From Sulfolobales archaeon (GTDB lineage Archaea > Thermoproteota > Thermoprotei_A > Sulfolobales > NBVN01): 64,000 bases of DNA. Positions within the stretch are counted from its first letter, which is position 1. The number at the start of each line of letters is the position of its first letter. Of the stretch, positions 1 to 64,000 are shown piece after piece. The stretch is from positions 96,001-160,000 of the forward strand of contig JAWBTQ010000002.1 of the NCBI GenBank assembly GCA_038841535.1, in the 5' to 3' direction. The notes below the pieces were generated by a model. The model was not told the origin of the DNA. It saw only the letters and a program-made list of their open reading frames with translations, and ran no database searches. A program made the position numbers and the translations under genes.

Positions 1-599
1 CTCAGTGATGGAATCCTGGGCTGATAGCTGGTGCCAGCAACACTCAAGACCGCAGGGAGCTTTACCTTCATAACAGAGTATCCTCCTTCAATCAGTCTCT
101 TGACCACAGCATAACCATCGTGAATCTCCAAAATTCTGTCGACATATGATACAGTAGGTATACCGAGCCATTCACCTACTTCAGGTCCTATGTGCCCTGT
201 GTTGCTGTCTGAGGACTCGATTCCGCAGAGAACAAGGTCTACTATTCCCAGCTCCTGCTCAATCTTCTTAACAGCTAATGAGAGAGCGTATGAAGTAGCT
301 AGAGTGTCAGACCCTGCTAACCGAGGGTCACTGAGAAGAACTACTTCGTCAACACCCATCGCTAGCACTTCTCTGAGAGCGTCTACTGCGTGCGGGGGCG
401 CCATGGCTACACCCACTACTTTACCACCGAGTTTCTCCTTGAGCTGAATAGATGCTTCAACAGCGTACTTATCGTAGGGGTTCACTACGAGCTTTACAGC
501 CGACCTATCTATCGTTCCGTCTGGTCTGAATCTTACTACTGCTTTTGGATCTACGACTGGCTTAACCAACACGACTATGTTTACTGGAATAGCACTCAC
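1..599 (-). CDS. etfB: Electron transfer flavoprotein beta subunit (FixA/EtfB), runs off the window edge
   Basis: Not in the ORF track; manual translation from GTG at 599 gives VNIVVLVKPVVD...VNPYDKYAVEA...LAMGVDEVVLLSD.RLAGSDTLATS...DLVLCGIESSDSNTGHIG, the EtfB signature. Confidence 0.92.
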   Translation of the reverse strand, partial: MSAIPVNIVVLVKPVVDPKAVVRFRPDGTIDRSAVKLVVNPYDKYAVEASIQLKEKLGGKVVGVAMAPPHAVDALREVLAMGVDEVVLLSDPRLAGSDTLATSYALSLAVKKIEQELGIVDLVLCGIESSDSNTGHIGPEVGEWLGIPTVSYVDRILEIHDGYAVVKRLIEGGYSVMKVKLPAVLSVAGTSYQPRIPSL

Positions 600-634
600 C
601 CGTAGTACTAGTAGCTTTGAGCTGTTATACTCAA

Positions 635-1855
635 CTACCTTCTTCTAGCTATGTATTCTTTCCCTAGTACTTCGCGAGCAACTATAAGCCTCATGATATC
701 GAGAGAACCTTCAGCCCAGTCGTAGCTCTTAACAGCTTTGAGAGCTAGTGCCACTGGGTTCTCTTCAGTGTAGCCGTACGCACCATACCATCTGAGAGCG
801 TCGTCTATAGCTGCCTTAGCGGCCTGCACAGCGAAGAGCTTTGCTGAAGCAGCTATCTTAGTGACCTCGAACCTACCGATTCTACCTTCCTGCTCCATCT
901 TTAGAGCCCACAGGGCCTTATACGCTAGAGCGTGAGCTGCCTCAAGTCTAGCCCAGTTGTCGGCTAACTGGAACTGTATGCCCTGGAACGTGGCCACAGG
1001 CTCTCCAAACGCCCTCCTCTGTTTAGCGTATTCAGCCGCAAGCTCTATAGCTCTCTTACCTCCTACAGCACATGCTAAAGCAATATAGGCTCTCGCATGG
1101 TCGAATCCCTCCATAGCTATGTAGAAGCCTCTGCCCTCATCTCCTATTCTATAGGTTTCGGGTACTCTAACGTTGTTGAGTACGAAGCTACCGAACGACC
1201 AACCCTTCCTCCCGAACTCTTTCTCTAACCTAATCGTAATGTTAGGGTCAGTTAGCGGTACGAAGAACAAGCTCATACCTTTATGCTGCTTAGTCTTATC
1301 TGTATAAGCCAGTGTAACATGTCCACCACCTAGCTCAAACCAAGCATCCTTCTCTCTAGCTTCTCTAACTCCGGAAATGTACGCTTTCTCACCTGAGATT
1401 ACATACCCGTCTCCATTCTTCTTAGCTGTAGTAGTTATTCCCACAAGGTCTGAGCCAGCCCCAGGTTCTGTAGTAGCTATACCGACCCAGAGGTCGCCTC
1501 TAGCAGCTTTCCGTATAACGTCCTCCCTGAAATCATCGCTGCCGTACTTATACGCGACATAACCCCACGATGTGTGAACCAAATAAGCCACAGCTAGTGA
1601 AAACGTTATGTCAGCTCTAACTATCTCCTCTAGAACTATACCTGCTGTAACCGGGTCTAGCCCCAGGCCATCGTATTTCTCAGAAAAGAGAATTCCGAAT
1701 AAACCAAGTCTTGCCATCTCCCTAGTGATTTCTATAGGTATTTCCTGCTTTTCCTCAAACTCCACAACCTTCGGAGCAATATACTTTTCCGCAAATTCTC
1801 GTACTGTCGACCTTATGTCCTCCTGCTCTTTAGTAAACTCAAAATCTAGCGGCAA
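635..1855 (-). CDS. Acyl-CoA dehydrogenase
   Basis: TEPGAGSD, GEKAYIS, R.AFGEP...FQGIQF.LAD, GAYGYT, EGS motifs. Confidence 0.95.
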   Translation of the reverse strand: MPLDFEFTKEQEDIRSTVREFAEKYIAPKVVEFEEKQEIPIEITREMARLGLFGILFSEKYDGLGLDPVTAGIVLEEIVRADITFSLAVAYLVHTSWGYVAYKYGSDDFREDVIRKAARGDLWVGIATTEPGAGSDLVGITTTAKKNGDGYVISGEKAYISGVREAREKDAWFELGGGHVTLAYTDKTKQHKGMSLFFVPLTDPNITIRLEKEFGRKGWSFGSFVLNNVRVPETYRIGDEGRGFYIAMEGFDHARAYIALACAVGGKRAIELAAEYAKQRRAFGEPVATFQGIQFQLADNWARLEAAHALAYKALWALKMEQEGRIGRFEVTKIAASAKLFAVQAAKAAIDDALRWYGAYGYTEENPVALALKAVKSYDWAEGSLDIMRLIVAREVLGKEYIARRR

Positions 1856-2044
1856 CTACTACACCATTACAGAATTATCGAGTTCAATATAAGCTAGAGT
1901 ATTACTTATCTCTCTTCGCTATGAAGCACCAGATTGCCCCCGAGTTCCCAGTGATAACCACTCCTGCTTCAAAAGCCCACGCACGTGCGCTAACCCAGCT
2001 GTTTCTAAAAAGAAGAATTGATGAAGGGAAGTCTACTGGGGAAG

Positions 2045-2812
2045 TTAGCTTTGCCACTTAGGCTTCCTCTTCTCTAAGAAAGCCGACACACCTTCCCTAG
2101 CTTCCTCAGATGATACAGCCACGTAGAACATCGACCTCTCGAGTTCTAGGCCGGGTGCTAGGATAGCCCTTACGGACCTATTGATTACTAACTTGGCTAT
2201 AGAGAGGGCTACCGGGCTCTTCTGGCAGAGCTTTGTTGCGAGAGCTATAGCTTCATCCATTAGTCTCTCCGGTTGAACAACTTTATGTACTATTCCCAGC
2301 TTTAAGGCCTCCTCTGCTGAAAATACCTCACCGAGCATGACGATCTCTCTCGCTTTAGCTAGACCAGCTATAGCGGCTAGTTTCTGAGTAGCACCCCACC
2401 CAGGCGTAATTCCGAGATTAATCTCCGTAGACCCGAATGCCGCGTTCGAGGACGCAACTACGAAGTCGCAGGAGAGAGCAAGCTCGAATCCACCTCCTAA
2501 AGCATAGCCGTTAACAGCTGCTATAACAGGCTTAGACATGTTCTCGATGAACTCGAAGACCTCTCTACCTAGCTCAATAAACCTTCCGATGTCTGCAGAA
2601 CCTCTAGTAAACTCTGTGATGTCTGCACCAGCACAAAAACTCTTACCAGTTCCCGTAATAACCACCGCCCTAACCTCTGGATCCCTCTCTGCTTCCTCTA
2701 ATGCCTTTCGCAGATCTGCCAGAACCTCCCGATTTAGCGCGTTAAGCTTTTCAGGCCTGCTTAGGGATATGATGGCTACCCTTTCCCTCTTCTCGTAAGC
2801 TACGTACTTCAT
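2045..2812 (-). CDS. Enoyl-CoA hydratase (crotonase)
   Basis: FCAGADI, AVNGYALGGGFELALSCD, EINLGITPGWGATQ; start moved to MKYVAYEK (2812) to remove the overlap with the upstream gene. Confidence 0.93.
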   Translation of the reverse strand: MKYVAYEKRERVAIISLSRPEKLNALNREVLADLRKALEEAERDPEVRAVVITGTGKSFCAGADITEFTRGSADIGRFIELGREVFEFIENMSKPVIAAVNGYALGGGFELALSCDFVVASSNAAFGSTEINLGITPGWGATQKLAAIAGLAKAREIVMLGEVFSAEEALKLGIVHKVVQPERLMDEAIALATKLCQKSPVALSIAKLVINRSVRAILAPGLELERSMFYVAVSSEEAREGVSAFLEKRKPKWQS

Positions 2813-2828
2813 CTCCGTACCGATCACC

Positions 2829-3695
2829 CTACCTATAGGTATGGAACCCCCTGCCCGACTTTCTCCCAAGGTACCCCGCAGCGACAAGCTTCCTTAATAG
2901 AGGGGGTGGGTGGTAAGCTTGGCTTCCAGTTTCTCTATATAGTATCTCTGCAATCCCTAAGAGGACGTCGAGACCTATGAAGTCTGCTAGCTCTAGTGGC
3001 CCCATCGGCCAGTTATAGCCTAACTTCATAGCTTGATCGATATCAATAGCAGTTGCGACACCACTCTCGTATAGCCTTATGGCCTCGAGAATAGGTAGCA
3101 CACCGATTCTATTAGCTATAAAGCCCGGTGAGTCTTTACACACTACAGGGACCTTACCAAGTTTCTCAGCTAGGGACTTCACTGTCTCAACCGTTTCGTT
3201 AGATGTGAGAACCCCTCTCACAACCTCAACTAGCTTCATAACCTGCGGAGGGTTGAAGAAGTGCATACCCACTACTCTATCCGGTCTCCTAGTTACTGCT
3301 GCGAGAACCGTTACGCTGAGAGTCGAGGTATTGCTAGCCAGGATTGCGTTAGGTGGAGCAGCATCATCTACTTCCTTAAAGACTTTCCTCTTAACATCAA
3401 GGTCCTCGAAAACGGCCTCAATAACTAAGTCAGAGTCTCTTACAGCCTCTTGAATGCTTGTCGTACTGCTAATCCTAGACAAAGCTTCGCGTGCCTGCTC
3501 CTCTGTTAGCTTACCTCTCTCGATGGCTTTCTTTAAGCCGAACGGTCCCTCCCATACGAGGTTTAACCCCCTCTTTAGCGCTTCCTCAGAGACATCTACA
3601 GCTACAACTGTAAAGCCTGCCTGAGCAAAGACTTGAGCAATACCTGAACCCATAGTGCCGAACCCGACAATAGCTACCTTACGAATTTCTACCAA
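2829..3695 (-). CDS. 3-hydroxyacyl/3-hydroxybutyryl-CoA dehydrogenase
   Basis: GFGTMGSGIAQ Rossmann motif, LASNTS, GMHFFNPP, DSPGFIANR, PMGPLELADFIGLDV. Confidence 0.95.
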   Translation of the reverse strand: MVEIRKVAIVGFGTMGSGIAQVFAQAGFTVVAVDVSEEALKRGLNLVWEGPFGLKKAIERGKLTEEQAREALSRISSTTSIQEAVRDSDLVIEAVFEDLDVKRKVFKEVDDAAPPNAILASNTSTLSVTVLAAVTRRPDRVVGMHFFNPPQVMKLVEVVRGVLTSNETVETVKSLAEKLGKVPVVCKDSPGFIANRIGVLPILEAIRLYESGVATAIDIDQAMKLGYNWPMGPLELADFIGLDVLLGIAEILYRETGSQAYHPPPLLRKLVAAGYLGRKSGRGFHTYR

Positions 3696-3864
3696 GGCTT
3701 AAACCCACTACAGGAATTAGCAGAAAAATTATATCTATTCTCAGTCTCGGGTTAGGTGGGACCGCAAGACAGATTGTGGAGGCTTTAGTTGCTCTAGTGA
3801 GCAATGGTTTGAGACTCGCTCCTTAGTTTGCGTACTATAGCGTCACAGAGTGAGTACACCAGCT

Positions 3865-4581
3865 CTATATGACCATGCCTGTCAGGAGTCCGGCTACGAA
3901 CCCGAGTGTAGCGTACTCGTCGTGTTCATGTCCGAAGATTTCGGGAGCTACCTCGTGTACTACTACGTACAGCATGGCGCTAGCAGATAGAGCTAGGAGT
4001 ACTGGGAGAGTAACTGCTGTATCGACAAGCCCTATGAGAGAAGCTATTGCGGAGAAGAACTCTGATACTGCGCTAAGCACTCCAGCGAGGAAGCCTAGCG
4101 AGGCCTTCCTCGACGAGGCTACGACGGATAGAGACACTATTAGACCCTCAGGAACGTCCTGTACTGCTATTGCTATAGCAGTAGCTAGGCCCGCCTCCGG
4201 GCTGTGTATAGATGTGGCGCCAACTGCTAGACCTTCTGGGATATTGTGTATTGCTATAGCTAGGGCGACAAGAACCAGGTTCCGGTTCTCCTTCTTGCGA
4301 ACGACCCAAGTATGTGGGATGAAGACGTCTATGGACTTAATTAAGATAAAACCGAGCGTAAACCCCAGTAGCGAAAGCCGTAGCCCCCCAATTTCAATCG
4401 ACGGGATGAGGAGCTCTACAAACGCTACGTAGACCATGAGACCGGAGCCGAATCCTAGGGCAACATCAATGAACCTCTCGTCCAGACTTACGCGAAGAAA
4501 AACGAGGACAGAACCAAAAACAGTTGCTATGGTTGGTATGAGGCCGTAGACTACAACCCTCAGCACTAAGTCCTCAATCAC
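3865..4581 (-). CDS. ZIP family (GufA/ZupT-like) divalent metal transporter
   Basis: AIHNIPEGLAVG and AVQDVPEG signatures, multiple TM helices. Confidence 0.9.
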   Translation of the reverse strand: MIEDLVLRVVVYGLIPTIATVFGSVLVFLRVSLDERFIDVALGFGSGLMVYVAFVELLIPSIEIGGLRLSLLGFTLGFILIKSIDVFIPHTWVVRKKENRNLVLVALAIAIHNIPEGLAVGATSIHSPEAGLATAIAIAVQDVPEGLIVSLSVVASSRKASLGFLAGVLSAVSEFFSAIASLIGLVDTAVTLPVLLALSASAMLYVVVHEVAPEIFGHEHDEYATLGFVAGLLTGMVI

Positions 4582-4660
4582 TTGCTACAACACCCCGCTT
4601 TACTGAGTGCTTACTGCGTTAGCAGGCTATCTCGAACTGGAGTGCCAGCTATTTCGCACC

Positions 4661-5194
4661 CTAACTCTTGCTTAAGAGCCGGCTTCCATACTTGTTTATG
4701 TGGACTATATCCTCAACCGGCTTTCTAGGTCTCGGCTTAGGGCTTTCGTCTGGCCAGCCTATGGCAACTATGGCTATAGGAATCTTGTGTTTGGGGGCTC
4801 TCACTATTTCTTGAACTATAGGTTTCTCCCTTTCTCCTACGCCTAGCCACACAGTCCCCAACCCGAGCGCGTGCGCTGCCAGCATTAGGTATGTTACAGC
4901 GTTAGCGCAGTCCAACATGTAGAACGTGGGCGAGGCGGTTTCATCGCAGAGAACAACTATACCTGCTGGTGCGTCGTGAAGTGCCTGCCTCCAGGGGTAG
5001 ATGGATGCTAGGTCGTGCTTTGTCTTTAGGTCTACTACTATAACGAACTCCCATGGCTGACTATTTCTCGCACTGGGAGCGAATCTAGCGGCATCGATAA
5101 CTTTAATCAGCTGGTCTAGTGTCACAGGATCCTTTCTGTATTTCCTAATACTCCTTCGAGTAGTCAGGAACTTAAGGTAGTCTTCTAAACTCAC
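4661..5194 (-). CDS. Nitroreductase family protein
   Basis: RRSIRKY, APSARNSQPW, LAAHALGLGTVW. Confidence 0.92.
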   Translation of the reverse strand: MSLEDYLKFLTTRRSIRKYRKDPVTLDQLIKVIDAARFAPSARNSQPWEFVIVVDLKTKHDLASIYPWRQALHDAPAGIVVLCDETASPTFYMLDCANAVTYLMLAAHALGLGTVWLGVGEREKPIVQEIVRAPKHKIPIAIVAIGWPDESPKPRPRKPVEDIVHINKYGSRLLSKS

Positions 5195-5422
5195 GCTATC
5201 ACCCGAGAACGACGCGCTTATTGCATTATATTCTTTCTACTTTTAGCTACGTATCGTAGAGACCTTACTGGTCAAGCTCTAGCTAACTATGATATGCTGG
5301 TAGAGATTAGAGCCGTCAGTGAACTCAGTCCCGAACAAACCATCTCCTCTTGTAGATAGAGATGAGACCCGGTCCATAGGAATCTTTAATACCTGTTTTC
5401 ATATATTACATGGGTTATTGAG

Positions 5423-5686
5423 TTGAGAGTTAAGATAAGGGTTTACATGGACCTAGCAGATAAGGTCGGGTGGAGGGAAAGCGATGTACCAGTTAATGGC
5501 GAAACTTCCACCCTTAGAGAAATTCTTGAGAAAATCCAAGAACTTAGAGGCTTACTTGACGAGGGATTTACGGAGAGGTTCATCGTTTTAGTAAACGGAG
5601 TAAACTCGAGGCTATCTGGAGGCTTACTCACTAGAGTTAAGGACGGTGATGTCATAGACGTTTTTCCTCCAGCAGGAGGAGGCTAG
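5423..5686 (+). CDS. MoaD/ThiS/SAMP ubiquitin-like sulfur carrier
   Basis: VLVNG...VKDGDVIDVFPPAGGG with C-terminal GG; next to the AOR cluster. Confidence 0.92.
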   Translation: MRVKIRVYMDLADKVGWRESDVPVNGETSTLREILEKIQELRGLLDEGFTERFIVLVNGVNSRLSGGLLTRVKDGDVIDVFPPAGGG

Positions 5687-6083
5687 AAGACGCATTACGA
5701 CCCGATCTCGCAGCCATTCAGGTCTCAGAACTTTGAGTATTTTAACCTGTAGGCCGATTACGTTGTTATTAAGATAGCTAAAGCTAGTTTAAGAGTTCCG
5801 GCTATAACAGGTCGACTGAGTTAATTTCGTCTCTCCACATAAAACCGCCTCTGTTTCGAGTTCGTACTACCTTGAAGACGTTAAGGGGTACTTCAAGTAT
5901 TTCACATAGCGATTATCCCTCAGGAAGAACTCCAGCGGGTTCTTTGATGTAGACGTCGACTCTCGTGAGTAAGCGGTTGAAACCTTTACAGATTTTTCCC
6001 AAAATAAGTAACAACATCAATCGATATAGGTCGGTATGATATATGGGGTCGGCTCTTTGAACCCGATCGTGCTCAGGCAGTTC

Positions 6084-7181
6084 TTAAAGGGGGCAGAACG
6101 TTAACCCGTGGTAGAATGGGCAGTGCGCACACGTTGGGACGTTGCCTAGGCAGTCCCCATCGTTACTCCTAGTTAGAGCGCAGTAGCCTGCTAGTATGCA
6201 CGTAAAGCACGATGGCATTTCATTAAAGGATAGTTTGTAGTAGAGCTTGGAGTATTCGTTTCTCCAGATATCCACTAGGAGCTCTTCGGTTGCGCTACCT
6301 AGCACGATTTCGTTTATAGATCTCTCAACACCTAATAGCCTAGTCCTCCATGTGCGCGAGTAGTAGAGGCATGGAGTAACCGAACCATCTACTCGAATGT
6401 AGAGAGCTTTGTTTTGAGCAAACGGACACGATCTATATGATCCGAGGGGAAGCTGGGGTACTGAAATCCTCAGTCCCATCTCTGGATACTCTCTCTTTGC
6501 TTTCTCTATGGACTCCTCAAACTTCTTAACGCAGCAAGTATCACCTAAGCAGTCAAGTCCATGCTCTCCCTCTAGTGGTACGTAGTAGCTATACATTACC
6601 TCGTTAACTCCCAGTTCTCTAGCTAGCTTGAGTAGGTCTCCCGCCTCATGAGAGTTTAGCTTCGTAATAGTGAAAATAACCTTTATGGTCGGTCTCGTAA
6701 CTAACTCAAGCCTCTTTAGCTCTACGACTTTCCTCAAGCTTTCGACTACCTCCGGTAGAACACCTCCAACGCGAACTCTGCCGTAGAGCTCGAGAGTAGC
6801 CGCATCGATACTGACCACTATCTCGTCAACGTTCTCGGCTACAACTCTATAGAGCTTAGATAACCTGTACCCGTTAGTATTCAGCACTATCTGAAGTCCC
6901 CGGCTTTTGAGAGACATTAGCACTTGCTCGAAGTGCGGATGGGTCGTAGGCTCACCCCAGCCAGTCAGAGTGACCTTCTCGATGCCTGACTGAACTAGGT
7001 TCTCTAAGATCTTGGAGAACTTACCCATATCCATATAGGTTTCAGTGAAGTTTCTCGCACTCCACCTAAAGCAGTGAACACACCTAAACTCACACAGTGT
7101 AGATATCTCCATAACGATTTCTCTAGGGCGTGCTTCACTTTTCAGCTCTATGACCCAGTTAGTAGTCTCGAACTTACCCAT
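6084..7181 (-). CDS. Radical SAM/SPASM protein, likely tungsten-oxidoreductase cofactor maturase
   Basis: CEFRCVHC, GWGEPTTHP, SPASM cysteines and C-terminal CAHCPF...CP; divergent from AOR. Confidence 0.85.
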   Translation of the reverse strand: MGKFETTNWVIELKSEARPREIVMEISTLCEFRCVHCFRWSARNFTETYMDMGKFSKILENLVQSGIEKVTLTGWGEPTTHPHFEQVLMSLKSRGLQIVLNTNGYRLSKLYRVVAENVDEIVVSIDAATLELYGRVRVGGVLPEVVESLRKVVELKRLELVTRPTIKVIFTITKLNSHEAGDLLKLARELGVNEVMYSYYVPLEGEHGLDCLGDTCCVKKFEESIEKAKREYPEMGLRISVPQLPLGSYRSCPFAQNKALYIRVDGSVTPCLYYSRTWRTRLLGVERSINEIVLGSATEELLVDIWRNEYSKLYYKLSFNEMPSCFTCILAGYCALTRSNDGDCLGNVPTCAHCPFYHGLTFCPL

Positions 7182-7244
7182 CTTCGCTTACCTAGCTAAT
7201 CCTGAAACAGAAAAAGTTTAAAACTGCTAATATAGTTTATAGAT

Positions 7245-9152
7245 ATGGTGGAATCTTTGCCAATCGGAGGTTATATGGGTAAAGTTCTCAGAGTAGACTT
7301 GACAAACCAGAGAGTTATCGACGAGCCACTCCCTCCCGAAGACATCCTGAGGAAGTGGATAGGCGGTAGAGGTCTAGGGGCTTACTACATACTCAAGGAG
7401 GTTGATCCTAAGGTCGACCCACTTAGTCCAGCAAACAAGGCCATCGTAGCTACCGGACCTCTCACGGGTATAGTGGGGATACCTTCGTCTGGTAGATGGT
7501 GCTCCGTAACGAAGTCTCCACTTAACAACACTCTACACGATTCCCAGAGTGGTGGGAAGTTCGGTCCTGAGCTAAAGTTTGCCGGCTACGACGCAATAAT
7601 AATTGAGGGTGCGTCTGAGAGGCCTGTGTACCTCTGGATCCATGACGGAAAAGCCGAGCTTAGGGACGCTAAGCACCTTTGGGGTAGAGATACTCACGAC
7701 ACTACCGACATCATACAGGAAGAACTAGCTCCTGTAGTAGGTAAAGACGAGGCTGCGAGAATCAAGGTGGCCTGCATCGGACCTGCGGGCGAGAGACTTG
7801 TTAGGATAGCCTGTATAATCAACGACAAGAGTAGGGCCGCCGGTCGAGGAGGACATGGCGCCGTATGGGGTAGCAAGAAGCTTAAGGCTATAGCAGTAAG
7901 AGGACATATGAAGCCCCCCATAGCTAATGAGGCTAAGTTTAGAGAAGTTGTCGTAAAGTCTATGGACCTCATAAAAAGGTCGGCGATTACTAGTGAGGCT
8001 TTACCGAAGTACGGTACGGCTGTTCTAGTCAACATAATAAACGCTCACGGGATCTACCCAACTAGGAACTTCCAGACCGGTGTGTTCCCGACGGCAGATA
8101 AGACTAGTGGTGAAACTATTGCTAGAGAAATAATGGACTGGGAGAAGCAGAGGGAAGAGGTTTGCTGGGGTTGTCCGATTGCGTGCGCTAGATACACTAA
8201 GATAACTAAGCCACCATTCACAGGAGAGGGGGGAGGACCGGAGTACGAGACGGTTTGGGCTCTCGGTGCTCAAACCGGTACAGACGATCTAGCAGCTATA
8301 TCTAAGGCAAACTATCTGTGCAATGAGCTAGGACTAGACACTATATCTATGGGTCACGTAATAGGGACGTTCATGGAGCTTGTTGAAAAAGGGAAGATTC
8401 CTCCAGAGAAGCTACGCGGTCTAAGAGCAACATGGGGTAGCGGAGAGGCCTTAATCGAGCTAACGTGGAGAACCGCTTACCGTAGCGGCATTGGAGACGA
8501 CATAGCCGAGGGGGCTCTCAGGCTAGCCCAGAAGTACGGAGCACCCGAGTTAGCTATGGTCGTTAGAGGCCAGGAGCTACCAGCGTATGATCCGAGAGGT
8601 GCGCAAGGCCACGGGCTAGCGTACGCTACGAGTAACAGGGGTGGCTGTCACCTCAGGGCCTACATGATCTCTCCTGAGATCTTAGGAGTTCCACAGTTAC
8701 TCGATAGGTTCGAGACTAAAGGTAAGGCAGGGTGGGTTAAGCACTTCCAGGACGTATTCGCAACTATAGATAGCTTAATTGTCTGCAAGTTCGTTACGTT
8801 CGCCTATTGGTCGGACGTCATGGCCGAGCAGCTATCAGCGGTAACAGGGTGGGACATAGCCAAGGAGGAGTTCGAGAAAATAGGTGAGAGAATATACAAC
8901 GCGGAGAGAGCCTTCAACGTGTTGTCCTTTGAAGATGGAGAGCAGTACGATACACTACCCAAGAGGCTACTAGAGGAGCCCATGCCTGAGGGACCGGCTA
9001 AAGGGCATGTAGTTAGATTGAGCGAAATGCTCCCGGAGTACTACAGCTTGAGAGGTTGGGTAAGGGGTAGACCGACAAGAGCGAAGCTGGAGGAGCTAGA
9101 CCTGAAGTGGTTAGCGGATAAGCTATCTGAAGCTAAATTACTCCTAGAGTAA
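7245..9152 (+). CDS. aor: Tungsten-containing aldehyde:ferredoxin oxidoreductase
   Basis: GYMGKVLRVDL, KSPL, AAGRGGHGAVWGSKKLKAIAV, CWGCPIAC, GPEYET, GLDTIS, AYDPR, NRGGCHLRA. Confidence 0.95.
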   Translation: MVESLPIGGYMGKVLRVDLTNQRVIDEPLPPEDILRKWIGGRGLGAYYILKEVDPKVDPLSPANKAIVATGPLTGIVGIPSSGRWCSVTKSPLNNTLHDSQSGGKFGPELKFAGYDAIIIEGASERPVYLWIHDGKAELRDAKHLWGRDTHDTTDIIQEELAPVVGKDEAARIKVACIGPAGERLVRIACIINDKSRAAGRGGHGAVWGSKKLKAIAVRGHMKPPIANEAKFREVVVKSMDLIKRSAITSEALPKYGTAVLVNIINAHGIYPTRNFQTGVFPTADKTSGETIAREIMDWEKQREEVCWGCPIACARYTKITKPPFTGEGGGPEYETVWALGAQTGTDDLAAISKANYLCNELGLDTISMGHVIGTFMELVEKGKIPPEKLRGLRATWGSGEALIELTWRTAYRSGIGDDIAEGALRLAQKYGAPELAMVVRGQELPAYDPRGAQGHGLAYATSNRGGCHLRAYMISPEILGVPQLLDRFETKGKAGWVKHFQDVFATIDSLIVCKFVTFAYWSDVMAEQLSAVTGWDIAKEEFEKIGERIYNAERAFNVLSFEDGEQYDTLPKRLLEEPMPEGPAKGHVVRLSEMLPEYYSLRGWVRGRPTRAKLEELDLKWLADKLSEAKLLLE

Positions 9153-9166
9153 ACATTAGCTTAAAC

Positions 9167-9173
9167 TTTTTTT
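9167..9173 (+). terminator. Oligo-T archaeal terminator after aor
   Basis: T7 run about 15 nt after the aor stop codon. Confidence 0.5.
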
Positions 9174-9736
9174 ACAGCTCCACACGATTCTTAACTGAGG
9201 ACCATATTCGTTCTGTTGCGGATCTTCGCGACGACTACGTACTTTAGCCTAGGGAAAGTCTCGCGTGGATGAGCGCATTAAGCCGTTTAATCCTCAAGAA
9301 CAAGCCTCGCTCATTACGAGCAAGCTGATTATAATGGTATGACCCCACTAGCTCCCACCCTTCATTCTCCCTCACTTAGAGGGTGTCTGGAGGGTTCCAT
9401 AACCATATGTTCTACAGACTTTTAAACCTCTACTTATATACCTTACCTACATCAAGCCGGTAAGGCGATAATACAGTTCAAAAAGTGTTTCCTTGGATTA
9501 CCCCCCAAATTAGCTCAGAAGTCGTTTTTAAACTACGAAGACTGGAAGAATGGTGAGTTCCACTAGAGATTGATTGTTGGCACCTCGAAGAGCGTTTAAT
9601 TCTTGGCTAAGGATAGAAAAGACGCAACTGCAGAAAATGATGGGCTCGATCTCCAAGGCAGTACGGTATGGGCTCGGCCTCTTCTTATTGGAAGTCAAGT
9701 TCTTAAAAAGCTTTAAGGTTAAGAAGCTCTAAAAGT

Positions 9737-11278
9737 ATGGCGAAGGTCTTGAAGCCCATTGGTGTAGTTGCTAGTGGATCAAAGTCGTTTTACGCCCCCG
9801 TATTGGTGTATAAGGACGCTGAGAGGTTTCTTCGTGAGGAGTCTCTTGCGTTTATTAGAGATAGAGTAACGGGTAAGCAGTACCTCGGTTTAATAAGGTG
9901 GTTATCTAAAATAGACCCCCTCTTGCCTGCGACCCAGAGGTCCGGAGTAGTGGATAACCCTAGACTTGCGGAAATAGCTACGAACATTCCATTCGAGACC
10001 TCATACGTCAGGATCATCGGGGAAATAAGTAGCGGAAGGCTTGAGCCTCCGGTAGACCCACCAACTCCAAGGAGCGAGGTGTTGCTTGTCGAGTCCCCCG
10101 AGGACCTCGCGCTCGAAGTTGGTGAGGGACTGACAATAGGGGAGCACAAGTACTCGGGGGTCAAGATACCCCTGAACCCCAGGTACCTGCCCTATCACAT
10201 TGGGGTAGTTGGGGCAACCGGGACCGGCAAGTCGAGGCTTGTGAAGGCCCTCATAGACGAGGTGCTAGCCAAGACGGATTGGAGAGTGATAGTGTTCGAC
10301 CACTCCGGGGTAGACTACGTATCTTACTACCCTCACAACGTAGTAGACGCATCCCTAGTAATGCCCGACCCCATAACCCTCGGCGAGCTAATATCAGAGA
10401 GGTCCATGCTTGAGAGACAGGAAGAGTACATACTGGCAACAGTGTATGCTTACATAGCTTCTTTCAAGAGAACTTCTGCTACAGCAACAACCCACGGCCC
10501 TCAAAGGGTCGATAAAGCTCTTAGCTCATCTGGAACCTCGTTCGCCTGTAGCATGAGATTTACCGAGGGCTTAGACTTCACAAATGCCGAGAAGCTTATG
10601 ACCGAGATAACGTGGGACATACACTTGTTCCGTAAGTGCGTCGAGAGGGTAGGCAAAGAGTTTGAAGCCAAGGACCCAACCGTAGCTAAGATGAGTTTAC
10701 TCGTAGGGACCTACTCCAAGGAGCTGATAGAGTCTCTTAACGAAAAGAAGCTCACGGCCCGTGACGCAGTCGATCGAGCTCTAAGGGAGAGGTTGGTCGT
10801 TATTGACTTGAGTAGCGTCGAGATAGTCGTGAGGAGATATATAGTGAAATCCGTTTTAGACGAGCTGTGGAAACTCGTAGACGAGCGCGGAGAGAGGCCC
10901 AGGACGCTGGTGATAGTAGACGAAGCACACAACTACGCCTGCATGGGGTGTGGAGCCTCTTTACGTTCGATTGAGAGAACCGCGAGAGAGGGGAGGAAAT
11001 GGGAGATCGGGTTGGTGCTGGCTAGCCAGAGGACAATCGACTTCTCGACTGACATCAGAAACAACATAAACACGTTCTACTTCAGCAGGCTACAGACCCC
11101 CGGAGACTTCGAGAATCTTCGGGGAGTCTTAGACTTAGGGGGCTTGGGTCCGGAGTCCCTGTCAGTTCTCGGAATACGAGAGTTCTTCTTCGCCGGCCTC
11201 GGGAATCCTCTAAGATTTCCAATACTCATTCGGGTGAGGGAAGTTGGGGAGCCAACTCTGGGGGGAAGAGCAGCCTAA
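9737..11278 (+). CDS. HerA-family (DUF87) helicase/ATPase
   Basis: N-terminal HAS-barrel-like region ending PPTPRSEV, Walker A GATGTGKS, Walker B IVDEAHNY, REGRKW...LASQR. Confidence 0.9.
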   Translation: MAKVLKPIGVVASGSKSFYAPVLVYKDAERFLREESLAFIRDRVTGKQYLGLIRWLSKIDPLLPATQRSGVVDNPRLAEIATNIPFETSYVRIIGEISSGRLEPPVDPPTPRSEVLLVESPEDLALEVGEGLTIGEHKYSGVKIPLNPRYLPYHIGVVGATGTGKSRLVKALIDEVLAKTDWRVIVFDHSGVDYVSYYPHNVVDASLVMPDPITLGELISERSMLERQEEYILATVYAYIASFKRTSATATTHGPQRVDKALSSSGTSFACSMRFTEGLDFTNAEKLMTEITWDIHLFRKCVERVGKEFEAKDPTVAKMSLLVGTYSKELIESLNEKKLTARDAVDRALRERLVVIDLSSVEIVVRRYIVKSVLDELWKLVDERGERPRTLVIVDEAHNYACMGCGASLRSIERTAREGRKWEIGLVLASQRTIDFSTDIRNNINTFYFSRLQTPGDFENLRGVLDLGGLGPESLSVLGIREFFFAGLGNPLRFPILIRVREVGEPTLGGRAA

Positions 11279-12410
11279 AACGGAGGGAGCCGTTGGTATA
11301 GCCCCCGAGCTACTAGGGGAAGCTCTTGACTCCGTAGTTATTAAGATAGATAGAGTCGCCTCAATAGCTGGGATAGCATCTAGAGCTAGAGAGAGATTGG
11401 TCTCGAGCGGTGCCATAAGGAGAGCCACCTACATTGGAGATAAGTGCTTCTTAAGCATAGACTCGAGCTATACTTCTCCCCCTCTAGAGCTTGTCGGGGG
11501 ATATCTCGGCCTCATCTTCGTAGTCAGCGTCCTCTACGGCAAGGAGTGTCGCTCTGCCTTATCGGAGTTTGAGGTCGTGGCTCACGCAACGTACGATCCG
11601 ACTAGGGATTTAACTAGGGTCGAAGCCAGAAGACTCGAGAGGGAGAAAGCCATAGAGGCCCTAAGGAGGAAGTCTAGAGGGGAAGTCTACTTCGACATCA
11701 TCATACTCGACGGTGAGGTTCTACCCAGACTGTCGCCAAGGCTCCTCGCTGGAGCTGGCGTAGAATCAGAGAAAGCTAGAGAGCTAGTGAGACTAACTGA
11801 CACCATGGTCCTTCTGGCCGAAAAAACTAAAACTCCGGTCGTGGGAGTACTCAAAAGGAGCTACTCCAAGGATGCACTAGCAGTGCTCGGGTACTTCCTA
11901 GACGTCGACTTAAGCGATAGAGCCTTCATGACGTACGTTTTAGAGCCCGGGGAATTCGCTGTCATAGGGGACTATAGGTCCATAGCATCTGCTTACCAGA
12001 GTCTAGTTGACGACTACGGAGATGCTTACCCTAGAGAGGTTTCGCCTGCTAGGTACAGGCTCGCTTGGCTAAAGCAGATGCTTAGGTATTCAAACATAGC
12101 CGATAGGATGAAAATGGCGTTCTACAGACCCCATTCAGGGATCAGCACTACTGCAGTCAAGATAGAGTACGACTCGGTAGACCTAAGTGACGAGGAGCTA
12201 GTCTCATCAGTAACGTCTGTGAGCGAGGCGACGGGCTTCCCGGCGCCAGTGGATTACGCCGATACCTTATCGCAGATACCGAGTGACGTTAGGTTTACAT
12301 TGTACCAGCTAGTGCTACAGAAGATAAGTGAAGCTAATCCGGACGTAGCGCAGAAGTTATTTACGCTGGTAAACCCGCAGAAACTCGCCTCGATAGGGTT
12401 GAGGACGTAG
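11244..12410 (+). CDS. NurA-domain nuclease
   Basis: SIDSS, IILDGE, VGVLKRS, GFPAPVDYAD motifs; overlaps the HerA stop. Confidence 0.82.
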   Translation: MGSQLWGEEQPKTEGAVGIAPELLGEALDSVVIKIDRVASIAGIASRARERLVSSGAIRRATYIGDKCFLSIDSSYTSPPLELVGGYLGLIFVVSVLYGKECRSALSEFEVVAHATYDPTRDLTRVEARRLEREKAIEALRRKSRGEVYFDIIILDGEVLPRLSPRLLAGAGVESEKARELVRLTDTMVLLAEKTKTPVVGVLKRSYSKDALAVLGYFLDVDLSDRAFMTYVLEPGEFAVIGDYRSIASAYQSLVDDYGDAYPREVSPARYRLAWLKQMLRYSNIADRMKMAFYRPHSGISTTAVKIEYDSVDLSDEELVSSVTSVSEATGFPAPVDYADTLSQIPSDVRFTLYQLVLQKISEANPDVAQKLFTLVNPQKLASIGLRT

Positions 12411-12491
12411 CGGACCCATGAGACGCACCAGAGGCTCGCCTAGGTTGTCAGCTATATAATCTCTACTAAACTACGTACTCGGCTGGCGACT

Positions 12492-12830
12492 ATGTCGAGA
12501 GGAGGAAGCATTCCCCTCGGAACCTTGGTAGGCTTCATAGTGCTTCTGATGTTTGGTTGGGTGCCCATCTTGGGGCCTCTCGTGGCCGGCTTTGCGGCTG
12601 GACTCATAGCCAGGGGAGCATTACGGGGCTTTGCGGCCGGGTTCCTAGCCGGTATTCTCGGGGCAGTACTCGTCGGACTATCACTGAGTCTACTTGGAGC
12701 GCTACTATGGGGACTGATGGGGGCGTTAATCGGGTGGATAATAGGGTTTGGAGGAGTACTGTTGCTGTCCATTAGTATAGCCATACTCACTGCGCTAGGG
12801 GGTCTAATAGGCGGCGCTCTTAGGAGCTAG
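12492..12830 (+). CDS. Small Gly-rich membrane protein (DUF5518-like)
   Basis: PILGPLVAGFAAG...G..AGFLAG...ALGGLIG hydrophobic GxxxG repeats. Confidence 0.75.
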   Translation: MSRGGSIPLGTLVGFIVLLMFGWVPILGPLVAGFAAGLIARGALRGFAAGFLAGILGAVLVGLSLSLLGALLWGLMGALIGWIIGFGGVLLLSISIAILTALGGLIGGALRS

Positions 12831-13040
12831 CGACAGCGCGAAGCGTCCTAGGTGGTGTACAAACTCGTCTATATAGTGCTCATTCCGACCTATATTTCAC
12901 GTCTCCGGACCTTCACGAACTTAGAGCACGTAGAATACATAGGTTCATGGCCTTGATTAGCGATATGCGGAGAGAGAAACCCTCAGGTACTCATTAGAGC
13001 GGACTCGTCGAGGGACTGAAGCAACCCCGCTCGGGAGTCG

Positions 13041-14168
13041 TCAGCACACCCTATAATACCTAACCTTTCGCCTTCCCTTGGACTTAAACTCGCTGCACAC
13101 TTTACCCATCTCCTCCATCGACTCTAGGACCTTATAGATTCCGCGAAGGGAATAAGCGGGAAAAACCTTCCATACTTCGTACGCCGTAGCCTCCCCACTT
13201 CTCTCTAGTACGCGAATTATCTCTTTACGCACATCTTTATCTGCCTTCCTGCTAGCCGAAAGAGGTCTAAAGCCCATAGTTACGACTGCTATGGAGTTCC
13301 CCATGTTTTCGGCTACAGTGTAGGCAGATGCGGATAGAGACTTCGTTTTGACTCCACTTTTCCAGAGCCTCACCAAGGAGTTAAACGCTTCATCCCTACT
13401 TATCTCGACGAGCTTGATCGACCTAGCGAACTCGGGTAGAATGAGGTTCTTCACTCCTTTAATCGAGGTAGCCACTACTTCGTAGGATGCGTTTACACCC
13501 ACATCCTCTAGGTCTCTAAAGCCCTTCCAGATCGAGTAAGCTAGCAATCCTGTCCTCGCTGGAACAACTACTCTATCTACTCTAAGCCTCCTCTCATATA
13601 TCTCGAGAGCGATAGTTTTCAGCCCCTCCACAGTGAGAGGGGTTGCGTAGCCTAATAGGGAGGCCTTCCCATTCTCGCCGAAGACCAGCTTCACATTCCC
13701 GGTTCGCAACAGTATGTCTACATCTAAGTAGTCAAGCGATAAAGGATCCTCCACGACTACTTCGACAGAGGAGACTCCGTTAAGGTAGTAAGCGAGGGAG
13801 TAGGTGAAGTCTTCCTCGAACTTCGTTCTAATGGTTACGAATCCCTTTGAGAGTACGTAGCTCGCTATGACGGAGGAAGCTCTATCAGAGTAAGTGCCTG
13901 TGGGATTGTAACGCTCGTTTTTGACTAGCACTCCTCCAACAGTGTTTACTGGAGTCAACCCCTCTCCCTTCGAGATAACCTTCTCTAATTTAGGTAGCAC
14001 AGACCTGTATCTCCAAATGCCCGGCCCTGCTCTTTCCACTCTAAACACTCCATACGGGTACTTGAAGACCGTAAGCCACCCACAACTCGGGCAGGTAAAG
14101 ACCTCTTCGCTGTACGCTCTTCCACACTTTCCGCAGACCAGCAATTCCTGAGCTACTGCCGTACTCAA
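13041..14168 (-). CDS. Degenerate threonine-synthase-fold protein with N-terminal Zn ribbon and C-terminal winged HTH
   Basis: CGKC..CPSCG, GIWRY, GEGLTP, NPTGTYSDR (Lys replaced by Ser), EGLKTIALEI, C-terminal IIRVLE..GEATAYEV..GIYKVLESMEEMGKV..RYY. Confidence 0.75.
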   Translation of the reverse strand: MSTAVAQELLVCGKCGRAYSEEVFTCPSCGWLTVFKYPYGVFRVERAGPGIWRYRSVLPKLEKVISKGEGLTPVNTVGGVLVKNERYNPTGTYSDRASSVIASYVLSKGFVTIRTKFEEDFTYSLAYYLNGVSSVEVVVEDPLSLDYLDVDILLRTGNVKLVFGENGKASLLGYATPLTVEGLKTIALEIYERRLRVDRVVVPARTGLLAYSIWKGFRDLEDVGVNASYEVVATSIKGVKNLILPEFARSIKLVEISRDEAFNSLVRLWKSGVKTKSLSASAYTVAENMGNSIAVVTMGFRPLSASRKADKDVRKEIIRVLERSGEATAYEVWKVFPAYSLRGIYKVLESMEEMGKVCSEFKSKGRRKVRYYRVC

Positions 14169-14179
14169 GGCTAGGACCG

Positions 14180-14788
14180 CTACTTCCTCACTAACGAGAC
14201 CATGTACTCGTACAGTCTTGTGTCTCCTGAGATCTCTGGATGGAACGTTACAGCGAGAACATTATTCTGGATAGCCACCGTACCCACTTTACCGATATCT
14301 GGGTGGTCGAGATAGCCCACTATCCTCGCATCACCCCAGGCTTCAACTATCGCAGGCGCTCTTATGAAGACCGCCCTCACAGTGCCTATTCCATCGACGA
14401 AGACCTCCGTTTCAAAAGACTCTCTTTGTCGGCCGAAGGCATTTCTTCGTATAGCTATATTCATCAACTCGAGGAGAGGTTGCCCTGTCTCGCCAACCAC
14501 TCTATCTACTACTTTCTTAGCTAGGAGTACTGCCCCAGCGCAAGTCCCCATTACAGGCTTTCCTTCTCTCGCTAGGTCTGCGATAGCTACGTCCATTCCC
14601 GTGACTCTCATTAAACTACCTATGGCGGTAGACTCGCCCCCGGGTATGATCAGAGTATCTATACCTACTAAGTCTCTAGGTGACTTAACCGGTACAGCCC
14701 TAACCCCGCTGAGCTCGGAAAGCAACTGCAGGTGCTCTAGGAAGTCTCCCTGGAGGCTCAGCACTCCGACTACTACCAAGTTACTCAC
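14180..14788 (-). CDS. pdxT: PLP synthase glutaminase subunit
   Basis: [40 protein letters not shown]. Confidence 0.96.
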
Positions 14789-15794
14789 CCCTCACTTGCA
14801 TGAGCTCCTCCGGCTTCAGCCTCCTCACGTCCATCCCCGTCATTGAGGACCTCTCGGAAACCATTTTCTGAGCTTCGGCAACGATCTCCGGGTCGTCGTA
14901 ATAGGTAGTAGCCAGTACTATAGCTCTAGCCCTAGCCTCCGGGTCTGAGCTCTTGAAGATCCCAGAGCCCACGAAGACCCCATCGGCCCCCAACCACATC
15001 ATGAGCGCAGCATCTGCCGGTGTAGCGATGCCTCCAGCAGCAAAGTTTACGACGGGCAGTCTACCGAGTCTCGCAGTAAGTAGAACTAGTTCATAGGGAG
15101 TCTTGTTCTCCTTCGCGTATACCCAAAGAGCCTCGATGTCTCTCGATGTGTAGTATCCTTTCAGTGTTGCGATATCTCTATTAACGAGCTTCATGTGCTT
15201 TACTGCCTCCGCAACGTTACCCGTACCGGGCTCTCCCTTCGTTCTTATCATAGACGCTCCCTCAAATATTCTCCTCAGTGCTTCCGGGAGGTTTCTTGCT
15301 CCGTTCACGAACGGCACTCTAAACTCCCACTTGTTAATGTGGGCTCTCTCGTCTACTGGAGTGAGGACCTCGCTCTCATCTATGAGGTCTACACCTACCT
15401 CTTCGAGCAGCCTTGCCTCCTCGGTGTGCCCTATTCTGCACTTAGCAGATACGGGTATTGTAATAACATCCGTAACTCTCTGAATGACGTCCAACCCAGC
15501 CGTTCGGGCAACACCTCCAGATACCCTGACGTCGTAGGGGAGCTTATCGAGGACCATGACACCCACAGCACCAGCGTCTTCAGCTATTTCAGCCTGCTTC
15601 TCGCTAGTGACATCCATTATTACTCCTCCCTTAAGCATTGACACGAAGCCTAGCTTAACCAGAGTACCCCCTAACTTAATAAGCGGGAGCGAACCACCCT
15701 CCGCAGAAGACCTATCCCTAAGTTCCAGTAGTTGGTATATCAAGTCGCGAAGCTTCTCGATAAATACGTAAGAGTCAGTGAGCTTCACTTGCAC
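14781..15794 (-). CDS. pdxS: PLP synthase lyase subunit
   Basis: [52 protein letters not shown]. Confidence 0.97.
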
Positions 15795-15957
15795 ACCGCC
15801 AGTATAGCTTTCGGCCTCCCTGAAATAACTGTTATTGAACGTTCAACAGGTTTCCCAAAAATTCGAAACTTCGGTAATCTAAGGGGTAGGTAGGCGAAGG
15901 TCAAAAAGTGAAGCAATGTCCAAGCCGGCTTGTTTTAAGTACTTGTGACAGGATCTA

Positions 15958-16863
15958 CTGGGGATAGCAATATCTGCTGCTCTACTAGTACTACTTGTGC
16001 TTGTAATCCTGTCAGTACTAGCATTAGCTCTCAGAGAGATTCGCCGCTCGAGACTTGCTAAGGCTGTTGTTGCTGTTAAAAAAATGCTGGTTACTGGTGA
16101 GGAGGGAGTCTCCTTTTCTAGACCTCTGAACGCTGAGCTCGGCAGGCTAACGATTGTTGGGATAGTTGGCAGGAAAGGTTACAGAGCCCTCGCAGAGTTC
16201 ACACCTTCATCTAAACTCCTGCTCGGCAGTATTCGCTACCGTGACCTATGCTCAGGGGGTTACCTACTCGCCGTAGACAGTGTAGGTAACGGCTACTTGA
16301 ACACGCCAGCCGTCAGGATTTTGATAAAACCATTCGAAAACGTTCTTGTCGCATGTTTAGACCCGTCGGAAGTCCATACAGTAGCGAAGTCCATTGAAAT
16401 AGTTGAGGAGAATTCGACAGCAAAAAGCGTTATTCACGTCTCCGGCGGTAGGTACTCAGCTAGAGTCTCATGGGAATCTTTCGTGCTGCCCTCCTGGAGG
16501 CTAGTCTACGAGCCGATGAGAGGGTCCTACAGAATCGTGAAAGAACCCGGGGTTGGAGTAAGAGTAAGGAGCGTGCGCGTAGAAGTCTGTGCTAAGTCTT
16601 TAAGCTACTTCACTCCCGAGATCTGCGCTACCATTACTAGGCTGGCAAAAGTGGATAGTGAAGCCTCCGGCACACTAGAAGGACTAATAGGTAGGAGGCT
16701 CGTGGTTGTGCACATGGCTTACGTAAACCTCCTCGACCTAGCTAGAGAGCTCGGGATAGCTAGATACCCACACATATCTGGGTACTCTAGCGGCTATATT
16801 AAAGCTAAGTTAACTATGGAGGTACCGATGGCTAAGAACATAGTAAGGGAAGAACCGGTCTAG
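15958..16863 (+). CDS. Hypothetical protein with N-terminal membrane anchor
   Basis: Long ORF (track start 15997); the frame stays open to a CTG at 15958, ~24 nt after TTTAAG, which completes a TM helix. Confidence 0.6.
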   Translation: MGIAISAALLVLLVLVILSVLALALREIRRSRLAKAVVAVKKMLVTGEEGVSFSRPLNAELGRLTIVGIVGRKGYRALAEFTPSSKLLLGSIRYRDLCSGGYLLAVDSVGNGYLNTPAVRILIKPFENVLVACLDPSEVHTVAKSIEIVEENSTAKSVIHVSGGRYSARVSWESFVLPSWRLVYEPMRGSYRIVKEPGVGVRVRSVRVEVCAKSLSYFTPEICATITRLAKVDSEASGTLEGLIGRRLVVVHMAYVNLLDLARELGIARYPHISGYSSGYIKAKLTMEVPMAKNIVREEPV

Positions 16864-16938
16864 ATAGCTTACTTATCCGTCACTACGTTTACCCATGTTC
16901 TGAAATTGGTATATTTACTATGGCTAAAAAGAATACCT

Positions 16939-18177
16939 TCATTTAACTAGGTTCTCAGCTACTTTAGGAAGTGAGACCTTTCGCAGCATTCGCGATACTA
17001 CCGGAAGGAAGACTGTTGCTGTAGTAGTCAGTAAAGCAGAGCCTGCCACTGTCGCGAGGTAGGTCTTAGTGGTGTCCCTGGTTAGTCCACCTAATGCCGG
17101 GCCGACTATGGATGATACCATTACAACCGAGATCTGCATACCTATGAGCCTCCCAACCCTCCTGTTACCGAAGAGAGCTGGGACGATGCTCATGTGTGCT
17201 ACTGGCTCGCCTCCGAACGCAAATAGTCTTATGAGTAGAGCGAGTACAGCTGGCCACGCATAAGCGTGGGGCAGTAGACTGACAGCATAAGATGATGCGG
17301 CTTGAGTAGCGTATAGAGCTAATATGGTCTTCAAAATACCTACTCTAGTAGCTAGTAGCCCCCAGAAGAACCCGCCCGCAGTTTGTAGAATGCCCGAAAC
17401 TCCCATTACCGCAGGAGTGTATACTGCCAAGGCTTCCTCACTGGGCAAGCCGGAGGATTCGTAGATCTCTGAGATTATCGGGGCGAGGTAGCTTATCAAC
17501 ATAGTCGATGAGGTAGCTACTAAGAAGATCGGCACTAGCATAGTTAAATACGCTCTGCGGCTCGCATGGTCAGTATATGACTCTCTAGATCTCTGCTTAG
17601 GCGGGACCATGCCTCTGTATAGTGCTGCGCAGACCATAGTCACCGAGCTAGTGACAAGCGACGCAGTAAAGAAAGTGTAGAACGGGCCTGTCCTTGTCAG
17701 AAGGTACGTGATTATGGGAGACCAGAGAGTGAGCGCCATATATGACCCGCTCTGGACTACAGCTAGAGCTAGCTGAGGTCTAGACGGTAGAGAGCTTATG
17801 ACCGCAGGGTTTACCGACGTAGAGACGGCTGAGAAAACAAGTCCATAGGCTACTGCCGAAGCGTACCAGTACCACATGGCCTCGCTCCACGGTTTTGACC
17901 TCATGGGTAGTACCAATATCCCTGAGGTGAGTTGCGATAGTGCACCAATAGCTAGGAGGATTGAGGGACCTCTTGCATCGTAGAGCGCTCCAAACGCCGA
18001 GGAGGTGAATATTCCTACACCGCTCGATATTATTATGAATGCTGCTACCTGCGTCACGCTGTCGACTCCGTAGAGACTCATCAAGTGCTGGTAAAACATA
18101 GAGATACTGCTCCTCCAGCCTACAGCGAGTAGGGCCAGAATACCCGCTACCACGTAGCTATAGCTTCTCTTGACCAC
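16939..18177 (-). CDS. MFS transporter (OFA-like)
   Basis: About 12 TM segments, GALYDARGP and GLLATRVG loop motifs. Confidence 0.85.
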   Translation of the reverse strand: MVKRSYSYVVAGILALLAVGWRSSISMFYQHLMSLYGVDSVTQVAAFIIISSGVGIFTSSAFGALYDARGPSILLAIGALSQLTSGILVLPMRSKPWSEAMWYWYASAVAYGLVFSAVSTSVNPAVISSLPSRPQLALAVVQSGSYMALTLWSPIITYLLTRTGPFYTFFTASLVTSSVTMVCAALYRGMVPPKQRSRESYTDHASRRAYLTMLVPIFLVATSSTMLISYLAPIISEIYESSGLPSEEALAVYTPAVMGVSGILQTAGGFFWGLLATRVGILKTILALYATQAASSYAVSLLPHAYAWPAVLALLIRLFAFGGEPVAHMSIVPALFGNRRVGRLIGMQISVVMVSSIVGPALGGLTRDTTKTYLATVAGSALLTTTATVFLPVVSRMLRKVSLPKVAENLVK

Positions 18178-18725
18178 GGCTTACGACCTTAGTAGAGGTC
18201 GTTAAGCAGAAATAAGCTCCTGCACTCATCAAGCAGGAAAGCTCTCTAACCTTAGCAAGGGAGATATAGTTCACGCAAGAGCTAGTGGAAGATCATGCGC
18301 ACTCCCAGTCTTTCTTAAAGTCTAACACGCCGCAGTACTTGACGGGGCACTTACCTAATGCGCTGTTTAACTGGAGTTTCTAGGGACAAATGTTCAGGGC
18401 GGGTCACGCTTAGTAAGCGCTACTCTCTATTATGCTGGATATTAATATCCGGTGTTGTAGCTAAGAAGAAGCTAGAGAAACTTGGACATAAGTCCGGTGC
18501 TTGGTTGAGGGAGTGTTCGCAGATTTTGGAGAGAATGTTGTGGCAGCACTCAGTGAGGGGCTTGTGGAGAACTCGAAGAATGCGCGATAAGGCAGACATA
18601 GTCGTTCATATATTCTACAGCTACTATCTACTTCTAGACCTTTCAGTACGTAGGGTAGGTTATGAGGAGTTCAAATAAGTAGAATACTTAACTTCTACTC
18701 TACAGCATCAAGTTGGTGACCTAGT

Positions 18726-19349
18726 TTGGAGGTTTTGAGGGGAGTACACCTAGTTAGGGGAGAGGTATCAAACATATATGTAATAGAAACAAGCTCAGGG
18801 AACATCCTAGTTGACGCAGGAACCCCGAACGACCCTGAAAGGATTCTCTTATATCTTAGATCTTCCGGGCTTAAGGTAGAGTTCATTTTCGTAACTCACG
18901 CCCACTGGGACCATGTCGGAGGACTCAAAGCAGTGAAGGAAGTTACGGGTGCGAGTGTTGTAGCCCACGTAGATGAGGCTCCCTATATACGCGGAGAGAG
19001 TTCTACAAGACGCAGATTCGAGCCAGTTAACGTAGATATCTTAGTGAAAGATGGAGACAGCATTTTAGGGCTTACAGTCATTCATACTCCTGGACACACT
19101 CCTGGTAGTTCATGCCTCTTCGACAGTGGGAGGAGGACCATCTTCGTGGGGGATCTAGTTTACGAGGAGGGTGGAGAAGTTCGTGAGATGCTCCACCAGT
19201 ATTCTCGCGATCCTTACATGAACAGGGAGTCTATAGCTAAGCTAATTGCATACGACTTTGACCACTTGCTGCCAAGCCACGGGAACCCAGTGCTGGGAAA
19301 GGGTAGGGAGATGCTGAAACTTCTTGTCGAGAGCTTTCACCCGATGTAG
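18726..19349 (+). CDS. Metallo-beta-lactamase fold hydrolase
   Basis: THAHWDHVG, HTPGHTPG, GD, LPSHG. Confidence 0.92.
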   Translation: MEVLRGVHLVRGEVSNIYVIETSSGNILVDAGTPNDPERILLYLRSSGLKVEFIFVTHAHWDHVGGLKAVKEVTGASVVAHVDEAPYIRGESSTRRRFEPVNVDILVKDGDSILGLTVIHTPGHTPGSSCLFDSGRRTIFVGDLVYEEGGEVREMLHQYSRDPYMNRESIAKLIAYDFDHLLPSHGNPVLGKGREMLKLLVESFHPM

Positions 19350-19476
19350 GGGCAATATAGATGCTGATCTCTCTGTTAAGCAAACTTCATTCACTCATAG
19401 CCTCTAGTATCCAATACCTTACCTATGGGTAACCTATTTATAATGTTTCTTCTAGAGTAGTAGTTGGTGGTTTTAC

Positions 19477-20031
19477 GTGGTTAGACCTATGACTAAAGAT
19501 GCTTTACTAACTGCTTTCGGAGGAGAGTCTATGGCTCACACAAGGTACTTAATTTTTGCTGATGTAGCGAGGAAAGAAGGCTTTAGCAATGTTGCGAGAC
19601 TTTTTGAAGCTGTAGCTTACGCTGAGTTAGTTCATGCCAGTAACCACTATAGGGCTCTTAGAGAGTACAATGAGGATGCCAAGGTGGCTGCCGGGACTCC
19701 CATAGGACCTGGAAACACCAGTAAGAACCTGGAGCTGGGGATCACGGGTGAGGATTACGAGGTTAGTGAGATGTACCCGGTATTTCTAGAGATAGCTAAA
19801 CACCAGGGAGAAAAAGAAGCCGAGAGGAGCTTCTACTATGCGTACATGGCGGAACAAATCCACGCGAGGTTATATAGGGAAGCGAAGAGCTATGTAGACC
19901 AAAAACGAGATTGGCCTCTAGAGGGTAAAGTATGGATATGTCCGGTCTGCGGGCATACTCACGTCGGGGTCGACCCCCCAGAGAAGTGCCCAGTCTGCGG
20001 TATACCTAAGAACCTCTATAAGGGTTTCTAA
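19477..20031 (+). CDS. rbr: Rubrerythrin
   Basis: AFGGESMA..RY, E..HA, E.IH diiron ligands plus CPVCG...CPVCG rubredoxin domain. Confidence 0.95.
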   Translation: MVRPMTKDALLTAFGGESMAHTRYLIFADVARKEGFSNVARLFEAVAYAELVHASNHYRALREYNEDAKVAAGTPIGPGNTSKNLELGITGEDYEVSEMYPVFLEIAKHQGEKEAERSFYYAYMAEQIHARLYREAKSYVDQKRDWPLEGKVWICPVCGHTHVGVDPPEKCPVCGIPKNLYKGF

Positions 20032-20033
20032 AC

Positions 20034-21227
20034 CTAGGTCAAGTTTTTAACTAAGTAGTTATATGCTAGAAGAGCGTGGAGTGCCGTTCCCTTCCAAAGG
20101 GCTTCTTCATCAACGTCGAACCTGGGGTGGTGGTGAGGATATACTATGCCCTTACTTTCGCTTCGAGTTCCCAAGATTACGAACGCTCCCGGAACCTTCT
20201 GGAGGTAGAACGAGAAGTCCTCAGACCCCATACTCATAGGTGCTTCGGAAGTCGGCCCCAGCTTGCTGGCAACCTTCATGACGAAATCGGCTAGCTCGGA
20301 CGTGTTTATTACTGGCGGGTAAGGAATCCCAGTAACCTCGACTTTGCCCTCACACTCCCAAGCTGCCGCATAGTGCCTTACTATTGCCTCAATTCTAGAT
20401 AGCACCCTGTCTCTCACAGACATGTCGAAAGCTCTGAGTGTGCCGTAGATCTCGACGGAGTCAGGTATTACGTTACTAGCCTTACTTGCCTCGATTCTAG
20501 GCGTTGAGACGACGATAGGTGTGAGAGGGTCTACGTTTCTGGCCACTACCTTCTGGATAGCGTTGTATATGTCTGCAGCTGGCACCGTGGGGTCCTTGGT
20601 TAACTCAGGGTGGGCAGCATGACCTCCTAAACCCTTGATCTTTATTACGAATGACGTAGAAGATGCGTTCATAGATCCCTTTCTTGTAGCTATCACACCA
20701 GACGGAAGCTCTGACCACACGTGAATACCGAAAACGGCGTTTACGTCATCAAAAAAGCCCTCTTCTACGATTTTCTTCGCTCCAGCACCTCCTTCTTCAG
20801 CGGGTTGAAATACTAGCTTAACTGTTCCCCTTAACTTACTTTTAATAGAGGATAGAACTCTAGCTGCTCCTAGAAGCATGGCTACGTGAGCATCATGACC
20901 ACAAGCATGCATTTTCCCCGGAATCCTTGATTTATACGGAACATCGTTTTCCTCCTGTATTGGGAGAGCGTCCATATCGGCTCTTAGTGCGAGAGTCCTC
21001 CCTTCACTAACCCTTAGTATACCAATAACTCCCGTACCAGCGGTACGGGCGACTTGAAACCCTAAACGCACTAACTCTTCCTCAACTAGCTTCGATGTCC
21101 TGTACTCCTCATACCTTAGCTCGGGATACGAGTGGATATCGCGTCGAACTTTAATGATGTAGTCGCTCATAAGCTTAGAGGCATTAATAATCTCTTCCTC
21201 TACGGGATCTAAGCTCATTTTTATCAC
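20034..21227 (-). CDS. M20D carboxypeptidase/amidohydrolase
   Basis: RADMDALP, MHACGHDAH, FQPAEEG, SEDFS, HHPRF. Confidence 0.93.
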   Translation of the reverse strand: MIKMSLDPVEEEIINASKLMSDYIIKVRRDIHSYPELRYEEYRTSKLVEEELVRLGFQVARTAGTGVIGILRVSEGRTLALRADMDALPIQEENDVPYKSRIPGKMHACGHDAHVAMLLGAARVLSSIKSKLRGTVKLVFQPAEEGGAGAKKIVEEGFFDDVNAVFGIHVWSELPSGVIATRKGSMNASSTSFVIKIKGLGGHAAHPELTKDPTVPAADIYNAIQKVVARNVDPLTPIVVSTPRIEASKASNVIPDSVEIYGTLRAFDMSVRDRVLSRIEAIVRHYAAAWECEGKVEVTGIPYPPVINTSELADFVMKVASKLGPTSEAPMSMGSEDFSFYLQKVPGAFVILGTRSESKGIVYPHHHPRFDVDEEALWKGTALHALLAYNYLVKNLT

Positions 21228-21376
21228 AAGTACATTTCAACTAATCAGGTAAAAACCTTCGAACTGTTTTGATGATACTAGAAATAGCTAAGAAATCCTC
21301 TGTTCTGTTTGGATTTCCAAACCTGTGAGGAGTTAAGGTTTAATAACTTTGTTTTACTAATAGTAACGGTGATAAA

Positions 21377-21820
21377 ATGTCTTTAAACCTTATAAAGTAC
21401 GCTAAGGAAGTCGAGGAGAGAGCTTTAGACTCTTACCTTCACAATACGAGGGTTCTGAGGCTTAGTGGGATAGACTTAAAAGACCTCGAGGACGTGGTTA
21501 AGAAGGTGTCGATCGAGACATGGATCCACAAAGAGATTGTAACTGGGATGCTGAAGGCGTATCAGGAAGCTCTAGATAGAGTGGTTGAAGTCATGCGGGA
21601 TGTTGAAAGTATTACACCTACCGCTATCGAGAGAGCAGTTCTCGTGAAAATCCTGAAAGAACATCTACAGATAGAGACCGACATGATCGAAACATATAAG
21701 AAGCTTGCTAATGAACTCAAGTACCCAGTCCTTAAAGCTATTGCCGAGGCTTTAGCAAGAAACGAAGAAGAGCACCACAAAATGATTAGCGACCTAATCA
21801 GAAAGTACGAAGAAACGTAA
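21377..21820 (+). CDS. Ferritin-like four-helix-bundle protein
   Basis: ExxH motifs (ETWIH, NEEEHH), all-helical pattern. Confidence 0.7.
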   Translation: MSLNLIKYAKEVEERALDSYLHNTRVLRLSGIDLKDLEDVVKKVSIETWIHKEIVTGMLKAYQEALDRVVEVMRDVESITPTAIERAVLVKILKEHLQIETDMIETYKKLANELKYPVLKAIAEALARNEEEHHKMISDLIRKYEET

Positions 21821-21898
21821 AAACATGTGAGTAGCAATTAACTCGCCACATTACTCTTATATTTACCTACATCGATAGTTTTTACTTGGAGATAAGCC

Positions 21899-22093
21899 TT
21901 GAAGTGCCCCTTCTGTGGCTATGATGGTCAGCCCGAAGTAGCTAAAGAGTGGAAATTCAGGTTCTATACGGTTCAAAGGGTTAAGTGCCCTAGGTGTGGT
22001 GGGATATTTAATCACTACGCTGGAACAACACCAGCGGGGAGGTTCTCAGAGTTTATAATTAGAGTTAAACCAAGGCCAAAGAGTGGAAGATAG
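21899..22093 (+). CDS. Small zinc-ribbon protein
   Basis: CPFCG and CPRCG pairs, basic C-terminus, GGAGA upstream. Confidence 0.7.
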   Translation: MKCPFCGYDGQPEVAKEWKFRFYTVQRVKCPRCGGIFNHYAGTTPAGRFSEFIIRVKPRPKSGR

Positions 22094-22218
22094 GTCTATT
22101 GCTCCAGCCTCATCACTTTATCAACCCTAATTTTGTTTTAGCAGCAAGCCCTTACTCTTTTAGTGTAGTGAAGAGGTCAAATTTATATAGTTATGTTGGC
22201 TATTAAGGCGGTGGAACG

Positions 22219-23202
22219 TTGAGAATAGGTGTTTACGGTTTTGGAGCCATTGGGAGGTTAGCTTCTAGGCTGATCCTAGAGCGCGGGCATGAGCTCGTAG
22301 GGGCTGTAGATATCGATGAGAAAATTGTTGGTAAAGACGTCGGTGAGCTTCTGGGCGTAGGTAGTTTAGGAGTCGAGGTGACTAAAGACGTTAGTGAGCT
22401 TGCCGATGCCGACGTAGTGATACATGCTACTGGGTCCTACCTTGATAGAGTCTTCGACCAGATAGCCTCCTTAGTAAAGATAGGTGTTCACGTAGTCTCT
22501 ACGTGTGAAACTCTCTCCTATCCCTACTATAGATACCCAGTTCTTGCCTTAAGGTTAGATGAACTGGCTAGAGCTTTCGGGTCTGTAGTAATTGGGACGG
22601 GCATAAACCCAGGTTACTTACTTGACACTTTAGTAGCGGTCCTAGCGGCTTCGGTTCCGTCAGTCAAGAGAGTGAAGGCTGTGAGAAGTCTAGACGCAGC
22701 TAAGAGAAGAGAGCCGTTTAGAAAGAAGATAGGTATCGGTGACGACCCAAGAGTTGTTGAAGAAAGGATAGCTAGAGGTGAGATCACAGGGCATGTAGGG
22801 TACGCTGAGTCGGTATACCTCATAGCACTAGCTGGGGACCTTAACCTCACGAAGGTGGTCGAGTGGCAGGGTAGTGTACCGGCTGAAGCAGATATCGAGT
22901 CATCAGGGATTAAAGTAGAGAAAGGCAAGAACAAGGGGATCGTAGGGTATGGTGCCGGTTTTGTGGGCGAGCGGGAAGTAGTTAAAGTCGTTTTTGAGGC
23001 TTACGTTGGCGCCCCAGAGCACGAAGAAATTGAGGTTGAGGGTCATGAGTACTCAGTTAAGTGGAGGAGTACTGGAACACCTGGGGACTTAGGTACAGTA
23101 ACTGTAGCTTTAAACGTAGCTGAGAGAGTCCCGTATATGTTGCCCGGGCTTAGGCTAATGACTGACATGCTACCATTTAAGATCAGGTTTGTTAAGGGGT
23201 AA
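22219..23202 (+). CDS. DapB-N/2,4-diaminopentanoate dehydrogenase (Ord)-like oxidoreductase
   Basis: GFGAIG, VVSTCE.L.YP, GTGINPG...D, ITGHVG..ES, GDLGT. Confidence 0.8.
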   Translation: MRIGVYGFGAIGRLASRLILERGHELVGAVDIDEKIVGKDVGELLGVGSLGVEVTKDVSELADADVVIHATGSYLDRVFDQIASLVKIGVHVVSTCETLSYPYYRYPVLALRLDELARAFGSVVIGTGINPGYLLDTLVAVLAASVPSVKRVKAVRSLDAAKRREPFRKKIGIGDDPRVVEERIARGEITGHVGYAESVYLIALAGDLNLTKVVEWQGSVPAEADIESSGIKVEKGKNKGIVGYGAGFVGEREVVKVVFEAYVGAPEHEEIEVEGHEYSVKWRSTGTPGDLGTVTVALNVAERVPYMLPGLRLMTDMLPFKIRFVKG

Positions 23203-23208
23203 TCTCAG

Positions 23209-24573
23209 GTGGACTACTCAACCTTAGAGAGCAGGCTGAGTAGCCTAATAAGTGAGCTCGAGAGCGAGTACCTCAAGAGAACACCGAAGAGTAAAGAGCT
23301 CTTTGAAAAGTCAAAGAAGCTTACTCCCGGTGGGGTAACCTACTCGATTAGATACTTCAGACCACACCCTGTTTACGTTTCGAGAGCTGAGGGAACTAGG
23401 GTTTGGGACGTCGACGGTAATGAGTACGTAGACTACTGGATGGGTCACGGAACCCACATCCTGGGTCACGCACCAAAGTTCGTTCTCGATGCTGTAGTAG
23501 AAGCTATGAGGTCGGGAACTCACTTAGGCTACGAGAACCCCTACGCTGTGGAGTACTCTGAGCTACTAACGAAGGTCGTGCCTGGCCTAGATATGGTTAG
23601 GTTCGCTAACAGTGGAACTGAAGCCAATATGTACACGCTCAGGCTTGCTAGAGCGTTTACAAAGAGAAAGTACGTAGTTAAAGTCGAGGGTGGTTGGCAC
23701 GGTGGATACGATGCATTACATACAGCTGTTTCTCCCCCGTTCACTGGTCCTGAATCAGCTGGACTCCCCGATGAGTACTTAAGGTATACTCTATCTGCTC
23801 CATATAATGACTCAGAAGCAGTTGAGGAGCTATTGAGGAAGCACTCTGTTGGGGCTGTTATAGTTGAGCCTGTACTCGGGGCTGGTGGTTGCATAGCTCC
23901 TGTAGGTAATTACCTCAAGGAGCTTAGGGAGCTTACATACAGGTACGGTTCTCTACTAGTATTTGATGAAGTGATTACGGGGTTTAGGCTCGCACTAGGA
24001 GGAGGTCAGGAGTACTTTGGTGTTAAAGCAGACCTAGTGGTCATGGGAAAAGTTGTTGGTGGAGGCTTTTCGGGCGCAGGTGCCTTTGGTGGGAGAGCAG
24101 AAATCATGGAGTTACTGGATCACTTGAAGATTCATGATCCAAGGTCTAGAGCCTTCCACGGAGGGACGTTTGTCGGTAACCCAGTCAATATGGTAGCTGG
24201 GTATACCTTGGTTAAGTACCTAGCTGAGAACAAGTCGCTTTATGAGGTTGCAAACAGAATGTGGGAAGAGTTTAGGAAGTACGTGGATAAAGTCTGTGAA
24301 GAATACGGAAGAATATGCTGGTCGACTGGTGCTGGAACCATGACCGGTATACACTTCACTAAGTTGAGGCCGCGAAACACTAGGGAGGTTTACGAGCTAA
24401 GGTGGAGTAAGCAGATTGAGTACGCTTACCACCTCTACTCGAGATTAAGTGGTGTACTCTACATAAGCGAGAAACTAATACATCTTCTGCCGTCACTAGC
24501 TCACTCGAGAAAAGAAGTTGAGCTATTTACAGATGTCTTTAGAAGCTTTTTAGCTAGAGTTCTCAAGGCCTGA
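23209..24573 (+). CDS. Class III aminotransferase (glutamate-1-semialdehyde aminomutase-like)
   Basis: PGGV, WDVDGNEYVD, NSGTEA, FDEVITGFR, MGKVVGGG, HGGTFVGNP. Confidence 0.88.
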   Translation: MDYSTLESRLSSLISELESEYLKRTPKSKELFEKSKKLTPGGVTYSIRYFRPHPVYVSRAEGTRVWDVDGNEYVDYWMGHGTHILGHAPKFVLDAVVEAMRSGTHLGYENPYAVEYSELLTKVVPGLDMVRFANSGTEANMYTLRLARAFTKRKYVVKVEGGWHGGYDALHTAVSPPFTGPESAGLPDEYLRYTLSAPYNDSEAVEELLRKHSVGAVIVEPVLGAGGCIAPVGNYLKELRELTYRYGSLLVFDEVITGFRLALGGGQEYFGVKADLVVMGKVVGGGFSGAGAFGGRAEIMELLDHLKIHDPRSRAFHGGTFVGNPVNMVAGYTLVKYLAENKSLYEVANRMWEEFRKYVDKVCEEYGRICWSTGAGTMTGIHFTKLRPRNTREVYELRWSKQIEYAYHLYSRLSGVLYISEKLIHLLPSLAHSRKEVELFTDVFRSFLARVLKA

Positions 24574-24585
24574 TTCAGTTCTGCT

Positions 24586-25593
24586 TTAAGGAGCTTTCTC
24601 CTCAAACTCTACGTATCCTTGGTGAGTGCTAATGCTAACCGTTATCCTGAGCTCAACTCTACCTCTCCATACCTCACTTACGGCTTTAAACACCTCTTTA
24701 GTGATGTCTTTCGAGACGGTTCTATAGGACGTGGGTACGAGCTGCACTACCCTATTAAGGGGGATAACTACGCCTATGCTTAGCTTCAGACGGTCCTTCT
24801 TAAGCTTGTAGTCTAGGTTCTCCACGACGAAACCGAACCTCTCTGACGTTTTCAGTATAGCAGCTAGAACCCTCCATAATGCGGGGTCATCGGATTCTAA
24901 GTAGGTTCGGTAAGTTTCCATTACCCTTCCACTAACGTGTTCTTTAACTCTAGACTCCAACTCTACCCTCCTAAAGTACAGGTTTCTCTCGACTAGATCT
25001 TTTATTACTGATAGCGCTACATGTAGAGGGTAGCGCAGATTCCCAACCCACTCGACCACTAACTTGATGTCTTCTTCTCTCTGTTCTATATGTAAAGAAG
25101 ATAGTGTGAGACCTTGAGCTCTAAGCTCACTTAGAAGTCGTACTTGAACATCAAAAACTTCCTCTATCGAAACTCGTGGGGGTAATGGCTTGGGTGGAGC
25201 GGCTTTATGCTCCTTGATTCTTCTCACGACGTCAGAGTATTTTGCCTCAAAATCCTGTTCTGATAGCTCGTACACTATCACTTCACCTCCGGAAGTCCCG
25301 GCAGCTTCAACTATCTTGTCCAAGGCCTCACCTCCTGTAAGGTCTTCACCGATCGACTTAAAGTAGGCAGCTATGAATAGACCGCGAAGTATTACTATAC
25401 TCCCCTCAGCCTCTCTAACACGTACTCTAGCAAAACATAGCTTCTCAGCACAGACACTCATCAAGACCTTTGCTAAATCTTCTCCCGCGCTTATACTCTT
25501 GACTAGCACTATCGAACCTTTTAGTAATGCTTCTAGCCGTAAAGACATCTCATCGATAGTATCGCTAGCAAATCTCAATACGTCTTTCTCCAA
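24586..25593 (-). CDS. Hypothetical protein (possible DUF2226-like N-terminus)
   Basis: 335-aa ORF with a Pro-rich linker (APPKPLPP) between two domains. Confidence 0.6.
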   Translation of the reverse strand: MEKDVLRFASDTIDEMSLRLEALLKGSIVLVKSISAGEDLAKVLMSVCAEKLCFARVRVREAEGSIVILRGLFIAAYFKSIGEDLTGGEALDKIVEAAGTSGGEVIVYELSEQDFEAKYSDVVRRIKEHKAAPPKPLPPRVSIEEVFDVQVRLLSELRAQGLTLSSLHIEQREEDIKLVVEWVGNLRYPLHVALSVIKDLVERNLYFRRVELESRVKEHVSGRVMETYRTYLESDDPALWRVLAAILKTSERFGFVVENLDYKLKKDRLKLSIGVVIPLNRVVQLVPTSYRTVSKDITKEVFKAVSEVWRGRVELRITVSISTHQGYVEFEEKAP

Positions 25594-25689
25594 CTTTACA
25601 CCACAAACAGTCGAGTTTAGTAACTAATTAATTGATATATGACCCGTATAATTTCTTAATTTACTACGCAATAACCTATTGGTGAGCAA

Positions 25690-25986
25690 ATGGTGACTCA
25701 CGAGTTTCTCAAGGTTAAGAGGCTTGAACACGGTGTTTTAGGACTAGAGGTAGCTCTACCTAACTCTCCACCACTAATACTCCTCGCGGGTAGGAAGGCC
25801 TTCATAATGTGCGGATACCTTAATATAGAGCTAGCAGAAAAGCTAGGTGTCCCGTGCGTTCGCGTAACGGGAGTAAAAAGCGTTGAGGACTTGCTAGAGA
25901 AAGAAGTTCAAGAAGTAACAACTAAAGCCAGGGACATGAGTATCTCCCCTGGACTTAGAGTAAGGGACATACTAGATAAGCTCTAG
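25690..25986 (+). CDS. YunC/DUF1805 family protein
   Basis: PLIL...K.FIMCGYLN..AEKLG....VTGV....DLL. Confidence 0.88.
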   Translation: MVTHEFLKVKRLEHGVLGLEVALPNSPPLILLAGRKAFIMCGYLNIELAEKLGVPCVRVTGVKSVEDLLEKEVQEVTTKARDMSISPGLRVRDILDKL

Positions 25987-26051
25987 CCGTAATGAGAGCG
26001 TCTCCTAGTTCTCCCCTCATATTATAAACATTTTTGATTAGAAAGCGGAAA

Positions 26052-26153
26052 CGGGATCTTTAGCTCTCTGCTGTGTTAACGATCCGAAGCCTATGACCTT
26101 CAGCCTCTCGAGGTTCGGCTGAAGCAGTGCAGAGCTAAAAGTCCCGCCCTTTT
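26052..26153 (+). ncRNA. Candidate structured ncRNA or palindromic mobile relic (~100 nt)
   Basis: 16-bp closing stem (26052-26067/26131-26146), 8-bp inner stem (26098-26105/26117-26124), TTATAAA at 26022 and a T-run after. Confidence 0.4.
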
Positions 26154-26212
26154 CTCCAACTTTCATTGGTATCTAGAAACTGCCTATAGTGTCATTGGTG
26201 GCTTTGGGTTAA

Positions 26213-26806
26213 CTATTTCGGTACTTCGTGGTGTTTTCTGCACCTGGCTTCGTAGCTCTCTCGACCGCCGATCAGTACCCTGGGGCTATCGTAGGGAGCT
26301 GGTCTTCCATCTAGTAACCTCTGGGTTCTAGTTGCGGGTCTTCCACACTTTTTTCCGTCTTTACCCGTGTGTGTACAGACAGCTCTCAGGACTCTAATGT
26401 CGTCTGCGTGCGGTAGGATCTCTTTGACTACCTCCCACGGCTCTCCTCTGAAGTCAAGGTTCAGAGCTGCTACTATGACTAGCCTATCGCTACTTAAGTC
26501 CAGCAGGAACTTTACGAGCTCTTTTGAGTATTCGAAGAACTGGAACTCGTCTATCCCGATGACGTCGTGCTCTAGTAAGATGTCTCGTACTCTGTAGAAG
26601 CCAGCGATGTCGGACTCTACGACTAGTGCATCCATCTCGAGACCGTCGTGGCTGACGACCTTGCTACTCGAATACCTAGTGTCTGTGGAGGGCTTGACTA
26701 GTACTACTCTATACCCGGCGATAGCATATTTTCTCAGAACTCTGAGTAGCTCAGTAGTCTTACCGGAGAACATAGGACCCACGATTATGCGCAACCCACC
26801 TACCAT
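26213..26806 (-). CDS. tdk: Thymidine kinase
   Basis: GPMFSGKTTEL, DTRY, IDEFQF, LDFRGEP, C-terminal Zn/lasso region IGGRESYEARCRKH. Confidence 0.95.
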   Translation of the reverse strand: MVGGLRIIVGPMFSGKTTELLRVLRKYAIAGYRVVLVKPSTDTRYSSSKVVSHDGLEMDALVVESDIAGFYRVRDILLEHDVIGIDEFQFFEYSKELVKFLLDLSSDRLVIVAALNLDFRGEPWEVVKEILPHADDIRVLRAVCTHTGKDGKKCGRPATRTQRLLDGRPAPYDSPRVLIGGRESYEARCRKHHEVPK

Positions 26807-26968
26807 ATGCTCCCTATTTCTAGCTAACTGAGGATACTTCTTAAAACAGCTCTAGTTCTAGGCTTGGGTAGATCGTATAGTAGGTTTCCCATGTCGCAGC
26901 TCACGGAGAATCTCTAGTGATGTATAGGTACCCTATCTCCTCGAACTTAAAATAGTTTCTGATCTCTA

Positions 26969-26992
26969 GGTTACGTAATCTTCCCTTTATTA
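26969..26992 (+). promoter_or_regulatory. GTTACGTAA palindromic site plus TATA box upstream of the GH42 operon
   Basis: GGTTACGTAATC at 26969-26980, TTTATTA at 26986; the same site precedes two other locus promoters. Confidence 0.7.
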
Positions 26993-27023
26993 GCAGCCTG
27001 GTTTTCGCGATTACGGACGTGGC

Positions 27024-29183
27024 ATGGCGCACACGCATTCTCGGACTAGGGTTTACCCCCTAGGTTTATGGTATGGAGTCGGCAAAGTTACACCAGTCTT
27101 CGATGCGTCTAAAATCCGCGATGACCTGAGGAAGGTCAAGGATCTGGGTGTAGGCTTTGTTAGACTTTGGGTAAACTGGAGAGATATCGAGCCGAGACCG
27201 AGTGCGTACGCATTTGGAGAGTTGAAGGAGGCTATGGACGAGGCCGAGGAGATCGGGCTTTCCGTAGTAATCCAAGTCTACTTAGAGTTTGGACCAGATT
27301 GGCTTCCGAAACTCTACCCCGATGCCGTTTTTATTTCTGAGTCCGACCTAAAGCTGTATCACCAAGGTAGCCCAGGAGTTTGCCTAGACCACCCCTCTGT
27401 GAGAAGGCATGCTGAGAGGTTTCTTGTGGAGCTAGCTGGGTTCGCAAAGAAGTACAGCAGCCTATATGCTTGGGACGTATGGAGCGAACCACAGATAGTC
27501 CAATGGGTGTTCAGGCTTGGGTTTCCTAAGTCAGTCTACTGCTACTGTGAGCACAGCGTGAAGAGGTTTAGGGAATGGCTTAAGGAGGTCTACGTAAGTA
27601 TCGACGCGCTAAACGCGGCATGGCATAGGTCCTTCAATTCGTTTGAGGAGGTTCAGCCACCTAGGTTTGTAGTCCTTCACTATGCTAAGGAGAACATTGA
27701 CTGGGTAGAGTTTAACGTCTGGAAGCTCAAGGAGGATCTGCGTTGGAGGGTCGAGACTATCAAGAAAGTCGACCGGGAGCATCTCGTAGCAAGTCACGCA
27801 GCTACGTCGTCAGTTCTATTGAACCCCCTATTTGGGCACCCAGACGACTGGGAAATGTCTAAAGTCGTAGACGTTTGGGGTACGTCTCTATACCCTAAGC
27901 ACGCTCACAGAGTCCCTGATCCAGCTGTAGATAGCTTCATTCTAACCTCAGTAAGGTCTTCTGCTGACGCATGGGGAAAGAGCTTTTGGATAGGGGAACT
28001 CCAGGGAGGCCAAGGAGTTGGGGGCCTAAAGATAGCGGACGTAGTACACCCAGAAGACATTAACGTATGGTTCTGGCAGTCCGTAGCCCACGGCTCTAAG
28101 GGAGCCTTCGTATACCACTCCTATCCAATGATGTGGGGTTACGAGTCTTCGGGATACGGTCTACTAGACCCCGCTGGCAATTTAACGAATAGAGCAAGGG
28201 CTTTAGCGTCTATATCAAACATAGTGAGAGAGTACGGAGACATGCTTGCAGAAGCTAGACCTTTGAAAGCTAAGTGCGCACTATTATATAATAAGCACTC
28301 GTACAGACTGCTGTGGGTTCTTCAGGAGGAGTCGGCAGCAGCATTCTCTAGGTCTCTCCTGGGTGTGTACAGAGTTCTATACAAGCATAACGTTCCTGTA
28401 GATGTGGTCTCCATAGAGCAGTTCATGAACGACCCGAGTAGCTATGTGCTACTGATGGCTCCCTTCTCGATAGCTGTTTCCAAAGAATTCTCTGGTGCTC
28501 TAGAGAGGTTTGTATCGAGCGGAGGTGTGCTTTTGGCGGATGCTAGATTTGGGTGGTTCAAGGAGGACGGCTGGATAGACGGAGAGATACCGTGCTACAA
28601 CCTCTCAAGAGTTCTCGGTGCAAGAGAGAAGTCCTGCAGAAGCTTAACTGAGTCGAAGGCTGTTATGAGGGTCGTGAACGAGGTAGTCCCAGGGCTCAAG
28701 TGTGGCGACATCGTGGGGATGTGGCACTATGCTGAAACCATGGAGTTATTAAGTGAGAACACTATCCCTGTAGCTGAAGTAGGTAGTGCAGAAACAGCTC
28801 TAACGATTAACAATTACGATAGGGGTTTCGCACTGTGGGTTGGCACATCCATAGGGTTAGCCTATGAGAACATGCGTGACCTAGGCATAGAGAAGCTTAT
28901 TAAGGGAGTTGTGGAGCTTGCTGGAATACGTCCACCCGCAATAGTGGATCCAGTAGGTGCTCTCGAAGTTAGAGTTCTTACTGTGGGAGGAGGAGGCGAG
29001 AGACTAGTGGTAATGATAAACCAAGGCTTAGAGGAGGTGAGAGCGAAAATAGCTTTCCCGGAGGACAAGTGGTTAGAGAAAATAAGAGACATAATAACGG
29101 GCAAGTCCTACGTGGTTAGAGGAGGTGAGCTCGAGCTGTCTGTGCCCCCTAGAGGTGTAATCGTTGGGTACTCAAGGCAGTAG
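27024..29183 (+). CDS. GH42-family glycoside hydrolase (beta-galactosidase-like)
   Basis: W..IEP, WDVWSEP acid/base Glu, YCYC, LNAAW, FWIGELQGG nucleophile, trimerisation and C-terminal domains. Confidence 0.88.
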   Translation: MAHTHSRTRVYPLGLWYGVGKVTPVFDASKIRDDLRKVKDLGVGFVRLWVNWRDIEPRPSAYAFGELKEAMDEAEEIGLSVVIQVYLEFGPDWLPKLYPDAVFISESDLKLYHQGSPGVCLDHPSVRRHAERFLVELAGFAKKYSSLYAWDVWSEPQIVQWVFRLGFPKSVYCYCEHSVKRFREWLKEVYVSIDALNAAWHRSFNSFEEVQPPRFVVLHYAKENIDWVEFNVWKLKEDLRWRVETIKKVDREHLVASHAATSSVLLNPLFGHPDDWEMSKVVDVWGTSLYPKHAHRVPDPAVDSFILTSVRSSADAWGKSFWIGELQGGQGVGGLKIADVVHPEDINVWFWQSVAHGSKGAFVYHSYPMMWGYESSGYGLLDPAGNLTNRARALASISNIVREYGDMLAEARPLKAKCALLYNKHSYRLLWVLQEESAAAFSRSLLGVYRVLYKHNVPVDVVSIEQFMNDPSSYVLLMAPFSIAVSKEFSGALERFVSSGGVLLADARFGWFKEDGWIDGEIPCYNLSRVLGAREKSCRSLTESKAVMRVVNEVVPGLKCGDIVGMWHYAETMELLSENTIPVAEVGSAETALTINNYDRGFALWVGTSIGLAYENMRDLGIEKLIKGVVELAGIRPPAIVDPVGALEVRVLTVGGGGERLVVMINQGLEEVRAKIAFPEDKWLEKIRDIITGKSYVVRGGELELSVPPRGVIVGYSRQ

Positions 29184-29970
29184 TGGAGCGAAAATCCGCG
29201 ACTTGCCCCAGGAGTGGTACGAAAGAGTGCTCGGACTGCTCGACTACATCGCTAAAACCCAGCGCAAAAATATTGAGAAAGCAGCCGAAATCGTCGCAGA
29301 CTCTATATTCAAGGGACATGTGTGTTTTCTGTTTGGGTCAGGTCATGCTGCTATACCAGTGATGGAGATTTTTCCTAGATATGGGTCGATGGTTGGGTTC
29401 GTGCCCATAGTAGACCTCCCTCTAATATCCTTCCTTAGGCTAGTGGGGGATATGGGCTATCCGCAGTTTGATTGCATAGAGAACTCGCCTGAGTATGGGC
29501 GCAGAATAGTTGAGAACTACGAGATTCACAGAGACGACTGCGCCATTGTCTTCTCTCATTCTGGTACTACGCCCGTCACCTTAGAGGTAGCACTACAGAT
29601 TAAGAGCAGGGGTTCTAAAGTGATTGGGATAACCTCGGTAGCTCATTCGTTGAGGGCTAGACCACGACATCCGTCTGGATTAAAGCTATTCGAGGTTGCT
29701 GATGTGGTTATAGATACAGGAGTACCACCGGGAGATGTTTCCATAGAGGTATTTAGCGGGGGAAAGCCTATCAAAGTAGGACCTCTCTCCACAATAGCGT
29801 TCGTGTTCGTAGCTAATTTTGTGCTCTTAAGCACCTATGAGCAATTGCTCAAAGCCGGTTACGACCCTATAACGCTGCCAGTTAGAGGTTTCGACTCAGA
29901 TGCCGACATCCTCATGAGGAAAGCCCTCAGTAAGTACAGAGAGCTATACTCTAAACACATCTCTAAGTAG
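29164..29970 (+). CDS. SIS-domain sugar-phosphate isomerase-like protein (UPF0309 type)
   Basis: FGSGHA, FSHSG, VIGITS..HS, KLFEVADVVIDTGVPPGD, GPLST. Confidence 0.85.
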   Translation: MGTQGSSGAKIRDLPQEWYERVLGLLDYIAKTQRKNIEKAAEIVADSIFKGHVCFLFGSGHAAIPVMEIFPRYGSMVGFVPIVDLPLISFLRLVGDMGYPQFDCIENSPEYGRRIVENYEIHRDDCAIVFSHSGTTPVTLEVALQIKSRGSKVIGITSVAHSLRARPRHPSGLKLFEVADVVIDTGVPPGDVSIEVFSGGKPIKVGPLSTIAFVFVANFVLLSTYEQLLKAGYDPITLPVRGFDSDADILMRKALSKYRELYSKHISK

Positions 29971-29978
29971 GGGATGGA

Positions 29979-30935
29979 ATGGTGTTGCGCAACGTCGTAT
30001 TGTCAATAGACGTTGGTGGAACTAAGATTGCGTACGCGTTTATCGACTCCGGAGGAGGAGTTCATGATTACGGTATCGTAAAAACTAGGAGAGCTGGGGG
30101 AAGGCAGGTTATCAACCAGCTCAGAGAGATCGTTAGATCCTGTCGCTACAAGAAGGTTGTTGGCGTGGGGGTGAGCGTGCCAGGCATAGTTAGAAACGGA
30201 TCGGTTACCTGGGCACCTAACATTAGGGAATGGAGGGACGTCCATTTAGCCGATCTGATAAGCAGGGATATCCCCGAGGGAGGCCTAATAGAGGTCGTAG
30301 ACGATAGGACGGCTAGCGCTCTGGGTGAGATGTGGCAGGGGGCGGCAAAGAGTCTATCAAATTTCATAGTGCTAGTCATAGGGACGGGAGTCGGTGCCGG
30401 CGTAGTTATTGACGGTAGGCCTGTCCATGGCTCAGCTGGTGTTTCGGGAGCTGTAGGTTGGTGGTTACTATCGCGAAGTCTTCCACATCGGAGTACCCGG
30501 AGAGGTTTTCTCGAAGAAGAGATAGGGGGATTAGCTCTCGATAGAATCGCCAGAAGGTACTCTTCATCAAGAACCTCAACAGGCTCTCCACTTCGCGAGC
30601 TATGCGAATTCGTCGATTCGACTTGCTTGTTTAGAGCTTACGACCTTGGGCACGATCTCGCAAAAAACACCCTAGAAAGGAAAGCAGTATTACTCGGGAT
30701 CCTCATAGCTAACTTACTGAGCCTGCTTAACCCCGAGGCCGTTATACTAAGTGGTAGCGTCGGAGTTGAGCTAGGTAAAAGGTTTATGCCGCTCATCAGG
30801 AGAGTAGTTGAGGCAGTAGCGCAACCGTACGCCACCAAGAGCTACCGCTTAGAGGTATCAAGCCTAGGTCACTTGTCCTGCTTATACGGCTCTGCCTACT
30901 TCGTATTGAAAAGAATGGGGAGCATAGGTAAGTAA
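29979..30935 (+). CDS. ROK family sugar kinase
   Basis: DVGGTKI, GVSVPG, ALGEMWQGA, GTGVGAG; no N-terminal HTH. Confidence 0.9.
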   Translation: MVLRNVVLSIDVGGTKIAYAFIDSGGGVHDYGIVKTRRAGGRQVINQLREIVRSCRYKKVVGVGVSVPGIVRNGSVTWAPNIREWRDVHLADLISRDIPEGGLIEVVDDRTASALGEMWQGAAKSLSNFIVLVIGTGVGAGVVIDGRPVHGSAGVSGAVGWWLLSRSLPHRSTRRGFLEEEIGGLALDRIARRYSSSRTSTGSPLRELCEFVDSTCLFRAYDLGHDLAKNTLERKAVLLGILIANLLSLLNPEAVILSGSVGVELGKRFMPLIRRVVEAVAQPYATKSYRLEVSSLGHLSCLYGSAYFVLKRMGSIGK

Positions 30936-30978
30936 TAAGACCACTTTTTTGTTCTGTTAGTTTCTAACTCGTGAGACT

Positions 30979-32193
30979 ATGCTGCTTGGAGTAGTTGAGG
31001 GGTTCTATGGGCCCGCCTGGGACTGGGTTGAGAGGATTAACATTATGGAGTTTCTGAGTAGGGTAGGTCTCAATGCCTACATATACGCACCTAAGTGGGA
31101 TCCTCGTCATAGGGATTGGTGGAGGATTCCATACGAACCTGTCTTTGCTGATAGACTAAGCATGCTATTAGACTCGGCTTCTAGGTACGGAATCAGAGTT
31201 GTTTTCGCCCTAAGCCCGGGCTTAGACATGGACTACTCGTCAGAGCACGATGTTAGATTGCTAGTAAAGAAGTTCTCTTGGGTTATGGAGCTGGGGGTTG
31301 AAGATTTAGCCGTGTTTTTAGACGATATCCCGCCGGTTCTTAGAGGAAAAGGGTTCAAGACTCTAGCAGAAGCTCAGTCTTCCTTAGTGAACAAGTTGCT
31401 TAGGGAGCTGAGACCTAAGTCGCTGGTGTTCTGCCCTACCTATTACCACAGTCTGCGGGAGGACTACATGAGAGAGATAGGCGATCTCGTTGATCCCGAG
31501 GTATACATAGTTTGGACTGGTATGTGGGTAGCCTCACACAAAATAGACGTAGGGGACTTAGAATCCGTGGCCAAGCTCTTAAAGAGAAAGCCGTTCATAT
31601 GGGATAACTACCCAGTTAACGACTACTTCACCGTTTACGGAATTACGAGGCTACACCTAGGGCCCCTAAAGAACAGACCTAAAGAGTTCACCAAATATAT
31701 CTCCGGCTACGCATCTAACCCCATGAATCAGTATGAAGCATCTAAGATACCTCTATACACTATCGCAGAAGCCTTACTAAGTACGTCATACGACCCCGAA
31801 AAGAGTTTATCGGACGCTATAGACAGCATACTCAATAAGAACTCTAGGTACTGGTTTAAGAGGTTTGTGGAGTTTAACCGAGCTAACTTTATGGACTTAA
31901 CGGAACGTACTATAACTAGAGAAAATGCTGACGAGGTGATCGAGCTAGTCAGAGAACTTCGTGAATCTATAGGAAACAAGAAGTTGGTTAGAGAAGTTGA
32001 CTCAGTGTTAAGCAAAATGGAGTCCATAGCCAGGTACTCTAAAAACGAGGTATCCTATCTAAGCTGGCGAGTTCAGACTGCAGGTGAGTACAGTCCCCCA
32101 ATAACAGCTGAGAGAATGTTGAAGGAGGTGTTCGGAGTAGTAGCCCGACTCACTCCTTGGTACAGTAAGGCCTACGTAAAGCCCGAGGTGTAG
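30979..32193 (+). CDS. GH84 beta-N-acetylglucosaminidase (O-GlcNAcase/NagJ family)
   Basis: GVVEGFYG.AW, YIYAPK.DP.HR..WR, ALSPG, FLDDI catalytic Asp-Asp, FCPT.Y, WTG, IWDNYPVND, SNPMNQ.EAS. Confidence 0.93.
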   Translation: MLLGVVEGFYGPAWDWVERINIMEFLSRVGLNAYIYAPKWDPRHRDWWRIPYEPVFADRLSMLLDSASRYGIRVVFALSPGLDMDYSSEHDVRLLVKKFSWVMELGVEDLAVFLDDIPPVLRGKGFKTLAEAQSSLVNKLLRELRPKSLVFCPTYYHSLREDYMREIGDLVDPEVYIVWTGMWVASHKIDVGDLESVAKLLKRKPFIWDNYPVNDYFTVYGITRLHLGPLKNRPKEFTKYISGYASNPMNQYEASKIPLYTIAEALLSTSYDPEKSLSDAIDSILNKNSRYWFKRFVEFNRANFMDLTERTITRENADEVIELVRELRESIGNKKLVREVDSVLSKMESIARYSKNEVSYLSWRVQTAGEYSPPITAERMLKEVFGVVARLTPWYSKAYVKPEV

Positions 32194-32196
32194 AAA

Positions 32197-33480
32197 GTGA
32201 TAATTAGGGCGTATAGGAGAGGTGATGAAGAGGAAGTCGTTGAGCTACTCAAGATGTGCTTTGATGACTTCAATAGGTGGGGTGTGTCAGCGGAGGACTG
32301 GCTTTCGTATGAGGAAGGAGACTACGGCTTTAAGATAGATAACGCTCTTGTTGCTGAAGTCAGTGGTAGATTGGTAGGACACCTTCACTTAGTGATACGG
32401 AATGCGTACATAGGTGAAGGTTCCTTTGATATCTGCGGAATAGCTAATGTTTCAACTCACCCGGACTTCCGAGGTAGGGGTATAGCTACCGCCCTCGTGA
32501 AGAGAGCTATAGAGGTGTGTAGAGAAATGGGTTTACCTGTAGTTTCACTACTTACCGGCTATGGAGGTGAGGGGTATCGCGTATATAGGTCCGTGGGTTT
32601 TTCGAACACGGCTTTTCTGAGAGCATACGTAGGTGCTCGAGATAGTGTCGAAAAGTTTTTAGAGAGTTATGGGAAGATCAGGCTAGAAGTTGAAGAAATA
32701 GGCTACGGGAACATCGATGAAGTAGCTAAGCTTCACGATACGTTACGGAGGAAAGTAAATCTTGTCATATCGCGTCCCAGAGACTACTGGGTCAGCAAGG
32801 TACTGAAGAGATTCTTTTTCTATAGCTTCTTTTACGATCGCTCCGAGGAAGCTATAAAGCTACTCTTCAGAGACTCCTCCGGTCCGGTGGGTTATTCTCT
32901 GGCTTTTAGTGGGCAACGCGCCTCGAGGAACTACTGGCAGAAAGATGCAGGAGTAGTACTTGAAGCTGTAGCTATCAACGAGAAATACTTGAAGAGCGTA
33001 ATCTCCGAGACCCTAAGGCGACTACTCGATAGTGGGGCGAAGTTGTTCAGGCTCTACGTGCCACCATTATACAGGCCTATATTACGCTATAGCTTTGAGG
33101 AGTTCAAGGGGGGTTTACTAATGGACTACGTAATCGACTTAAAGAAGCTTCTGAGCAGTATGAGGGATGAACTCTCGAGGAGAGCAGCTTCCGCAGAGCT
33201 TAGGGGCCCTATGGACATCAGCATAAGGAGTCCATATGGATGCGCAAATGTTAATGTAGTTGATTCTAATGTGGAGATAAGTAGTTCCTGTAAGTTCGAG
33301 AATGAAGTGGAGTTCACCAGAGATGGCATCGTTAAAACTATCTATGGAGTAAGCTCCATAGGCAAACTAGTAAATAAGGACCAGGTAATGAGAATAAACC
33401 TTAGCTCACAAGCTTTTAAAGCAGTAAATGCCCTCTTTCCGGCTAGACCAATATACATCCCAAGGATGGACCAGTGGTAG
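32197..33480 (+). CDS. Eis-like GNAT acetyltransferase (tandem GNAT + SCP2-like C-terminus)
   Basis: GIANVSTHPDFRGRGIA acetyl-CoA motif, YRSVGF, second GNAT repeat, C-terminal LFP...MDQW. Confidence 0.85.
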   Translation: MIIRAYRRGDEEEVVELLKMCFDDFNRWGVSAEDWLSYEEGDYGFKIDNALVAEVSGRLVGHLHLVIRNAYIGEGSFDICGIANVSTHPDFRGRGIATALVKRAIEVCREMGLPVVSLLTGYGGEGYRVYRSVGFSNTAFLRAYVGARDSVEKFLESYGKIRLEVEEIGYGNIDEVAKLHDTLRRKVNLVISRPRDYWVSKVLKRFFFYSFFYDRSEEAIKLLFRDSSGPVGYSLAFSGQRASRNYWQKDAGVVLEAVAINEKYLKSVISETLRRLLDSGAKLFRLYVPPLYRPILRYSFEEFKGGLLMDYVIDLKKLLSSMRDELSRRAASAELRGPMDISIRSPYGCANVNVVDSNVEISSSCKFENEVEFTRDGIVKTIYGVSSIGKLVNKDQVMRINLSSQAFKAVNALFPARPIYIPRMDQW

Positions 33481-33832
33481 TCGGAGAATCTGCGAGTCCA
33501 CACGACTTCGAGCCTCTTAGGGAAGTACGAAACGGAGATCTCGTAATTTTAAAGCCTCTTCAATATTCTATTCATAAAAGCAGAGCTATGTCGAGGTTCC
33601 CCAAAGAGATGTTAAAACTAATGTGCTAAGCGTTATTACGAGAAGACTAAAGTAGAGTAGAACGTGTGGATCATTACGCTCATATTGGGACCTACAGTAC
33701 TCAGTTACTAGTGGAGGGTTAATCAGCAAATAGAATCTTAGAGTATGGACAGCACTTATAGCCACACCATGTACGGCAGCAAGTCACAGATTTTTCCAGT
33801 GTCCTGGGTCCTCTCTTAGTCTTGGGAGCTCT

Positions 33833-33857
33833 GGTTACGTAACTCTGTGGTTTAAAT
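33833..33857 (+). promoter_or_regulatory. GTTACGTAAC palindromic site plus TATA box upstream of the ABC operon
   Basis: GGTTACGTAAC at 33833-33843, TTTAAAT at 33851. Confidence 0.7.
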
Positions 33858-33879
33858 GATTCTAGCGATCAACTCACGG

Positions 33880-35910
33880 GTGCTAACTACGCCTCTACAG
33901 AAGTGGGTGATTTATGTTATAGTTGTAGTAGTCATAGCTGCAGTTGCTGTCGGTATAGCAGCCCAGTTACTCCTTCCGCCACCAGCCGTTCAACCAACTC
34001 CCACACCTACCCCTACCGCAATTACCCCCGCAACAACACCGACTCCCACAACACCTCCAACAGTGACACCTACGACTACTCCTTTACCTACAACACCGAC
34101 TCCCACACCGACTCCTGGGGAGAAGGTAGTATACTTGTACGGTAGTTGGCCGCCCCCTGAGAACTATATTACTAACCCCCTGGTAGGTACCATAGGGATG
34201 CTTCACTACTATACCCACATGCCACTAGTGTTTCTAATACCCGCTGATAGAGCACCATTACCTGGGTTACTCGGTGAGTACCCTAAGCTCATTTCGCTCT
34301 TAGCTGATGCCTGGGTATTCAAAGAGTATCCAGGTTCGAATTTAACTATAGCGGAGGTAAAGCTTAAGAAAACTGGTTGGAGTGATGGTAATCCGCTAAC
34401 AGCTGAGGACGTTTTTATTAGTATAGTGTACTACGGATGCTTCTACAACTCATTTCCCGGCTACTATGAGGTAATTAATGAAACAGCTATAAGGAGGTAC
34501 TGGAACGCTACGGGCATTAGATTCGAAACACTCACCTCGTGGATGTGGTCTTGGTACGGGATTTGGGCATCAAGAGAATACTACAAAGTGGAGCCATTGT
34601 GGCCGATCTGTATAGAGCAGTACAGGCTACTAAAGGAGCGCTACTACCTAACAACAGTGGGGAAGCCTGTACCTAAGGAATTAACGGATAGACTTACTCT
34701 GCTCAATAAGTGGTTCAGGGGGAACCTAACGGAGATAGCTAAGAAGGTCCCAGCATACCTAGCTAATGGACCCTTCTATCCAGCTAAGATCACAGAGTCC
34801 CACATTATTTGGGAGAAGAACCCGTACTTCTGGAACACTAAAGGTATGGCAATAGATAGATGGGTGATGCTAAGCACTCCTGAGACTGCAGTCATAATAG
34901 AGAACATCGGTCGCGGAGCCGTTACGTGGTCGACGCTAACATCAATAGTGCCAGACATCGTTGACGCACTTAAAGCTATAAACAGAGACCTATTGGTGTA
35001 CCCACTAACTCACTATCGCATGGTCGGCATACTCTTCAATTTCCAGAGATACCCGATGAACGATACACACTTCCGTAGAGCGATCGCTTACCTTGTAAAT
35101 AAAGACGCCATTTTCCAAACTCTTCCCTTCTACGCTAAGGAGACCATACTAAACATAGGGCTACCGGAGGAGTTCTTGTGGAAATGGATCTCAAGCGACG
35201 ACTTAAAGTACTTCACAAGGTACACCTACGACCCCAAGAAGGCGGAAGAAGAACTGCTCGCCGGAGGCTTCAGAAAAGACCCTAGAACTGGTAAGTGGCT
35301 TCTACCGAACGGTACTCCCATATCCATTACCATAACGATTACCTCTGATCCCATGTATGTAATACCAGCTGAAGCTATTGCCGGGATGCTTAACAGCTTC
35401 GGAATCACGACGCAGATAAGTGTTGTTCCATCAGCTGTTTGGACGACACTCGTTCGGACCTACGCTACTACCTACGCCGTAGAGAGAAATTACGACATAA
35501 CCATCTGGATATCTAGCTTGATGTACGCTACTGCTCACCCGTACTGGACATGGTCCCACATACTCATGCTCGGATGGGGTGCTGGAGGAGCAATAGCTTT
35601 CCCGAACTGGTGGAACATACAGCATCCGTGGAAGAGCTGCACTAACGACGAAAACATATCTAGGTTGTTCACTATACTCTACAACAACCCTGGTACAGAC
35701 GTCGAGAAGTGCGCCATTAAGGCGTTCGCATGGGTCGTCAACGAATATGTGCCTGTCTTACATTTGTACGAATATGGTGTCTGGGTATTCATGAACAGTA
35801 AGGACATCAAGGGATGGCCCCCGGAGGAAGACCCGGTTTGGAGCGTAAGATTAATGGACGCTGGCTACTATCGAGCTCTCCTGCTACTCTCGATATATTA
35901 CCTGCGTTAA
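33880..35910 (+). CDS. ABC transporter substrate-binding protein, family 5 (Opp/Dpp, oligosaccharide-type)
   Basis: N-terminal TM, Pro/Thr linker, WSDG.PLTAEDV, GPF, FRRAIAYLVN, YDPKKAEEEL; the track ATG 33856 lies inside the TATA box, so GTG 33880 is preferred. Confidence 0.9.
   Translation: MLTTPLQKWVIYVIVVVVIAAVAVGIAAQLLLPPPAVQPTPTPTPTAITPATTPTPTTPPTVTPTTTPLPTTPTPTPTPGEKVVYLYGSWPPPENYITNPLVGTIGMLHYYTHMPLVFLIPADRAPLPGLLGEYPKLISLLADAWVFKEYPGSNLTIAEVKLKKTGWSDGNPLTAEDVFISIVYYGCFYNSFPGYYEVINETAIRRYWNATGIRFETLTSWMWSWYGIWASREYYKVEPLWPICIEQYRLLKERYYLTTVGKPVPKELTDRLTLLNKWFRGNLTEIAKKVPAYLANGPFYPAKITESHIIWEKNPYFWNTKGMAIDRWVMLSTPETAVIIENIGRGAVTWSTLTSIVPDIVDALKAINRDLLVYPLTHYRMVGILFNFQRYPMNDTHFRRAIAYLVNKDAIFQTLPFYAKETILNIGLPEEFLWKWISSDDLKYFTRYTYDPKKAEEELLAGGFRKDPRTGKWLLPNGTPISITITITSDPMYVIPAEAIAGMLNSFGITTQISVVPSAVWTTLVRTYATTYAVERNYDITIWISSLMYATAHPYWTWSHILMLGWGAGGAIAFPNWWNIQHPWKSCTNDENISRLFTILYNNPGTDVEKCAIKAFAWVVNEYVPVLHLYEYGVWVFMNSKDIKGWPPEEDPVWSVRLMDAGYYRALLLLSIYYLR
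33991..34116 (+). repeat. Pro/Thr-rich low-complexity linker (PTPTPT) coding repeat
   Basis: QPTPTPTPTAITPATTPTPTTPPTVTPTTTPLPTTPTPTPTP; ACACCGACTCCCACA repeated. Confidence 0.85.
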
Positions 35911-35933
35911 GATCAGTCTACAGGCTGGTGTAA

Positions 35934-36962
35934 ATGGAGTTAACGGGAGTTTTTCCGTTCATTAAGTTACTCTCGAAGAGGGTTTTATATGCGATTTTAA
36001 CAATTATGGTAGCCGTCTCGGTAACTTTCGTGGCTATAAGGTCTATGCCTGGAGATGTGCTTTACACGCTGGCAGTATCGCTAGCAGAAGAGCTGAGGAT
36101 CTCCGTAGAGGAGGCCAAGAAGATAGTGTTCTACATATACTATGGGATTGACGTCGAAGAACCGATCTACCTACAGTACCTTAAGTATGTCATTGGGTTA
36201 CTGCAGGGGAACCTAGGGTACTCGACATACTTCAAAAGACCCGTTACTTACGTTGTAGCCAGGGCGCTAGGCTGGACAGCGTTTACTCTTTCCGTGGGGA
36301 TCTCTCTGTCTTTCGCTATTGGGATACTGATAGGGATGCTGGCAGGTTTTAAGCGCGGAACTAAGTTTGACGCCATAGTATCTCTGACCTCGACAGTACT
36401 GTCGGCTATACCGGGATACGTAGTAGCGCTACTACTGTACATCATGCTATCTGCGCGACTAGGACTCCTACCAGCAAGAGGAGCCTACTCACCGCACGTA
36501 GAACCGGGACTAAACCTAGCGTTTATGATCGACGTACTCTACCACGCAGCTCTCCCAGTACTCACATACGTAGTGATAACTTTCTCTGGCTGGACGCTAC
36601 TCATAAGATCGAACGTGGCGAAGATACTGGAGGAGGACTTTCTCAAGTACGCTGAGGCGCGGGGAATTAGCAGGAGGAGAATAGTGACTACCTACATAGG
36701 TAGAAACTCCATACTGCCAATAGTGCCTCTCCTGGCTATAAGAGTGGGGAGCATGATTGGCGGCTCTACCCTCATAGAAACGATCTTCGCGTATCCCGGT
36801 ATGGGGTATTACCTATCTCTAGCTCTTAGCATTAGAGATTACGGTCTTCTCCAGGGCATATACTTTATGATGATAGTCGCAACTATAGTTGCGGTAATAG
36901 TGGTCGAGTTCCTCACCCCGTTAATAGATCCAAGAGTTCGACGCGAGGTAGTAGCAACATGA
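35934..36962 (+). CDS. ABC transporter permease (DppB/OppB type)
   Basis: MPGD, QY..Y..GLLQGNLG.S, EDF..YAEARG EAA loop, IETIFAYPGMG, DPRVR. Confidence 0.93.
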   Translation: MELTGVFPFIKLLSKRVLYAILTIMVAVSVTFVAIRSMPGDVLYTLAVSLAEELRISVEEAKKIVFYIYYGIDVEEPIYLQYLKYVIGLLQGNLGYSTYFKRPVTYVVARALGWTAFTLSVGISLSFAIGILIGMLAGFKRGTKFDAIVSLTSTVLSAIPGYVVALLLYIMLSARLGLLPARGAYSPHVEPGLNLAFMIDVLYHAALPVLTYVVITFSGWTLLIRSNVAKILEEDFLKYAEARGISRRRIVTTYIGRNSILPIVPLLAIRVGSMIGGSTLIETIFAYPGMGYYLSLALSIRDYGLLQGIYFMMIVATIVAVIVVEFLTPLIDPRVRREVVAT

Positions 36963-37846
36963 CTTCCTACAGGAGTTCTAAGTCGAGACTTAAGCTCATA
37001 TACTTAGACTTCGTGAGACCAGTAATCCTAAGCGGTAGAGGAGTCCTAGGTATCGCTATCATAGTCTCCATGATCTTTATGGCTACATTAGGGCCCGAGC
37101 TCATACCTCTAGATACGGGTGTTAAGCCGCAGATGAAGTGGTGTCAGCCCTCTCTTGAGCATCCGCTAGGGTGCGACTACCTCGGCCGCGACCTGTTCTC
37201 ACTGGTAGTTCACGGTTCGAGAGAGGTCTTCCTTATACCCTTCTGTGCTACTTTGATTGGTGTGGTCGTAGGGCTATCTATAGGTCTGTTAGCAGGTTAT
37301 ATTGGCGGGTTGGCTAGAAGAGCTCTAACCTCAGTAACTGACACGTGGTTAACAATACCGTCGTTTCCAGTAATATTTATATTAGCCTACGCTTTACCTA
37401 AGTCTCCGGTCTCCATAATACTTCTACTAACTCTCTTTAGCTGGCCCGGGCTAGCTAGAGCGGTAGCCGCTGAAGTATCCTCATTGAAGCGCAGAGACTA
37501 CATCGAGGCGTGCGTTAACCTAGGCCTTGGGAGGGGCTACATACTGTTCAGAGAGATAGGACCTCACATACTCCCATTTGTAGCAATCAACTTCGCCTCG
37601 GTTTTCGTCGCAAACATGACGTCTCTAATAGGCATAGTCCTCCTCGGGGTAGCCCCACTGAACCCAACTAATTGGGGCTACTTACTAAACCAGATGATAT
37701 TTACTTACAAGGGACTGCTCCTAGCTAATGCATCAGTAGTGATAGTGTTGATGATACTCATGTTGGTTTTTATAAAGCTGGGTGTAGTGTTCTTTGCTCA
37801 ATCCCTCGAAGAGGTCTTTAACCCAAGGTTGAGGAGGTATGAGTGA
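36959..37846 (+). CDS. ABC transporter permease (DppC/OppC type)
   Basis: PSLEHPLGCDYLGRD, YIEA...G, NPRLR. Confidence 0.93.
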   Translation: MTSYRSSKSRLKLIYLDFVRPVILSGRGVLGIAIIVSMIFMATLGPELIPLDTGVKPQMKWCQPSLEHPLGCDYLGRDLFSLVVHGSREVFLIPFCATLIGVVVGLSIGLLAGYIGGLARRALTSVTDTWLTIPSFPVIFILAYALPKSPVSIILLLTLFSWPGLARAVAAEVSSLKRRDYIEACVNLGLGRGYILFREIGPHILPFVAINFASVFVANMTSLIGIVLLGVAPLNPTNWGYLLNQMIFTYKGLLLANASVVIVLMILMLVFIKLGVVFFAQSLEEVFNPRLRRYE

Positions 37847-38846
37847 AAAACTCGATAAGAACCAGAAGCTGGTTATCCGTGACCTGAGAATGGAGTACCT
37901 AGTGAGAGAAGGGACCGTAAAAGCGGTAAACGGAGTCAACCTCACTATACCTGAGGGGAGGATTACCGCTATCGTGGGCGAGAGCGGCTCCGGGAAAACC
38001 TCTCTGGTTGAGACCTTTCTTAAAATTTTACCTAAAAACGCGAGAATAAGGTCCGGTAAGGCCCTTCTCAAGCTCTCCAACGGAACAGCTGTAGACCTGA
38101 TAGAAGCGAGCGATAGCTTAATGAGAAAGCTAAGAGGGAGAGTCGTGGGATATATACCTCAAGGAGCGCAAAACTCTTTAAACCCTGTCTTAACCATCGA
38201 GCAGCACTTCCTCGAAACCCTCAGGGAGCATGGGACTCACTCTAAGGAGGCTATCGAGGAGAGAGTTCGCGCAATGCTTTCTCTCGTTAGGCTAGACCCT
38301 GAGGTCGTCTTGAAGAAGTACCCTCATGAGCTAAGTGGAGGCATGAAGCAGAGAGTTGTGATAGCATTGACTATGTTACTCCAACCGGAACTAGTAGTTC
38401 TAGACGAGCCAACTTCGGCTTTAGACATCTTCTCTCAAAGGGTTCTGCTGAACATACTCTACAAGATCCAGTCCACTTATAAGAATACCATGGTTTTGAT
38501 CACACACGATATCCCGATAGTATCAGAGCTAACCGATAGGGTGGCGGTTCTCTACGCAGGAGCTATAGTAGAGTCCGCAGATACGTACGAGGTATTCAAG
38601 GAGCCTATACACCCCTATACCTCTATGCTTATATCTGCCATACCTTCGGTAGTAGACGTCTACCTAAAGAGGGTGCCTAAGCCGGTACCTGGAGAGCCCC
38701 CCAGTCTTCTAAATCCACCACCAGGCTGCAGATTCCATCCTAGATGTCCTCACGCTTTTGAGAAATGCAGGCTTAAGGAGCCTCCTACGGTAGAAGTGCA
38801 CTCAGGTCACTTCGTTAGTTGCTGGCTGTACGCCGAGGGTGTGTAG
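37839..38846 (+). CDS. ABC transporter ATP-binding protein (DppD/OppD type)
   Basis: GESGSGKT, YPHELSGGMKQR, LDEPTSALD, HPYT, CRFHPRC. Confidence 0.95.
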   Translation: MSEKLDKNQKLVIRDLRMEYLVREGTVKAVNGVNLTIPEGRITAIVGESGSGKTSLVETFLKILPKNARIRSGKALLKLSNGTAVDLIEASDSLMRKLRGRVVGYIPQGAQNSLNPVLTIEQHFLETLREHGTHSKEAIEERVRAMLSLVRLDPEVVLKKYPHELSGGMKQRVVIALTMLLQPELVVLDEPTSALDIFSQRVLLNILYKIQSTYKNTMVLITHDIPIVSELTDRVAVLYAGAIVESADTYEVFKEPIHPYTSMLISAIPSVVDVYLKRVPKPVPGEPPSLLNPPPGCRFHPRCPHAFEKCRLKEPPTVEVHSGHFVSCWLYAEGV

Positions 38847-38848
38847 AG

Positions 38849-39883
38849 ATGAAGAGGGTTGTCGCAGTAGAGAAGGTAAGTAAGACCTACTCCAGAGGGT
38901 TATTTAAGAAGAGGCTTATCAGTGCAGTGCAGAGCGCTTCTCTCGAGGTATCTAGCGGTGAGTTAATTAGTATCGTTGGTGAGAGCGGCTCCGGAAAGAC
39001 TACTCTGGGAAAGTTGATGACTGGCTTAGTCCTTCCTAGTAGCGGGAGGCTAATCTGGAGAGACGTGGACGTAATTAAGAACGGAAGAATAGTCAATAGA
39101 GAGTTCTACTCTTCGAATAGACATAGATACGTATACGTCCATCAAGACCCGTATAGTGCTCTAAATCCTTCTAAGAACGTATGGGACACTCTCAACCCGG
39201 TGATCAGTAAGTACAAGAAGCACTTAGGAACATCGGATAAGTATAAAACAGTGATAGAGCTCCTAGAGGAGGTAGGACTAGTTCCAGCAGATTACTTCAT
39301 CGATAAGTATCCTCACCACCTCTCTGGAGGTATGAGGCAGAGACTTGCTCTAGCGAGAGCTCTGGCAGCTGATCCTCACTTCATAGTGGCAGACGAAATA
39401 GTGAGCATGGTAGACCCGTCAATAAGGATATCGCTAGTGAACCTCCTCAAGGATATAGTGAAGGCGCGCAATATCTCGGTAGTGTTCATATCTCACGACC
39501 TCGGAATATCTATTTATGCCGCTGAAAACAACTTCATGTACGTGATGCTTAACGGGGTGGTCGTAGAGTACGGTCCTGCCTACGAGATAGCTTACTCCCC
39601 CGAACATCCGTATACAAGAGCCCTAATATCTAATACATCCGTTCCACTACCCTCACGAGAGAAGCGTGTGAGAGAGCTAGATGGCGTTGCGGTCGAAGAC
39701 AGTAAACCCAGGCCAAACACACTGTGCCCATTTGCTTCTCTATGCCCGTTTGTTGATTCAGAGTGCTCTTCTTTTGAGCTTGGGTTTTACTTAAAAGCAG
39801 GTGCTAAGCACTTCTCAGCGTGTTTAAAGACTGGAAAGCTACCTAAGTGGAAGCCCAGCTGGCTCCAAACCCTATCTGGGTAG
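38849..39883 (+). CDS. ABC transporter ATP-binding protein (DppF/OppF type)
   Basis: GESGSGKT, YPHHLSGGMRQR, ADEIVSMVD, HPYT; start set at MKRVV. Confidence 0.94.
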   Translation: MKRVVAVEKVSKTYSRGLFKKRLISAVQSASLEVSSGELISIVGESGSGKTTLGKLMTGLVLPSSGRLIWRDVDVIKNGRIVNREFYSSNRHRYVYVHQDPYSALNPSKNVWDTLNPVISKYKKHLGTSDKYKTVIELLEEVGLVPADYFIDKYPHHLSGGMRQRLALARALAADPHFIVADEIVSMVDPSIRISLVNLLKDIVKARNISVVFISHDLGISIYAAENNFMYVMLNGVVVEYGPAYEIAYSPEHPYTRALISNTSVPLPSREKRVRELDGVAVEDSKPRPNTLCPFASLCPFVDSECSSFELGFYLKAGAKHFSACLKTGKLPKWKPSWLQTLSG

Positions 39884-39888
39884 AGCAG

Positions 39889-40089
39889 ATGAGAGCACAC
39901 CCAATTATTCTAGTCGACCTTCTAGCATTAGCCGTAGTCACATTAGTACTTTCCGCTGTAGCTCTAGCAATACTACAGCCATCTGATGAAGCATATCTGC
40001 CGGCACTCTCAGCCTTATTTATTTCTTTAGTCCTCGTCTTTGTAGCCCTAGTCGGGTTTAGGAGAGCTATTAAAGTAGAGAAAACGTAG
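39889..40089 (+). CDS. Small two-TM membrane protein
   Basis: ATG 5 nt after the ATPase stop; two hydrophobic helices and a basic tail. Confidence 0.6.
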   Translation: MRAHPIILVDLLALAVVTLVLSAVALAILQPSDEAYLPALSALFISLVLVFVALVGFRRAIKVEKT

Positions 40090-40093
40090 AGTC

Positions 40094-40118
40094 GTTACGT
40101 AATCCTTTCCCTTTAAAC
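40094..40118 (+). promoter_or_regulatory. GTTACGTAA palindromic site plus TATA box upstream of the tri-domain hydrolase
   Basis: GTTACGTAATC at 40094-40104, TTTAAAC at 40112, ATG at 40136. Confidence 0.7.
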
Positions 40119-40135
40119 TTCTAACCCCAAAAAGT

Positions 40136-42805
40136 ATGGGGGAAATATTGAGAACTATTTATATCGTAATCCTGACTATAGTAGTGGTCGCGGCTATAGT
40201 CACCCCCACAGTTTTCCGGGTTCTTAAGCCTGAGACGTCGGAAACATCTACACCTATAGAAACTACGGCAGTAGCTTTCACTCTAGTACAGCTACCGCTT
40301 AGAAAAAGACCATTCGTGTGGACCTGGATCTACAGCACGAAATCCAGCGAAGTCGCCGAGCTCCTGAGCAGATTCGGAGGTCGCGCGATAGATGTGGTCT
40401 CACCTGATTGGTACTATCTTACCGAGGACTTGAGTCTAGGTTTATACTACGAGAGAGGGGCGGAAGACCCAGGTTTTGTGAAACTTAGTAAAGACTCAGG
40501 AATCTTGATAGTCCCGATGGTTGTTTCTTCTAAAGGAGATAGAGTAAAGAACCTAATAACGAGTCGGGAAGCTATCGAGAGGTTCTCCAGGCAACTCGTA
40601 GAGACAGCAGCTAGAATGGGATACTCCGGCTTTAATATAGACTTCGAGGTAAGCCTCCCACTCTACTCTAGAGAGTTCGCTGAATTCATAGACTATCTTG
40701 CTAAGAGGCTTCATGAGGCTGGACTTATATTAACTGTAGCAGTGCCCGCCAAGAGGGCTGAGATCCGTAGCGACTATCTAATGACTTACGACTACCAACT
40801 TCTAGCAAAAACAGACGCTGACTACATTATGATCATGGCATACGACTACTACGAGATAGTGGGACCTAAGCCGGTCGCCCCCATGCCTTGGGTAGAGGAC
40901 TGTATTGAGTACTCCCTAAGGTTCTTCCCTAGAGAAAAACTCGTTCTCGGCGTCCCTAATTACGGAAAAGTTTGGGACGACAAGGGCAAGTTAGTGAAGT
41001 GGTTACTGCACCAGGATTATCTGTCCATGGTATCCCAGGGAGAGCGCTTTGTAGTAGACCTAAGCTCGAGAGAGCTTATGGCTAAAACAGCCGAGGGAGT
41101 AGCATACTACGTTGATGGAGAGATGGCGTACTACCGAGCAAAGCTCGCACTCTCCCATCGCTTAGCCGGTGTAGCAATATGGAGACTCGACGGGGGAGAC
41201 CTCGGCTTATGGGAGCTTCTCGAGGATTTCCGTCTCTCGCATGCGGGACCCCCCGACTACCCTCTAGCTAAGTGGATAGAGGCCTACTCAGGTAATTATC
41301 AAAAGTCAAACAGAACGGAAGTCAACTGGATAGTGGTCCACGTCACCGAGGGCTCGACTCAGTCTGCTATTAACTGGTTCCTAGACCCACGATCCGGAGT
41401 TTCAGCCCATTATATAATCTCGTTGGGAGGATCGGTCTATCAAATGGTTATGGAGAAAGACATCGCTTGGCATGCGGGTAACAAGCAGTACAACCTACTG
41501 TCTATAGGTATAGAGCATGAGGGCTTCGTTAAGGCAAGGATGTTTACGGAATCTCAATACAGATCGTCCGCCCGCTTAATAGCATATCTAGCCTATAAGT
41601 ATGGCATATCATTAGATCACGTAGTCGGCATAGCTCCTCCGGATCCCGCGGAAAGTAAAGGGATAATAGGGCACGACCAAGTTCCTGACCCGAGGAATCA
41701 GACGATAGGTGGAGGAATCTCCCACCACACTGATCCTGGACCATACTGGGATTGGCGTTTATACATGGAGCTCGCGAGGAAGTACTACGAAGCCTTAGTA
41801 AGTGGAAATTATGAGAAGGCCTTTATCGCAGTGTGGTGGGGTGTTTACTCGGATAAGTGGAGCATGAATAGAGATGTCTGGCTTAAGCAGGTTAATGAAG
41901 CTCTAGCTAAGCTCAAGAGAGCTGGGGTTGACGCTGTGTTCTTTCTAGTTAAGGACCCCTGGGGCTACGTATATTACAATAGCTCCTACGCACCTCTGAA
42001 CCCGAAGTATTCTTGGGACGTTCTCGGCGATGTAGTGAAGGTCGCTAAAAAATATGGAATAGAGGTTTACGTATATATAAACGCTCTATCCGAGGGAGAG
42101 ACCAGTCCCGGGTTCTATTTACAGCAGAACCCCCACTTCGCTCTCTATGATGAGTACGGAAACATGCTCGGTTGGGTAGACCCCTACTGTGAAGAATACG
42201 TGCAGAGGCTCCTCGACATAGTAGCTGAGATATTGACTAAGTACCCCGAGGTCAGAGGGGTACAACTAGATAGAATAAGAGCTCCTCAGAGCAACGTCAT
42301 CGGAAAATGCTCTTCGGAGGGTTTCTGGAAGCAATATGGTAAGAACCCCAAAGACGATATACGACTCTACCAGAAGTTTCTAGTTGACGGTATAACTAGC
42401 ATAGTCAAGAGAGTTTCTGCTTTAGCTAAGAGCGCTAGGCCCGGCATTCACGTGTCTGCCGCAGTATTCCCGAGTCCAACCGCCGTTCATACCGTACTCC
42501 AGGATTGGATTTATTGGGTTAACGAGGGTGTGGTCGATGCTGTCGCAACAATGACCTACACAATAGACTTTACAACGTTTAAGAGTTACGTGACATCACA
42601 GCTCGGAACTATTAAAGACCCTAGTAAGCTCCTTATAGGTGTAGGAGCGTGGCAGCTATTAGACGAAATGCTGGTATCCCAACTGAGTTATGTGATAGAG
42701 GAGCTTAATCTCAAGGGAGCTGTTCTGTTTAACTTAGACAGCCTAATAGACAAGAACCTGGCCGAAACCCTTACCAAGTTCAGACTTACATACTATTGCC
42801 GATAG
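40136..42805 (+). CDS. Membrane-anchored tri-domain cell-wall hydrolase: GH18 (SleL/YaaH-like) + N-acetylmuramoyl-L-alanine amidase (Amidase_2) + GHL10/DUF187 glycoside hydrolase
   Basis: N-terminal TM and S/T linker; GH18 GFNIDFE, IMAYD, KLVLGVPNYG, GVAIWRL; amidase IVVHVTEG, VSAHYII, IAWHAG, SIGIEHEG, IIGH, HTDPG; GHL10 GIEVY, GVQLDRIR, VSAAVF, QDWIYW..G.VD...MTY. Confidence 0.9.
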   Translation: MGEILRTIYIVILTIVVVAAIVTPTVFRVLKPETSETSTPIETTAVAFTLVQLPLRKRPFVWTWIYSTKSSEVAELLSRFGGRAIDVVSPDWYYLTEDLSLGLYYERGAEDPGFVKLSKDSGILIVPMVVSSKGDRVKNLITSREAIERFSRQLVETAARMGYSGFNIDFEVSLPLYSREFAEFIDYLAKRLHEAGLILTVAVPAKRAEIRSDYLMTYDYQLLAKTDADYIMIMAYDYYEIVGPKPVAPMPWVEDCIEYSLRFFPREKLVLGVPNYGKVWDDKGKLVKWLLHQDYLSMVSQGERFVVDLSSRELMAKTAEGVAYYVDGEMAYYRAKLALSHRLAGVAIWRLDGGDLGLWELLEDFRLSHAGPPDYPLAKWIEAYSGNYQKSNRTEVNWIVVHVTEGSTQSAINWFLDPRSGVSAHYIISLGGSVYQMVMEKDIAWHAGNKQYNLLSIGIEHEGFVKARMFTESQYRSSARLIAYLAYKYGISLDHVVGIAPPDPAESKGIIGHDQVPDPRNQTIGGGISHHTDPGPYWDWRLYMELARKYYEALVSGNYEKAFIAVWWGVYSDKWSMNRDVWLKQVNEALAKLKRAGVDAVFFLVKDPWGYVYYNSSYAPLNPKYSWDVLGDVVKVAKKYGIEVYVYINALSEGETSPGFYLQQNPHFALYDEYGNMLGWVDPYCEEYVQRLLDIVAEILTKYPEVRGVQLDRIRAPQSNVIGKCSSEGFWKQYGKNPKDDIRLYQKFLVDGITSIVKRVSALAKSARPGIHVSAAVFPSPTAVHTVLQDWIYWVNEGVVDAVATMTYTIDFTTFKSYVTSQLGTIKDPSKLLIGVGAWQLLDEMLVSQLSYVIEELNLKGAVLFNLDSLIDKNLAETLTKFRLTYYCR

Positions 42806-42874
42806 AGCTTAAACTTAATACAGTACAACGAGTTCTATTTCGGTTATTTGCTGCGGATTTAAGTGGCCTAATCG

Positions 42875-43135
42875 AGTTGGGGTTCAGCTCTGATATAGGT
42901 TTGTATTGGTTGATTTTATTGCCTCATCTCTTACTCCCGCATCCTGCTCGGGTCCTCATCGGGCTCTGGGGCGTCCGGGGAATCCTAGGCCGTATCACAT
43001 CTCGGTTTATCCTCGGGAGAGCCCGCACTTCATCTACGTAGCTCTCGACCACTCATCGAGTAACCTTCGCACATCGATCCACGCCGAGACACTCATAAAC
43101 GTCTTTGTTGCATCCATCAAGCAACATAAACCAAC
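42875..43135 (-). mobile_element. Degenerate IS200/IS605 (TnpB)-derived non-autonomous relic
   Basis: GC-rich non-coding stretch whose minus strand resembles, from memory, the 3' region of crenarchaeal tnpB elements; shares an 18/20-nt motif with the relic at 44278. Confidence 0.4.
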
Positions 43136-43164
43136 ACGAAACTAGAAACAGTCACTTGAGGAAC

Positions 43165-43884
43165 CTACTTTGAGGGCAGTCTAGACCTTAGTGCTTCGAC
43201 TAAGCTGTCTACTGAGGAGTGTGTCGACACTATTAATGGCAGCATCTCCCTATCCGCTAGCCTTATCGCTAGAACGTCCACAGTTTTCGGCTGATGTATG
43301 ACTACAGCCGCAGGTTTTGTTGGTGCTACTCGAACAGCTACCATCGGGGAGCGCCCAGTGCTTACCGCAGTAAAGATTAGTGCCCTTATGCTAGAAAGTC
43401 CCATTATACTCCAAAACTCGTTACCCCTAAGTCCCTCAATTGCCTCATAGCTGTTAATGACAGTGTAGCCGTATATGGGTAAAGCTATGAACCTAGAGTT
43501 AACAATGTACCCTTCTACAGCAGTAACTAGTTCGTCGAGCTTTATAGGGCGACTGAACTCTCTGATATCTAGAACACCCGCAATAAGCAATCCCATGCTC
43601 TGAGCTAAACCCTTAGTTACGGTATAGCCTGAGAGTTCATCGTACGTCATTAGGGCCTCAATAAACGTCTTAACGAACTTCATACCGGGTCTCCTCCTGC
43701 TTTTCTCATAGTCACTGATTACACTAGAAGCCACCTTAAGGTACTTTGCTAGCTCTACTTGACTCAGTCCGAAAACAGTCCTCCACTTTCTAACCGCTTG
43801 ACCTGGGTTATCGCTGAACACTATATCGCCAGCGATCTTCTTTTTAACTTCATCGACTACGTACCTAGGTATCATCTTATCCAC
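43165..43884 (-). CDS. XRE-family HTH transcriptional regulator (conserved archaeal COG1709 type)
   Basis: IAGDIVFSDNPG..VRKWR..FGLSQ.ELA....V.SSVISDYE..RR, RALIFT.VSTGRSPMVAVRV. Confidence 0.9.
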   Translation of the reverse strand: MDKMIPRYVVDEVKKKIAGDIVFSDNPGQAVRKWRTVFGLSQVELAKYLKVASSVISDYEKSRRRPGMKFVKTFIEALMTYDELSGYTVTKGLAQSMGLLIAGVLDIREFSRPIKLDELVTAVEGYIVNSRFIALPIYGYTVINSYEAIEGLRGNEFWSIMGLSSIRALIFTAVSTGRSPMVAVRVAPTKPAAVVIHQPKTVDVLAIRLADREMLPLIVSTHSSVDSLVEALRSRLPSK

Positions 43885-44113
43885 CCCGTAGTACAGCTAC
43901 TGAGTAGAGCACCATAAATCTAACTCTACTACCTAGTGGTATCACTAAATTTTTCCATGTTACTATTTGCGGGCAATCGCGCAGAGCCAATTCCAACATC
44001 AATCATAGCTATGCCTGACTCCTTAATAAATACTCTCTATGAGTTAAACCATAAGTTGTTGTAGGACTAGCATGAGAGCGTTACTTATCAGAAACACTAC
44101 TTAGGGTATTGAT

Positions 44114-44336
44114 CTAACCTCCTTCCTGGTCTGATGGGTGAAGGTTCCTCTGGGCGGGGAGGTCTGAGTTAAACTCCCTCCTACTAGAGGGTCTAGCCCT
44201 AGCAGAGTCTCTAGAGCATTACGCCAGCTACGTAGAGCGCGGGACTCGGGGATATGCTTTAACTACATCCACGAACACATCCATCAAGAAACCTAAAGAC
44301 AAAAGAATGAGCACACTCACAACAAACGAACGCCAC
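44114..44336 (-). mobile_element. Degenerate IS200/IS605 right-end-like relic (MITE-sized)
   Basis: Minus strand CCGCCCAGAGGAACCTTCACCC...AGGAAGGAGGTTAG resembles crenarchaeal IS605 right-end hairpins; shares CATCCATCAAG.AAC.TAAA with 43111. Confidence 0.45.
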
Positions 44337-44399
44337 AATCCTTCTGCTTATCTACCTTCACTTCTTTTATTAGTTAAGACCTAGATGTAGGAGGGTGAC

Positions 44400-44930
44400 G
44401 TGGGTTCAGTTAAGGCTGACTGGGTTTACCTGCTTCATCCCAGACCTGCTTTCGCTATATGTTCCTCGGCCGAGAGTGCTTACGACTGTCTAGCCGCATC
44501 TTGGGTCACACCCGTGTCTAGAGAGCCACCGATATTGATGGTAGCTCTATCTCCGAGGAGAGCTACTTACTCACTGATTAAGTCGTCGGGAAAGGCCACT
44601 GTTAACGTTCTCGATTGGAGTATGCTGGAGGCGCTACATTACTTGGGATCGACTAGCCTACATAAGAATCCCAACAAAATGGTTGATTCAGGCGTCAAGG
44701 TCTTACTCTCAGATGGCTACGTGAGGATCGAGGGCGCTCTGGCGGTTCTATACTGTAGTGTGAGGATGATTTTGACTATGGGCGACCACGATGCCGTATT
44801 CTTTGATGTAGTTGGCGTAGACGTGAATAAAGGGTATAAGCCTAAGGCTGAAGTAACGAAATACAATTACATAATGCACGTAGGTGGTGGCGAGTACACT
44901 ACAAACGTAAATAGCGTGATAGTTCTTTGA
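44400..44930 (+). CDS. Flavin reductase family (FMN-binding split barrel)
   Basis: LLHPRP, ASWVTPVS.EPP, GDH. Confidence 0.88.
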   Translation: MGSVKADWVYLLHPRPAFAICSSAESAYDCLAASWVTPVSREPPILMVALSPRRATYSLIKSSGKATVNVLDWSMLEALHYLGSTSLHKNPNKMVDSGVKVLLSDGYVRIEGALAVLYCSVRMILTMGDHDAVFFDVVGVDVNKGYKPKAEVTKYNYIMHVGGGEYTTNVNSVIVL

Positions 44931-45502
44931 TATCAGTAGAGTCACCCCTGAAAATCGCAGTTATAGTCTTAGGTGTGCTATCTGCTGTAAGCTTTTTTGC
45001 TATTCCGGCCGCCTCGTTTCTAGCACTAGTTTTTGGGGTTCTAACGACTGCGATAACGTTGAGTGAGTCGAGAATTGCGGTACTGATGCCACTGCTTCAA
45101 ACAGCTGTCTGTATAGCGAGCCTCTACTACCTTGGGGAGGCACTCATATACGAGTCTCCCACTTCGCTCGTAACGGGAGTAGCACTATCTTTAGTCTCTA
45201 TCCTCATGATGTATGTAGAAAGTAAGCTGCTAGTATTAAGGACTGGAATCGGGAAAACAGGGGTCGTAGTTGTTACGGCTGTCCTGGCTACTTTGCTCTA
45301 TACCTACACCGTATCCATTCCTGCTGTTAGTAACTTCATGAAGGAGGGTCTCTATGGGATAATTGAGTTAATAGCTTATAGCGGCCTTCTATATATTGGT
45401 GCGTCACTACCTTACTCCTCGACCATCCTATTCGGTCTCGTATATCTTATTTATGACTTACTTCGCTCGATTCAACCTAAAGAAGTCGTTCAACCTACTT
45501 AA
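44927..45502 (+). CDS. Hypothetical membrane protein
   Basis: About 6 hydrophobic segments; TTGA overlap with the upstream gene. Confidence 0.7.
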   Translation: MISVESPLKIAVIVLGVLSAVSFFAIPAASFLALVFGVLTTAITLSESRIAVLMPLLQTAVCIASLYYLGEALIYESPTSLVTGVALSLVSILMMYVESKLLVLRTGIGKTGVVVVTAVLATLLYTYTVSIPAVSNFMKEGLYGIIELIAYSGLLYIGASLPYSSTILFGLVYLIYDLLRSIQPKEVVQPT

Positions 45503-47260
45503 GAGGCTGGGCAAGTTCGAGAAAACGGCGTCATACCTTAACCCCAGTAGTTCCTTAAAACCCTTTTTAAGGTACCTCCTGTCTGCTAGAACTATAAACG
45601 CTCTATCTTTTTCGGACCTTATGGCTCTACCGAACGATTGAGTTACCCTAATCGACGCCTGCACATCCATAACTAGAGTATCTGCTGCGTCACCTACCTC
45701 ACTCCTTAATGCCTCTCTAAAGTCTTCTACGTAATCATCCGGGCTGGGGTAAGGAATGCCGCATATGACTACGGCACTAATCAGAGAGAGACCAGAGCTA
45801 TCTCTAAACTCAACTCCCTCAACTATCTTCCCTCCCGCAACGGCATTGATTAGTGTGTGTGGCTCGGCCGCGAGCAGCTTCTCTATATCAGCTACTTTAG
45901 TCTTCTCGCTTTCTACATAGGTACTGATGGAGTCCTTCAAGTACGTCACTACCTCATTCATGACCTCGTAGCTTGGGTAAACTGCTAGAACCGCTCTGTC
46001 AGTGCTCTCATACACTGATCGAACCAGCTTTGCATACTCCATGAACATCCTCGTAGACCTCAGCGGGTAACTCGTAGTTACGGACGTGTATACAGCGTAG
46101 AACACGTTCTCCCGTGGAAAGACGTGCCCGTACTGCGCCTCGACATCCAGGTACTCAGTTTCCCTACCGACAACTTTATCTAGTACATCTTTAGGTGGTA
46201 AAGTCCCAGACATTAGGAGGACTCCGCGCGCTAGCCTAAGCCTCTCTCTCATGGGCTCGTAGCCTAGAGGGAGTGCGTGAAGCCTGAATGTATCGAAAGC
46301 AGATTGAGTGTAAAGAGAGAAAAAGTCCTTAGTGGCGAGCGCGAGAAACTTGACTAATCTACCTATAGATGAGGTCGTTCTCGCAAAAGCCTCGACTCCA
46401 ACCTCCACTAGAGACTGTAGGTAGCTAAGCCTTATCGCATAGAAAGCTTCCTCCAGCTCGCGTAGGAGGTCCGCGTCTACTCCGATGCTTTGCTTCGAGA
46501 CCCTCGTAAGCTTATTGAAGGTTACCCTGCTTAACGATTCCTCTACGTGTTTAACCTGTTGTGCTAGCTCTCCATAGCCGTGCCTCGAGAGCTCGCTCGC
46601 ACTAGTTCTCAGAACGCTCTGGTTGACGGAGTCCGATAGAATTGATTGAGGAGAGACGAGAGTATGCGCTTCGTCAACGATGACGTAGAACTCGTCGAGT
46701 CCTACATCTGAAAAAGCGGTAGAGTACACAGTTTCGTTGAAGAGGTATGGATATGTCGCTATCGTGAGCTCTACCCTATCGGCTAACCCCGAGAGAGCAA
46801 AGAAGGGACAGGCAGAGAGCTCTCGAGCCACTAGTGATGCGAGCACGTGGGGGTCTAACTGGTCTGCGCTATTCAGTAGCTCGAGTAGCTCTTCTTGCGA
46901 TACCTGCTTGAGGTTGGTGTAGTAGGGGCACATGCTCTTCAGCCTCAGGAGCCGGCAGTTTAGCCAGAAATCCTCTGGAGAGACCTCTGCTCCCCTCACT
47001 AGAGGGCACATCCTCCTCCCGCTAAACACTATGGTAAACGAGGCTCCGAGGTTTCTCGCTTCTCTTACTACTGGAGCGATCTCGTTCCTAGTCCTCACGA
47101 CGTAGAGGACTCTCCCACTACCTACATGGCCAACTAAGGCCACTACAGTCTTACCGTAGCCAGTCGGAGCCTTGACAGCTAAATACCCCCCGAGCCTCGA
47201 CCTTATGAAGTTAGCAACTTCAAGCTGTCCCTTCCTTAAGTTTGCGTAAGGAAAACGCAT
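45458..47260 (-). CDS. xpd: XPD/Rad3 family Fe-S DNA helicase
   Basis: FPY..LR.GQ Q motif, APTGYGKT, four Fe-S cysteines, VDEAH, MSGTL, EGVEF, QSFGRAIR...DR. Confidence 0.9.
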   Translation of the reverse strand: MRFPYANLRKGQLEVANFIRSRLGGYLAVKAPTGYGKTVVALVGHVGSGRVLYVVRTRNEIAPVVREARNLGASFTIVFSGRRMCPLVRGAEVSPEDFWLNCRLLRLKSMCPYYTNLKQVSQEELLELLNSADQLDPHVLASLVARELSACPFFALSGLADRVELTIATYPYLFNETVYSTAFSDVGLDEFYVIVDEAHTLVSPQSILSDSVNQSVLRTSASELSRHGYGELAQQVKHVEESLSRVTFNKLTRVSKQSIGVDADLLRELEEAFYAIRLSYLQSLVEVGVEAFARTTSSIGRLVKFLALATKDFFSLYTQSAFDTFRLHALPLGYEPMRERLRLARGVLLMSGTLPPKDVLDKVVGRETEYLDVEAQYGHVFPRENVFYAVYTSVTTSYPLRSTRMFMEYAKLVRSVYESTDRAVLAVYPSYEVMNEVVTYLKDSISTYVESEKTKVADIEKLLAAEPHTLINAVAGGKIVEGVEFRDSSGLSLISAVVICGIPYPSPDDYVEDFREALRSEVGDAADTLVMDVQASIRVTQSFGRAIRSEKDRAFIVLADRRYLKKGFKELLGLRYDAVFSNLPSLLSRLNDFFRLNRAK

Positions 47261-47424
47261 CAGACAGCCACCGCTTCAGCACCTATAAGAGGTTGTCGAG
47301 ACTCTCATCACCGCGTGTAAATAGCTTTCGCAGAGCATAAAAACTCGTAAGCTAGTGACGGTAACCGTGCTATAAGGGAAGGGACAACCCGCTCTAGTAG
47401 GTAGGATGCGTCTGAGCGCACATT

Positions 47425-48375
47425 TCAGATGCGTAGTTTTAGATGCGTCTCAGCGAGAGACTTGAGTTCATTGACATCTCTCGGTAAGTGCCTCGCCCCT
47501 AGCCCCCCAGCTTTATAAGCCCCCATGAGGTTTCCCAGAGCGGCGCGCTGCTCCGAGGGTAGCCCCATCAGTAGCCCGTAGATAGCACCAGCATCGTAGG
47601 CATCACCGCAGCCTGTTGTATCGATTACCCTACTAACTCTAACCGCTTCGATGTGTGCGAACTTCTCCCCCGAGTACACTAGAGACCCCCTACTGCCTAT
47701 CTTCAAAAAGAGGTTCTTCGGCTTGAGTGCCGAGATCAGACTGGTCAAGGAGTTCTGTGTGTCTGGACCGAATAGCTCTCTGAGCTCGTCTAGGTTTATG
47801 AAGACATCGTAGATCGCGCCCCTGTACTTAGCCAGCACTTCAATAAGGAACCTCTTAGTTACGCCCCCAAGGTCTATGCCCACGGGTAGACCTAACCCAA
47901 CAGAGTTATCGATCAGGTACTCGACAGACTTTCCGCCGTCCACGTTCCTGCTGGTGAACCCCGATATGAACGTGTAGTCAGACATGGCGAGCAGGTCTCT
48001 AGACTCCACATCGCTCAGGGTGTTATATGCGTTAGCACCCCTGTACCCAATTATTGTTCTCTCACCATTCTTTCTGATGATGACCACCATGATCCCGGTT
48101 ACCAGTCCCTCGACCCTTCTGACACTAGTAGCCTCAACTTTTTCTCTGGTCAAGTCCTCCAGTATTAGTTCACCAAAGGGATCCGCTCCCACAGTCGAGA
48201 CCAGTATGGGTCTCTGCCCCAGCCTAGATAGGGCGACACTCAGATTGCCCCCGGAGCCTCCTGGGACGAGGGCGCTTGTTTGCGCTACGTAGGAAACGTC
48301 TCTGAGCTCGACTACGTCTAGGTCTAAGAAGAAAAACAGATCTAGGTTCAAGTCCCCGTAAACGAGCACCTTCAT
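47425..48375 (-). CDS. PfkB family carbohydrate/nucleoside kinase
   Basis: GGSGGN.SVALSRLG, VG.DPFG, DTTGCGDAY. Confidence 0.92.
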   Translation of the reverse strand: MKVLVYGDLNLDLFFFLDLDVVELRDVSYVAQTSALVPGGSGGNLSVALSRLGQRPILVSTVGADPFGELILEDLTREKVEATSVRRVEGLVTGIMVVIIRKNGERTIIGYRGANAYNTLSDVESRDLLAMSDYTFISGFTSRNVDGGKSVEYLIDNSVGLGLPVGIDLGGVTKRFLIEVLAKYRGAIYDVFINLDELRELFGPDTQNSLTSLISALKPKNLFLKIGSRGSLVYSGEKFAHIEAVRVSRVIDTTGCGDAYDAGAIYGLLMGLPSEQRAALGNLMGAYKAGGLGARHLPRDVNELKSLAETHLKLRI

Positions 48376-48378
48376 GCT

Positions 48379-49269
48379 TCAGCTATTCCCCGACCTGATT
48401 TTCTTCACGACATCCATAAGCTTCCTCACTCTCTCGGGGTCTACAGGGTTCTGGGTCACACCATTGACCTTGAAGTACGTACCGACGATCGCTCCGTCAG
48501 CGTATTTGAGGAGCTCCTCGGCGTTATAGGGAGTCAGACCGCTACCAACTATCACAGGTGTGTCCCCAACCAGTTCCTTGACTTTCCTCACGTCGTCTGG
48601 TGATGGAGCCTCACCAGTCATCCTGCCAGTGACCACTATGGCGTCTGCCATATAGAAGTCAGCCCAAGTCGTGTGAGTCTCGAGGTCAATACCAGGGAAC
48701 ACCACGCTGTGCTTCTTGACTACATCGACAAAGAACCTTACATCTTCTGCGTGAAGCACCTTCCTAAGCCTCATCAGGTCAGCTGCGTTTCCATGGTCTA
48801 GTTCTCCAGTATCCCACACGGCAGCACCAACGTATAAACATACCCTCACGAACTTAGCTCCAGCTGCCTTAGCGATCCCGAGCGCGGCCCTTCCCCCATT
48901 GTGAATTACTGTTATACCTACAGGAATACTTACATTCTTAACTACGTGCCTAGCTACGACAGCGTGAGAAGCTACCTCCTCTGGAGGTATCCGTCTATAC
49001 CCACTATAGTAGGGTAGATCCCACATGTTCTCTACTATCAACCCATCCACACCATTCTCTTCTAGAACTCTAGCCTCTCTTAGAGCGCGCTCTTCAATAT
49101 CCTCGATCCCCCATCCCCCGTACGCCGGAGAACCGGGGAGTGGAAGTAGGTGGATCATTCCTATAATGGCTTTATCGTTCTTGAACAGTTCCGTGATCGA
49201 GAACATCCTCCTCGAATAGAACCTCTTAGCCCAGTCAACAACCATATTATCGAGAACCTCTTTCTTCAA
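48379..49269 (-). CDS. BtpA/SgcQ family TIM-barrel protein
   Basis: IIGMIHLLPLPGSP, DGLIVENMWDLPY, DVVKKHS, ADAIVVTG..TG, DGAIVGT; true start may be ATG 49206. Confidence 0.92.
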   Translation of the reverse strand: MKKEVLDNMVVDWAKRFYSRRMFSITELFKNDKAIIGMIHLLPLPGSPAYGGWGIEDIEERALREARVLEENGVDGLIVENMWDLPYYSGYRRIPPEEVASHAVVARHVVKNVSIPVGITVIHNGGRAALGIAKAAGAKFVRVCLYVGAAVWDTGELDHGNAADLMRLRKVLHAEDVRFFVDVVKKHSVVFPGIDLETHTTWADFYMADAIVVTGRMTGEAPSPDDVRKVKELVGDTPVIVGSGLTPYNAEELLKYADGAIVGTYFKVNGVTQNPVDPERVRKLMDVVKKIRSGNS

Positions 49270-49506
49270 ATACTACACCTATTACCTCAACTTTTTAACG
49301 AATTAAAGTACAACCTATTCCTCCTAAGGTCCGAGAGGTAGCCAAGTAGCAGACACAGTTCGCTCATCAGACTGACCACGAGAACTAGCATTAATTCTTA
49401 ACATCCTTATTGTCGGCACCAGGCCTCCGCTAGCCCTTTAGCGAGTACCGTTTGATACGTTAAAAGCAGATATACTGTGGATGATGTACTGCACGGTGAG
49501 AGTGGT

Positions 49507-49902
49507 GTGCATGAGTGGGCTCTAGCTGAGGCAGTAAGCCTTGCTCTGTCTAATTACTCTAAACAGTCTGGAGTTAAGAGATTCAGACGCTTAGTTATAG
49601 GGTTAGGTGAACTGCAGTCGATCGATAAAGAGATACTGGAGTTAGCGCTCGGCGAAACACTCAAGCTATATGGACTAGAGGTAGTAGAATTCGAGTTCAT
49701 AACTGAGGAGGCCTCGTTTGAGTGTAGGTCATGCGGTTTTAAGTGGAAGCTAGGAGATTTAGGTCTCTCCGATGAGGTTCGCGAGGCGATACACTTCCTC
49801 CCGGAAGCTACCTACGCGTACATAAAGTGTCCGAAGTGTGGTTCTCCGGATTACCTCATTACGGGAGGCAGAGGTCTCAGCATAATGGGTGTCGAGTATT
49901 GA
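49507..49902 (+). CDS. hypA: Hydrogenase nickel incorporation protein HypA
   Basis: MHE N-terminus (GTG 49507), CRSCG and CPKCG, G.G...I. Confidence 0.93.
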   Translation: MHEWALAEAVSLALSNYSKQSGVKRFRRLVIGLGELQSIDKEILELALGETLKLYGLEVVEFEFITEEASFECRSCGFKWKLGDLGLSDEVREAIHFLPEATYAYIKCPKCGSPDYLITGGRGLSIMGVEY

Positions 49903-50648
49903 GCTATTTCGCAGATCCTAGGTTAAACGCTATACCGGAAAGACTTAAGAACGTTAAATTGGTTGCTGTATTCACAAGTAGCAAGGGAGGAGTTGGAAAG
50001 ACTCTGATATCTACTCTAACATCACTTCTACTCAGCAGGAAAGGCATTGGAGTAGGTCTTCTCGACTTAGACGTGACCAATCCAACAGTGCACACTCTCT
50101 TAGGGGTCGATCCTTACGAGGTTAGACCTCTAGAGGAAAGAGGGGTAGTGCCTCCTAAAGTGTTTGGAGTGAGCTTTATGTCACCAGTGTTCTTCACTAT
50201 GGGTAAGCCGTCACCACTCAGAGGTGAGTCCGTATCTTCAGCGATTCGTGAAATGCTGTCAATAACTAGGTGGGAAGGAGTCGACGCATTGATTATAGAT
50301 ACTCCCCCCGGAATGGGTGATGAGCTTCTAGAGGTTCTCACATACATAAGAAGGTTTAGAGCCATAGTAGTTACGACACCCTCTGTACTAGCTATAGAAT
50401 CAGCTACGAGAATAGCCGACGTGCTCGGTCATAGAGTCGAGGCAGTAGTTTTAAACATGTTTTCGGGAAGAGTAGCACAGCTAAGCAGACTAGATACCTT
50501 GAAGTCGCTAGCACCTGTTTACACACTATCGTACGATAGTGAAGTTGAGGAGTCGGTGGGGTCCCCGGAGAAGTTGATGTCTATAAAGCTCTCGCGTGAA
50601 GTAGATGAGCAAATAGTGAACCACATAGCTAGACTTATGGCGGTATAG
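49899..50648 (+). CDS. Mrp/MinD family ATPase, probably the ATPase-type HypB coupled to hypA
   Basis: DPR N-terminus, SKGGVGKT, DLD, PLRG, DTPPGMGDE; TTGA overlap with the hypA stop. Confidence 0.85.
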   Translation: MSYFADPRLNAIPERLKNVKLVAVFTSSKGGVGKTLISTLTSLLLSRKGIGVGLLDLDVTNPTVHTLLGVDPYEVRPLEERGVVPPKVFGVSFMSPVFFTMGKPSPLRGESVSSAIREMLSITRWEGVDALIIDTPPGMGDELLEVLTYIRRFRAIVVTTPSVLAIESATRIADVLGHRVEAVVLNMFSGRVAQLSRLDTLKSLAPVYTLSYDSEVEESVGSPEKLMSIKLSREVDEQIVNHIARLMAV

Positions 50649-50658
50649 AGATTGTTGC

Positions 50659-50991
50659 TTACTTCGCTCTATACACCCTGTCGAGTAGCTTAAGCTTTTT
50701 CGCAACATCTAGGGCGAGCTTCTCTGGGTTTTCTTTAAGGATGTAGAAGCCGTATGGAGAGTACTCCACTAGCTCACAGCTCCACTCAAAGCTAGGCAGA
50801 TACTCCGGGATAGTTACTTTAGCCACGTATACGTCGACCATAGAGCCCTTAGTGATACTTACAACGTAAACTCTATCGTCTTTCTGTACGGATATTATGT
50901 AGCAGTCATCCATGCTCCTACTGACCGCCTTATACCCAGCATCCTTTAGGTGCTTAGCGATGCAAGTCACAGCTTCTTCTACCATTACCAC
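50659..50991 (-). CDS. Hypothetical protein
   Basis: 110-aa ORF with GGTG upstream; conserved-looking WSC...YSPYGFY. Confidence 0.65.
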   Translation of the reverse strand: MVMVEEAVTCIAKHLKDAGYKAVSRSMDDCYIISVQKDDRVYVVSITKGSMVDVYVAKVTIPEYLPSFEWSCELVEYSPYGFYILKENPEKLALDVAKKLKLLDRVYRAK

Positions 50992-51077
50992 CTAGAACGA
51001 TTATTAGAGTCATGCTTAAATTTTTGGACCCAAAAGAGTCTTGTAAACCAGTTACCAAGAGCTGGAGGTCTTAGCTA

Positions 51078-52553
51078 ATGCCAAATAGCATGAAGGTGGC
51101 CGAGAAATATAGGGAGAAAATTGTCGGAGGTGACCCACTTAAGGTAGTTCTATGGCTAGCAGCTCCACTAGTTGTCGCACAGCTAGTCCACATATCATAC
51201 AACCTTGTTGATGCGCTGTGGTTGAGTAAGCTTTACGAGGGGGCGCTAGCCGTTCCACGCCAGGTATGGCCGACTCTGATGTTCTTTTACGCTATAGCTA
51301 TGGCTCTCTCAACAGCGAACTTAGCTATGATTTCTCAATACGTTGGTGCCGAGAGGTATGATGCGGCAAGTAAGACTGCGTCAAAGCTCTTTGCGTTTAA
51401 CTTATCTCTCGCGCTAGCCATCTGCGTGGCATACGCTATCCTCAGACCATACATATTCTTGTATATTACAACAGTTCCACCCGAGCTTTACGGCGATGTG
51501 CTGAAGTATTCTAACATCATGCTTTTCGATATACTGTTTATGTACCTTGGTTCGGCGTTTACTACAGTTCTACAAGCAATTGGTGATACGAGAACCCCGA
51601 CTTACATTAACGTAGCTGGAGCAGTTCTCAACATCGTACTAGACCCGTTACTGATCTTTGGCTGGCTCGGCTTTCCTACTATGGGGGTCGCGGGGGCGGC
51701 TATAGCAACAGTTGTATCGAGAGCTCTAGTAGCTATGGTGGCCATAAAGATGTTTGTAGGAGGCTTTAAAGGGATAAAGCTGTCCCTTGTTAAGCCTGAT
51801 AGAGAGTGGATCGCTAGGTCAATAAGGATAGCTCTCCCTATAGCAGCCCTCCAGATGAGTAACTCTCTCGCGTTCATGGCTCAGCTCAGGCTCGTTAATA
51901 CCTTCGGAAAGATAGTTGCTACAGCATATTCCATAGGCTTTACTGTAATAGATATAGCAGATTCAGCTATGTGGGGGTTTTCGCAGGCAACAGCTATAGT
52001 AGTCGGTCAGTTAATAGGTGCGCAGCTCTTTAGTAAAGCTAAGAAGTCCGCTCTCTTGACTTCACTATTTGTTGGAGCGGTTACCAGCATAGGAGCCATC
52101 TTTGTTTACCTACTTCGATACCCTATAGCGTCTGTCTTTACTTCTAGTCCTGAGGTTCTAGCTGAAGCTACAAGGTTCATAGAGTACTTTGGTCTTACCG
52201 TCCCGTTCTTTGCTGTGTTCTTTGTAGGGTTCGCTGTTGGAAGAGGTTCCGGCCACACATATGTTCCTTCGGCAATAGCTTTCACTAGACTTTGGGGCAT
52301 GAGGATAGGTCTAGGTTATCTCTTAGCATTAGGCCTCGGGTTGGGACCCGCCGGCATCTGGTTATCTATGGCTATAAGCAACGTTGGAGGCGGCATCATG
52401 TCTATAGCTTGGGTCGCACTAGGTAACTGGGCACGCCCAGTCATAGAGGTTACCACTATAAAGCCAGGTGTAGCTACAGTACCACCCTCACTAAAATGCA
52501 TGAGGAAGGAAGTTAATGAGGCTAATGAAGGCGTTAATAAGGACTACTCGTAA
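51078..52553 (+). CDS. MATE family efflux transporter
   Basis: LAAP...YNLVD, GDTRTP, NIVLDPLLIFG...MGVAGAAIAT. Confidence 0.93.
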   Translation: MPNSMKVAEKYREKIVGGDPLKVVLWLAAPLVVAQLVHISYNLVDALWLSKLYEGALAVPRQVWPTLMFFYAIAMALSTANLAMISQYVGAERYDAASKTASKLFAFNLSLALAICVAYAILRPYIFLYITTVPPELYGDVLKYSNIMLFDILFMYLGSAFTTVLQAIGDTRTPTYINVAGAVLNIVLDPLLIFGWLGFPTMGVAGAAIATVVSRALVAMVAIKMFVGGFKGIKLSLVKPDREWIARSIRIALPIAALQMSNSLAFMAQLRLVNTFGKIVATAYSIGFTVIDIADSAMWGFSQATAIVVGQLIGAQLFSKAKKSALLTSLFVGAVTSIGAIFVYLLRYPIASVFTSSPEVLAEATRFIEYFGLTVPFFAVFFVGFAVGRGSGHTYVPSAIAFTRLWGMRIGLGYLLALGLGLGPAGIWLSMAISNVGGGIMSIAWVALGNWARPVIEVTTIKPGVATVPPSLKCMRKEVNEANEGVNKDYS

Positions 52554-52583
52554 GTAGCTAGAAGGAAAATGTAGGGTGGGAGT

Positions 52584-52775
52584 GTGAATATCGGTCGAAT
52601 CGTTTCATCAGTTCTCCTAGCTACTTCAGTCTCTTTCTTTGCTTTATCGATATGGTTTGCCTACATAGAGAGATATATACCTTCCCTACTCTCGCTAACC
52701 TCAGGCTTAATTCTTTTGAGTAGTGCCCTAGGTATACTTAAAGAGCTTTTAGGTTCACGAAATTCAGGTAGGTAG
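52584..52775 (+). CDS. Small two-TM membrane protein
   Basis: Hydrophobic 63-aa ORF with GGGAG upstream. Confidence 0.6.
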   Translation: MNIGRIVSSVLLATSVSFFALSIWFAYIERYIPSLLSLTSGLILLSSALGILKELLGSRNSGR

Positions 52776-52836
52776 CAAGCACAGTTGATTAATTCCCAGG
52801 TTTTGACCAAAAATATTTGAGTTTAAGCATTGTAGG

Positions 52837-53004
52837 CTAGTACCATACATCGTCAGGCAACATTTGTGTAACGTCGAGCTTAGTTAAGAGAACCTCTATC
52901 ACTTCTTCATAGCTAAGTCTCCTCCCCAAGAGAACCTCTAACTCTCCAGCTACTCTGTCAAGTAGTTTGACTACTCTATCACTTAGCGAGACCGTAATAG
53001 CCAT
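52837..53004 (-). CDS. Small ribbon-helix-helix/VapB antitoxin-like protein (below ORF-track cutoff)
   Basis: MAITVSLSDRVVKLLDRVAGELEVLLGRRLSYEEVIEVLL... 55 aa; TTTATAT about 33 nt upstream. Confidence 0.6.
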   Translation of the reverse strand: MAITVSLSDRVVKLLDRVAGELEVLLGRRLSYEEVIEVLLTKLDVTQMLPDDVWY

Positions 53005-53107
53005 TTATACACCAAGTCTAAATATTTCTAGTCAAAATATATAAACCATCCCTACACGGCACCAAAGTCATAGTAACTTGGAGAGTCTAAAAACGATGTG
53101 TTATCAT

Positions 53108-54895
53108 CTAAGTACTGCTGAATCCAAGACTGCTCGAAAGGTTTCTCCACTTAAGTCCGGATGCTAGCTTAAGCGTCATTAAGGCTAGAGTAGCTGAAAC
53201 CACTGCTGAAATCAGTACTGCTGACATGAGAAGAGCTGAAGCTACGTGTACGGAGGCCGGGTTATACATTAACATGTTTACAACTACGGGAACTACTGGA
53301 ACAGGGTGAGATGCTGAAACACCGTAACCTCCTGCTAGCACTAGTGACACACTAAATTCTGTAGAAGAGTATACTGAGGCTAGAGTAGCTGCTACAATGA
53401 AGGCATTTGATACTAGAGGTAGGGTAATAGTTCTAATAATGAGTCCTTGACTTGCTCCCAGGTTTAGTGCTTGCTCCTCCATGCTTCTGGATATCTTCTG
53501 GAGAGCAGCTGATAAAGGCCTTGTAGCGTAAGTTATCCTTCTTGATGCATATGCTAGAACGAGGTAAGGTGCTGGATTCGTTAGTGGGTCAAGAAGCGGT
53601 AAGCCTTTGAATACCTCATGAAACATCACGAAGTAGCCTATTCCTACAGCTATACCTGGGATAACTAGGGGAAGGGCTGTTAGTGCTTCAACTAGTGGTG
53701 AAAAAACTGTCTCCAATCTTAAGCTCACGTAAGTAGCTATGGAGGCTGTGAACATTATTAGGATTACGGAGAGAGTACTATAGACGACAGTATTTAATAC
53801 TGAGCGCGCGTAGTAAGGATTGGTGAATACGGCTAGGTAGTTATTCAAGGTCAGTCCCCTTGGGGCGATGTATCCGTACCACCCGTCAGTAATAGAGTAA
53901 GCAATGGCTACAACCTTAGGTAGTAACGAGAGAGCTTGAAGCACTAGAGTTATAGTGATGGTAACGATAGCTAAGCGACCCATTCCAATCACTGTTGACT
54001 TAGTCGATACAACAGGGTATCTATAGGCCCTGAGGTTCTTCCAGAAGACTATGAAGATTGTGGACGCTAAAAGCGAGAGAACAACTACATACGTAATAGA
54101 CCTGAGGCTCACTGCGTATCCGTATTCAGATATGAAATCGTAGTACGCTATGTAAGCCAATAGGTTTCTAGCAGAATTATACCTACTAAATGCTACTGGT
54201 CCAGAGAGGTCTTCACATGATAGAACGAAGGTGAGAGTCCAGCTAACAATAAGGGCAGGTTTAGATAGGGGTATCACTATGCTCCTGATTACCTTAGGTC
54301 CTCTAGCACCTAAATTACTAGCAGCATCTACAACGTTTCTGTCAATGAGGTCTACGTAGGCCGTCAAAACGATATGAGAAATTGGGTATAGGCTTAACAC
54401 CTGGTAGATAAAAACACCGGTAATTCCCTCGAACGTAACTCGATATCCTGTTAAGTACTCAGCTACTCTACTCAGCACTCCAAACTCTCTATGAAATAAG
54501 TGCGTTATGGCGTAGGCTGAAATGAAGGGTGTTGGTATGGAGGCAAAAAGAGGTAGTAAGTAACCAACCAGTGTTCTGAGCTTGCCCCTTATCCCTAGGC
54601 ATGCTGTAGCAGAAAGTAGAGCTAGAAGGACTGTAGTTGAGGACACAGCAAAGCCTAGTAGGATAGTGTTAACAGTTGGACCGAAATCTAATCCTGTAAA
54701 AGCGATTATCCTGGTATCTGATAGCTCGTAGGCTCTCAGTAGTTCTCCGTCGGGAGGGATCTTCACACCCAAGTACCGAATGCCTGCGAGGGGGCTTCCG
54801 GCTAAGAAGCACGCAAGGGACGCTATTGGGGCTAGTAGGAATATCGACAGGAAGCATACCGGGATCAATACCATTAAGTGTAAGCTGTTTACCAT
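53108..54895 (-). CDS. Fe3+/thiamine-type ABC transporter permease (two BPD_transp domains)
   Basis: DAASNLGA and EEQALNLGA EAA loops, LPLVIPG...GIG. Confidence 0.88.
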   Translation of the reverse strand: MVNSLHLMVLIPVCFLSIFLLAPIASLACFLAGSPLAGIRYLGVKIPPDGELLRAYELSDTRIIAFTGLDFGPTVNTILLGFAVSSTTVLLALLSATACLGIRGKLRTLVGYLLPLFASIPTPFISAYAITHLFHREFGVLSRVAEYLTGYRVTFEGITGVFIYQVLSLYPISHIVLTAYVDLIDRNVVDAASNLGARGPKVIRSIVIPLSKPALIVSWTLTFVLSCEDLSGPVAFSRYNSARNLLAYIAYYDFISEYGYAVSLRSITYVVVLSLLASTIFIVFWKNLRAYRYPVVSTKSTVIGMGRLAIVTITITLVLQALSLLPKVVAIAYSITDGWYGYIAPRGLTLNNYLAVFTNPYYARSVLNTVVYSTLSVILIMFTASIATYVSLRLETVFSPLVEALTALPLVIPGIAVGIGYFVMFHEVFKGLPLLDPLTNPAPYLVLAYASRRITYATRPLSAALQKISRSMEEQALNLGASQGLIIRTITLPLVSNAFIVAATLASVYSSTEFSVSLVLAGGYGVSASHPVPVVPVVVNMLMYNPASVHVASALLMSAVLISAVVSATLALMTLKLASGLKWRNLSSSLGFSST

Positions 54896-56287
54896 TTACG
54901 TTCGACTCTGTAGCTCACTAAGTATCGCGCTGTACCTAGCGAGAGCAGCTGCTTTCACTGAGTCATAGAACTCAGATCTAAAGGCTGAGTCTTCAGCCAC
55001 CAACTTGTTCAACTCAGTAGCGAGGCTCTTGGAGAACACTCTAGGTTCTCCCTTTATGCTAATAGTAAGCGGCGACCCCAGCTTGTGCGCTATCTCGAGT
55101 AGCTCTGCTCCAGAAAGGGTGCCTTTAATGTAGAGGTCTATTGCTAGCGACCAAACTTTCTTCAGGAGGGTGTTTGTGTCGGGGTCAGCTATTGCGGCTT
55201 CGAAATAGTAAACAGCAGACCTCTCCCATAGAGCGGCATCTTCTGGGTCATAGCTAAACGTATTAATCGACAGTACCTCGTACAATCGCTCTAGTGGCGT
55301 TCCCTCGGGTTTCACGTATGGCAGGTAGTAGAAGAGTTCAGCAAGAGCTCTCTGTCCCTCAACACTTAGCAACCACTTTATGAAGGCTACGGCCTCTCGC
55401 TCATTTTGAGATTTTTTAGCTACAGCCACTGGGCTTAAGTCCGGTAAGACTTCACCAAGAGCAGGATAAAACATTGCTTTACCGCTGCTTAGCTCTTCTG
55501 CTCTAATGCCGTATACTAAGACCGTTGGTGCTAGACCAGATATTCCGAGTGCGACATCATCTCTCGCTCTTTCTGAGCTTTCTACTATGTAGGAGTTAGC
55601 CCCGATAATGGTTAGCAACACCCAACCGTTTTCCCAACCGTATTTCTGAAGAATCATCTGCACAGTTCTAGCGGAAGTAGTGCTCTTAGTAGGCTTTGGG
55701 AAGGAGGCTATGCTCTCACCGTAAAGTATAGGTGTTGAGTACTTCGGTAACAGTAAGTCCCCCCAGGTCCGAGGAGGCTCAAGTCCGTACTTCCCGAGAA
55801 AGTCGATGTTGACTGTGTAACTAAAGACCGTCCTAGCGACAGCCACGAAGCACACACTCCCGTTAGGAAGCCTGTAAGAGTCTGCGCTTAAGCTCAGGAT
55901 GATTTCATTCAGCTCTACATCCGATATCGGCCTTAAGTAGCCCTTATCGCACAGGTCTTTGTAAAGGGAGTAGCCACCGATGAAGAACAGGTCGGCCTTA
56001 CCCTCCTCGGCGAATATCGGCCACTTCGATACATCCTCCTTCAAGAACATGACGTCCTTTATATTGTGCTCGCGAGCTACACTACTATTTAGAAATATTC
56101 TACGTAGAGCTTCTCCCTCGTCTGGTGCTAGCCGTGTGACAACTATTAGGACGACCTCTTTAGGTTGTTGAATCGCTGGAGTTGCACTTGGAAAACCAGT
56201 TAGGCTCACATAAGCAATAAAACCTCCAAACACTACGACTGCTACAAGCAGAGACATGACTAAGTATCTTCTCATTGTCACCACCAA
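54896..56287 (-). CDS. Fe3+-type ABC transporter substrate-binding protein
   Basis: N-terminal TM, DLFFIGG, PRTWGDL, P.KSTT, ILQKYGWENGW, FIKWLLS.EGQ. Confidence 0.87.
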   Translation of the reverse strand: MVVTMRRYLVMSLLVAVVVFGGFIAYVSLTGFPSATPAIQQPKEVVLIVVTRLAPDEGEALRRIFLNSSVAREHNIKDVMFLKEDVSKWPIFAEEGKADLFFIGGYSLYKDLCDKGYLRPISDVELNEIILSLSADSYRLPNGSVCFVAVARTVFSYTVNIDFLGKYGLEPPRTWGDLLLPKYSTPILYGESIASFPKPTKSTTSARTVQMILQKYGWENGWVLLTIIGANSYIVESSERARDDVALGISGLAPTVLVYGIRAEELSSGKAMFYPALGEVLPDLSPVAVAKKSQNEREAVAFIKWLLSVEGQRALAELFYYLPYVKPEGTPLERLYEVLSINTFSYDPEDAALWERSAVYYFEAAIADPDTNTLLKKVWSLAIDLYIKGTLSGAELLEIAHKLGSPLTISIKGEPRVFSKSLATELNKLVAEDSAFRSEFYDSVKAAALARYSAILSELQSRT

Positions 56288-56456
56288 ACAAAGCTCTACT
56301 TTATCGCTTTTAAGGACATCGCAATTGACTAAGAATATCCTATGTTATAACATGACGTAGAGTGATCAGAGCTAACTCTACAGCAAGCACTTGAAGAGCA
56401 ATAGAATAGCCGCACCTTACAGCTGAGTGCCCTATTACTCGGGGGAGCAGATTAAG

Positions 56457-57122
56457 TTAAGTGTAGCCAGCTAAGTACGTAATCACGGCTCCTATGCCTG
56501 CTATAACTGATATAGCAATTCCTGGTACAGGTAATCTGCGTCTTTGAGTAGCGATAAAGGCTACGACATACGCTAGCATTAATATTAAACCCAAGGCTCC
56601 GTGAACTACTGTGTTGATAAACATAGTTATGCCGCCCAGCACCACTCCCAGATTCCATAGGAAATCCTCGACTAAGTCTACTTTTATAGCTTGCCACAGC
56701 CTGGGACTAGTTATTGACACCAGCTTGGGAACTATGGCAATGCTCATCAATAGGTACATTAGGGCGACGATAGCTACAGCTAGCACGTGACTCTCTAGTG
56801 GAAGCATCGAAATAGCGGAACCCAAGGCTATGTATGCTACTAGAATCGACGATATCAAGACTATGGAAACAGTGAATATGTATCTAAGCTTCATCAACAC
56901 CACCTTTTTCTCTTTAATAGGTCTAGCAAGAGAGATCCTCACAAGTGAGTAAAACACGATAGTTAGAGCTGACACCGTAGATAAGCTAGCGTTACCTATA
57001 GAGGCATAGAATGCTGTTAAAACAGCTGCTGAAATGGGGACTACGTCGCGCCGCATAGCGTAGGTCGCAAAAGCGGATAGCGGAATGAGAACGAGGTACA
57101 GTAGAAGTTCTGCAGTGTTCAC
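56457..57122 (-). CDS. Membrane protein of the MoxR operon
   Basis: Multiple TM helices; GTGA overlap with the DUF58 stop. Confidence 0.7.
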   Translation of the reverse strand: MNTAELLLYLVLIPLSAFATYAMRRDVVPISAAVLTAFYASIGNASLSTVSALTIVFYSLVRISLARPIKEKKVVLMKLRYIFTVSIVLISSILVAYIALGSAISMLPLESHVLAVAIVALMYLLMSIAIVPKLVSITSPRLWQAIKVDLVEDFLWNLGVVLGGITMFINTVVHGALGLILMLAYVVAFIATQRRRLPVPGIAISVIAGIGAVITYLAGYT

Positions 57123-58375
57123 TTTCTACCCCCCTTAGTATATTGTAGCACCATGCTTTCTTCGATAGGCTCCAGACCCCCACCAGCTCTCTCTAAAATA
57201 CTCGATATGATGCTGTACAGCTTCTCGAGATCTTCTCTGTCAACATAGTGCTCGTACTCGAACCTGGGTATTAGCACCCTGAGCCTACTTCCAAACACCT
57301 CGATTAGGTCGGCAAACCTCGTAGGATTTTCCGTGGCTAGAGAGATAGGGTTCGCAACGAGAAGTACGGCTCCGTAGTCTGAGGCTTGCCTACCCATGTA
57401 CGTAGGAACACTCGCGTATACACCCATGTGAGATGAGCAATAGCAGTGTGGTGTAACATAAGAGAATACGTCAATGAGAGCTTTCGCAACGTCTTCGGTA
57501 GCACTTCTCACTACCTTAGCTGTAGCACTACAGCAGACTGCTAAATCTACTGGGACACTATATCTTGCTAAGCTTTGAACTAGTGAGCGAAGAGTTCTCA
57601 GCTCTATAGATGCGAGGGTGTTCGGGGGATTCCCGATACTCCAATCCCAAGCTCTCACGTCTAAAATCACGAGAACTCTAGCTGTAACCTCACCAAAGTC
57701 TTCTCTAACGTACACCCTCCCAGTACGAGCGTAAGCCTTCCAGACGATCTTTCTGTAGTCATCACCGGGAGTATACTCCCGGAAATCAGCTAGATCGTAC
57801 ATGCCTCCAGTAGCCTTACCGCGTATTATTAGACCCCAGAGCTTCTCCACACTCTTTAGAGATAATCCCATACTACCGTAGTAAGGTAGAACAGTGATCG
57901 TCGTCGGAAAGGTAACGCGAGTTTGAGTAGTAAAGAAGCCTAGAGGACCGAAGGCGCGCACTTCGATATCTCTAAACACGTAGCTACCGGGCAAGAGAGG
58001 CTTTACTCTGTAAGAAAACATTGCGGTAGTGCCCTTCGGAAGCACGACGGCAGCCGATGGTTTCTCACTTAAAAAGAGGAACTCAGGTACTAGGTCAACT
58101 ACTTCCGATAGTGCTACATCTCTATGGCTAGAGTTCTCCACGAAGACTTTGACCTCAACTTCCTCGAGCTCTGTAGCTACTTTAGCGCTTTCACGCATTA
58201 TCGAAATACTTCCGATGGCATTCCCCGATTCTAAAGCTTGGTGGTAATCATAGTATAGTAGCAGGATGATCGATAGTGACAGCGCTAACAGAACTATGCT
58301 ATCCACTCTAAAGCTGAGTAGTAGCAGTGATAGAGCCGCTAGAGCTACCGATAGACCTCTTAGGGTAAGTCTCAG
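57119..58375 (-). CDS. DUF58 domain protein
   Basis: FREYTPGDDYRKIVWKAYAR...VRE; frame extends to CTG 58375 overlapping the MoxR stop, giving M-RLTLRG (track start 58306). Confidence 0.88.
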   Translation of the reverse strand: MRLTLRGLSVALAALSLLLLSFRVDSIVLLALSLSIILLLYYDYHQALESGNAIGSISIMRESAKVATELEEVEVKVFVENSSHRDVALSEVVDLVPEFLFLSEKPSAAVVLPKGTTAMFSYRVKPLLPGSYVFRDIEVRAFGPLGFFTTQTRVTFPTTITVLPYYGSMGLSLKSVEKLWGLIIRGKATGGMYDLADFREYTPGDDYRKIVWKAYARTGRVYVREDFGEVTARVLVILDVRAWDWSIGNPPNTLASIELRTLRSLVQSLARYSVPVDLAVCCSATAKVVRSATEDVAKALIDVFSYVTPHCYCSSHMGVYASVPTYMGRQASDYGAVLLVANPISLATENPTRFADLIEVFGSRLRVLIPRFEYEHYVDREDLEKLYSIISSILERAGGGLEPIEESMVLQYTKGGRK

Positions 58376-59313
58376 GGGACTTCCACCTTCTCTAACACGT
58401 CGGTTATTACGTCGCTAACTTTAATCCCGGAGATCCTCGCCTCCGTTTTTAGAATGATCCTGTGGGATAACGTAGGATGCGCTACGTACTTTACGTCATC
58501 TGGCGTGACATAGTCGCGACTTCTCATGATGGCTACAGCCTTCGAGAGTAGGTACATAGCTATAGCACCCCTCGGTGACGCACCGAGTCTTACCATGGGG
58601 TGCTCTCTTGTTGTTTGGACTATCGCTGAGATATACTTCTTTACGTTTTGGTCAACAGTGATGTTCTTGACTATCTCGATGAGGTTCAACACGTTACCTA
58701 GGTCGAGAACAGGCTTCGTAGGTTCTGATACTATTTCGTAATACTTGTCGAGAATAGATACAGTCTCACTTAAAGAGGGGTAGCCGATCTCTATTTTCGC
58801 TAAAAACCTATCTACCTGCGCTTCAGATAGGGGGAACGTGCCTTCAGTTTCAATAGGGTTCATAGTGGCTACTACTAAGAAGGGTCTAGGGAGAGGATAT
58901 GTAGTACCTTCGACGGTTACCTGCCTCTCCTGCATAGCCTCTAGTAAAGCTGACTGCGTCTTAGGTGAAGCTCTGTTGATCTCGTCGACTAAAAGTATGT
59001 TTGTGAAAACCGGACCCTTTCTAAAGCTGAACTCTGATGTCTTGGGGTTATAGACCACCACTCCTATGATATCGGAAGGTAGCATGTCTGGTGTAAACTG
59101 GACCCTCTTGAAGTCGAGACCCAGAGTACTCGATATGGTTTTAGCCAGTAAGGTCTTAGCTACTCCCGGGACACCCTCTAATAGTACATGTCCTTCGGAA
59201 ATTAGTGATGCTAGAATTAGCTCTACTTCTTTTCTTTTTCCTATTACTTTTCTCTCGATCTCGTCGATAACTTTTCGAACAGCAGATGAGAATACACGCA
59301 CTTTACTTTCCAA
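58372..59313 (-). CDS. moxR: MoxR family AAA+ ATPase
   Basis: GHVLLEGVPGVAKT, RVQFTPDMLPSDI, DEINRASPKTQSALLEAMQE, ATMNPIE.EGTFPL.EAQ.DRF. Confidence 0.96.
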   Translation of the reverse strand: MESKVRVFSSAVRKVIDEIERKVIGKRKEVELILASLISEGHVLLEGVPGVAKTLLAKTISSTLGLDFKRVQFTPDMLPSDIIGVVVYNPKTSEFSFRKGPVFTNILLVDEINRASPKTQSALLEAMQERQVTVEGTTYPLPRPFLVVATMNPIETEGTFPLSEAQVDRFLAKIEIGYPSLSETVSILDKYYEIVSEPTKPVLDLGNVLNLIEIVKNITVDQNVKKYISAIVQTTREHPMVRLGASPRGAIAMYLLSKAVAIMRSRDYVTPDDVKYVAHPTLSHRIILKTEARISGIKVSDVITDVLEKVEVP

Positions 59314-60244
59314 TTCTATACACCCAGCTTAACCAACCCTCAACATATTCCTTAAACAATATATTTACCTCAGGTGGAGTGCTTTTTCCTCTTCTGCGGA
59401 CTGATGGCTTGGGTAAACTCGCCAAAGACCTGGGAGAGATTAAAGCAAGTATCAGCAACCCTGTGATCACGACTCTGAAAGTACCGGTCGCAGGGTCCCT
59501 GAGGAGAACGTATTCAGCGACCTTACCTACGTAGTATGGTATACTGACAAGGAACTTTGGAGAGACTAATCTCTCCGTGAATACCCGCCCACTCTCATAA
59601 AACACCACAGTATCTCTATCCAGTAGTGCCAGCACGAAAGATAGATGTGCTTGTCTGTATCTGGAACGCAGAACCTCGTTAATGAAGATGCTGGAGTCGC
59701 CGAACACCAATATCTTACCCTTTCCATGACGAACCTCTGTAGCTACAGGTATACCGCTTACCCAACAAATAGGTATGCCACCTAATACCTCCCTGTATAC
59801 ATTAAAGAGCACGGTACGGTTAAACCCACTCACACAACATACTCCTAGGGATATGTCGCTGATCAACTGTCCTACACTAAGATTCACCTTTTCGAGGAGG
59901 GGTCTCGGAGTTGTGAACTCGTCTAGTACGATTAATTCTCCCCCCTTCTCAACCCATCTCAAGATCTGAAGAATCTCGTACTCCTTTGGGAAAAAGTCCA
60001 AACCGAGTATGAGCAGAACAGAAGAGCTTGGATCATATAGCCAAATGTCTTCTACGCTTCTAGCTGCCTTAATCTTTTTGTAGATAGTCATAGCGGAAAC
60101 GAGCTCTGATAACCCCCCATCACCTCTGTTGTACAGTGATGGAGGGTCGCCCTCTAGTGATTGAATTAGGGGGATCTGCATAATCGAGAGAAAAACGAGC
60201 CACAAGACAGCGACAGATAGGAGTAAGGCCCTAGATGGAAACAT
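59303..60244 (-). CDS. DUF4350-like membrane-anchored protein
   Basis: N-terminal TM, S.YN....G.S, WVEKGG.L, GKGKI..FGDSSIFIN. Confidence 0.75.
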   Translation of the reverse strand: MFPSRALLLSVAVLWLVFLSIMQIPLIQSLEGDPPSLYNRGDGGLSELVSAMTIYKKIKAARSVEDIWLYDPSSSVLLILGLDFFPKEYEILQILRWVEKGGELIVLDEFTTPRPLLEKVNLSVGQLISDISLGVCCVSGFNRTVLFNVYREVLGGIPICWVSGIPVATEVRHGKGKILVFGDSSIFINEVLRSRYRQAHLSFVLALLDRDTVVFYESGRVFTERLVSPKFLVSIPYYVGKVAEYVLLRDPATGTFRVVITGLLILALISPRSLASLPKPSVRRRGKSTPPEVNILFKEYVEGWLSWVYRIGK

Positions 60245-60752
60245 CGAGCTTCACCAGAACCTCCTTGCCCTCTGGACTTAGCTCTTTAGATCCGTAAACA
60301 ACGTCCTCATATAGTTGGACGAAATCCTCGTACTCACTTCTGCCGTACCTCGTGAGTAGCTCCCTAGGAGTACATTTCCTACATCCTAAAGCGTCTCTCA
60401 GCTTTAGGTAATACTTCCTTAAGACAAGCTTTACTCCCGGATATACGTATTCAACAACGTCTCCCATGTGTTGACTCGGCAACCTCTTCGTGAGGATGTA
60501 GTGCTTAGCGAACGAAACAATGTCCTTGCCGTACCACACAGTAATTAAAAAGAGGACAATCATTATGGCAATTACCGCTGTTGCTAGTAAAGCTAACAAG
60601 GCTAGTGGATCAGCCGAAGCTAGTAAATCCTTAAAGGTAGTAAGCGTAGAGGTTCTATTGTGTACTAAACTGAGGTTGCCTAAGGAAAATTCAGCTTCTA
60701 TGCCTGACTCTACATTCTGCTGAATCGGAAAATACCTAATTACCTCCGACAT
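60231..60752 (-). CDS. Membrane protein with DUF4129-like C-terminus
   Basis: TM helix, TPREL....FVQLYEDVVYG. Confidence 0.7.
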   Translation of the reverse strand: MSEVIRYFPIQQNVESGIEAEFSLGNLSLVHNRTSTLTTFKDLLASADPLALLALLATAVIAIMIVLFLITVWYGKDIVSFAKHYILTKRLPSQHMGDVVEYVYPGVKLVLRKYYLKLRDALGCRKCTPRELLTRYGRSEYEDFVQLYEDVVYGSKELSPEGKEVLVKLDVSI

Positions 60753-60972
60753 ATTCCTTCATACCTAGGTACCCGCTGTTTACTACTTTTTCTCTAGTAT
60801 CTAGGGGCTTCCAGTTAGCCCACAGCCCTCTCGTTATTTTAGCATAGTCGCGAGTAGCGATCAAAGGTAGAAGCACGGAGACCCCATTTACGGCATGTAA
60901 ATCGTGCTCTGAGCAGCTTGGAATACTACCCTCATCGCCGCCCAGAGCCACAGTAAATCCCAAGCCCATCAC
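60736..60972 (-). CDS. Possible small hypothetical protein at the head of the MoxR operon
   Basis: TTTTTAAG about 25 nt upstream of GTGATG; overlaps the next start; no recognisable motif. Confidence 0.3.
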   Translation of the reverse strand: MMGLGFTVALGGDEGSIPSCSEHDLHAVNGVSVLLPLIATRDYAKITRGLWANWKPLDTREKVVNSGYLGMKEYVGGN

Positions 60973-61275
60973 TCTGAGTAACCAGCAACCCGAAACTTAA
61001 AAATCTTTACAAAGCACCTAAGAGGAGGCGTTGAGACTCTGCCTGGATAACGTGATAATCAAAGTACTCTGGGTCTACTCTGTTAAAGATGCTACTGCCT
61101 TGCTTTCCCCACTAAACGCTTTAGAAGTAGCATCCAAAAGTAACTGAATCGTCGCTGGAGTCTTCTCAGAGCATAACATTGCTTTCTATACGTATGCTTC
61201 GAGCTGATCTCTGTTAACTGAAAACTTTGTTAAGCCTGCGGCTTCCTAAGTACTGGAATTCACCAAATAAATCGG

Positions 61276-61947
61276 CTAGCGGAAGCCTCCGGCTACTTGC
61301 AGTCTGTCAGATACGCGAAAGCCCGTCTTTATCGCTAAATCGACAGCTACTTTCAACCTATTGTTTAGTTCCTCGATGCTCGATGCCTGAGGCATTAGAA
61401 ATACTGAAGATGGGTCGACATCAAATAACTTCACGATCTCTTCTATCTCACTCAAGTCTCCGTATTCCTCAATAACAAACTTGAGGTATATCTTAGACTT
61501 CATGCTTTTGGGCAAGTCCCTAAACTTAGTGGAACATCTCCTAAGATCTTCAGGCATACCGGAATTCTCTAGCTTTGGTGACACTATGAGCCTATCAACT
61601 ACTTCTAACACACCACTTGGATCAATAGTGCAGTTAGTCTCAACTTCGATTTCTACGTTACTGTTCTCCTTTTTTAGTTTTACCACAAGCTCTCTTACCT
61701 CATCTTTTTGTAGGAGAGGTTCTCCACCGGTTATAACGACTAGCTTTATTCTGCTGTAAGTTCTTAGGAGGCATAGCACCTCCCTAGTTACTAACTCCAC
61801 GGGCATGTCCTCGCCAAGAGTCCAAGCGTATTTAGTGTCACACCATAGGCACCTTAGATTACATTGAGCAAGCCTGAGGAAGACGGCTGGTACACCAAGA
61901 CTGGGACCTTCGCCTTGGACTGAGACGAAGACTTCAGAAACCCTCAT
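61276..61947 (-). CDS. queE: 7-carboxy-7-deazaguanine synthase (radical SAM)
   Basis: SEVFVSVQGEG, VFLRLAQCNLRCLWCDTKY, VITGGEPLLQ, ETN, VSPKL, LMPQ. Confidence 0.92.
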   Translation of the reverse strand: MRVSEVFVSVQGEGPSLGVPAVFLRLAQCNLRCLWCDTKYAWTLGEDMPVELVTREVLCLLRTYSRIKLVVITGGEPLLQKDEVRELVVKLKKENSNVEIEVETNCTIDPSGVLEVVDRLIVSPKLENSGMPEDLRRCSTKFRDLPKSMKSKIYLKFVIEEYGDLSEIEEIVKLFDVDPSSVFLMPQASSIEELNNRLKVAVDLAIKTGFRVSDRLQVAGGFR

Positions 61948-62333
61948 TCTGATACCTCAACGCAGTATCTTCCCTCATTGCTACACAACTCAACACTGTA
62001 TACCTGCGCGATATGCTTTTTGGTTTCTAACAGAATGTAGTGAGCGATGTATTCAGCAGATAGGTCCTCGACTCCGAGCTCCTCGTTGAGATACTTGTGA
62101 TCGAGGTTTTCAGTAATCTTTTTAACAACAGACTCCAACATCTTCAAGTCGACCGCTATGTTCCCCTCACCAAGAGACTCAGAAATAGCGCATACTCTAG
62201 TTTTAAAGTCGTGACCGTGAACGAGCCTCCCGACACCTTTGTGGGACTTTATCGTGTGAGCCGCACTGAACACTTCCGTAACACATACTCTGTACTTCAC
62301 GCTATCACCTATGATTCCACGATTATTGTACAC
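61944..62333 (-). CDS. queD: 6-carboxytetrahydropterin synthase / PTPS family
   Basis: FSAAH, HGH, LDHKYLNE, SAE.IA; GTGA-coupled to queE. Confidence 0.85.
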   Translation of the reverse strand: MYNNRGIIGDSVKYRVCVTEVFSAAHTIKSHKGVGRLVHGHDFKTRVCAISESLGEGNIAVDLKMLESVVKKITENLDHKYLNEELGVEDLSAEYIAHYILLETKKHIAQVYSVELCSNEGRYCVEVSE

Positions 62334-62383
62334 CTAATTGAATAAGCTTACAACTTAAGGCTTCACTTTTTGGGATGAGTGGG

Positions 62384-63151
62384 CTAGGTCAAATCCCCGC
62401 AAGCACAGAATACTTCGTGAAGCATCTTATACAGCTCATCGATTCCATACCCCTCTATTGAAGAAACGGCAATGAGTCTTCCAGCCTTTAGGTACCTCTT
62501 CACCAAATCTAATACCTCGGACAGCATCTCCGATAAAACGCCGGAACCGCTCCTACTGAGGTTGCTAACAATTTCCTCAACCTCAAGGTGGATGCTATGT
62601 GATACTAAACCCCCGGGGGTCCCAGAGGCATCTGCTTTACTGAGTACTGGCACTATCGGTATTTCGAGCCTCAACTGAGCTACTATACCCAGCAGAACGG
62701 AGACCGCAGCTCCCGCCCCGTATCTCCCTAAGGTCGAGTCAAGCAGGAAAACCCCTACGGGTTCAGATGCTTTTTTCACTACTTGAATAAGCTTTAGTCC
62801 AGAAGGTCTGAAGATGACGATCTCCATCTGCCCTGGAGTGTCAACTAGTATGTAATCTCCCTTAAGAACGCTGAGTGCTTCATATACCTCTCTATAGCTT
62901 TCCGCTAGTATGTCAACAGCTCTAACTATAGCTGCGTTTGGTCCTAGACCTTCTCTTACCATGACGTCTCGCGTTTTAACTATGCTTCTCGCATCAAATG
63001 AAGGAGTGTATGGCAAGAACTCAACGGCTGGATCAAGGTTTACGTAGTCTACAGTGAACCCCGAGTTCTCGAGCCACTTACCAAAAGCCCACGTTAGTAG
63101 TGTTTTTCCGGAGCCAGCGGGACCGAGAAATAACACAGATAGCTTCGGCAT
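62384..63151 (-). CDS. GPN-loop GTPase
   Basis: GPAGSGKT, VNLDP, GLGPN, DTPGQME, SKAD, CACGDLT C-terminus. Confidence 0.93.
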   Translation of the reverse strand: MPKLSVLFLGPAGSGKTLLTWAFGKWLENSGFTVDYVNLDPAVEFLPYTPSFDARSIVKTRDVMVREGLGPNAAIVRAVDILAESYREVYEALSVLKGDYILVDTPGQMEIVIFRPSGLKLIQVVKKASEPVGVFLLDSTLGRYGAGAAVSVLLGIVAQLRLEIPIVPVLSKADASGTPGGLVSHSIHLEVEEIVSNLSRSGSGVLSEMLSEVLDLVKRYLKAGRLIAVSSIEGYGIDELYKMLHEVFCACGDLT

Positions 63152-63166
63152 GCTGATCTAAGCTGG

Positions 63167-64000
63167 CTAGAACTGAGATATGAAGTCTTCCGGTCTTGGA
63201 GGTTCTGGCTGAAGACCCTTTCTAGACCTTATGGACTTAACTACGGCCGGTAACAGTTGCTCAGGTACTGATGACCACTTACTGAACTCCGTACCCCAGA
63301 AGGCTCTTCCAGCAGTGGCGCTCCTGAGCTCGCTAGCTAAGTCCATGGACTCAGCGATGGGTAGTTCTGCCATGATTCTAGCGGAAGTCGGTGTAGTGTA
63401 GACCACGTCAATAACCTTACCCCGCCTTCTCGATACAACGCTAATTACAGAACTTATCAGGTCTGCGGGAACTCTAACGTCAAGTTTTTGAAGAGGTTCT
63501 AGCAGTGTTGGTCTAGACATCAGTATGCCAGCATATATCGGGTTCCTTGTTGCTGGGTAGAGCTGTGCTGGACCTCGGTGAGCCGGATCTTCGTGTATGA
63601 CGGCGTCGTGAAGCACCACCTTTATACCTCTAACAGGCTCCATAGCCATGGGACCTTCTTTCATCGCCAGCCTGAAGCCCTGTATTATGGTGTCTCTAAC
63701 CTCCCTTAAGTACTGAACTCCTGCGGTCCTATCAACGAAAACGTTTATGTTTTCGTCTATAGCCCAGATCCTCCTCGCTTCATCGTAGTCCCAACCGGCT
63801 TGATCCCTCAGTATCTTAGCTCTCTCGCGCGAGTCCATATCTTCCGTAATGACGCCCTGCTGGATCAGCTTAATGGTCTCCTCGTTCAATGGCTCAACAC
63901 TTATGTAGAGCTTGTTATGCTTATTGGGGGACTTACCCTCAATAACCTGTGACACTTCCCTACACGTCTCTCTGTAGACGACGAGAGGCGGTGATGTATC
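63167..64000 (-). CDS. fusA: Translation elongation factor EF-2, C-terminal part (5' end beyond window)
   Basis: [40 protein letters not shown] diphthamide loop, [11 protein letters not shown]. Confidence 0.97.

Follow-up and report, generated by a model that had tools for sequence, protein, structure and literature searches.

The window (the whole stretch of 64,000 nt that was analyzed) carries on its minus strand the two genes of a PLP synthase, followed by a gene for a protein that resembles threonine synthase (ThrC) and ends in a winged helix:

14781..15794, minus strand: pdxS, PLP synthase lyase subunit (NF003215, 456.9 bits; curated cutoff, 395)
14180..14788, minus strand: pdxT, PLP synthase glutaminase subunit (TIGR03800, 170.3 bits; curated cutoff, 105.55)
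13041..14168, minus strand: gene P0001, Lys-less ThrC-fold/winged-helix protein of 375 aa (ORF and translation), candidate B6 regulator

PdxS has an N-terminal extension of 44 residues, and its gene overlaps pdxT by 8 nt. The third ORF begins with TTG, 11 nt beyond the pdxT stop codon (TAG, 14180-14182), and its downstream neighbor, a DUF5518 gene at 12492-12830, lies on the opposite strand in convergent orientation. Thus, the gene is the last of the pdxS-pdxT operon; both the spacing and the position agree with an earlier, sequence-only reading of this DNA. The contigs of one metatranscriptome (X1, 95 to 99% alike) cover parts of pdxS and its flanks and nothing of 13114-14718, and three runs of raw RNA reads, sampled at only 3 to 5%, yielded 0, 0, and 1 read. 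A separate, normal ThrC with the motifs NPTGSFKDR and SSGN is encoded elsewhere in the same genome.

The third gene product can be divided into the following parts:

14082..14135, minus strand: N-terminal Zn ribbon with four Cys, residues 12-29 (Cys conservation among 39 members)
13269..14021, minus strand: degenerate fold-type II (ThrC-like) domain, putative sensor, residues about 50-300 (Pfam, profile, Foldseek, alignment)
13887..13889, minus strand: Ser codon tct in place of that for the Schiff-base Lys, motif NPTGTYSDR (read directly)
13044..13259, minus strand: C-terminal winged helix-turn-helix, residues 304-375 (predicted structure, Foldseek)
13143..13145, minus strand: codon of Arg342, start of the putative recognition helix SLRGIYK (comparison of residues and operator half-sites)

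The relationship to ThrC is clear at the level of both sequence and predicted structure. The protein matches the Pfam family PALP (9.5e-14, 51.8 bits against a cutoff of 35), a profile comparison with ThrC gives an E value of 7e-12, and the whole-protein model (pLDDT 89.2) finds the ThrC structures 1v7c, 2zsj, and 6nmx as its best Foldseek matches (E about 6e-14, TM about 0.6). Matches in the ESM Atlas were related archaeal PALP clusters only. A homodimer prediction (two copies, alignment A1) yielded scores of 0.10 and 0.03, with the mark set at 0.42, and counts neither for nor against dimerization.

The catalytic apparatus of the ThrC-like domain is degenerate. The domain keeps N88-P89-T90-G91, D95, R96, E181, K184, P203, G207, and T297 in the family alignment. 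Missing from it are the Schiff-base Lys, the (S/T)xGN loop, and a stretch of about 30 residues. The sequence-only reading had pointed to a serine in place of the lysine, and the loss extends to the whole family: at this position, the 95 homologues have A (56), S (28), V (6), L (2), T, I, or G (1 each), and in no case K. Alignment with Lys-bearing ThrC places DSSGN opposite KFEEDF, VVPVASGT opposite VVPARTGL, and LTGNGLK opposite VTMGFRP, which bears out the replacement of the ASxGN loop by FEEDF and the alteration of the phosphate loop to PARTG that had been read from the letters. The Zn ribbon, also described there as kept, has invariant C12, C26, and C29 and a C15 that is retained in at least 90% of the 39 members; the same ribbon is present in Lys-bearing archaeal ThrC sequences.

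Members of the family are labeled threonine synthase or PLP-dependent enzyme in the source records, and their fold is indeed ThrC-like. It is nevertheless highly improbable that the protein is still an enzyme, be it a threonine synthase or a related fold-type II activity without the Schiff-base Lys. Its scores fall far under every ThrC cutoff (105 bits against 421 for its best NCBIfam match, NF004170; 68.9 against 358 for NF006205; and 25.4 against 167.1 for TIGR00260), the whole family lacks the Lys, the Asn loop, and a portion of the small domain, and the same genome encodes the normal ThrC. The ThrC-fold domain without the catalytic Lys would instead serve as a ligand-binding module.

The C-terminal winged helix had also been recognized from sequence, and structure prediction gives a confident model of it both within the whole protein and as a separate domain (pLDDT 83.9, with an H-H-H-strand-strand topology). 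Foldseek searches with the domain alone retrieved the winged helix of TFE-alpha, an operator-bound ROK repressor, and PadR-family regulators (4ejo, 5zi8, 3elk, LmrR, and 5x11) with TM scores of 0.6 to 0.76 and E values of 3e-4 to 4e-3. Because the TFE and ROK winged helices score equal to PadR, the winged-helix subtype is unsettled. Pfam matches of the C-terminal 79 residues are weak (FUR, 0.0017; PadR [PF03551], 0.061, with 13.8 bits against a gathering score of 27).

Homologues fall into 95 further protein clusters with 38 to 99% identity across Thermoproteota, and a family conserved so widely is more than a product of chance. Hyperthermus butylicus and Ignisphaera aggregans, both in culture, are named in the source records of the homologues. 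Full-length members were found in 41 of the 401 Thermoproteota genomes sampled, and 21 of these also have pdxS; half of the family-positive genomes (20 of 40) have no pdxS. The linkage to pdxST that the sequence-only reading had proposed to check holds for 13 of the 21 pdxS-bearing carriers, in which the gene lies less than 3 kb from pdxS in one of three arrangements (pdxS-pdxT-gene in 10, gene-pdxS-pdxT in 2, and 2.8 kb apart in 1); the gene is unlinked in the other 8. Where it does not adjoin pdxST, no shared theme emerged among its neighbors, which encode ThermoDBP-RP, acetyl-CoA synthetase, Macro, HAD, cytochrome bd, an epimerase, an HrcA-CBS regulator, OMP decarboxylase, aspartate dehydrogenase, an M29 peptidase, and DUF981.

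Comparison of the regions upstream of pdxS revealed a candidate operator and a potential promoter element:

15835..15846, no strand assigned: candidate operator, perfect 12-bp palindrome TTGAACGTTCAA (conservation upstream of pdxS)
15823..15828, minus strand: TATA-like box TTATTT (read in the sequence), putative promoter element

The TTATTT box follows the palindrome after 6 nt and precedes the pdxS GTG by 29 nt, and an A/T-rich box 6 to 8 nt after the palindrome is also found in the other 20 pdxS promoters. In the window, the palindrome is the sole match to TTGAACGTTCAA with up to one mismatch (0.07 expected), and it is the sole perfect match in the 1.56-Mb genome. All 21 genomes that have both the family and pdxS contain the operator upstream of pdxS with no more than two mismatches (none in 15 genomes, one in 3, and two in 3), and it is located 52 to 88 nt upstream of the first pdxS codon, including in the 8 genomes with an unlinked regulator gene. 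In the two genomes in which the regulator gene precedes pdxS, the operator falls between the two genes. In contrast, none of the 45 family-negative, pdxS-positive genomes (among them sister genera in families f2, f4, f6, f8, f16, f19, and f27) has the operator with up to one mismatch in the 300 nt upstream of its pdxS match, and the 8-bp core of the palindrome is absent from the 530 nt examined in each of the same 45 genomes.

The putative recognition helix varies together with the operator. In genomes that are kin, the half-site TTGAAC is accompanied by Arg at residue 342 in 23 of 23 cases, and all 8 genomes with the half-site TTAAAC have either Gln (5 genomes) or Leu (3 genomes) there. Since only family f27 shows the switch from Arg to Gln or Leu, the change represents no more than one or two events.

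These observations bear on the possibility that another protein binds the palindrome and that the dead ThrC is a B6 handler that does not bind DNA (such as a chaperone or carrier of PLP or a helper of PLP synthase) and travels with the regulon. Noncatalytic PLP-binding proteins, for example YggS/COG0325, do exist, and a last position in the operon would suit such a factor. We regard it as a quite unlikely explanation, as the protein has a confidently modeled winged helix whose nearest matches are operator-binding regulators, the co-occurrence of protein and operator (21 of 21 versus 0 of 45) holds also for genes unlinked from pdxS, a recognition-helix residue covaries with an operator base, and the protein is kept in 20 genomes where PLP synthase, which it would have to assist, is missing.

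The regulator genes themselves lack the site: none with up to two mismatches was detected in the 250 nt upstream of the gene at the 28 loci with an identified ORF (32 loci were read). As these site-free regions include unlinked loci, autoregulation is expected only where the gene sits in the operon. No site was found for three carriers, namely, G054, G370 (89% complete), and G099, in which the gene looks truncated.

In carriers without pdxS, the same palindrome precedes transporter genes (APC permease, ABC, and ECF S-component). Among 21 perfect non-pdxS sites examined, 10 lie before an APC-family permease gene and 2 between divergent genes for an ABC binding protein and a permease; others precede genes for an ECF S-component (PF07155; 2 sites), an MFS transporter (1 site), and a class-V aminotransferase (2 sites). 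Orthologous transporter genes in five more genomes have sites with one or two mismatches at the same position. A reversed pattern, used as the control, matched 12 times in the 41 family-positive genomes, against 41 matches of the palindrome, so some isolated non-pdxS sites, such as one at a CoA-transferase gene and two within ORFs, may be due to chance.

What distinguishes carriers is the placement of the palindrome only; its genome-wide number amounts to 8 sites in 19 family-positive genomes and 26 in 41 family-negative genomes of the same order. Genome-wide enrichment of TTRAACGTTYAA was accordingly rejected as a test, since family-negative genomes have as many sites. Families f11, f17, and f39 have 4 to 12 TTRAACGTTYAA sites versus 0 to 1 for the control, and those in G002 and G041 are not promoter elements because most of the 20 inspected lie inside ORFs. 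Additional regulon members in the source genome were also considered and dismissed: its four sites with one mismatch adjoin unrelated genes (CLP1-like/KsgA genes, SBP_bac_5/ASCH genes, and an Hfq-like ORF) or fall within an ORF.

Taken together, the most plausible reading is that the gene encodes a one-component, B6-responsive transcription factor for B6 supply and is a functional analogue of PdxR; we put the probability of this reading, which is drawn from comparative sequence data, at roughly 0.75. The earlier suggestion of a convergent archaeal equivalent of PdxR is supported by the loss of the Lys, the linkage to pdxST, the distribution of the operator upstream of pdxS, and the covariation of helix and half-site. 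The part of that suggestion that assigned the protein to the control of PLP synthesis stands as far as the pdxS operator is concerned but was too narrow, since the regulon is not pdxST alone and extends to transporter genes. With the same palindrome in front of transporter genes in carriers that lack pdxS, the regulon is best described as one of B6 supply, by either synthesis or uptake.

The PadR-like winged helix would bind the palindrome TTGAACGTTCAA at a position that would abut the BRE/TATA region of pdxS; the perfect inverted symmetry of the site makes binding as a dimer probable. Given that the regulated unit in the source genome is the pdxS-pdxT-regulator operon, the protein would also control its own synthesis there. 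In relatives without PLP synthase, the genes behind the palindrome are candidates for B6 importers. As to the sign of control, an apo-activator that is switched off by PLP, like PdxR, and a PLP-dependent repressor have roughly even odds.

The domain retains a Gly/Thr phosphate loop and a Thr aligned with the TGxGLK motif, and together with the lost Lys these features make PLP or another B6 vitamer, bound noncovalently, the likeliest ligand. The Asn loop contacts O3′ of PLP in fold-type II enzymes; with this loop gone and the pocket heavily degenerate, PLP binding is not assured. If the protein is the regulator, a B6 vitamer as its ligand is thus favored by a modest margin over an even chance. 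Alternatively, a transcription factor for the palindrome might respond to amino acids, to an adduct of PLP with an amino acid, or to a PLP synthesis precursor, such as ribose 5-phosphate or glutamine status. The descent of the sensor domain from an amino-acid enzyme speaks for such a ligand, as does the loss of the Lys and the Asn loop, which are parts of canonical PLP handling. Nonetheless, we consider this alternative rather unlikely. The regulon comprises B6 synthesis, transporters, and a PLP-dependent aminotransferase; the deletion of the substrate-carboxylate loop and about 30 residues argues against an amino-acid site; and the regulator persists in genomes without pdxS, where there is no synthesis pathway left for a precursor to report on.

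A literature search found no paper on the dead-ThrC family or its palindrome, nor did it yield any archaeal regulator of vitamin B6 metabolism. PMC5320631 states that MocR regulators are absent from Archaea, and the same article names YggS/COG0325. In PMC7325993, PdxS appears only within a list of the Thermoplasma chromatin proteome, and this was set aside as irrelevant. According to a 2023 survey (PMC9997740), B6 transporters are still unidentified in many organisms. The protein encoded in the window is probably an archaeal switch, not described before, that controls genes for the synthesis and uptake of B6. If so, the gap left by the missing archaeal B6 regulator would have been filled by a convergent solution that departs from PdxR in both its PLP fold and its DNA-binding domain and relies on a pseudoenzyme for sensing, and the dead ThrC would illustrate cleanly how an enzyme that has lost its catalytic function can be reused in this role. 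A widespread annotation as threonine synthase or PLP-dependent enzyme would have to be corrected, a short, testable operator would be in hand, and candidate B6 transporters would be nominated.

Bacterial PdxR/MocR regulons, as described in PMC5320631, comprise pdxST, pdxK, the B6 transporter pdxU, and aminotransferases, similar to the regulon proposed here, and their operators consist of repeated boxes. Both PdxR/MocR/GabR and the dead ThrC unite, within a single polypeptide, a winged helix and a PLP-enzyme-derived sensor, which is putative in the latter. In PdxR, the winged helix is of the GntR type and N-terminal, and the aminotransferase-like domain, of fold type I, keeps the PLP Lys, whereas the dead ThrC has an N-terminal Zn ribbon, a Lys-less fold-type II domain, and a C-terminal PadR-like winged helix, and Pfam assigns it to neither GntR nor aminotransferase class I/II. 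The two proteins are not homologous, which makes their similarity a case of convergence. ThrC itself (TIGR00260; 1v7c, 6cgq, and 2zsj) shares its fold, sequence homology, and, in archaea, the N-terminal Zn ribbon with the window protein; the latter differs by the loss of the Schiff-base Lys, the Asn loop, and about 30 residues, by its altered phosphate loop, and by a predicted additional DNA-binding domain. PadR regulators (LmrR, PadR, Rv3488, and TA0346) have the same winged-helix fold as the C terminus of the window protein but occur on their own as small dimers, with no sensor of enzymatic origin attached.

An architectural parallel is found in long, Lys-less ThrC-winged-helix proteins (NF004170/PRK05638, named “threonine synthase”), which have the same succession of Zn ribbon, ThrC fold, and C-terminal winged helix; the winged helices of the two forms align with each other (alignment A3). 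In all 11 genomic copies of the long form that were read, the Lys has given way to R, T, M, or I, and P0097 and P0099 have R there. Unlike the window protein, the long proteins (434 to 498 aa) keep (S/T)xGN, PxGSG, and TGxGLK, and they score 152 to 260 bits with PALP, versus 51.8 bits for the window protein; with NF004170, a long-form member reaches 699 bits, compared with 105 bits. No pdxS or pdxT gene was seen within about 1.5 kb of the long-form genes at the 11 loci examined. We give an even chance to the wider view that the short family and the long NF004170 family are both Lys-less ligand-sensing transcription factors, i.e., archaeal B6 regulators built from threonine synthase, that the palindrome regulon points to importers (APC-family permease, ABC system, and ECF S-component), and that the pairing of Arg with guanine and Gln with adenine is a readable recognition code.

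A precedent for an archaeal vitamin regulator derived from an enzyme is ThiR, in which a ThiN domain is joined to an HTH. ThiR and the proposed regulator differ in fold, vitamin, and operator, but the design principle would be the same, namely, that Crenarchaeota reuse the fold of a biosynthetic enzyme as the sensor for a vitamin regulon.

The genes and sites of the operon lie in the window as follows.

12492-12830, DUF5518 gene, convergent to the candidate regulator gene
13041-14168, minus strand, candidate regulator ORF, 375 aa, TTG start
13143-13145, minus strand, Arg342 codon, where the putative recognition helix (S-L-R-G-I-Y-K) begins
14180-14788, minus strand, pdxT (TIGR03800, 170.3 bits, cut-off 105.55)
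14781-15794, minus strand, pdxS (NF003215, 456.9 bits, cut-off 395)
15823-15828, TTATTT box, 6 nt after TTGAACGTTCAA and 29 nt from the pdxS GTG
15835-15846, candidate operator TTGAACGTTCAA, a palindrome upstream of pdxS
15921-15932, second perfect 12-bp palindrome, CAAGCCGGCTTG, intergenic between pdxS and the divergent ORF
15997-16863, plus strand, 288-aa ORF divergent from pdxS, without a Pfam family (sole match Pectinesterase, E 0.042)

On the minus strand, pdxS, pdxT and the candidate regulator ORF are arranged head to tail, with 11 nt separating the pdxT stop from the TTG start. Since the DUF5518 gene is convergent, the ORF ends the operon, as the sequence-only reading had proposed. The window PdxS carries an N-terminal extension (residues 1-44) before its Pfam SOR_SNZ match; alignment of PdxS from all 20 other family-positive genomes begins at residue 2-9, and among the 45 family-negative genomes, 20 have a match beginning only at residue 34-42.

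The candidate regulator matches Pfam PALP (9.5e-14), and its top NCBIfam match is NF004170, “threonine synthase,” where its 105 bits fall short of the cut-off, 421. A PDB search with the short-family profile returned ThrC structures (6cgq at 7e-12), and the best structural matches of the whole-protein AlphaFold model (pLDDT 89.2, pTM 0.77) were ThrC 1v7c, 2zsj, and 6nmx (E about 6e-14). Residues 304-375 are predicted to form a winged helix (helix-helix-helix-hairpin); modelled alone (pLDDT 83.9), they match TFE-alpha, an operator-bound ROK repressor and many PadR-family regulators (TM 0.6-0.76).

A word-indexed search over 5.8 billion proteins collected 95 full-length or near-full-length short-family relatives (38-99% identity). 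Where named, the source was Thermoproteota in every case, including Sulfolobales MAGs, Acidilobaceae, Desulfurococcaceae, Ignisphaera, Hyperthermus butylicus, Pyrodictiaceae, Fervidicoccaceae, and Conexivisphaera. The replacement of the Schiff-base Lys by Ser in NPTGTYSDR (codon 13887-13889) was confirmed and extends to the family: among 95 sequences, the window's own included and one fragment without the region excluded, this position holds A in 56, S in 28, V in 6, L in 2, T, I, and G in one each, and K in none. Alignment with Lys-bearing ThrC likewise bears out the loss of the (S/T)xGN loop (ASxGN in the earlier reading), FEEDF in the window protein, and shows that a segment of about 30 residues is absent and that PxGSG has become PAxTG and TGxGLK has become VTMGF. 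Residues N88-P89-T90-G91, D95, R96, E181, K184, P203, G207, and T297 are kept. Elsewhere the source genome encodes a separate, ordinary ThrC of 359 aa with NPTGSFKDR and SSGN.

A second group of Lys-less proteins, the long form, comprises ThrC-like proteins of 434-498 aa with a C-terminal PadR-type winged helix that aligns with that of the candidate regulator. In place of the Lys, all 11 genomic copies (L139, L140, L143, and L167-L174, from other genomes) have R, T, M, or I and the long-form proteins P0097 and P0099 have R; the remaining PLP-site motifs are retained, unlike in the short family. At none of these 11 loci is pdxST a neighbour of the gene. One copy (L168:757-2067) scores 699 bits on NF004170, and the name “threonine synthase” is probably wrong for the long form.

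A profile search across 401 genomes sampled over the phylum found full-length short-family members in 41, among them the source genome; these matches have E at most 1.9e-77, apart from one counted copy that is divided between two contigs. Weaker matches begin at 1e-43 and are restricted to the ThrC part. Of the other 40 carriers, 20 have pdxS and 20, in most cases 99% complete, do not. The sequence-only reading had asked for co-occurrence with pdxST, and the regulator gene is near pdxS in 13 of the 21 pdxS-bearing carriers: the order is pdxS-pdxT-gene in 10 and gene-pdxS-pdxT in 2, and in one the gene lies 2.8 kb off with NAD-synthesis genes in between. It is unlinked in the remaining 8, whose neighbours, when compared, revealed no common theme. 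At locus L035 (G271:C12:12832-25950), three opposite-strand genes separate the regulator gene from pdxS-pdxT; the one scanned encodes aspartate dehydrogenase (Asp_DH_C; NAD synthesis). In genus g21 (L034 7148-7825, G355; L037, G205), a HAD-family hydrolase gene is convergent to the regulator gene and a Macro-domain protein is encoded immediately upstream; a role of the hydrolase as a B6 phosphatase is speculation.

In the window, TTGAACGTTCAA at 15835-15846 is the sole match with at most one mismatch (0.07 expected), and it is the only perfect match of the palindrome in the source genome. A pdxS-upstream site is present in all 21 pdxS-bearing carriers, 52-88 nt ahead of codon 1, and an A/T-rich box comes 6-8 nt after it. 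It is perfect in 15 (TTGAACGTTCAA, or TTAAACGTTTAA in family f27) and has one mismatch in 3 and two in 3, with the core GAACGTTC or AAACGTTT invariably present in the mismatched sites. In both gene-pdxS-pdxT carriers, the palindrome lies between the regulator gene and pdxS. Among 80 genomes without the short family, pdxS was found in 45; in none of these do the 300 nt preceding the pdxS match contain a site with at most one mismatch, or the 530 nt retrieved contain the 8-bp core, and their closest upstream matches have two mismatches in 3 and three to five in 42. The contrast holds within families, namely f19 (genus g61 versus g42, 9 genomes), f27 (g63/g84 versus g126/g132), f8 (inside the single genus g22), f2, f4, f6, and f16. 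Genome-wide, the palindrome is no commoner in carriers than in non-carriers, and only its placement is distinctive. The pattern TTRAACGTTYAA occurs 4-12 times per genome in G002 and G117 (f11), G041 and G009 (f17), and G165 (f39), all five without the short family and with no copy of the reversed control; restriction-modification and codon context are possibilities. The majority of 20 copies read in genomes without the short family lie inside ORFs.

The putative recognition helix varies with the half-site. Arg classically pairs with guanine and Gln with adenine; helix position 342 is Arg in 23 of 23 carriers with TTGAAC half-sites, and Gln (5) or Leu (3) in all 8 with TTAAAC. Two genomes have Lys, and their sites are TTGAACGTTTAA and TTGAACGTTCAG. 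All Gln/Leu carriers belong to family f27, so the covariation represents one or two evolutionary events.

Across the 41 carriers, TTRAACGTTYAA occurs 41 times, versus 12 for the reversed control pattern. Fifteen occurrences are pdxS sites; 21 of the other 26 were read.

Location of the 21 non-pdxS sites read
In front of an orthologous APC-family permease (about 468 aa): 10 sites
Between divergent ABC binding-protein and permease genes: 2 sites
In front of ECF S-components (PF07155): 2 sites
In front of an MFS transporter: 1 site
In front of a class-V aminotransferase: 2 sites
In front of a CoA-transferase: 1 site
Within ORFs: 2 sites
Ambiguous: 1 site

Sites with one or two mismatches occupy the same place at the orthologous permease in G167 and G205 and at the ABC genes in G078, G385, and G349, carriers without a perfect site; the ABC gene of G331 is located at a contig end. 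No site was found in carriers G054, G370 (89% complete), and G099. In G099 the regulator gene looks truncated (G099:C5:54851-55786, L184; a 336-aa frame covering profile positions 6-320 only), the winged-helix signature was not found, and pdxS, the APC permease, and the palindrome are all absent from the genome, whose regulon may be decaying. Some single non-pdxS sites may be due to chance. From the positions at pdxS and transporters, the regulon therefore comprises B6 synthesis and transport.

The observation made in the sequence-only reading is confirmed. The operator (21 of 21 versus 0 of 45) and the helix-half-site covariation support the sequence-only proposal of a B6 regulator. All the support comes from comparison among genomes that are kin; on that basis, the candidate regulator very probably acts as the transcription factor of a vitamin B6 regulon in archaea. 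It could be an activator or a repressor, since the palindrome abuts the BRE position. A B6-related ligand, drawn from regulon content, is a guess because the pocket is degenerate. A full-text literature search found no paper on the short family or the palindrome. B6 transporters in many organisms await identification according to PMC9997740, which does not treat regulators. According to PMC5320631, Archaea have no MocR regulators, and bacterial PdxR regulons include pdxST, pdxK, pdxU, and aminotransferases, a reported content that the present palindrome regulon matches. The candidate regulator is very probably a convergent counterpart of PdxR, built on a dead ThrC fold.

What the first reader, a model, noticed from the sequence alone, without database searches (positions are those of the whole stretch)
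26969..42805. Candidate archaeal peptidoglycan-utilisation system: 12 co-oriented genes, 3 promoters with one shared operator
Seen: GH42-like, SIS, ROK kinase, GH84, Eis-like GNAT, a complete Opp/Dpp-type ABC importer, a 2-TM microprotein and a surface-anchored GH18+amidase+GHL10 enzyme, all on one strand, with the same palindrome at each promoter. Established: Thermoprotei do not make peptidoglycan; Amidase_2 enzymes cleave MurNAc-L-Ala bonds, which occur in murein and not in chitin; archaeal family-5 ABC systems often import oligosaccharides. Inference: a full scavenging or predation pathway, running from extracellular lysis of bacterial walls through import of GlcNAc-MurNAc oligomers or muropeptides to cytoplasmic re-acetylation, exo-cleavage, phosphorylation and isomerisation. 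I am not aware of such an integrated, co-regulated catabolic locus being described in crenarchaea.
Basis: partly seen in the sequence, partly recalled or inferred. Interest (0 to 1): 0.93.

Follow-up and report, generated by a model that had tools for sequence, protein, structure and literature searches.

The report
Archaeal peptidoglycan harvesting and uptake locus
A hot-spring archaeon that has no bacterial-type cell wall carries a co-regulated gene set that looks built to strip, cut, import and burn the sugars of bacterial cell walls, which bears on whether archaea eat bacteria or only kill them.

Summary
Twelve co-oriented genes lie at 27024-42805 with the stated Pfam domains. GTTACGTAA sits 7-9 nt upstream of a TATA-like box at all three promoters: 4 exact matches against 0.40 expected.

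The surface enzyme most likely targets peptidoglycan. Its Amidase_2 metal and catalytic residues are intact. Its GHL10 domain belongs to the family of E. coli DigH, a hydrolase specific for peptide-stripped murein glycan (PMC12288456). Its GH18 domain is nearest the spore-cortex enzymes YdhD and YaaH.

The locus is co-conserved in same-genus genomes and in one genome of another family.

New here:
- A second cluster 28 kb downstream holds an AbrB-PhoU regulator candidate, NagA, a PBP4B-like protein and a SIS_2 paralog.
- That paralog carries a fourth copy of the operator, conserved upstream of it in two families.

The cytoplasmic steps remain inferred: GH42-like, SIS_2, ROK, GNAT and the importer's ligand. 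GH84 is movable, and the first promoter's operator is not conserved in G005.

My literature searches found archaeal peptidoglycan hydrolases, but no integrated catabolic regulon.

Verdict: a new variant of a known kind. Confidence in peptidoglycan use is about 0.6.

The parts
26970..26978 (.). Operator copy 1 (GTTACGTAA), 7 nt upstream of a TATA-like box
   Evidence: Not conserved at the orthologous G005 promoter.
26986..26992 (+). TATA-like box TTTATTA of promoter 1; the ATG lies 38 nt downstream of its first base
   Evidence: Read from the sequence; inference.
27024..29183 (+). Cytoplasmic GH42-like glycosidase (719 aa); divergent subfamily with Ser-Glu instead of Asn-Glu at the acid/base
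   Evidence: Pfam GH42 148.5 bits and GH42M 58.3 bits. E155 and E325 align to the catalytic Glu pair of solved GH42 enzymes. WSEP is invariant in 10 homologs. Orthologs in G003, G004, G005 and G039.
29164..29970 (+). SIS_2 / UPF0309 phosphosugar enzyme (268 aa), proposed MurNAc-6-P lactyl-ether lyase analogue
   Evidence: Pfam SIS_2. NF002805 219 bits, cut-off 135. PDB 3cvj and NagS 9eol. NagS H53, R64, E94, S119, S121 and D179 are kept; S91 is Asp and N228 is Gly.
29979..30935 (+). ROK-family sugar kinase (318 aa)
   Evidence: Pfam ROK 131.7 bits. Every NCBIfam equivalog is below its cut-off, so the sugar is unknown.
30979..32193 (+). Cytoplasmic GH84 beta-N-acetylglucosaminidase (404 aa); a movable member of the regulon
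   Evidence: Pfam NAGidase 277.8 bits. PDB 5diy E 7.9e-63. Asp-Asp in VFLDDIPP and no signal peptide. In G005, G039 and G029 it sits next to the SIS_2 paralog instead.
32197..33480 (+). Three-domain Eis-like GNAT acetyltransferase (427 aa); role inferred only
   Evidence: Pfam Acetyltransf_9 70.1 bits. Weak PDB matches 3n7z, 4my0 and 2ozg. RGRGIA acetyl-CoA motif. 56-59% identical in G004 and G005.
33834..33843 (.). Operator copy 2 (GTTACGTAAC, perfect 10-bp palindrome)
   Evidence: Conserved upstream of the SBP gene in G005 and G004.
33851..33857 (+). TATA-like box TTTAAAT of promoter 2
   Evidence: inference.
33856..35910 (+). Membrane-anchored family-5 (Opp/Dpp-type) substrate-binding protein; likely start GTG 33880
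   Evidence: Pfam SBP_bac_5 103.8 bits. N-terminal hydrophobic span plus Thr/Pro linker. PDB neighbours are both a dipeptide binder and a Thermotoga mannoside binder at similar E-values.
35934..36962 (+). ABC permease 1
   Evidence: Pfam BPD_transp_1 136.8 bits.
36959..37846 (+). ABC permease 2
   Evidence: Pfam BPD_transp_1 71.6 bits.
37839..38846 (+). ABC ATPase 1 with oligo_HPY C-terminal region
38819..39883 (+). ABC ATPase 2 with oligo_HPY C-terminal region
39847..40089 (+). 80-aa protein with two hydrophobic spans; function unknown
   Evidence: tblastn 47-59% identity at the same position in G004 and G005. No Pfam or NCBIfam family.
40094..40102 (.). Operator copy 3 (GTTACGTAA), starting 5 nt after the stop of the 80-aa ORF
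   Evidence: Conserved upstream of the enzyme gene in G005 and G004.
40112..40118 (+). TATA-like box TTTAAAC of promoter 3; ATG 24 nt downstream, so probably a leaderless transcript
   Evidence: inference.
40136..42805 (+). Surface-anchored three-domain enzyme (889 aa)
   Evidence: Full-length homologs in G004, G005 and G039. Nine protein clusters carry all three domains; the three that are named are archaeal.
40553..41191 (+). GH18 domain (residues 140-352), YdhD/YaaH-like; catalytic NIDFE
   Evidence: Pfam 66.4 bits. PDB 5jh8, 3cz8 (YdhD), 4s3k (YaaH), 4s3j. Motif read.
41315..41743 (+). Amidase_2 domain (residues 394-536) with the metal ligands and catalytic Glu present
   Evidence: Pfam 104.8 bits. 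Alignment to AmpDh2 and AmpD. VVHVT, GIEHEG, IIGH and TDPG read.
41885..42583 (+). GHL10 domain (residues 584-816), the family of E. coli DigH
   Evidence: Pfam 65 bits, cut-off 27.9. DigH itself scores 453 bits for GHL10. Pairwise 25% identity, E 2e-8.

Best explanation
The locus is the harvesting half of a two-part amino-sugar regulon that lets a wall-less hyperthermophilic archaeon feed on bacterial peptidoglycan.

Proposed pathway:
1. Outside the cell, the membrane-anchored enzyme removes stem peptides with its Amidase_2 domain.
2. Its DigH-like GHL10 domain and its YdhD/YaaH-like GH18 domain then cut the denuded glycan. This yields MurNAc/GlcNAc di- or oligosaccharides.
3. The Opp/Dpp-type ABC system imports them.
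4. In the cytoplasm the GH42-like enzyme and GH84 release monosaccharides.
5. The ROK kinase phosphorylates them.
6. The locus SIS_2 enzyme, a NagS/MurQ-type lyase with altered sugar-contact residues, removes the lactyl ether.
7. The second cluster finishes the job: a PBP4B-like amidase or peptidase, NagA, and a SIS_2 paralog.

A TTACGTAA operator just upstream of each TATA box ties four promoters together. The linked AbrB-PhoU protein is the likely regulator.

Shown here: the domains, intact catalytic residues, synteny, and operator conservation. Inferred: every substrate, the importer's ligand, the GNAT role (re-acetylation of de-N-acetylated sugars) and the identity of the regulator.
For: Surface enzyme:
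- All three of its domains point to murein. The Amidase_2 His/Glu/His/Asp residues align to AmpDh2 and AmpD.
- GHL10 is the family of E. coli DigH (453 bits), and our domain aligns to DigH at E 2e-8. DigH degrades denuded glycans produced by amidases (PMC12288456, abstract and passages).
- The closest solved GH18 chains include the spore-cortex enzymes YdhD, YaaH and a cortical-lytic enzyme.
- Amidase plus endo-glucosaminidase digestion of murein yields MurNAc-GlcNAc (PMC8054146, passages).

Need for an importer:
- GH42-like and GH84 have no signal peptide, so they need an imported oligosaccharide.

Co-conservation:
- G005 has the whole locus except GH84.
- In G004 the locus lies on two contigs.
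- G039, from another family, has the enzyme, the ABC genes, GH42 and SIS on one contig.

Second cluster:
- NagA scores 316 bits against a cut-off of 225.65. The PBP4B-like protein has the SLTK, YSDIN and HTG motifs and is 29% identical (E 4e-50) to E. coli YfeW. YfeW lies in murQ-murP-yfeW.
- In G005 the order is NagA-PBP4B-SIS2b-GH84.

Operator:
- 4 exact matches against 0.40 expected.
- TTACGTAA is the only invariant block across 12 promoter regions from 6 genomes in two families.
- Of the 57 genome copies, 7 positions have a TATA-like box 5-12 nt away. The 4 amino-sugar promoters have spacings of 7-9 nt; of the other 3, the duplicated contig-end pair has a 5-nt spacing and one lies inside an ORF.

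Regulator candidate:
- Close AbrB-PhoU homologs occur in 8 of 10 genus genomes. Each is next to NagA or next to the enzyme gene.
Against: - No enzyme activity or ligand is shown.
- No MurQ ortholog: NF003915 scores 24 bits against a cut-off of 168.
- Distant UPF0309 homologs tested in the NagS study have no known substrate (PMC12680351, section 10).
- The GH42-SIS-ROK trio also occurs in Caldivirga-like genomes and in G128, which lack Amidase_2. G128 also shows no NagA. The trio may therefore handle another sugar.
- GH42 enzymes are classically beta-galactosidases.
- The binding protein matches peptide and sugar binders equally weakly.
- The top GH18 PDB match is named 'probable chitinase'.
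- No TTACGTAA lies at the main-locus promoters of G039, nor at the GH42 promoter of G005.
- No NagB (PF01182) was found in an 84%-complete genome.
- Expression is not shown. Contigs from one RNA library cover 23 of 30 bins, but they come from a 95-99% identical strain and may include DNA.
Confidence: 0.6

Rival explanations
1. The locus handles chitin, chito-oligomers or another GlcNAc-containing glycan such as N-glycan or LacNAc-type chains. GH18 would be the depolymerase and the Opp-type ABC the oligosaccharide importer. The GH42-like enzyme would be an exo-glucosaminidase or galactosidase, with ROK, SIS_2 and NagA as the GlcNAc/GlcN route. This would be analogous to the Thermococcus chitin cluster (recalled, not fetched here).
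For: - A GH18 domain is present, and the top PDB match is a 'probable chitinase'.
- GH84 and NagA are GlcNAc enzymes.
- The GH42-SIS-ROK trio exists without any Amidase_2 in Caldivirga-like genomes.
- The SIS_2 paralog keeps all nine NagS GlcNAc-6-P contact residues.
Against: - GH18 is fused to an intact Amidase_2 and a DigH-family domain. Neither has a substrate in chitin.
- No chitin-binding module was detected at E <= 0.01.
- No PIG-L or CE4 deacetylase was found in the 84%-complete genome.
- It is the only GH18 in the genome.
- A PBP4B-like protein sits in the second cluster.
Confidence: 0.15
2. The surface enzyme is mainly a weapon against bacterial competitors, like published archaeal peptidoglycan hydrolases. 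The neighbouring transport and sugar genes would serve general GlcNAc salvage rather than consumption of the lysis products.
For: - Archaeal peptidoglycan hydrolases that kill bacteria are published, and their use for scavenging was left open (PMC12352652, abstract and discussion passages).
- In G039 the enzyme gene is convergent with the ABC genes and has no TTACGTAA site.
Against: - In three same-genus genomes the enzyme promoter shares the operator with the importer promoter.
- The enzyme is membrane-anchored rather than secreted. This keeps products close to the cell.
- The enzyme co-occurs with GH42 and the locus SIS in the same genomes.
Confidence: 0.1
3. Same extracellular chemistry, but the Opp/Dpp-type importer carries the released stem peptides rather than saccharides, and the sugars enter by another route.
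For: - The best NCBIfam and PDB matches of the binding protein include oligopeptide and dipeptide binders.
- A cytoplasmic PBP4B-like serine hydrolase and an M20 dipeptidase-like gene lie in or near the second cluster.
Against: - Two cytoplasmic exo-glycosidases in the regulon need an imported oligosaccharide, and no other transporter is in either cluster.
- A Thermotoga mannoside binder matches the binding protein about as well.
Confidence: 0.1

Closest known systems
Bacillus subtilis murQ-murR-murP-amiE-nagZ-namZ and E. coli murR/murQ-murP-yfeW MurNAc catabolic operons
   Same: Both combine an amidase, an exo-GlcNAc'ase, an exo-acting second glycosidase, a SIS-fold phosphosugar enzyme and a PBP4B/YfeW-type protein, feeding NagA (PMC8054146, passages).
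   Different: - Here the host makes no murein, so this is foraging and not recycling.
- Uptake is by an Opp-type ABC system plus a ROK kinase, not a PTS.
- MurQ, NagZ (GH3) and NamZ (GH171) are replaced by UPF0309 SIS_2, GH84 and possibly a GH42-like enzyme.
- Regulation uses an archaeal TATA-proximal palindrome.
E. coli DigH (YddW), denuded-glycan hydrolase working after the division amidases
   Same: Same Pfam family, GHL10. Same logic of amidase first, then cleavage of the peptide-free glycan (PMC12288456).
   Different: - Here the amidase and the DigH-like domain are fused in one polypeptide with a GH18 domain, on an archaeal surface.
- Identity to DigH is only 25%.
- Activity is untested.
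Archaeal peptidoglycan hydrolases that kill bacteria (PMC12352652)
   Same: An archaeon encodes a murein-cleaving enzyme whose catalytic domain looks bacterial in origin. The nearest matches to the amidase domain outside the fusion family are 36-48% identical and mostly carry bacterial names (one is labelled Bathyarchaeia); they cover about 20% of the query.
   Different: - That work describes stand-alone secreted enzymes in other archaea. It leaves killing versus scavenging open.
- 'Thermoprot', 'Crenarch' and 'Desulfurococc' have no occurrence in its main text. Its supplements could not be seen.
- Here the hydrolase is embedded in an import and catabolism regulon.
Streptomyces NagS (SCO4393), GlcNAc-6-P dehydratase of the UPF0309 family
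   Same: Both SIS_2 proteins pass NF002805 and keep the essential H53, R64, E94 and D179. The paralog is next to NagA, the enzyme that acts after NagS.
   Different: - The locus copy changes S91 to Asp and N228 to Gly and gains an Arg beside it.
- Homologs about 30% identical from outside the Streptomycetaceae were inactive on GlcNAc-6-P (PMC12680351, section 10).
- The context here is catabolic, not signalling.
Thermococcus kodakarensis chitin cluster (ChiA, Opp-type ABC, GlmA, GlmD, Dac); recalled, not fetched here
   Same: Surface depolymerase, Opp-type importer, GH35/42-like exo-glycosidase and SIS-fold enzyme in one archaeal locus.
   Different: - No Dac-type deacetylase was found.
- GlmA structures did not appear among the PDB matches at E <= 0.001.
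- The depolymerase carries murein-specific domains.

Membership tests
Amidase_2 (PF01510) N-acetylmuramoyl-L-alanine amidases | Profile match above the curated cut-off | tested here: met
   104.8 bits against a cut-off of 26.
Amidase_2 (PF01510) N-acetylmuramoyl-L-alanine amidases | Metal ligands His, His, Asp/Cys and the catalytic Glu | tested here: met
   VVHVT, GIEHEG, IIGH and TDPG align to AmpDh2 and AmpD. The Lys before the DPG motif is His here; the role of that Lys is recalled.
Amidase_2 (PF01510) N-acetylmuramoyl-L-alanine amidases | Cleavage of the MurNAc-L-Ala bond | not testable with these tools
   Needs an assay on sacculi or muropeptides.
GHL10 / DigH (PF02638) | Profile match above the cut-off, and homology to characterised DigH | tested here: met
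   65 bits against 27.9. DigH scores 453 bits in the same family. Pairwise E 2e-8, 25% identity over DigH residues 93-341.
GHL10 / DigH (PF02638) | Preference for denuded (peptide-free) glycan | not testable with these tools
   Known for DigH only (PMC12288456).
GH18, YdhD/YaaH (spore-cortex) branch | GH18 profile and the catalytic D-x-E | tested here: met
   66.4 bits against 29.6. NIDFE. Solved neighbours are YdhD, YaaH and a cortical-lytic enzyme.
GH18 chitinases | Chitin-binding module accompanying the catalytic domain; this is a usual feature, not a universal one | tested here: not met
   Pfam found no carbohydrate-binding module at E <= 0.01.
MurQ MurNAc-6-P etherase | Match to the MurQ model above the cut-off | tested here: not met
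   NF003915 scores 24.3 bits against a cut-off of 168. The claim is 'works like', not 'is a' MurQ.
UPF0309 / NagS-type SIS_2 (NF002805) | Family model above the cut-off | tested here: met
   219 bits (locus copy) and 248 bits (paralog) against a cut-off of 135.
UPF0309 / NagS-type SIS_2 (NF002805) | NagS essential residues H53, R64, E94, D179 | tested here: met
   Conserved in both paralogs.
NagS GlcNAc-6-P dehydratase proper | Sugar-contact residues S54, S91, N228 | tested here: not met
   The locus copy has Ala, Asp and Gly; the paralog keeps all three. Identity of about 30% lies outside the active clade described in PMC12680351.
GH42 beta-galactosidases | Catalytic Glu pair | tested here: met
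   E155 and E325 align to the acid/base and the nucleophile.
GH42 beta-galactosidases | Asn-Glu at the acid/base position (a clan GH-A hallmark; recalled) | tested here: not met
   Ser-Glu (WSEP), invariant in 10 of 10 aligned homologs. Solved GH42 chains show SNE or NNE.
Opp/Dpp-type ABC importer | Family-5 binding protein, two permeases, and two ATPases with the oligo_HPY tail | tested here: met
Thermococcus-type chitin pathway | Dac-type (PIG-L) diacetylchitobiose deacetylase | tested here: not met
   No PF02585 or PF01522 match in the 84%-complete genome.
PBP4B / YfeW | Equivalog model above the cut-off | tested here: inconclusive
   178.5 bits against a cut-off of 385. 29% identity and E 4e-50 to YfeW. 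SxxK, YxN and HTG motifs are present.

The most novel reading that the evidence does not exclude
A hyperthermophilic crenarchaeon lives partly on bacterial cell walls. It uses a self-contained MurNAc pathway built from non-orthologous parts:
- a fused amidase/DigH/GH18 'wall stripper';
- a GH42-derived exo-muramidase;
- an orphan UPF0309 SIS enzyme acting as a MurNAc-6-P lyase.

All of these sit under one AbrB-PhoU-controlled TTACGTAA operator. This would be the first genetic evidence that archaeal peptidoglycan hydrolases serve nutrition. It would also assign substrates to two orphan enzyme subfamilies.
Probability: 0.35. Interest if true: 0.85.

Novelty: new variant of a known kind. Interest (0 to 1): 0.7.

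Why it matters
- The 2025 work on archaeal peptidoglycan hydrolases left open whether archaea kill bacteria or eat them. Here the hydrolase shares an operator and conserved synteny with an importer and amino-sugar catabolism. That turns the question into concrete assays and induction experiments.
- The locus predicts substrates for the UPF0309 SIS_2 proteins that the NagS study found inactive on GlcNAc-6-P, and for a Ser-Glu subfamily of GH42.
- It gives a defined operator and a candidate regulator for a crenarchaeal sugar regulon.
- It offers a thermostable three-activity murein-degrading enzyme.
- Ecologically, it points to bacterial necromass as a carbon and nitrogen source for hot-spring archaea.

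Tried and rejected
- Bacterial or chimeric contig: rejected. The nearest proteins are titled Sulfolobales or Desulfurococcaceae archaeon. GC content is even across the window. The flanks AT3-DUF1805-TK are 68-84% identical in G009. Run X11, from another study, holds a contig spanning 25500-27319 with no differences.
- Island boundary at 42879: rejected. The loose ends coincide with a dispersed repeat.
- HTH_3 protein (43165-43884) as the regulator: set aside. It is a well-conserved core gene, 79-85% identical within the genus, and lies on other contigs in G005, G004 and G009.
- GH42-like enzyme as Thermococcus GlmA: no support. No GlmA chain appeared at E <= 0.001, and GLMA_2nd was not detected in our protein at E <= 1.
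- Neighbours of the GH42-SIS-ROK trio in Caldivirga-like genomes and G128 were uninformative. They are sugar-acid enzymes, DUF6785, a U32 peptidase and an FtsX-like protein.
- Rfam found nothing in the window.
- Another TTACGTAA with a nearby TATA-like box lies at the end of C4 and the start of C22. It has a 5-nt spacing and precedes two small ORFs in a repeated contig end, so it is probably unrelated.
- RNA evidence. Contigs of one metatranscriptome library, from a strain 95-99% identical, cover 23 of 30 bins. The tool warns that such contigs cannot show transcription or rank genes, so I draw no conclusion on expression. Bins without cover mean nothing.
- Literature searches for a described archaeal peptidoglycan catabolic locus returned none. 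PMC10437873 (passages seen) treats murein degradation at community level only. Supplements are closed. The hydrolase list of PMC12352652 may or may not contain this enzyme family.
- Not run: structure prediction, complex prediction and the representative-protein search. None would decide substrate specificity.

Full report
**What is there.**
The window is G000:C2:96001-160000 of a 1.56-Mb, 40-contig genome that is 84% complete. Twelve ORFs on the + strand fill 27024-42805.
- GH42 + GH42M
- SIS_2
- ROK
- GH84
- an Acetyltransf_9 GNAT
- a five-gene Opp/Dpp-type ABC importer
- an 80-aa ORF with no family
- an 889-aa GH18 + Amidase_2 + GHL10 protein

The 889-aa protein has one N-terminal hydrophobic span and a Ser/Thr-rich linker. 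The binding protein has a similar anchor followed by a long Thr/Pro linker. Gene spacing suggests three transcription units: overlaps or 3-46 nt within units, and 375 nt before the binding-protein gene.

**Operator.**
Exact GTTACGTAA occurs only at 26970, 33834 (a 10-bp palindrome) and 40094. That is 4 strand-wise matches against 0.40 expected, and 0 of 100 shuffles reached 4. With one mismatch allowed there is no excess, 15 against 13.1.

Each copy lies 7-9 nt upstream of a TATA-like box. The box lies 24-38 nt before the start codon. For the binding protein the start is probably GTG 33880, because the annotated ATG overlaps the box.

The genome holds 57 copies of TTACGTAA. Seven positions have a TATA-like box 5-12 nt away:
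- The three locus promoters.
- A fourth promoter in front of a SIS_2 paralog at C2:174142.
- A duplicated contig-end sequence with a 5-nt spacing (two positions).
- One site inside an ORF.

Conservation in other genomes:
- In G005 and G004 (same genus) the 10-bp palindrome plus TATA-like box is kept upstream of the binding-protein gene and the enzyme gene.
- In G005 it is absent upstream of GH42.
- Upstream of the SIS_2 paralog it is kept in G000, G005 and G009, and in two genomes of another family, G039 and G029.
- In an alignment of 12 such promoter regions, TTACGTAA is the only invariant block.
- The main-locus promoters of G039 have no such site.

**Organism and integrity.**
Near-identical and related proteins and contigs are titled Sulfolobales, Desulfurococcaceae or Thermoproteota archaeon. 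G009 has the left flank AT3-DUF1805-TK directly joined to M20-SIS2b-NagA-AbrB-DHDPS. In G000, therefore, the 16-kb locus and further DNA lie between TK and that block, which is inverted.

The stretch occurs near-identically in hot-spring metagenomes. Fifteen rows in eight studies hold it or part of it, and some may be its source. A contig of X11, from another study, covers 25500-27319 without a difference.

**The surface enzyme.**
- Amidase_2: the alignment to AmpDh2 and AmpD shows the first His, the catalytic Glu, the second His and the Asp of the DPG motif all present.
- GHL10: E. coli DigH scores 453 bits for GHL10 and aligns to our C-terminal domain (25% identity, E 2e-8). DigH is described as a hydrolase specific for denuded glycans left by amidases (PMC12288456; abstract and passages read).
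- GH18: its nearest solved relatives include B. subtilis YdhD, YaaH and a cortical-lytic enzyme, besides a 'probable chitinase'.

The fusion therefore reads as 'strip the peptides, then cut the bare glycan'. In PMC8054146 (passages read), amidase plus endo-N-acetylglucosaminidase digestion of murein gave mainly MurNAc-GlcNAc.

The three-domain architecture appears in nine protein clusters. Four further clusters carry Amidase_2 + GHL10 only. Only three of these thirteen carry a name, and those names are archaeal; the rest have none. The next-best matches are amidases, mostly with bacterial names, covering about 20% of the query at 36-48% identity.

**Co-conservation.**
Among 41 related genomes:
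- Full-length enzyme homologs are in G000, G004, G005 and G039. GH18-only relatives are in G010, G029, G035 and G039.
- The GH42-like protein and the locus-type SIS are in G000, G003, G004, G005 and G039.
- G005 carries GH42-SIS-ROK-GNAT, the ABC genes, the small ORF and the enzyme in the same order, but no GH84.
- G039 has the enzyme, the ABC genes, GH42 and SIS on one contig in another arrangement.

The distribution is patchy, 4 of 10 genomes in the genus. This fits an accessory island.

**Second cluster.**
It lies outside the window at G000:C2:170628-174943 and holds:
- A 315-aa protein with an AbrB/MazE-type N-terminus and a PhoU-like remainder. The PhoU assignment rests on an Atlas lead (feature score 0.94, structural TM 0.81).
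- NagA (316 bits, above the cut-off).
- A cytoplasmic PBP4B-like serine hydrolase.
- After the fourth operator, a SIS_2 paralog (248 bits for NF002805).

The PBP4B-like protein is 29% identical to E. coli YfeW (E 4e-50). The gene yfeW follows murQ-murP. In G005 the cluster reads NagA-PBP4B-SIS2b-GH84, and GH84 also adjoins SIS2b in G039 and G029.

NagA and the paralog are adjacent or near each other in several families (coordinates). No NagB (PF01182) was found.

Close homologs of the AbrB-PhoU protein occur in 8 of 10 genus genomes. Each lies next to NagA (G000, G001, G002, G006, G008, G009) or next to the enzyme gene (G004, G005). A weaker homolog lies about 6 kb from a GH18-only gene and ABC permeases in G035.

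**Cytoplasmic enzymes.**
- GH42-like: it keeps both catalytic Glu residues but has Ser-Glu instead of the usual Asn-Glu, invariant in ten homologs. I infer a non-hydroxyl C2 substituent on the sugar. That the Asn normally contacts O2 is recalled.
- The two SIS_2 proteins: both keep NagS residues H53, R64, E94, S119, S121 and D179. The paralog also keeps S54, S91 and N228. The locus copy has Ala, Asp and Gly at those positions, with an Arg next to the last.
- NagS eliminates the 3-OH of GlcNAc-6-P. MurQ eliminates the 3-O-lactyl of MurNAc-6-P (the MurQ chemistry is recalled). A NagS-type enzyme with a remodelled pocket is therefore a reasonable MurNAc-6-P lyase. This is inference. The NagS study found homologs from outside the Streptomycetaceae (26-36% identical) inactive on GlcNAc-6-P.
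- GH84: it has the Asp-Asp dyad and no signal peptide.
- GNAT: its role is unknown.

**Against the murein reading.**
- The GH42-SIS-ROK trio also occurs in Caldivirga-like genomes and in G128, which have no Amidase_2. G128 also lacks a detectable NagA.
- The trio's neighbours there say nothing about the sugar.
- The binding protein resembles peptide and sugar binders equally.
- No activity or expression is shown.

The chitin alternative is weakened by several results. No PIG-L or CE4 deacetylase was found. The genome has a single GH18. No chitin-binding module was detected. The enzyme carries murein-specific fused domains.

**Novelty.**
Archaeal peptidoglycan hydrolases are published (PMC12352652; abstract and passages read). 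Its discussion asks whether they serve killing or scavenging. My searches found no description of an archaeal locus that joins such a hydrolase to import and amino-sugar catabolism under one operator. Supplements could not be read.

I rate the finding a new variant of a known kind: bacterial MurNAc and muropeptide catabolic operons, here rebuilt in an archaeon from mostly non-orthologous parts.

Noticed in passing
window 42879-43160: A dispersed repeat of about 180-280 nt starts 74 nt after the enzyme gene. BLASTN finds more than 40 copies at 68-93% identity on over 20 contigs. It coincides with a depth spike and with assembly loose ends in other runs. It looks MITE-like; no Rfam family matches.
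   Followed up: partly
G000:C2:170628-174943 (outside the window; L060 6629-10944): NagA is paired with a UPF0309 SIS_2 paralog in several families: G001, G002, G006, G008, G009, G021, G033 and G035. No NagB was found. The paralog keeps all nine NagS substrate-contact residues. It may be an archaeal stand-in for GlcN-6-P deaminase, or a NagS-type route for GlcNAc-6-P.
   Followed up: partly
L060 6590-6605 (G000), L067 about 11215-11235 (G009, - strand), L016 about 17380 (G005, - strand): A related motif, CACGTTATTACC, is shared upstream of the AbrB-PhoU/NagA operon in G000 and G009. GTTATTAG precedes the TATA-like box of GH42 in G005, where TTACGTAA is missing. It may be a degenerate or half-site form of the operator.
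   Followed up: no
G000:C2:175260-177949 (L060 11261-13950): A 639-aa DNA_pol_B-like ORF and a 178-aa ORF lie between SIS2b and the M20 peptidase gene. SIS2b and M20 are direct neighbours in G009. This may be an inserted element.
   Followed up: no
window 33856-33882: The annotated ATG of the binding protein lies inside the TATA-like box. GTG 33880, 29 nt after the box starts, is the more plausible start. Homologs align only from residue 88-89 onward, after the Thr/Pro linker.
   Followed up: partly
G000:C4:128231 and C22:43 (L074 8232, - strand): The same sequence at two contig ends carries TTACGTAA, then 5 nt, then TTTAAAC, ahead of two small ORFs of 109 and 111 aa. It is probably a repeated mobile element, not part of the regulon.
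   Followed up: partly
G004:C19:6152-6859: The G004 ortholog of the conserved HTH_3 protein (window 43165-43884) has one in-frame TAG.
   Followed up: no

What the first reader, a model, noticed from the sequence alone, without database searches (positions are those of the whole stretch)
40136..42805. Three peptidoglycan-active domains fused in one membrane-anchored archaeal enzyme
Seen: TM anchor, then GH18 (~40300-41230) with catalytic Glu in NIDFE, Amidase_2 (~41245-41800) with Zn ligands His (VVHVT), His (IIGH), Asp (HTDPG) and Glu (GIEHEG), then GHL10 (~41810-42800). Established: SleL/YaaH GH18 enzymes are N-acetylglucosaminidases on spore-cortex fragments, and E. coli DigH (GHL10 family) cuts denuded glycan strands of the kind amidases produce. 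Inference: an assembly-line murein hydrolase (amidase strips stems, GHL10 cuts denuded strands, GH18 trims) that may also be an antibacterial weapon and a thermostable enzybiotic.
Basis: partly seen in the sequence, partly recalled or inferred. Interest (0 to 1): 0.9.

Follow-up and report, generated by a model that had tools for sequence, protein, structure and literature searches.

The report
Archaeal three-domain bacterial-wall-digesting surface enzyme
A hot-spring archaeon that makes no bacterial-type cell wall carries a membrane-anchored enzyme with three cell-wall-cutting modules, encoded beside an importer and sugar-processing genes, so it most likely feeds on fragments of bacterial walls.

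Summary
ORF 40136-42805 (+) encodes 889 aa: an N-terminal membrane anchor, a Thr/Ser/Pro linker, then GH18, Amidase_2 and GHL10 domains, all above Pfam cut-offs. An independent hot-spring contig with no differences spans both junctions.

- Amidase: Zn ligands and catalytic Glu are invariant in 10 of 10 orthologues.
- GH18: the D-x-E pair is intact in 8 of 10.
- GHL10: the domain folds like the peptidoglycan-cleaving Cwp19 (Z 34.5). However, an invariant Arg replaces the Asp proposed as catalytic in Cwp19, which E. coli DigH also has. The "cuts denuded strands" step is therefore unproven.

Context favours feeding over killing. The gene closes a conserved locus (GH42-like, SIS, ROK kinase, GH84, GNAT, Opp-type ABC importer), seen in 4 loci. 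A palindrome-plus-TATA-like motif occurs only three times in the genome, all at this locus's promoters. Close GH42-like orthologues occur only in the 3 of 201 sampled genomes that have the fusion.

The full fusion is confined to a few Thermoproteota lineages. I found no paper describing it. Earlier notes of this scan report similar systems in other archaeal genomes.

The parts
40095..40117 (+). Promoter region of the tri-domain gene: TTACGTAA palindrome (40095-40102), 9 nt, then a TTTAAA TATA-like box. It ends 18 nt before the ATG.
   Evidence: Sequence read. The composite pattern TTACGTAA-N6-11-TTTA[AT][AT] occurs 3 times in the whole 1.56-Mb genome on both strands, all at this locus. G151 has the palindrome about 40 nt upstream of its orthologue.
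40136..42805 (+). Whole ORF, 889 aa: anchor, linker, GH18, Amidase_2, GHL10-like.
   Evidence: Nine full-length homologues at 44-91% identity.
40136..40225 (+). N-terminal transmembrane anchor or uncleaved signal (residues about 1-30).
   Evidence: Hydropathy; helix 2-21 in the model; conserved position in orthologues.
40226..40309 (+). Low-complexity Thr/Ser/Pro-rich linker (residues about 31-58). Its length varies among orthologues.
   Evidence: Alignment A1 columns 30-110; pLDDT below 50 for residues 17-56; a 3-nt insertion after 40255 in a related strain.
40310..41233 (+). GH18 (beta/alpha)8 domain of the YaaH/SleL/YdhD type (residues about 59-366). Catalytic D169 and E171 lie in NIDFE.
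   Evidence: Pfam. PDB sequence hits 5jh8 (6e-20), YdhD 3cz8 (7e-17), YaaH/SleL 4s3k and 4s3j. Foldseek 5jh8 (3e-20) and SleL (4.5e-20).
41255..41803 (+). Amidase_2 (MurNAc-L-Ala amidase) domain, residues about 374-556. Proposed Zn ligands H402, H513 and D533; catalytic E460.
   Evidence: Pfam 104.8 bits. These residues are invariant in 10 of 10. Alignment to AmpDh2 and AmpD.
41813..42802 (+). GHL10-like TIM-barrel domain, 'Q-x-D-R-x-R' subfamily (residues about 560-889). Invariant D712, R713, R715, N649, S774, Y808, G835, F865.
   Evidence: Pfam 65 bits. Profile against PDB: Cwp19, E = 1.5e-26. Domain model pLDDT 94. Cwp19 Z 34.5, rmsd 2.5 A over 309 residues. Motif comparison with DigH.
39847..40089 (+). 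80-aa hydrophobic small ORF between the second ATPase gene and the tri-domain gene.
   Evidence: Conserved in G151 (59% identity over 64 aa) and in L108 (46% over 69 aa). No Pfam family.
33856..39883 (+). Opp/Dpp-type ABC importer: SBP_bac_5 binding protein, two permeases, two ATPases with the oligo_HPY C-terminus.
   Evidence: Pfam. Syntenic in G151, G017/L001 and L108. Palindrome at 33835-33842.
27024..33480 (+). Genes for presumably cytoplasmic catabolic enzymes: GH42-like (27024-29183), UPF0309-type SIS_2 (29164-29970), ROK kinase (29979-30935), GH84 beta-N-acetylglucosaminidase (30979-32193), Eis-like GNAT (32197-33480).
   Evidence: Pfam and NCBIfam; PDB. Orthologues are collinear in G151 except GH84. 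Palindrome at 26971-26978.

Best explanation
The protein is a cell-surface depolymerase for bacterial peptidoglycan fragments. It is the outer arm of a nutrient-scavenging locus.

Proposed mechanism:
1. The protein is tethered to the archaeal membrane by its N-terminus.
2. Its Amidase_2 domain cleaves the MurNAc-L-Ala bond, releasing stem peptides and leaving bare glycan.
3. Its SleL-type GH18 domain cleaves GlcNAc-beta-1,4-MurNAc bonds in soluble fragments.
4. Its GHL10-like domain binds and probably cuts the same glycan, using a remodelled active site.
5. The adjacent Opp-type ABC transporter imports the products.
6. Inside the cell, GH84 and the GH42-like enzyme split them, the ROK kinase phosphorylates the amino sugars, and the NagS/MurQ-related SIS protein and NagA (elsewhere on the contig) process them.

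Shown here: the domain families, the catalytic residues of two domains, the fold of the third, the conserved gene neighbourhood, the shared promoter motif and the phyletic coupling.

Inferred: the substrates, the order of action, the transporter cargo, and catalysis by the third domain.
For: 1. Three Pfam domains above their cut-offs. Amidase Zn ligands and catalytic Glu are invariant in 10 of 10, and the GH18 D-x-E pair is intact in 8 of 10.
2. Independent links to peptidoglycan:
- The same GH18 type (49% identity) is fused to a Peptidase_S13 D-Ala-D-Ala carboxypeptidase domain in P0122.
- The same amidase and GHL10 types occur as genuine two-domain proteins with their own N-terminal anchors (P0012, P0013, P0015, P0126).
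- They also occur as adjacent divergent genes in L109.
3. The GHL10 domain's best structural match is Cwp19: Z 34.5, against 28.3 for the next hit. Cwp19 releases 1,6-anhydro-muropeptides from peptidoglycan (PMC6016235, passages).
4. SleL/YaaH is listed as a GH18 glucosaminidase that 'cleaves small fragments' (PMC10653849, table passage).
5. Neighbourhood: GH42-like, SIS, ROK, GH84, GNAT, ABC importer and the tri-domain gene are all on one strand. The arrangement is conserved in G151 at 65% identity, in G017/L001 at 44% (rearranged), and in L108.
6. Regulation: the composite promoter motif occurs 3 of 3 times genome-wide at this locus. G151 keeps the palindrome upstream of its SBP and tri-domain genes.
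7. Phyletic coupling: close orthologues of the GH42-like and SIS genes occur only in the 3 of 201 sampled genomes that have the fusion.
8. The SIS protein matches UPF0309/SCO4393 (E = 1.5e-18). SCO4393 is NagS, a GlcNAc-6P dehydratase related to MurQ (PMC12680351, passages).
9. A NagA equivalog scores 316 bits on the same contig. It lies next to a PF00144 serine hydrolase and a second SIS_2 gene.
10. No PF00912 or PF00905 domains in the genome, so the enzyme is not an autolysin.
11. Habitat: hot-spring metagenomes. A survey of geothermal sites argues that heterotrophs there live largely on peptidoglycan necromass (PMC10437873, passages).
Against: - No biochemistry exists for any member of this family.
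- The residue proposed as catalytic in Cwp19 (Asp196), which DigH also has, is Arg713 here, and the Arg132 loop is absent. The third domain may bind without cutting, or may use another mechanism.
- No MurQ equivalog was found (best 31.5 bits against a cut-off of 302). No NagB or PIG-L was found. A tBLASTn search with P0122 found no S13 peptidase in this genome. LD-carboxypeptidase and D-amino-acid enzymes were not searched. The fate of MurNAc and of the D-amino-acid peptides is therefore open, and the genome is only 84% complete.
- GH18, GH84, the GH42-like enzyme, ROK and NagA would serve chitin or other GlcNAc oligomers equally well.
- The binding protein is equally distant from dipeptide-binding and mannoside-binding proteins.
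- No LysM, SH3 or PG_binding domain was found.
- GH18 domains also occur fused to a deacetylase and a GT2 synthase (P0235). One GHL10 protein, DogH, is reported to act on starch (PMC9967864, passages).
- Expression evidence is weak. Contigs from an RNA library, from a 90-99% similar strain, cover parts of the locus, but DNA carry-over cannot be excluded.
Confidence: 0.6

Rival explanations
1. Antibacterial weapon: the enzyme lyses living bacteria in contact with the archaeon, so that nutrition, if any, follows from killing.
For: - Archaeal peptidoglycan hydrolases that kill bacteria are documented in haloarchaea (PMC12352652; abstract and passages).
- Combining an amidase with two glycosidase-type domains would attack both the glycan and the peptide links.
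- The linker reaches about 60-80 residues in some orthologues, which could let the catalytic domains extend outward.
Against: - The enzyme is predicted to stay membrane-anchored and not to diffuse.
- It has no cell-wall-binding module.
- SleL-type GH18 enzymes act on small fragments, not intact walls.
- The gene is embedded in, and shares a promoter motif with, an import and catabolism locus.
- No immunity, secretion or toxin-type neighbours were seen.
- Gram-negative targets would shield their murein behind an outer membrane (general knowledge).
Confidence: 0.12
2. The locus targets another N-acetylhexosamine polymer, such as chitin, a PNAG-like exopolysaccharide or N-glycan chitobiose cores. 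The amidase domain would then be a binding module or would act on a different amide bond.
For: - GH18 is mostly a chitinase and ENGase family. There is a weak GH85 hit (E = 0.002, below cut-off).
- The cytoplasmic set (GH84, ROK kinase, NagA, an SIS enzyme) is what GlcNAc-oligomer catabolism needs.
- No MurQ equivalog was found.
- GH18 occurs with a deacetylase and a GT2 synthase in P0235.
- The second-best structural match of the GHL10 domain is the PgaB/BpsB PNAG hydrolase domain (Z 28.3).
Against: - The amidase catalytic residues are invariant in 10 of 10, which would not be expected of a mere binding module.
- The same GH18 type is fused to a DD-carboxypeptidase domain.
- The GH18 domain is closer to YdhD/SleL-type enzymes (E = 1e-17 to 1e-20) than to the cycad and insect chitinases in the list (E = 4e-5 and weaker).
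- The amidase and GHL10 types stay together across fusion, two-domain and adjacent-gene forms.
- No GT2 synthase lies in the locus.
Confidence: 0.2
3. Housekeeping on the archaeon's own envelope: trimming or recycling its own surface glycoconjugates.
For: Membrane anchoring places the enzyme at the archaeon's own surface. Stand-alone GH18 relatives occur in 7 places in 7 of 201 genomes of the order.
Against: - The fusion is patchy: 3 of 201 sampled genomes, absent from 2 of 3 other genomes of the same genus. That fits an accessory trait better than a housekeeping one.
- No MurNAc-peptide-like polymer is known in Thermoproteota (general knowledge).
- No peptidoglycan synthase domains were found.
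Confidence: 0.05

Closest known systems
Bacillus subtilis peptidoglycan/MurNAc recycling operon murQ-murR-murP-amiE-nagZ-namZ (PMC8054146; passages seen)
   Same: One co-regulated locus combines extracellular hydrolases with an importer and cytoplasmic amino-sugar enzymes. The hydrolases jointly strip peptides and split the GlcNAc-MurNAc backbone. In B. subtilis the three enzymes must act together to digest murein.
   Different: - Here the three extracellular activities are fused in one membrane-anchored polypeptide, from other families (GH18, Amidase_2, GHL10-like in place of GH3, AmiE, GH171).
- Uptake is by an Opp-type ABC system, not a PTS.
- There is no MurQ equivalog. A UPF0309/NagS-type SIS protein stands in its place.
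- The host makes no peptidoglycan, so this would be foraging, not recycling.
SleL/YaaH and YdhD, GH18 spore-cortex enzymes of Bacillus (PDB 4s3j, 4s3k, 3cz8)
   Same: They are among the best sequence and structure matches of the first domain. The reduced motif, with only the D-x-E pair, is the same as in YdhD and 5jh8 (alignments). SleL is a glucosaminidase acting on small fragments.
   Different: No LysM domains. Identity in the Foldseek alignments is only 15-16% to SleL, 21% to YdhD and 25% to 5jh8. The context is a catabolic locus, not sporulation.
Cwp19 of Clostridioides difficile and DigH (YddW) of E. coli, the characterised GHL10 peptidoglycan glycan-cleaving enzymes
   Same: - Same fold: Z 34.5, rmsd 2.5 A, 309 residues. 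Profile E = 1.5e-26.
- Conserved W567, N649, D712, S774, Y808 and F865.
- Gly at strand 7 where clan GH-A enzymes have the nucleophile, matching the Cwp19 paper's list.
- As with the amidases and DigH at the E. coli septum, an amidase works alongside (PMC12288456, passages).
   Different: - D-D-Y becomes D-R-I-R, so the proposed catalytic Asp196 is replaced by Arg713.
- The N-P-Y-R loop (Arg132) becomes N-x-L-x-E.
- Gln77 and Gln295 are not kept.
- The variant defines a subfamily also found as stand-alone proteins in Nitrososphaerota, Thermoprotei and Planctomycetota MAGs.
Archaeal antibacterial peptidoglycan hydrolases (PMC12352652)
   Same: Archaea without murein encode murein hydrolases. 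That paper's Discussion itself asks whether bacteria are 'the resource'.
   Different: Those enzymes are described as secreted into the supernatant of a haloarchaeon. The paper's main text does not mention Amidase_2, GHL10, Glyco_hydro_18, Sulfolobales or Thermoproteota. Its supplements could not be opened and may list such proteins.

Membership tests
Glycoside hydrolase family 18 (Pfam PF00704) | Profile match above the curated cut-off and a (beta/alpha)8 fold. | tested here: met
   66.4 bits against 29.6. Foldseek: 5jh8 E = 3e-20, TM(target) 0.84.
Glycoside hydrolase family 18 (Pfam PF00704) | Catalytic D-x-E at the end of strand 4, part of the D-x-x-D-x-D-x-E motif (motif recalled). | tested here: met
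   D169-F-E171 in GFNIDFE, kept in 8 of 10 orthologues; P0009 has NIVLE and P0010 has NIDLK. The two upstream Asp positions are S/G and N. YdhD and 5jh8 have the same reduced motif in the alignments.
SleL/YaaH-type cortex-lytic GH18 | N-terminal LysM peptidoglycan-binding repeats. | tested here: not met
   No LysM hit at E <= 1. The SleL LysM domains are described in PMC4004799 (passage).
SleL/YaaH-type cortex-lytic GH18 | N-acetylglucosaminidase activity on peptidoglycan fragments. | not testable with these tools
   Needs an enzyme assay.
Amidase_2 / AmpD-type MurNAc-L-Ala amidase (PF01510) | Profile match above the cut-off over the whole profile. | tested here: met
   104.8 bits against 26; profile positions 3-131 of 131.
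Amidase_2 / AmpD-type MurNAc-L-Ala amidase (PF01510) | His-His-Asp zinc triad and catalytic Glu (AmpD H34, H154, D164, E116; numbering recalled). | tested here: met
   H402, H513, D533 and E460 are invariant in 10 of 10. D533 aligns with D164 and E460 with E116. The H513 assignment rests on the GH motif, because a roughly 10-residue insertion follows it.
Amidase_2 / AmpD-type MurNAc-L-Ala amidase (PF01510) | Lys at the AmpD K162 position (recalled as important in AmpD and T7 lysozyme). | tested here: not met
   His531 sits at this position. His directly precedes TDPG in 133 of 135 retrieved subfamily proteins that carry both motifs, among them bacterial amidases such as P0026 and P0043. It is therefore a subfamily trait.
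GHL10 (PF02638; Cwp19, DigH) | Profile match above the cut-off and the Cwp19-like TIM barrel. | tested here: met
   65 bits against 27.9. Cwp19 Z 34.5. Profile E = 1.5e-26.
GHL10 (PF02638; Cwp19, DigH) | Asp-Asp-Tyr at the end of strand 4 (Cwp19 D195-D196-Y197, with D196 proposed as catalytic) and Arg132. | tested here: not met
   D712 is kept. D196 corresponds to R713 and Y197 to I714, and the Arg132 loop is replaced. All 10 of 10 subfamily members carry D-R-x-R, whereas DigH carries D-D-Y.
GHL10 (PF02638; Cwp19, DigH) | Cleavage of (denuded) peptidoglycan glycan strands. | not testable with these tools
   Needs an enzyme assay. The family also contains DogH, reported on starch.
Bacterial MurNAc catabolic or recycling pathway | MurNAc-6-phosphate etherase MurQ. 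| tested here: not met
   TIGR00274: best 31.5 bits against a cut-off of 302 in the 84%-complete genome. A NagS/MurQ-related SIS_2 protein is present instead.
Bacterial MurNAc catabolic or recycling pathway | GlcNAc-6-phosphate deacetylase NagA. | tested here: met
   TIGR00221: 316 bits against a cut-off of 225.65, at C2:171601-172731, about 33 kb downstream.

The most novel reading that the evidence does not exclude
This would be the extracellular arm of a complete archaeal pathway for living on bacterial peptidoglycan, built from non-canonical parts:
- a single tri-catalytic surface enzyme;
- a 'D-R-x-R' GHL10 subfamily whose charge-swapped pocket (Arg713/Arg715 with Glu653) recognises the free lactyl carboxylates of peptide-stripped glycan and cuts it by a mechanism different from Cwp19 and DigH;
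- a UPF0309/NagS-type SIS enzyme acting as the missing MurNAc-6-phosphate etherase.
Probability: 0.3. Interest if true: 0.8.

Novelty: new variant of a known kind. Interest (0 to 1): 0.6.

Why it matters
Whether archaea use bacteria or their remains as food is an open question, and the one experimental paper on archaeal peptidoglycan hydrolases raises it explicitly (PMC12352652, Discussion passage). This locus makes the question testable in hot-spring Thermoproteota. It offers a defined surface enzyme, a defined importer and defined cytoplasmic enzymes under one promoter motif.

It also flags two enzymological unknowns. One is a GHL10 subfamily lacking the proposed catalytic Asp. The other is a UPF0309 SIS protein in the place where MurQ would be expected.

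If the ectodomain is active at high temperature, it would be a source of heat-stable murein-degrading modules. The architecture GH18 + Amidase_2 + GHL10 was found in only two 50%-identity clusters among 1.84 billion representatives.

Tried and rejected
I took orthologue contexts from the search for related loci and the genome search instead.
The genome scan gave 1 full-length locus among 80 kept. The metagenome scan gave 1 truncated one, L108. The long JGI contigs of P0003, P0004, P0006 and P0009 were not recovered, so whether P0122 and P0009 share a contig (both 12,512 nt) is unconfirmed.
- P0011 looked like a GH18 + Amidase_2 two-domain form, but it runs off the end of its contig. I rejected it as a distinct architecture.
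- The three-stretch hits P0128, P0171 and P0234 are triple-Amidase_2 proteins (P0128's cluster includes a Bryobacteraceae MAG member), not this fusion.
- I considered that the GH42-like gene might be a Thermococcus GlmA-type exo-glucosaminidase (recalled). All 18 PDB sequence hits are GH42-type beta-galactosidases or relatives, and 5gsm is not among them. This remains unresolved.
- PDB searches with the binding protein and the GNAT were not informative.
- The XRE-type regulator at 43165-43884 (-) has no match in the G151 or G017 loci, so I do not propose it as the locus regulator.
- TTACGTAA alone is not rare: 57 copies in the genome, and 4 in the window against 1.23 expected, with 3 of 100 shuffles reaching 4. 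Only the composite with the TATA-like box is locus-specific. G017 lacks the palindrome at its tri-domain gene.
- No tRNA lies at 42700-43200.
- NagB, PIG-L and an S13 peptidase were not found in the 84%-complete genome.
- The RNA library X13 left 6 of 30 bins of the locus uncovered. Depths were not used to rank genes.
- Runs X14 to X17 hold next to none of the sampled words and were not used.
- No tree was built, so I make no claim about donor or direction of transfer for any domain.
- Supplementary files of papers were closed. Those of PMC12352652 may list archaeal Amidase_2 proteins.

Full report
**What is there.**
- Window 40136-42805 (+) is one uninterrupted 889-aa ORF.
- Pfam places three catalytic-type domains above their curated cut-offs:
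 - Glyco_hydro_18, residues 140-352, 66.4 bits;
 - Amidase_2, residues 394-536, 104.8 bits;
 - GHL10, residues 584-816, 65 bits.
- The only hydrophobic segment is at the N-terminus. A Thr/Ser/Pro-rich stretch follows, which the model leaves disordered (pLDDT below 50 for residues 17-56).
- The full-length model has mean pLDDT 81.5. The GH18 and GHL10 barrels are confident, and the amidase domain has low-confidence loops.
- The fusion is not an assembly artefact. In a hot-spring run from another study, a 1,329-nt contig with no differences spans 40852-42180, which covers both domain junctions.
- Each of the three families occurs once in the 1.56-Mb, 84%-complete genome, always in this ORF.

**Who has it.**
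- The word-indexed search returned nine full-length homologues at 44-91% identity with the same Pfam content. The named ones are MAGs labelled Sulfolobales archaeon.
- The exhaustive HMMER search of 1.84 billion 50%-identity representatives gave 13,372 hits at E <= 0.001. Only 2 of the best 150 (P0006, P0010) match over the whole length.
- The longer three-stretch hits are triple-amidase proteins, not this fusion.
- Among 201 sampled genomes of the order, 9 match. Three carry the fusion: G000, G151 (same genus) and G017 (another family). The remaining places are stand-alone GH18 genes.
- Real two-domain Amidase_2 + GHL10 proteins with their own N-terminal anchors exist in Thermoproteota MAGs.
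- One metagenome contig, L109, carries the two modules as adjacent divergent genes.
- The apparent GH18 + Amidase_2 form, P0011, is cut by the end of its contig.

**GH18 domain.**
- Its best sequence and structure matches are 5jh8, YdhD, and YaaH/SleL. The cycad and insect chitinases in the list score far weaker.
- The catalytic D-x-E pair (D169, E171) is present, with the same reduced motif as YdhD and 5jh8.
- The pair is intact in 8 of 10 orthologues.
- One of the two lineages with a degenerate motif, G017 (P0010 type), has a second GH18 gene with an intact motif.
- P0122 fuses the same GH18 type, with an intact motif, to a Peptidase_S13 D-Ala-D-Ala carboxypeptidase domain. I take this as independent evidence that this GH18 clade works on murein. 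That S13 enzymes act on murein stem peptides is recalled.
- SleL/YaaH is listed as a glucosaminidase that cleaves small fragments (PMC10653849, passage).

**Amidase domain.**
- H402, H513, D533 and E460/E462 are invariant in 10 of 10.
- D533 and E460 align with AmpD D164 and E116 (the roles of those residues are recalled).
- The AmpD K162 position is His, but this holds for 133 of 135 retrieved subfamily proteins that carry both motifs, among them bacterial amidases such as P0026 and P0043.
- The nearest relatives outside the fusion family are an Aenigmatarchaeota MAG (55%) and Dormibacterota, Armatimonadota and actinomycete proteins (40-49%).
- I built no tree and make no claim about the direction of transfer.

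**GHL10-like domain.**
- Folded alone, it gives pLDDT 94 and pTM 0.91.
- Its best match among 48,161 chains is Cwp19: Z 34.5, rmsd 2.5 A, 309 residues. The next is the PgaB/BpsB hydrolase domain at Z 28.3.
- A profile of the domain finds Cwp19 at E = 1.5e-26.
- Cwp19 lyses M. luteus and releases 1,6-anhydro-muropeptides (PMC5765458 and PMC6016235, passages).
- DigH is described as a denuded-glycan-specific hydrolase of undetermined bond specificity (PMC12288456, passage).
- The active site differs, however:
 - Cwp19 and DigH have D-D-Y at the end of strand 4. This domain and all 10 aligned subfamily members have D-R-x-R.
 - Arg713 therefore sits where the Cwp19 paper places its candidate catalytic Asp196.
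 - The loop carrying Cwp19 Arg132 is replaced by N-x-L-x-E, with an acidic residue in 9 of 10.
- The pattern looks like a swapped charge pair. Whether the domain cuts, and how, cannot be decided here.
- High conservation of pocket residues, and the existence of stand-alone exported members, argue for a functional site.

**Context.**
- Upstream on the same strand lie a GH42-like enzyme, a UPF0309-type SIS_2 protein, a ROK kinase, a GH84 beta-N-acetylglucosaminidase, an Eis-like GNAT, an Opp/Dpp-type ABC importer and an 80-aa membrane ORF.
- The order is collinear in G151, except that GH84 was not found in the 32 kb searched. It is rearranged but adjacent in G017/L001, and collinear in L108 as far as that contig reaches.
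 - Alone it is common, with 57 copies in the genome.
 - Followed at 6-11 nt by TTTA[AT][AT], it occurs exactly three times in the genome on both strands. Each lies 18-32 nt upstream of the start of the GH42-like, binding-protein or tri-domain gene.
 - G151 keeps it at two of the three positions.
- Close orthologues of the GH42-like and SIS genes occur only in the three fusion-bearing genomes of the 201 sampled. Related genomes are not independent samples.
- The SIS protein matches SCO4393, which is NagS, a GlcNAc-6P dehydratase placed next to MurQ (PMC12680351, passages).
- There is no MurQ equivalog, NagB or PIG-L deacetylase.
- A NagA equivalog lies 33 kb downstream, beside a PF00144 serine hydrolase and a second SIS_2 gene.
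- No PF00912 or PF00905 domains were found.

**Habitat and expression.**
- The stretch is held by runs labelled hot springs metagenome. Fifteen rows from 8 studies hold it or part of it, and 10 rows are possible sources.
- Contigs of one metatranscriptomic library, 90-99% alike, cover 24 of 30 bins of the locus, including part of the tri-domain gene.
- DNA can be present in such libraries, so this is only a hint of expression.

**Reading.**
- The best-supported explanation is nutritional. A tethered enzyme strips and fragments soluble murein debris next to a dedicated importer, and cytoplasmic enzymes finish the job.
- The closest known analogue is the B. subtilis murQ-murR-murP-amiE-nagZ-namZ operon (PMC8054146, passages). 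The enzyme families and the transporter type differ, and there is no own wall to recycle.
- Killing of bacteria is not excluded, but it has less support.
- A non-murein GlcNAc polymer remains a serious rival, because most cytoplasmic genes would serve it equally well and one GHL10 protein is reported on starch.

**Novelty.**
- My literature searches and term look-ups in PMC12352652 found no description of this architecture or locus.
- Supplements were closed.
- Earlier notes of this scan describe similar systems in other archaeal genomes.

Noticed in passing
window 42879-42980: A dispersed short repeat of about 100 nt lies just downstream of the gene. It has about 30 copies at 82-97% identity across the genome's contigs. 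In one DNA run its bin shows 307x depth against about 23x for neighbouring bins, with loose ends at 42879 and 42932. No tRNA lies there. It may be a MITE-like element.
   Followed up: partly
outside the window: G000 C2:170628-174943 (L188 4628-8943): A second cluster on the same contig: an AbrB/MazE-type protein, a NagA equivalog, a PF00144 beta-lactamase-fold serine hydrolase and a second SIS_2 paralogue (39% identity to the locus one). A TTACGTAA site lies 91 nt upstream of where the SIS match begins. The PF00144 protein could be a D-stereospecific peptidase or an AmiE-like muropeptide amidase (recalled analogy, untested).
   Followed up: partly
protein P0122 (941 aa, metagenome): A GH18 domain of the same type (49% identity, intact NIDFE-type motif) is fused to a Peptidase_S13 D-Ala-D-Ala carboxypeptidase domain. 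Its contig has the same length (12,512 nt) as that of P0009, whose own GH18 motif is degenerate.
   Followed up: partly
window 39847-40089: An 80-aa hydrophobic ORF between the ABC ATPase gene and the tri-domain gene is conserved in G151 and L108 and has no Pfam family. It may be an accessory membrane subunit.
   Followed up: partly
window 33835-33880: The palindrome and TATA-like box overlap the listed ATG at 33856. The first start after the box gives a 676-aa protein, so the true start of the binding protein is probably 8 codons downstream.
   Followed up: no
L115 (metagenome contig, 7,857 nt): An unidentified organism has, in a row on one strand, a GH18 protein with Ig-like domains, an amino-acid permease and an Amidase_2 protein. 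This is another uptake-linked pairing of the two enzyme types.
   Followed up: no
window 40255: A related strain in run X13 has a 3-nt insertion (ACA) in the linker region, consistent with a length-variable Thr-rich stalk.
   Followed up: no
L108 about 6117: The orthologous tri-domain gene matches in two overlapping tBLASTn pieces that meet at 6117/6118. This suggests a frameshift or a sequencing error in that contig.
   Followed up: no
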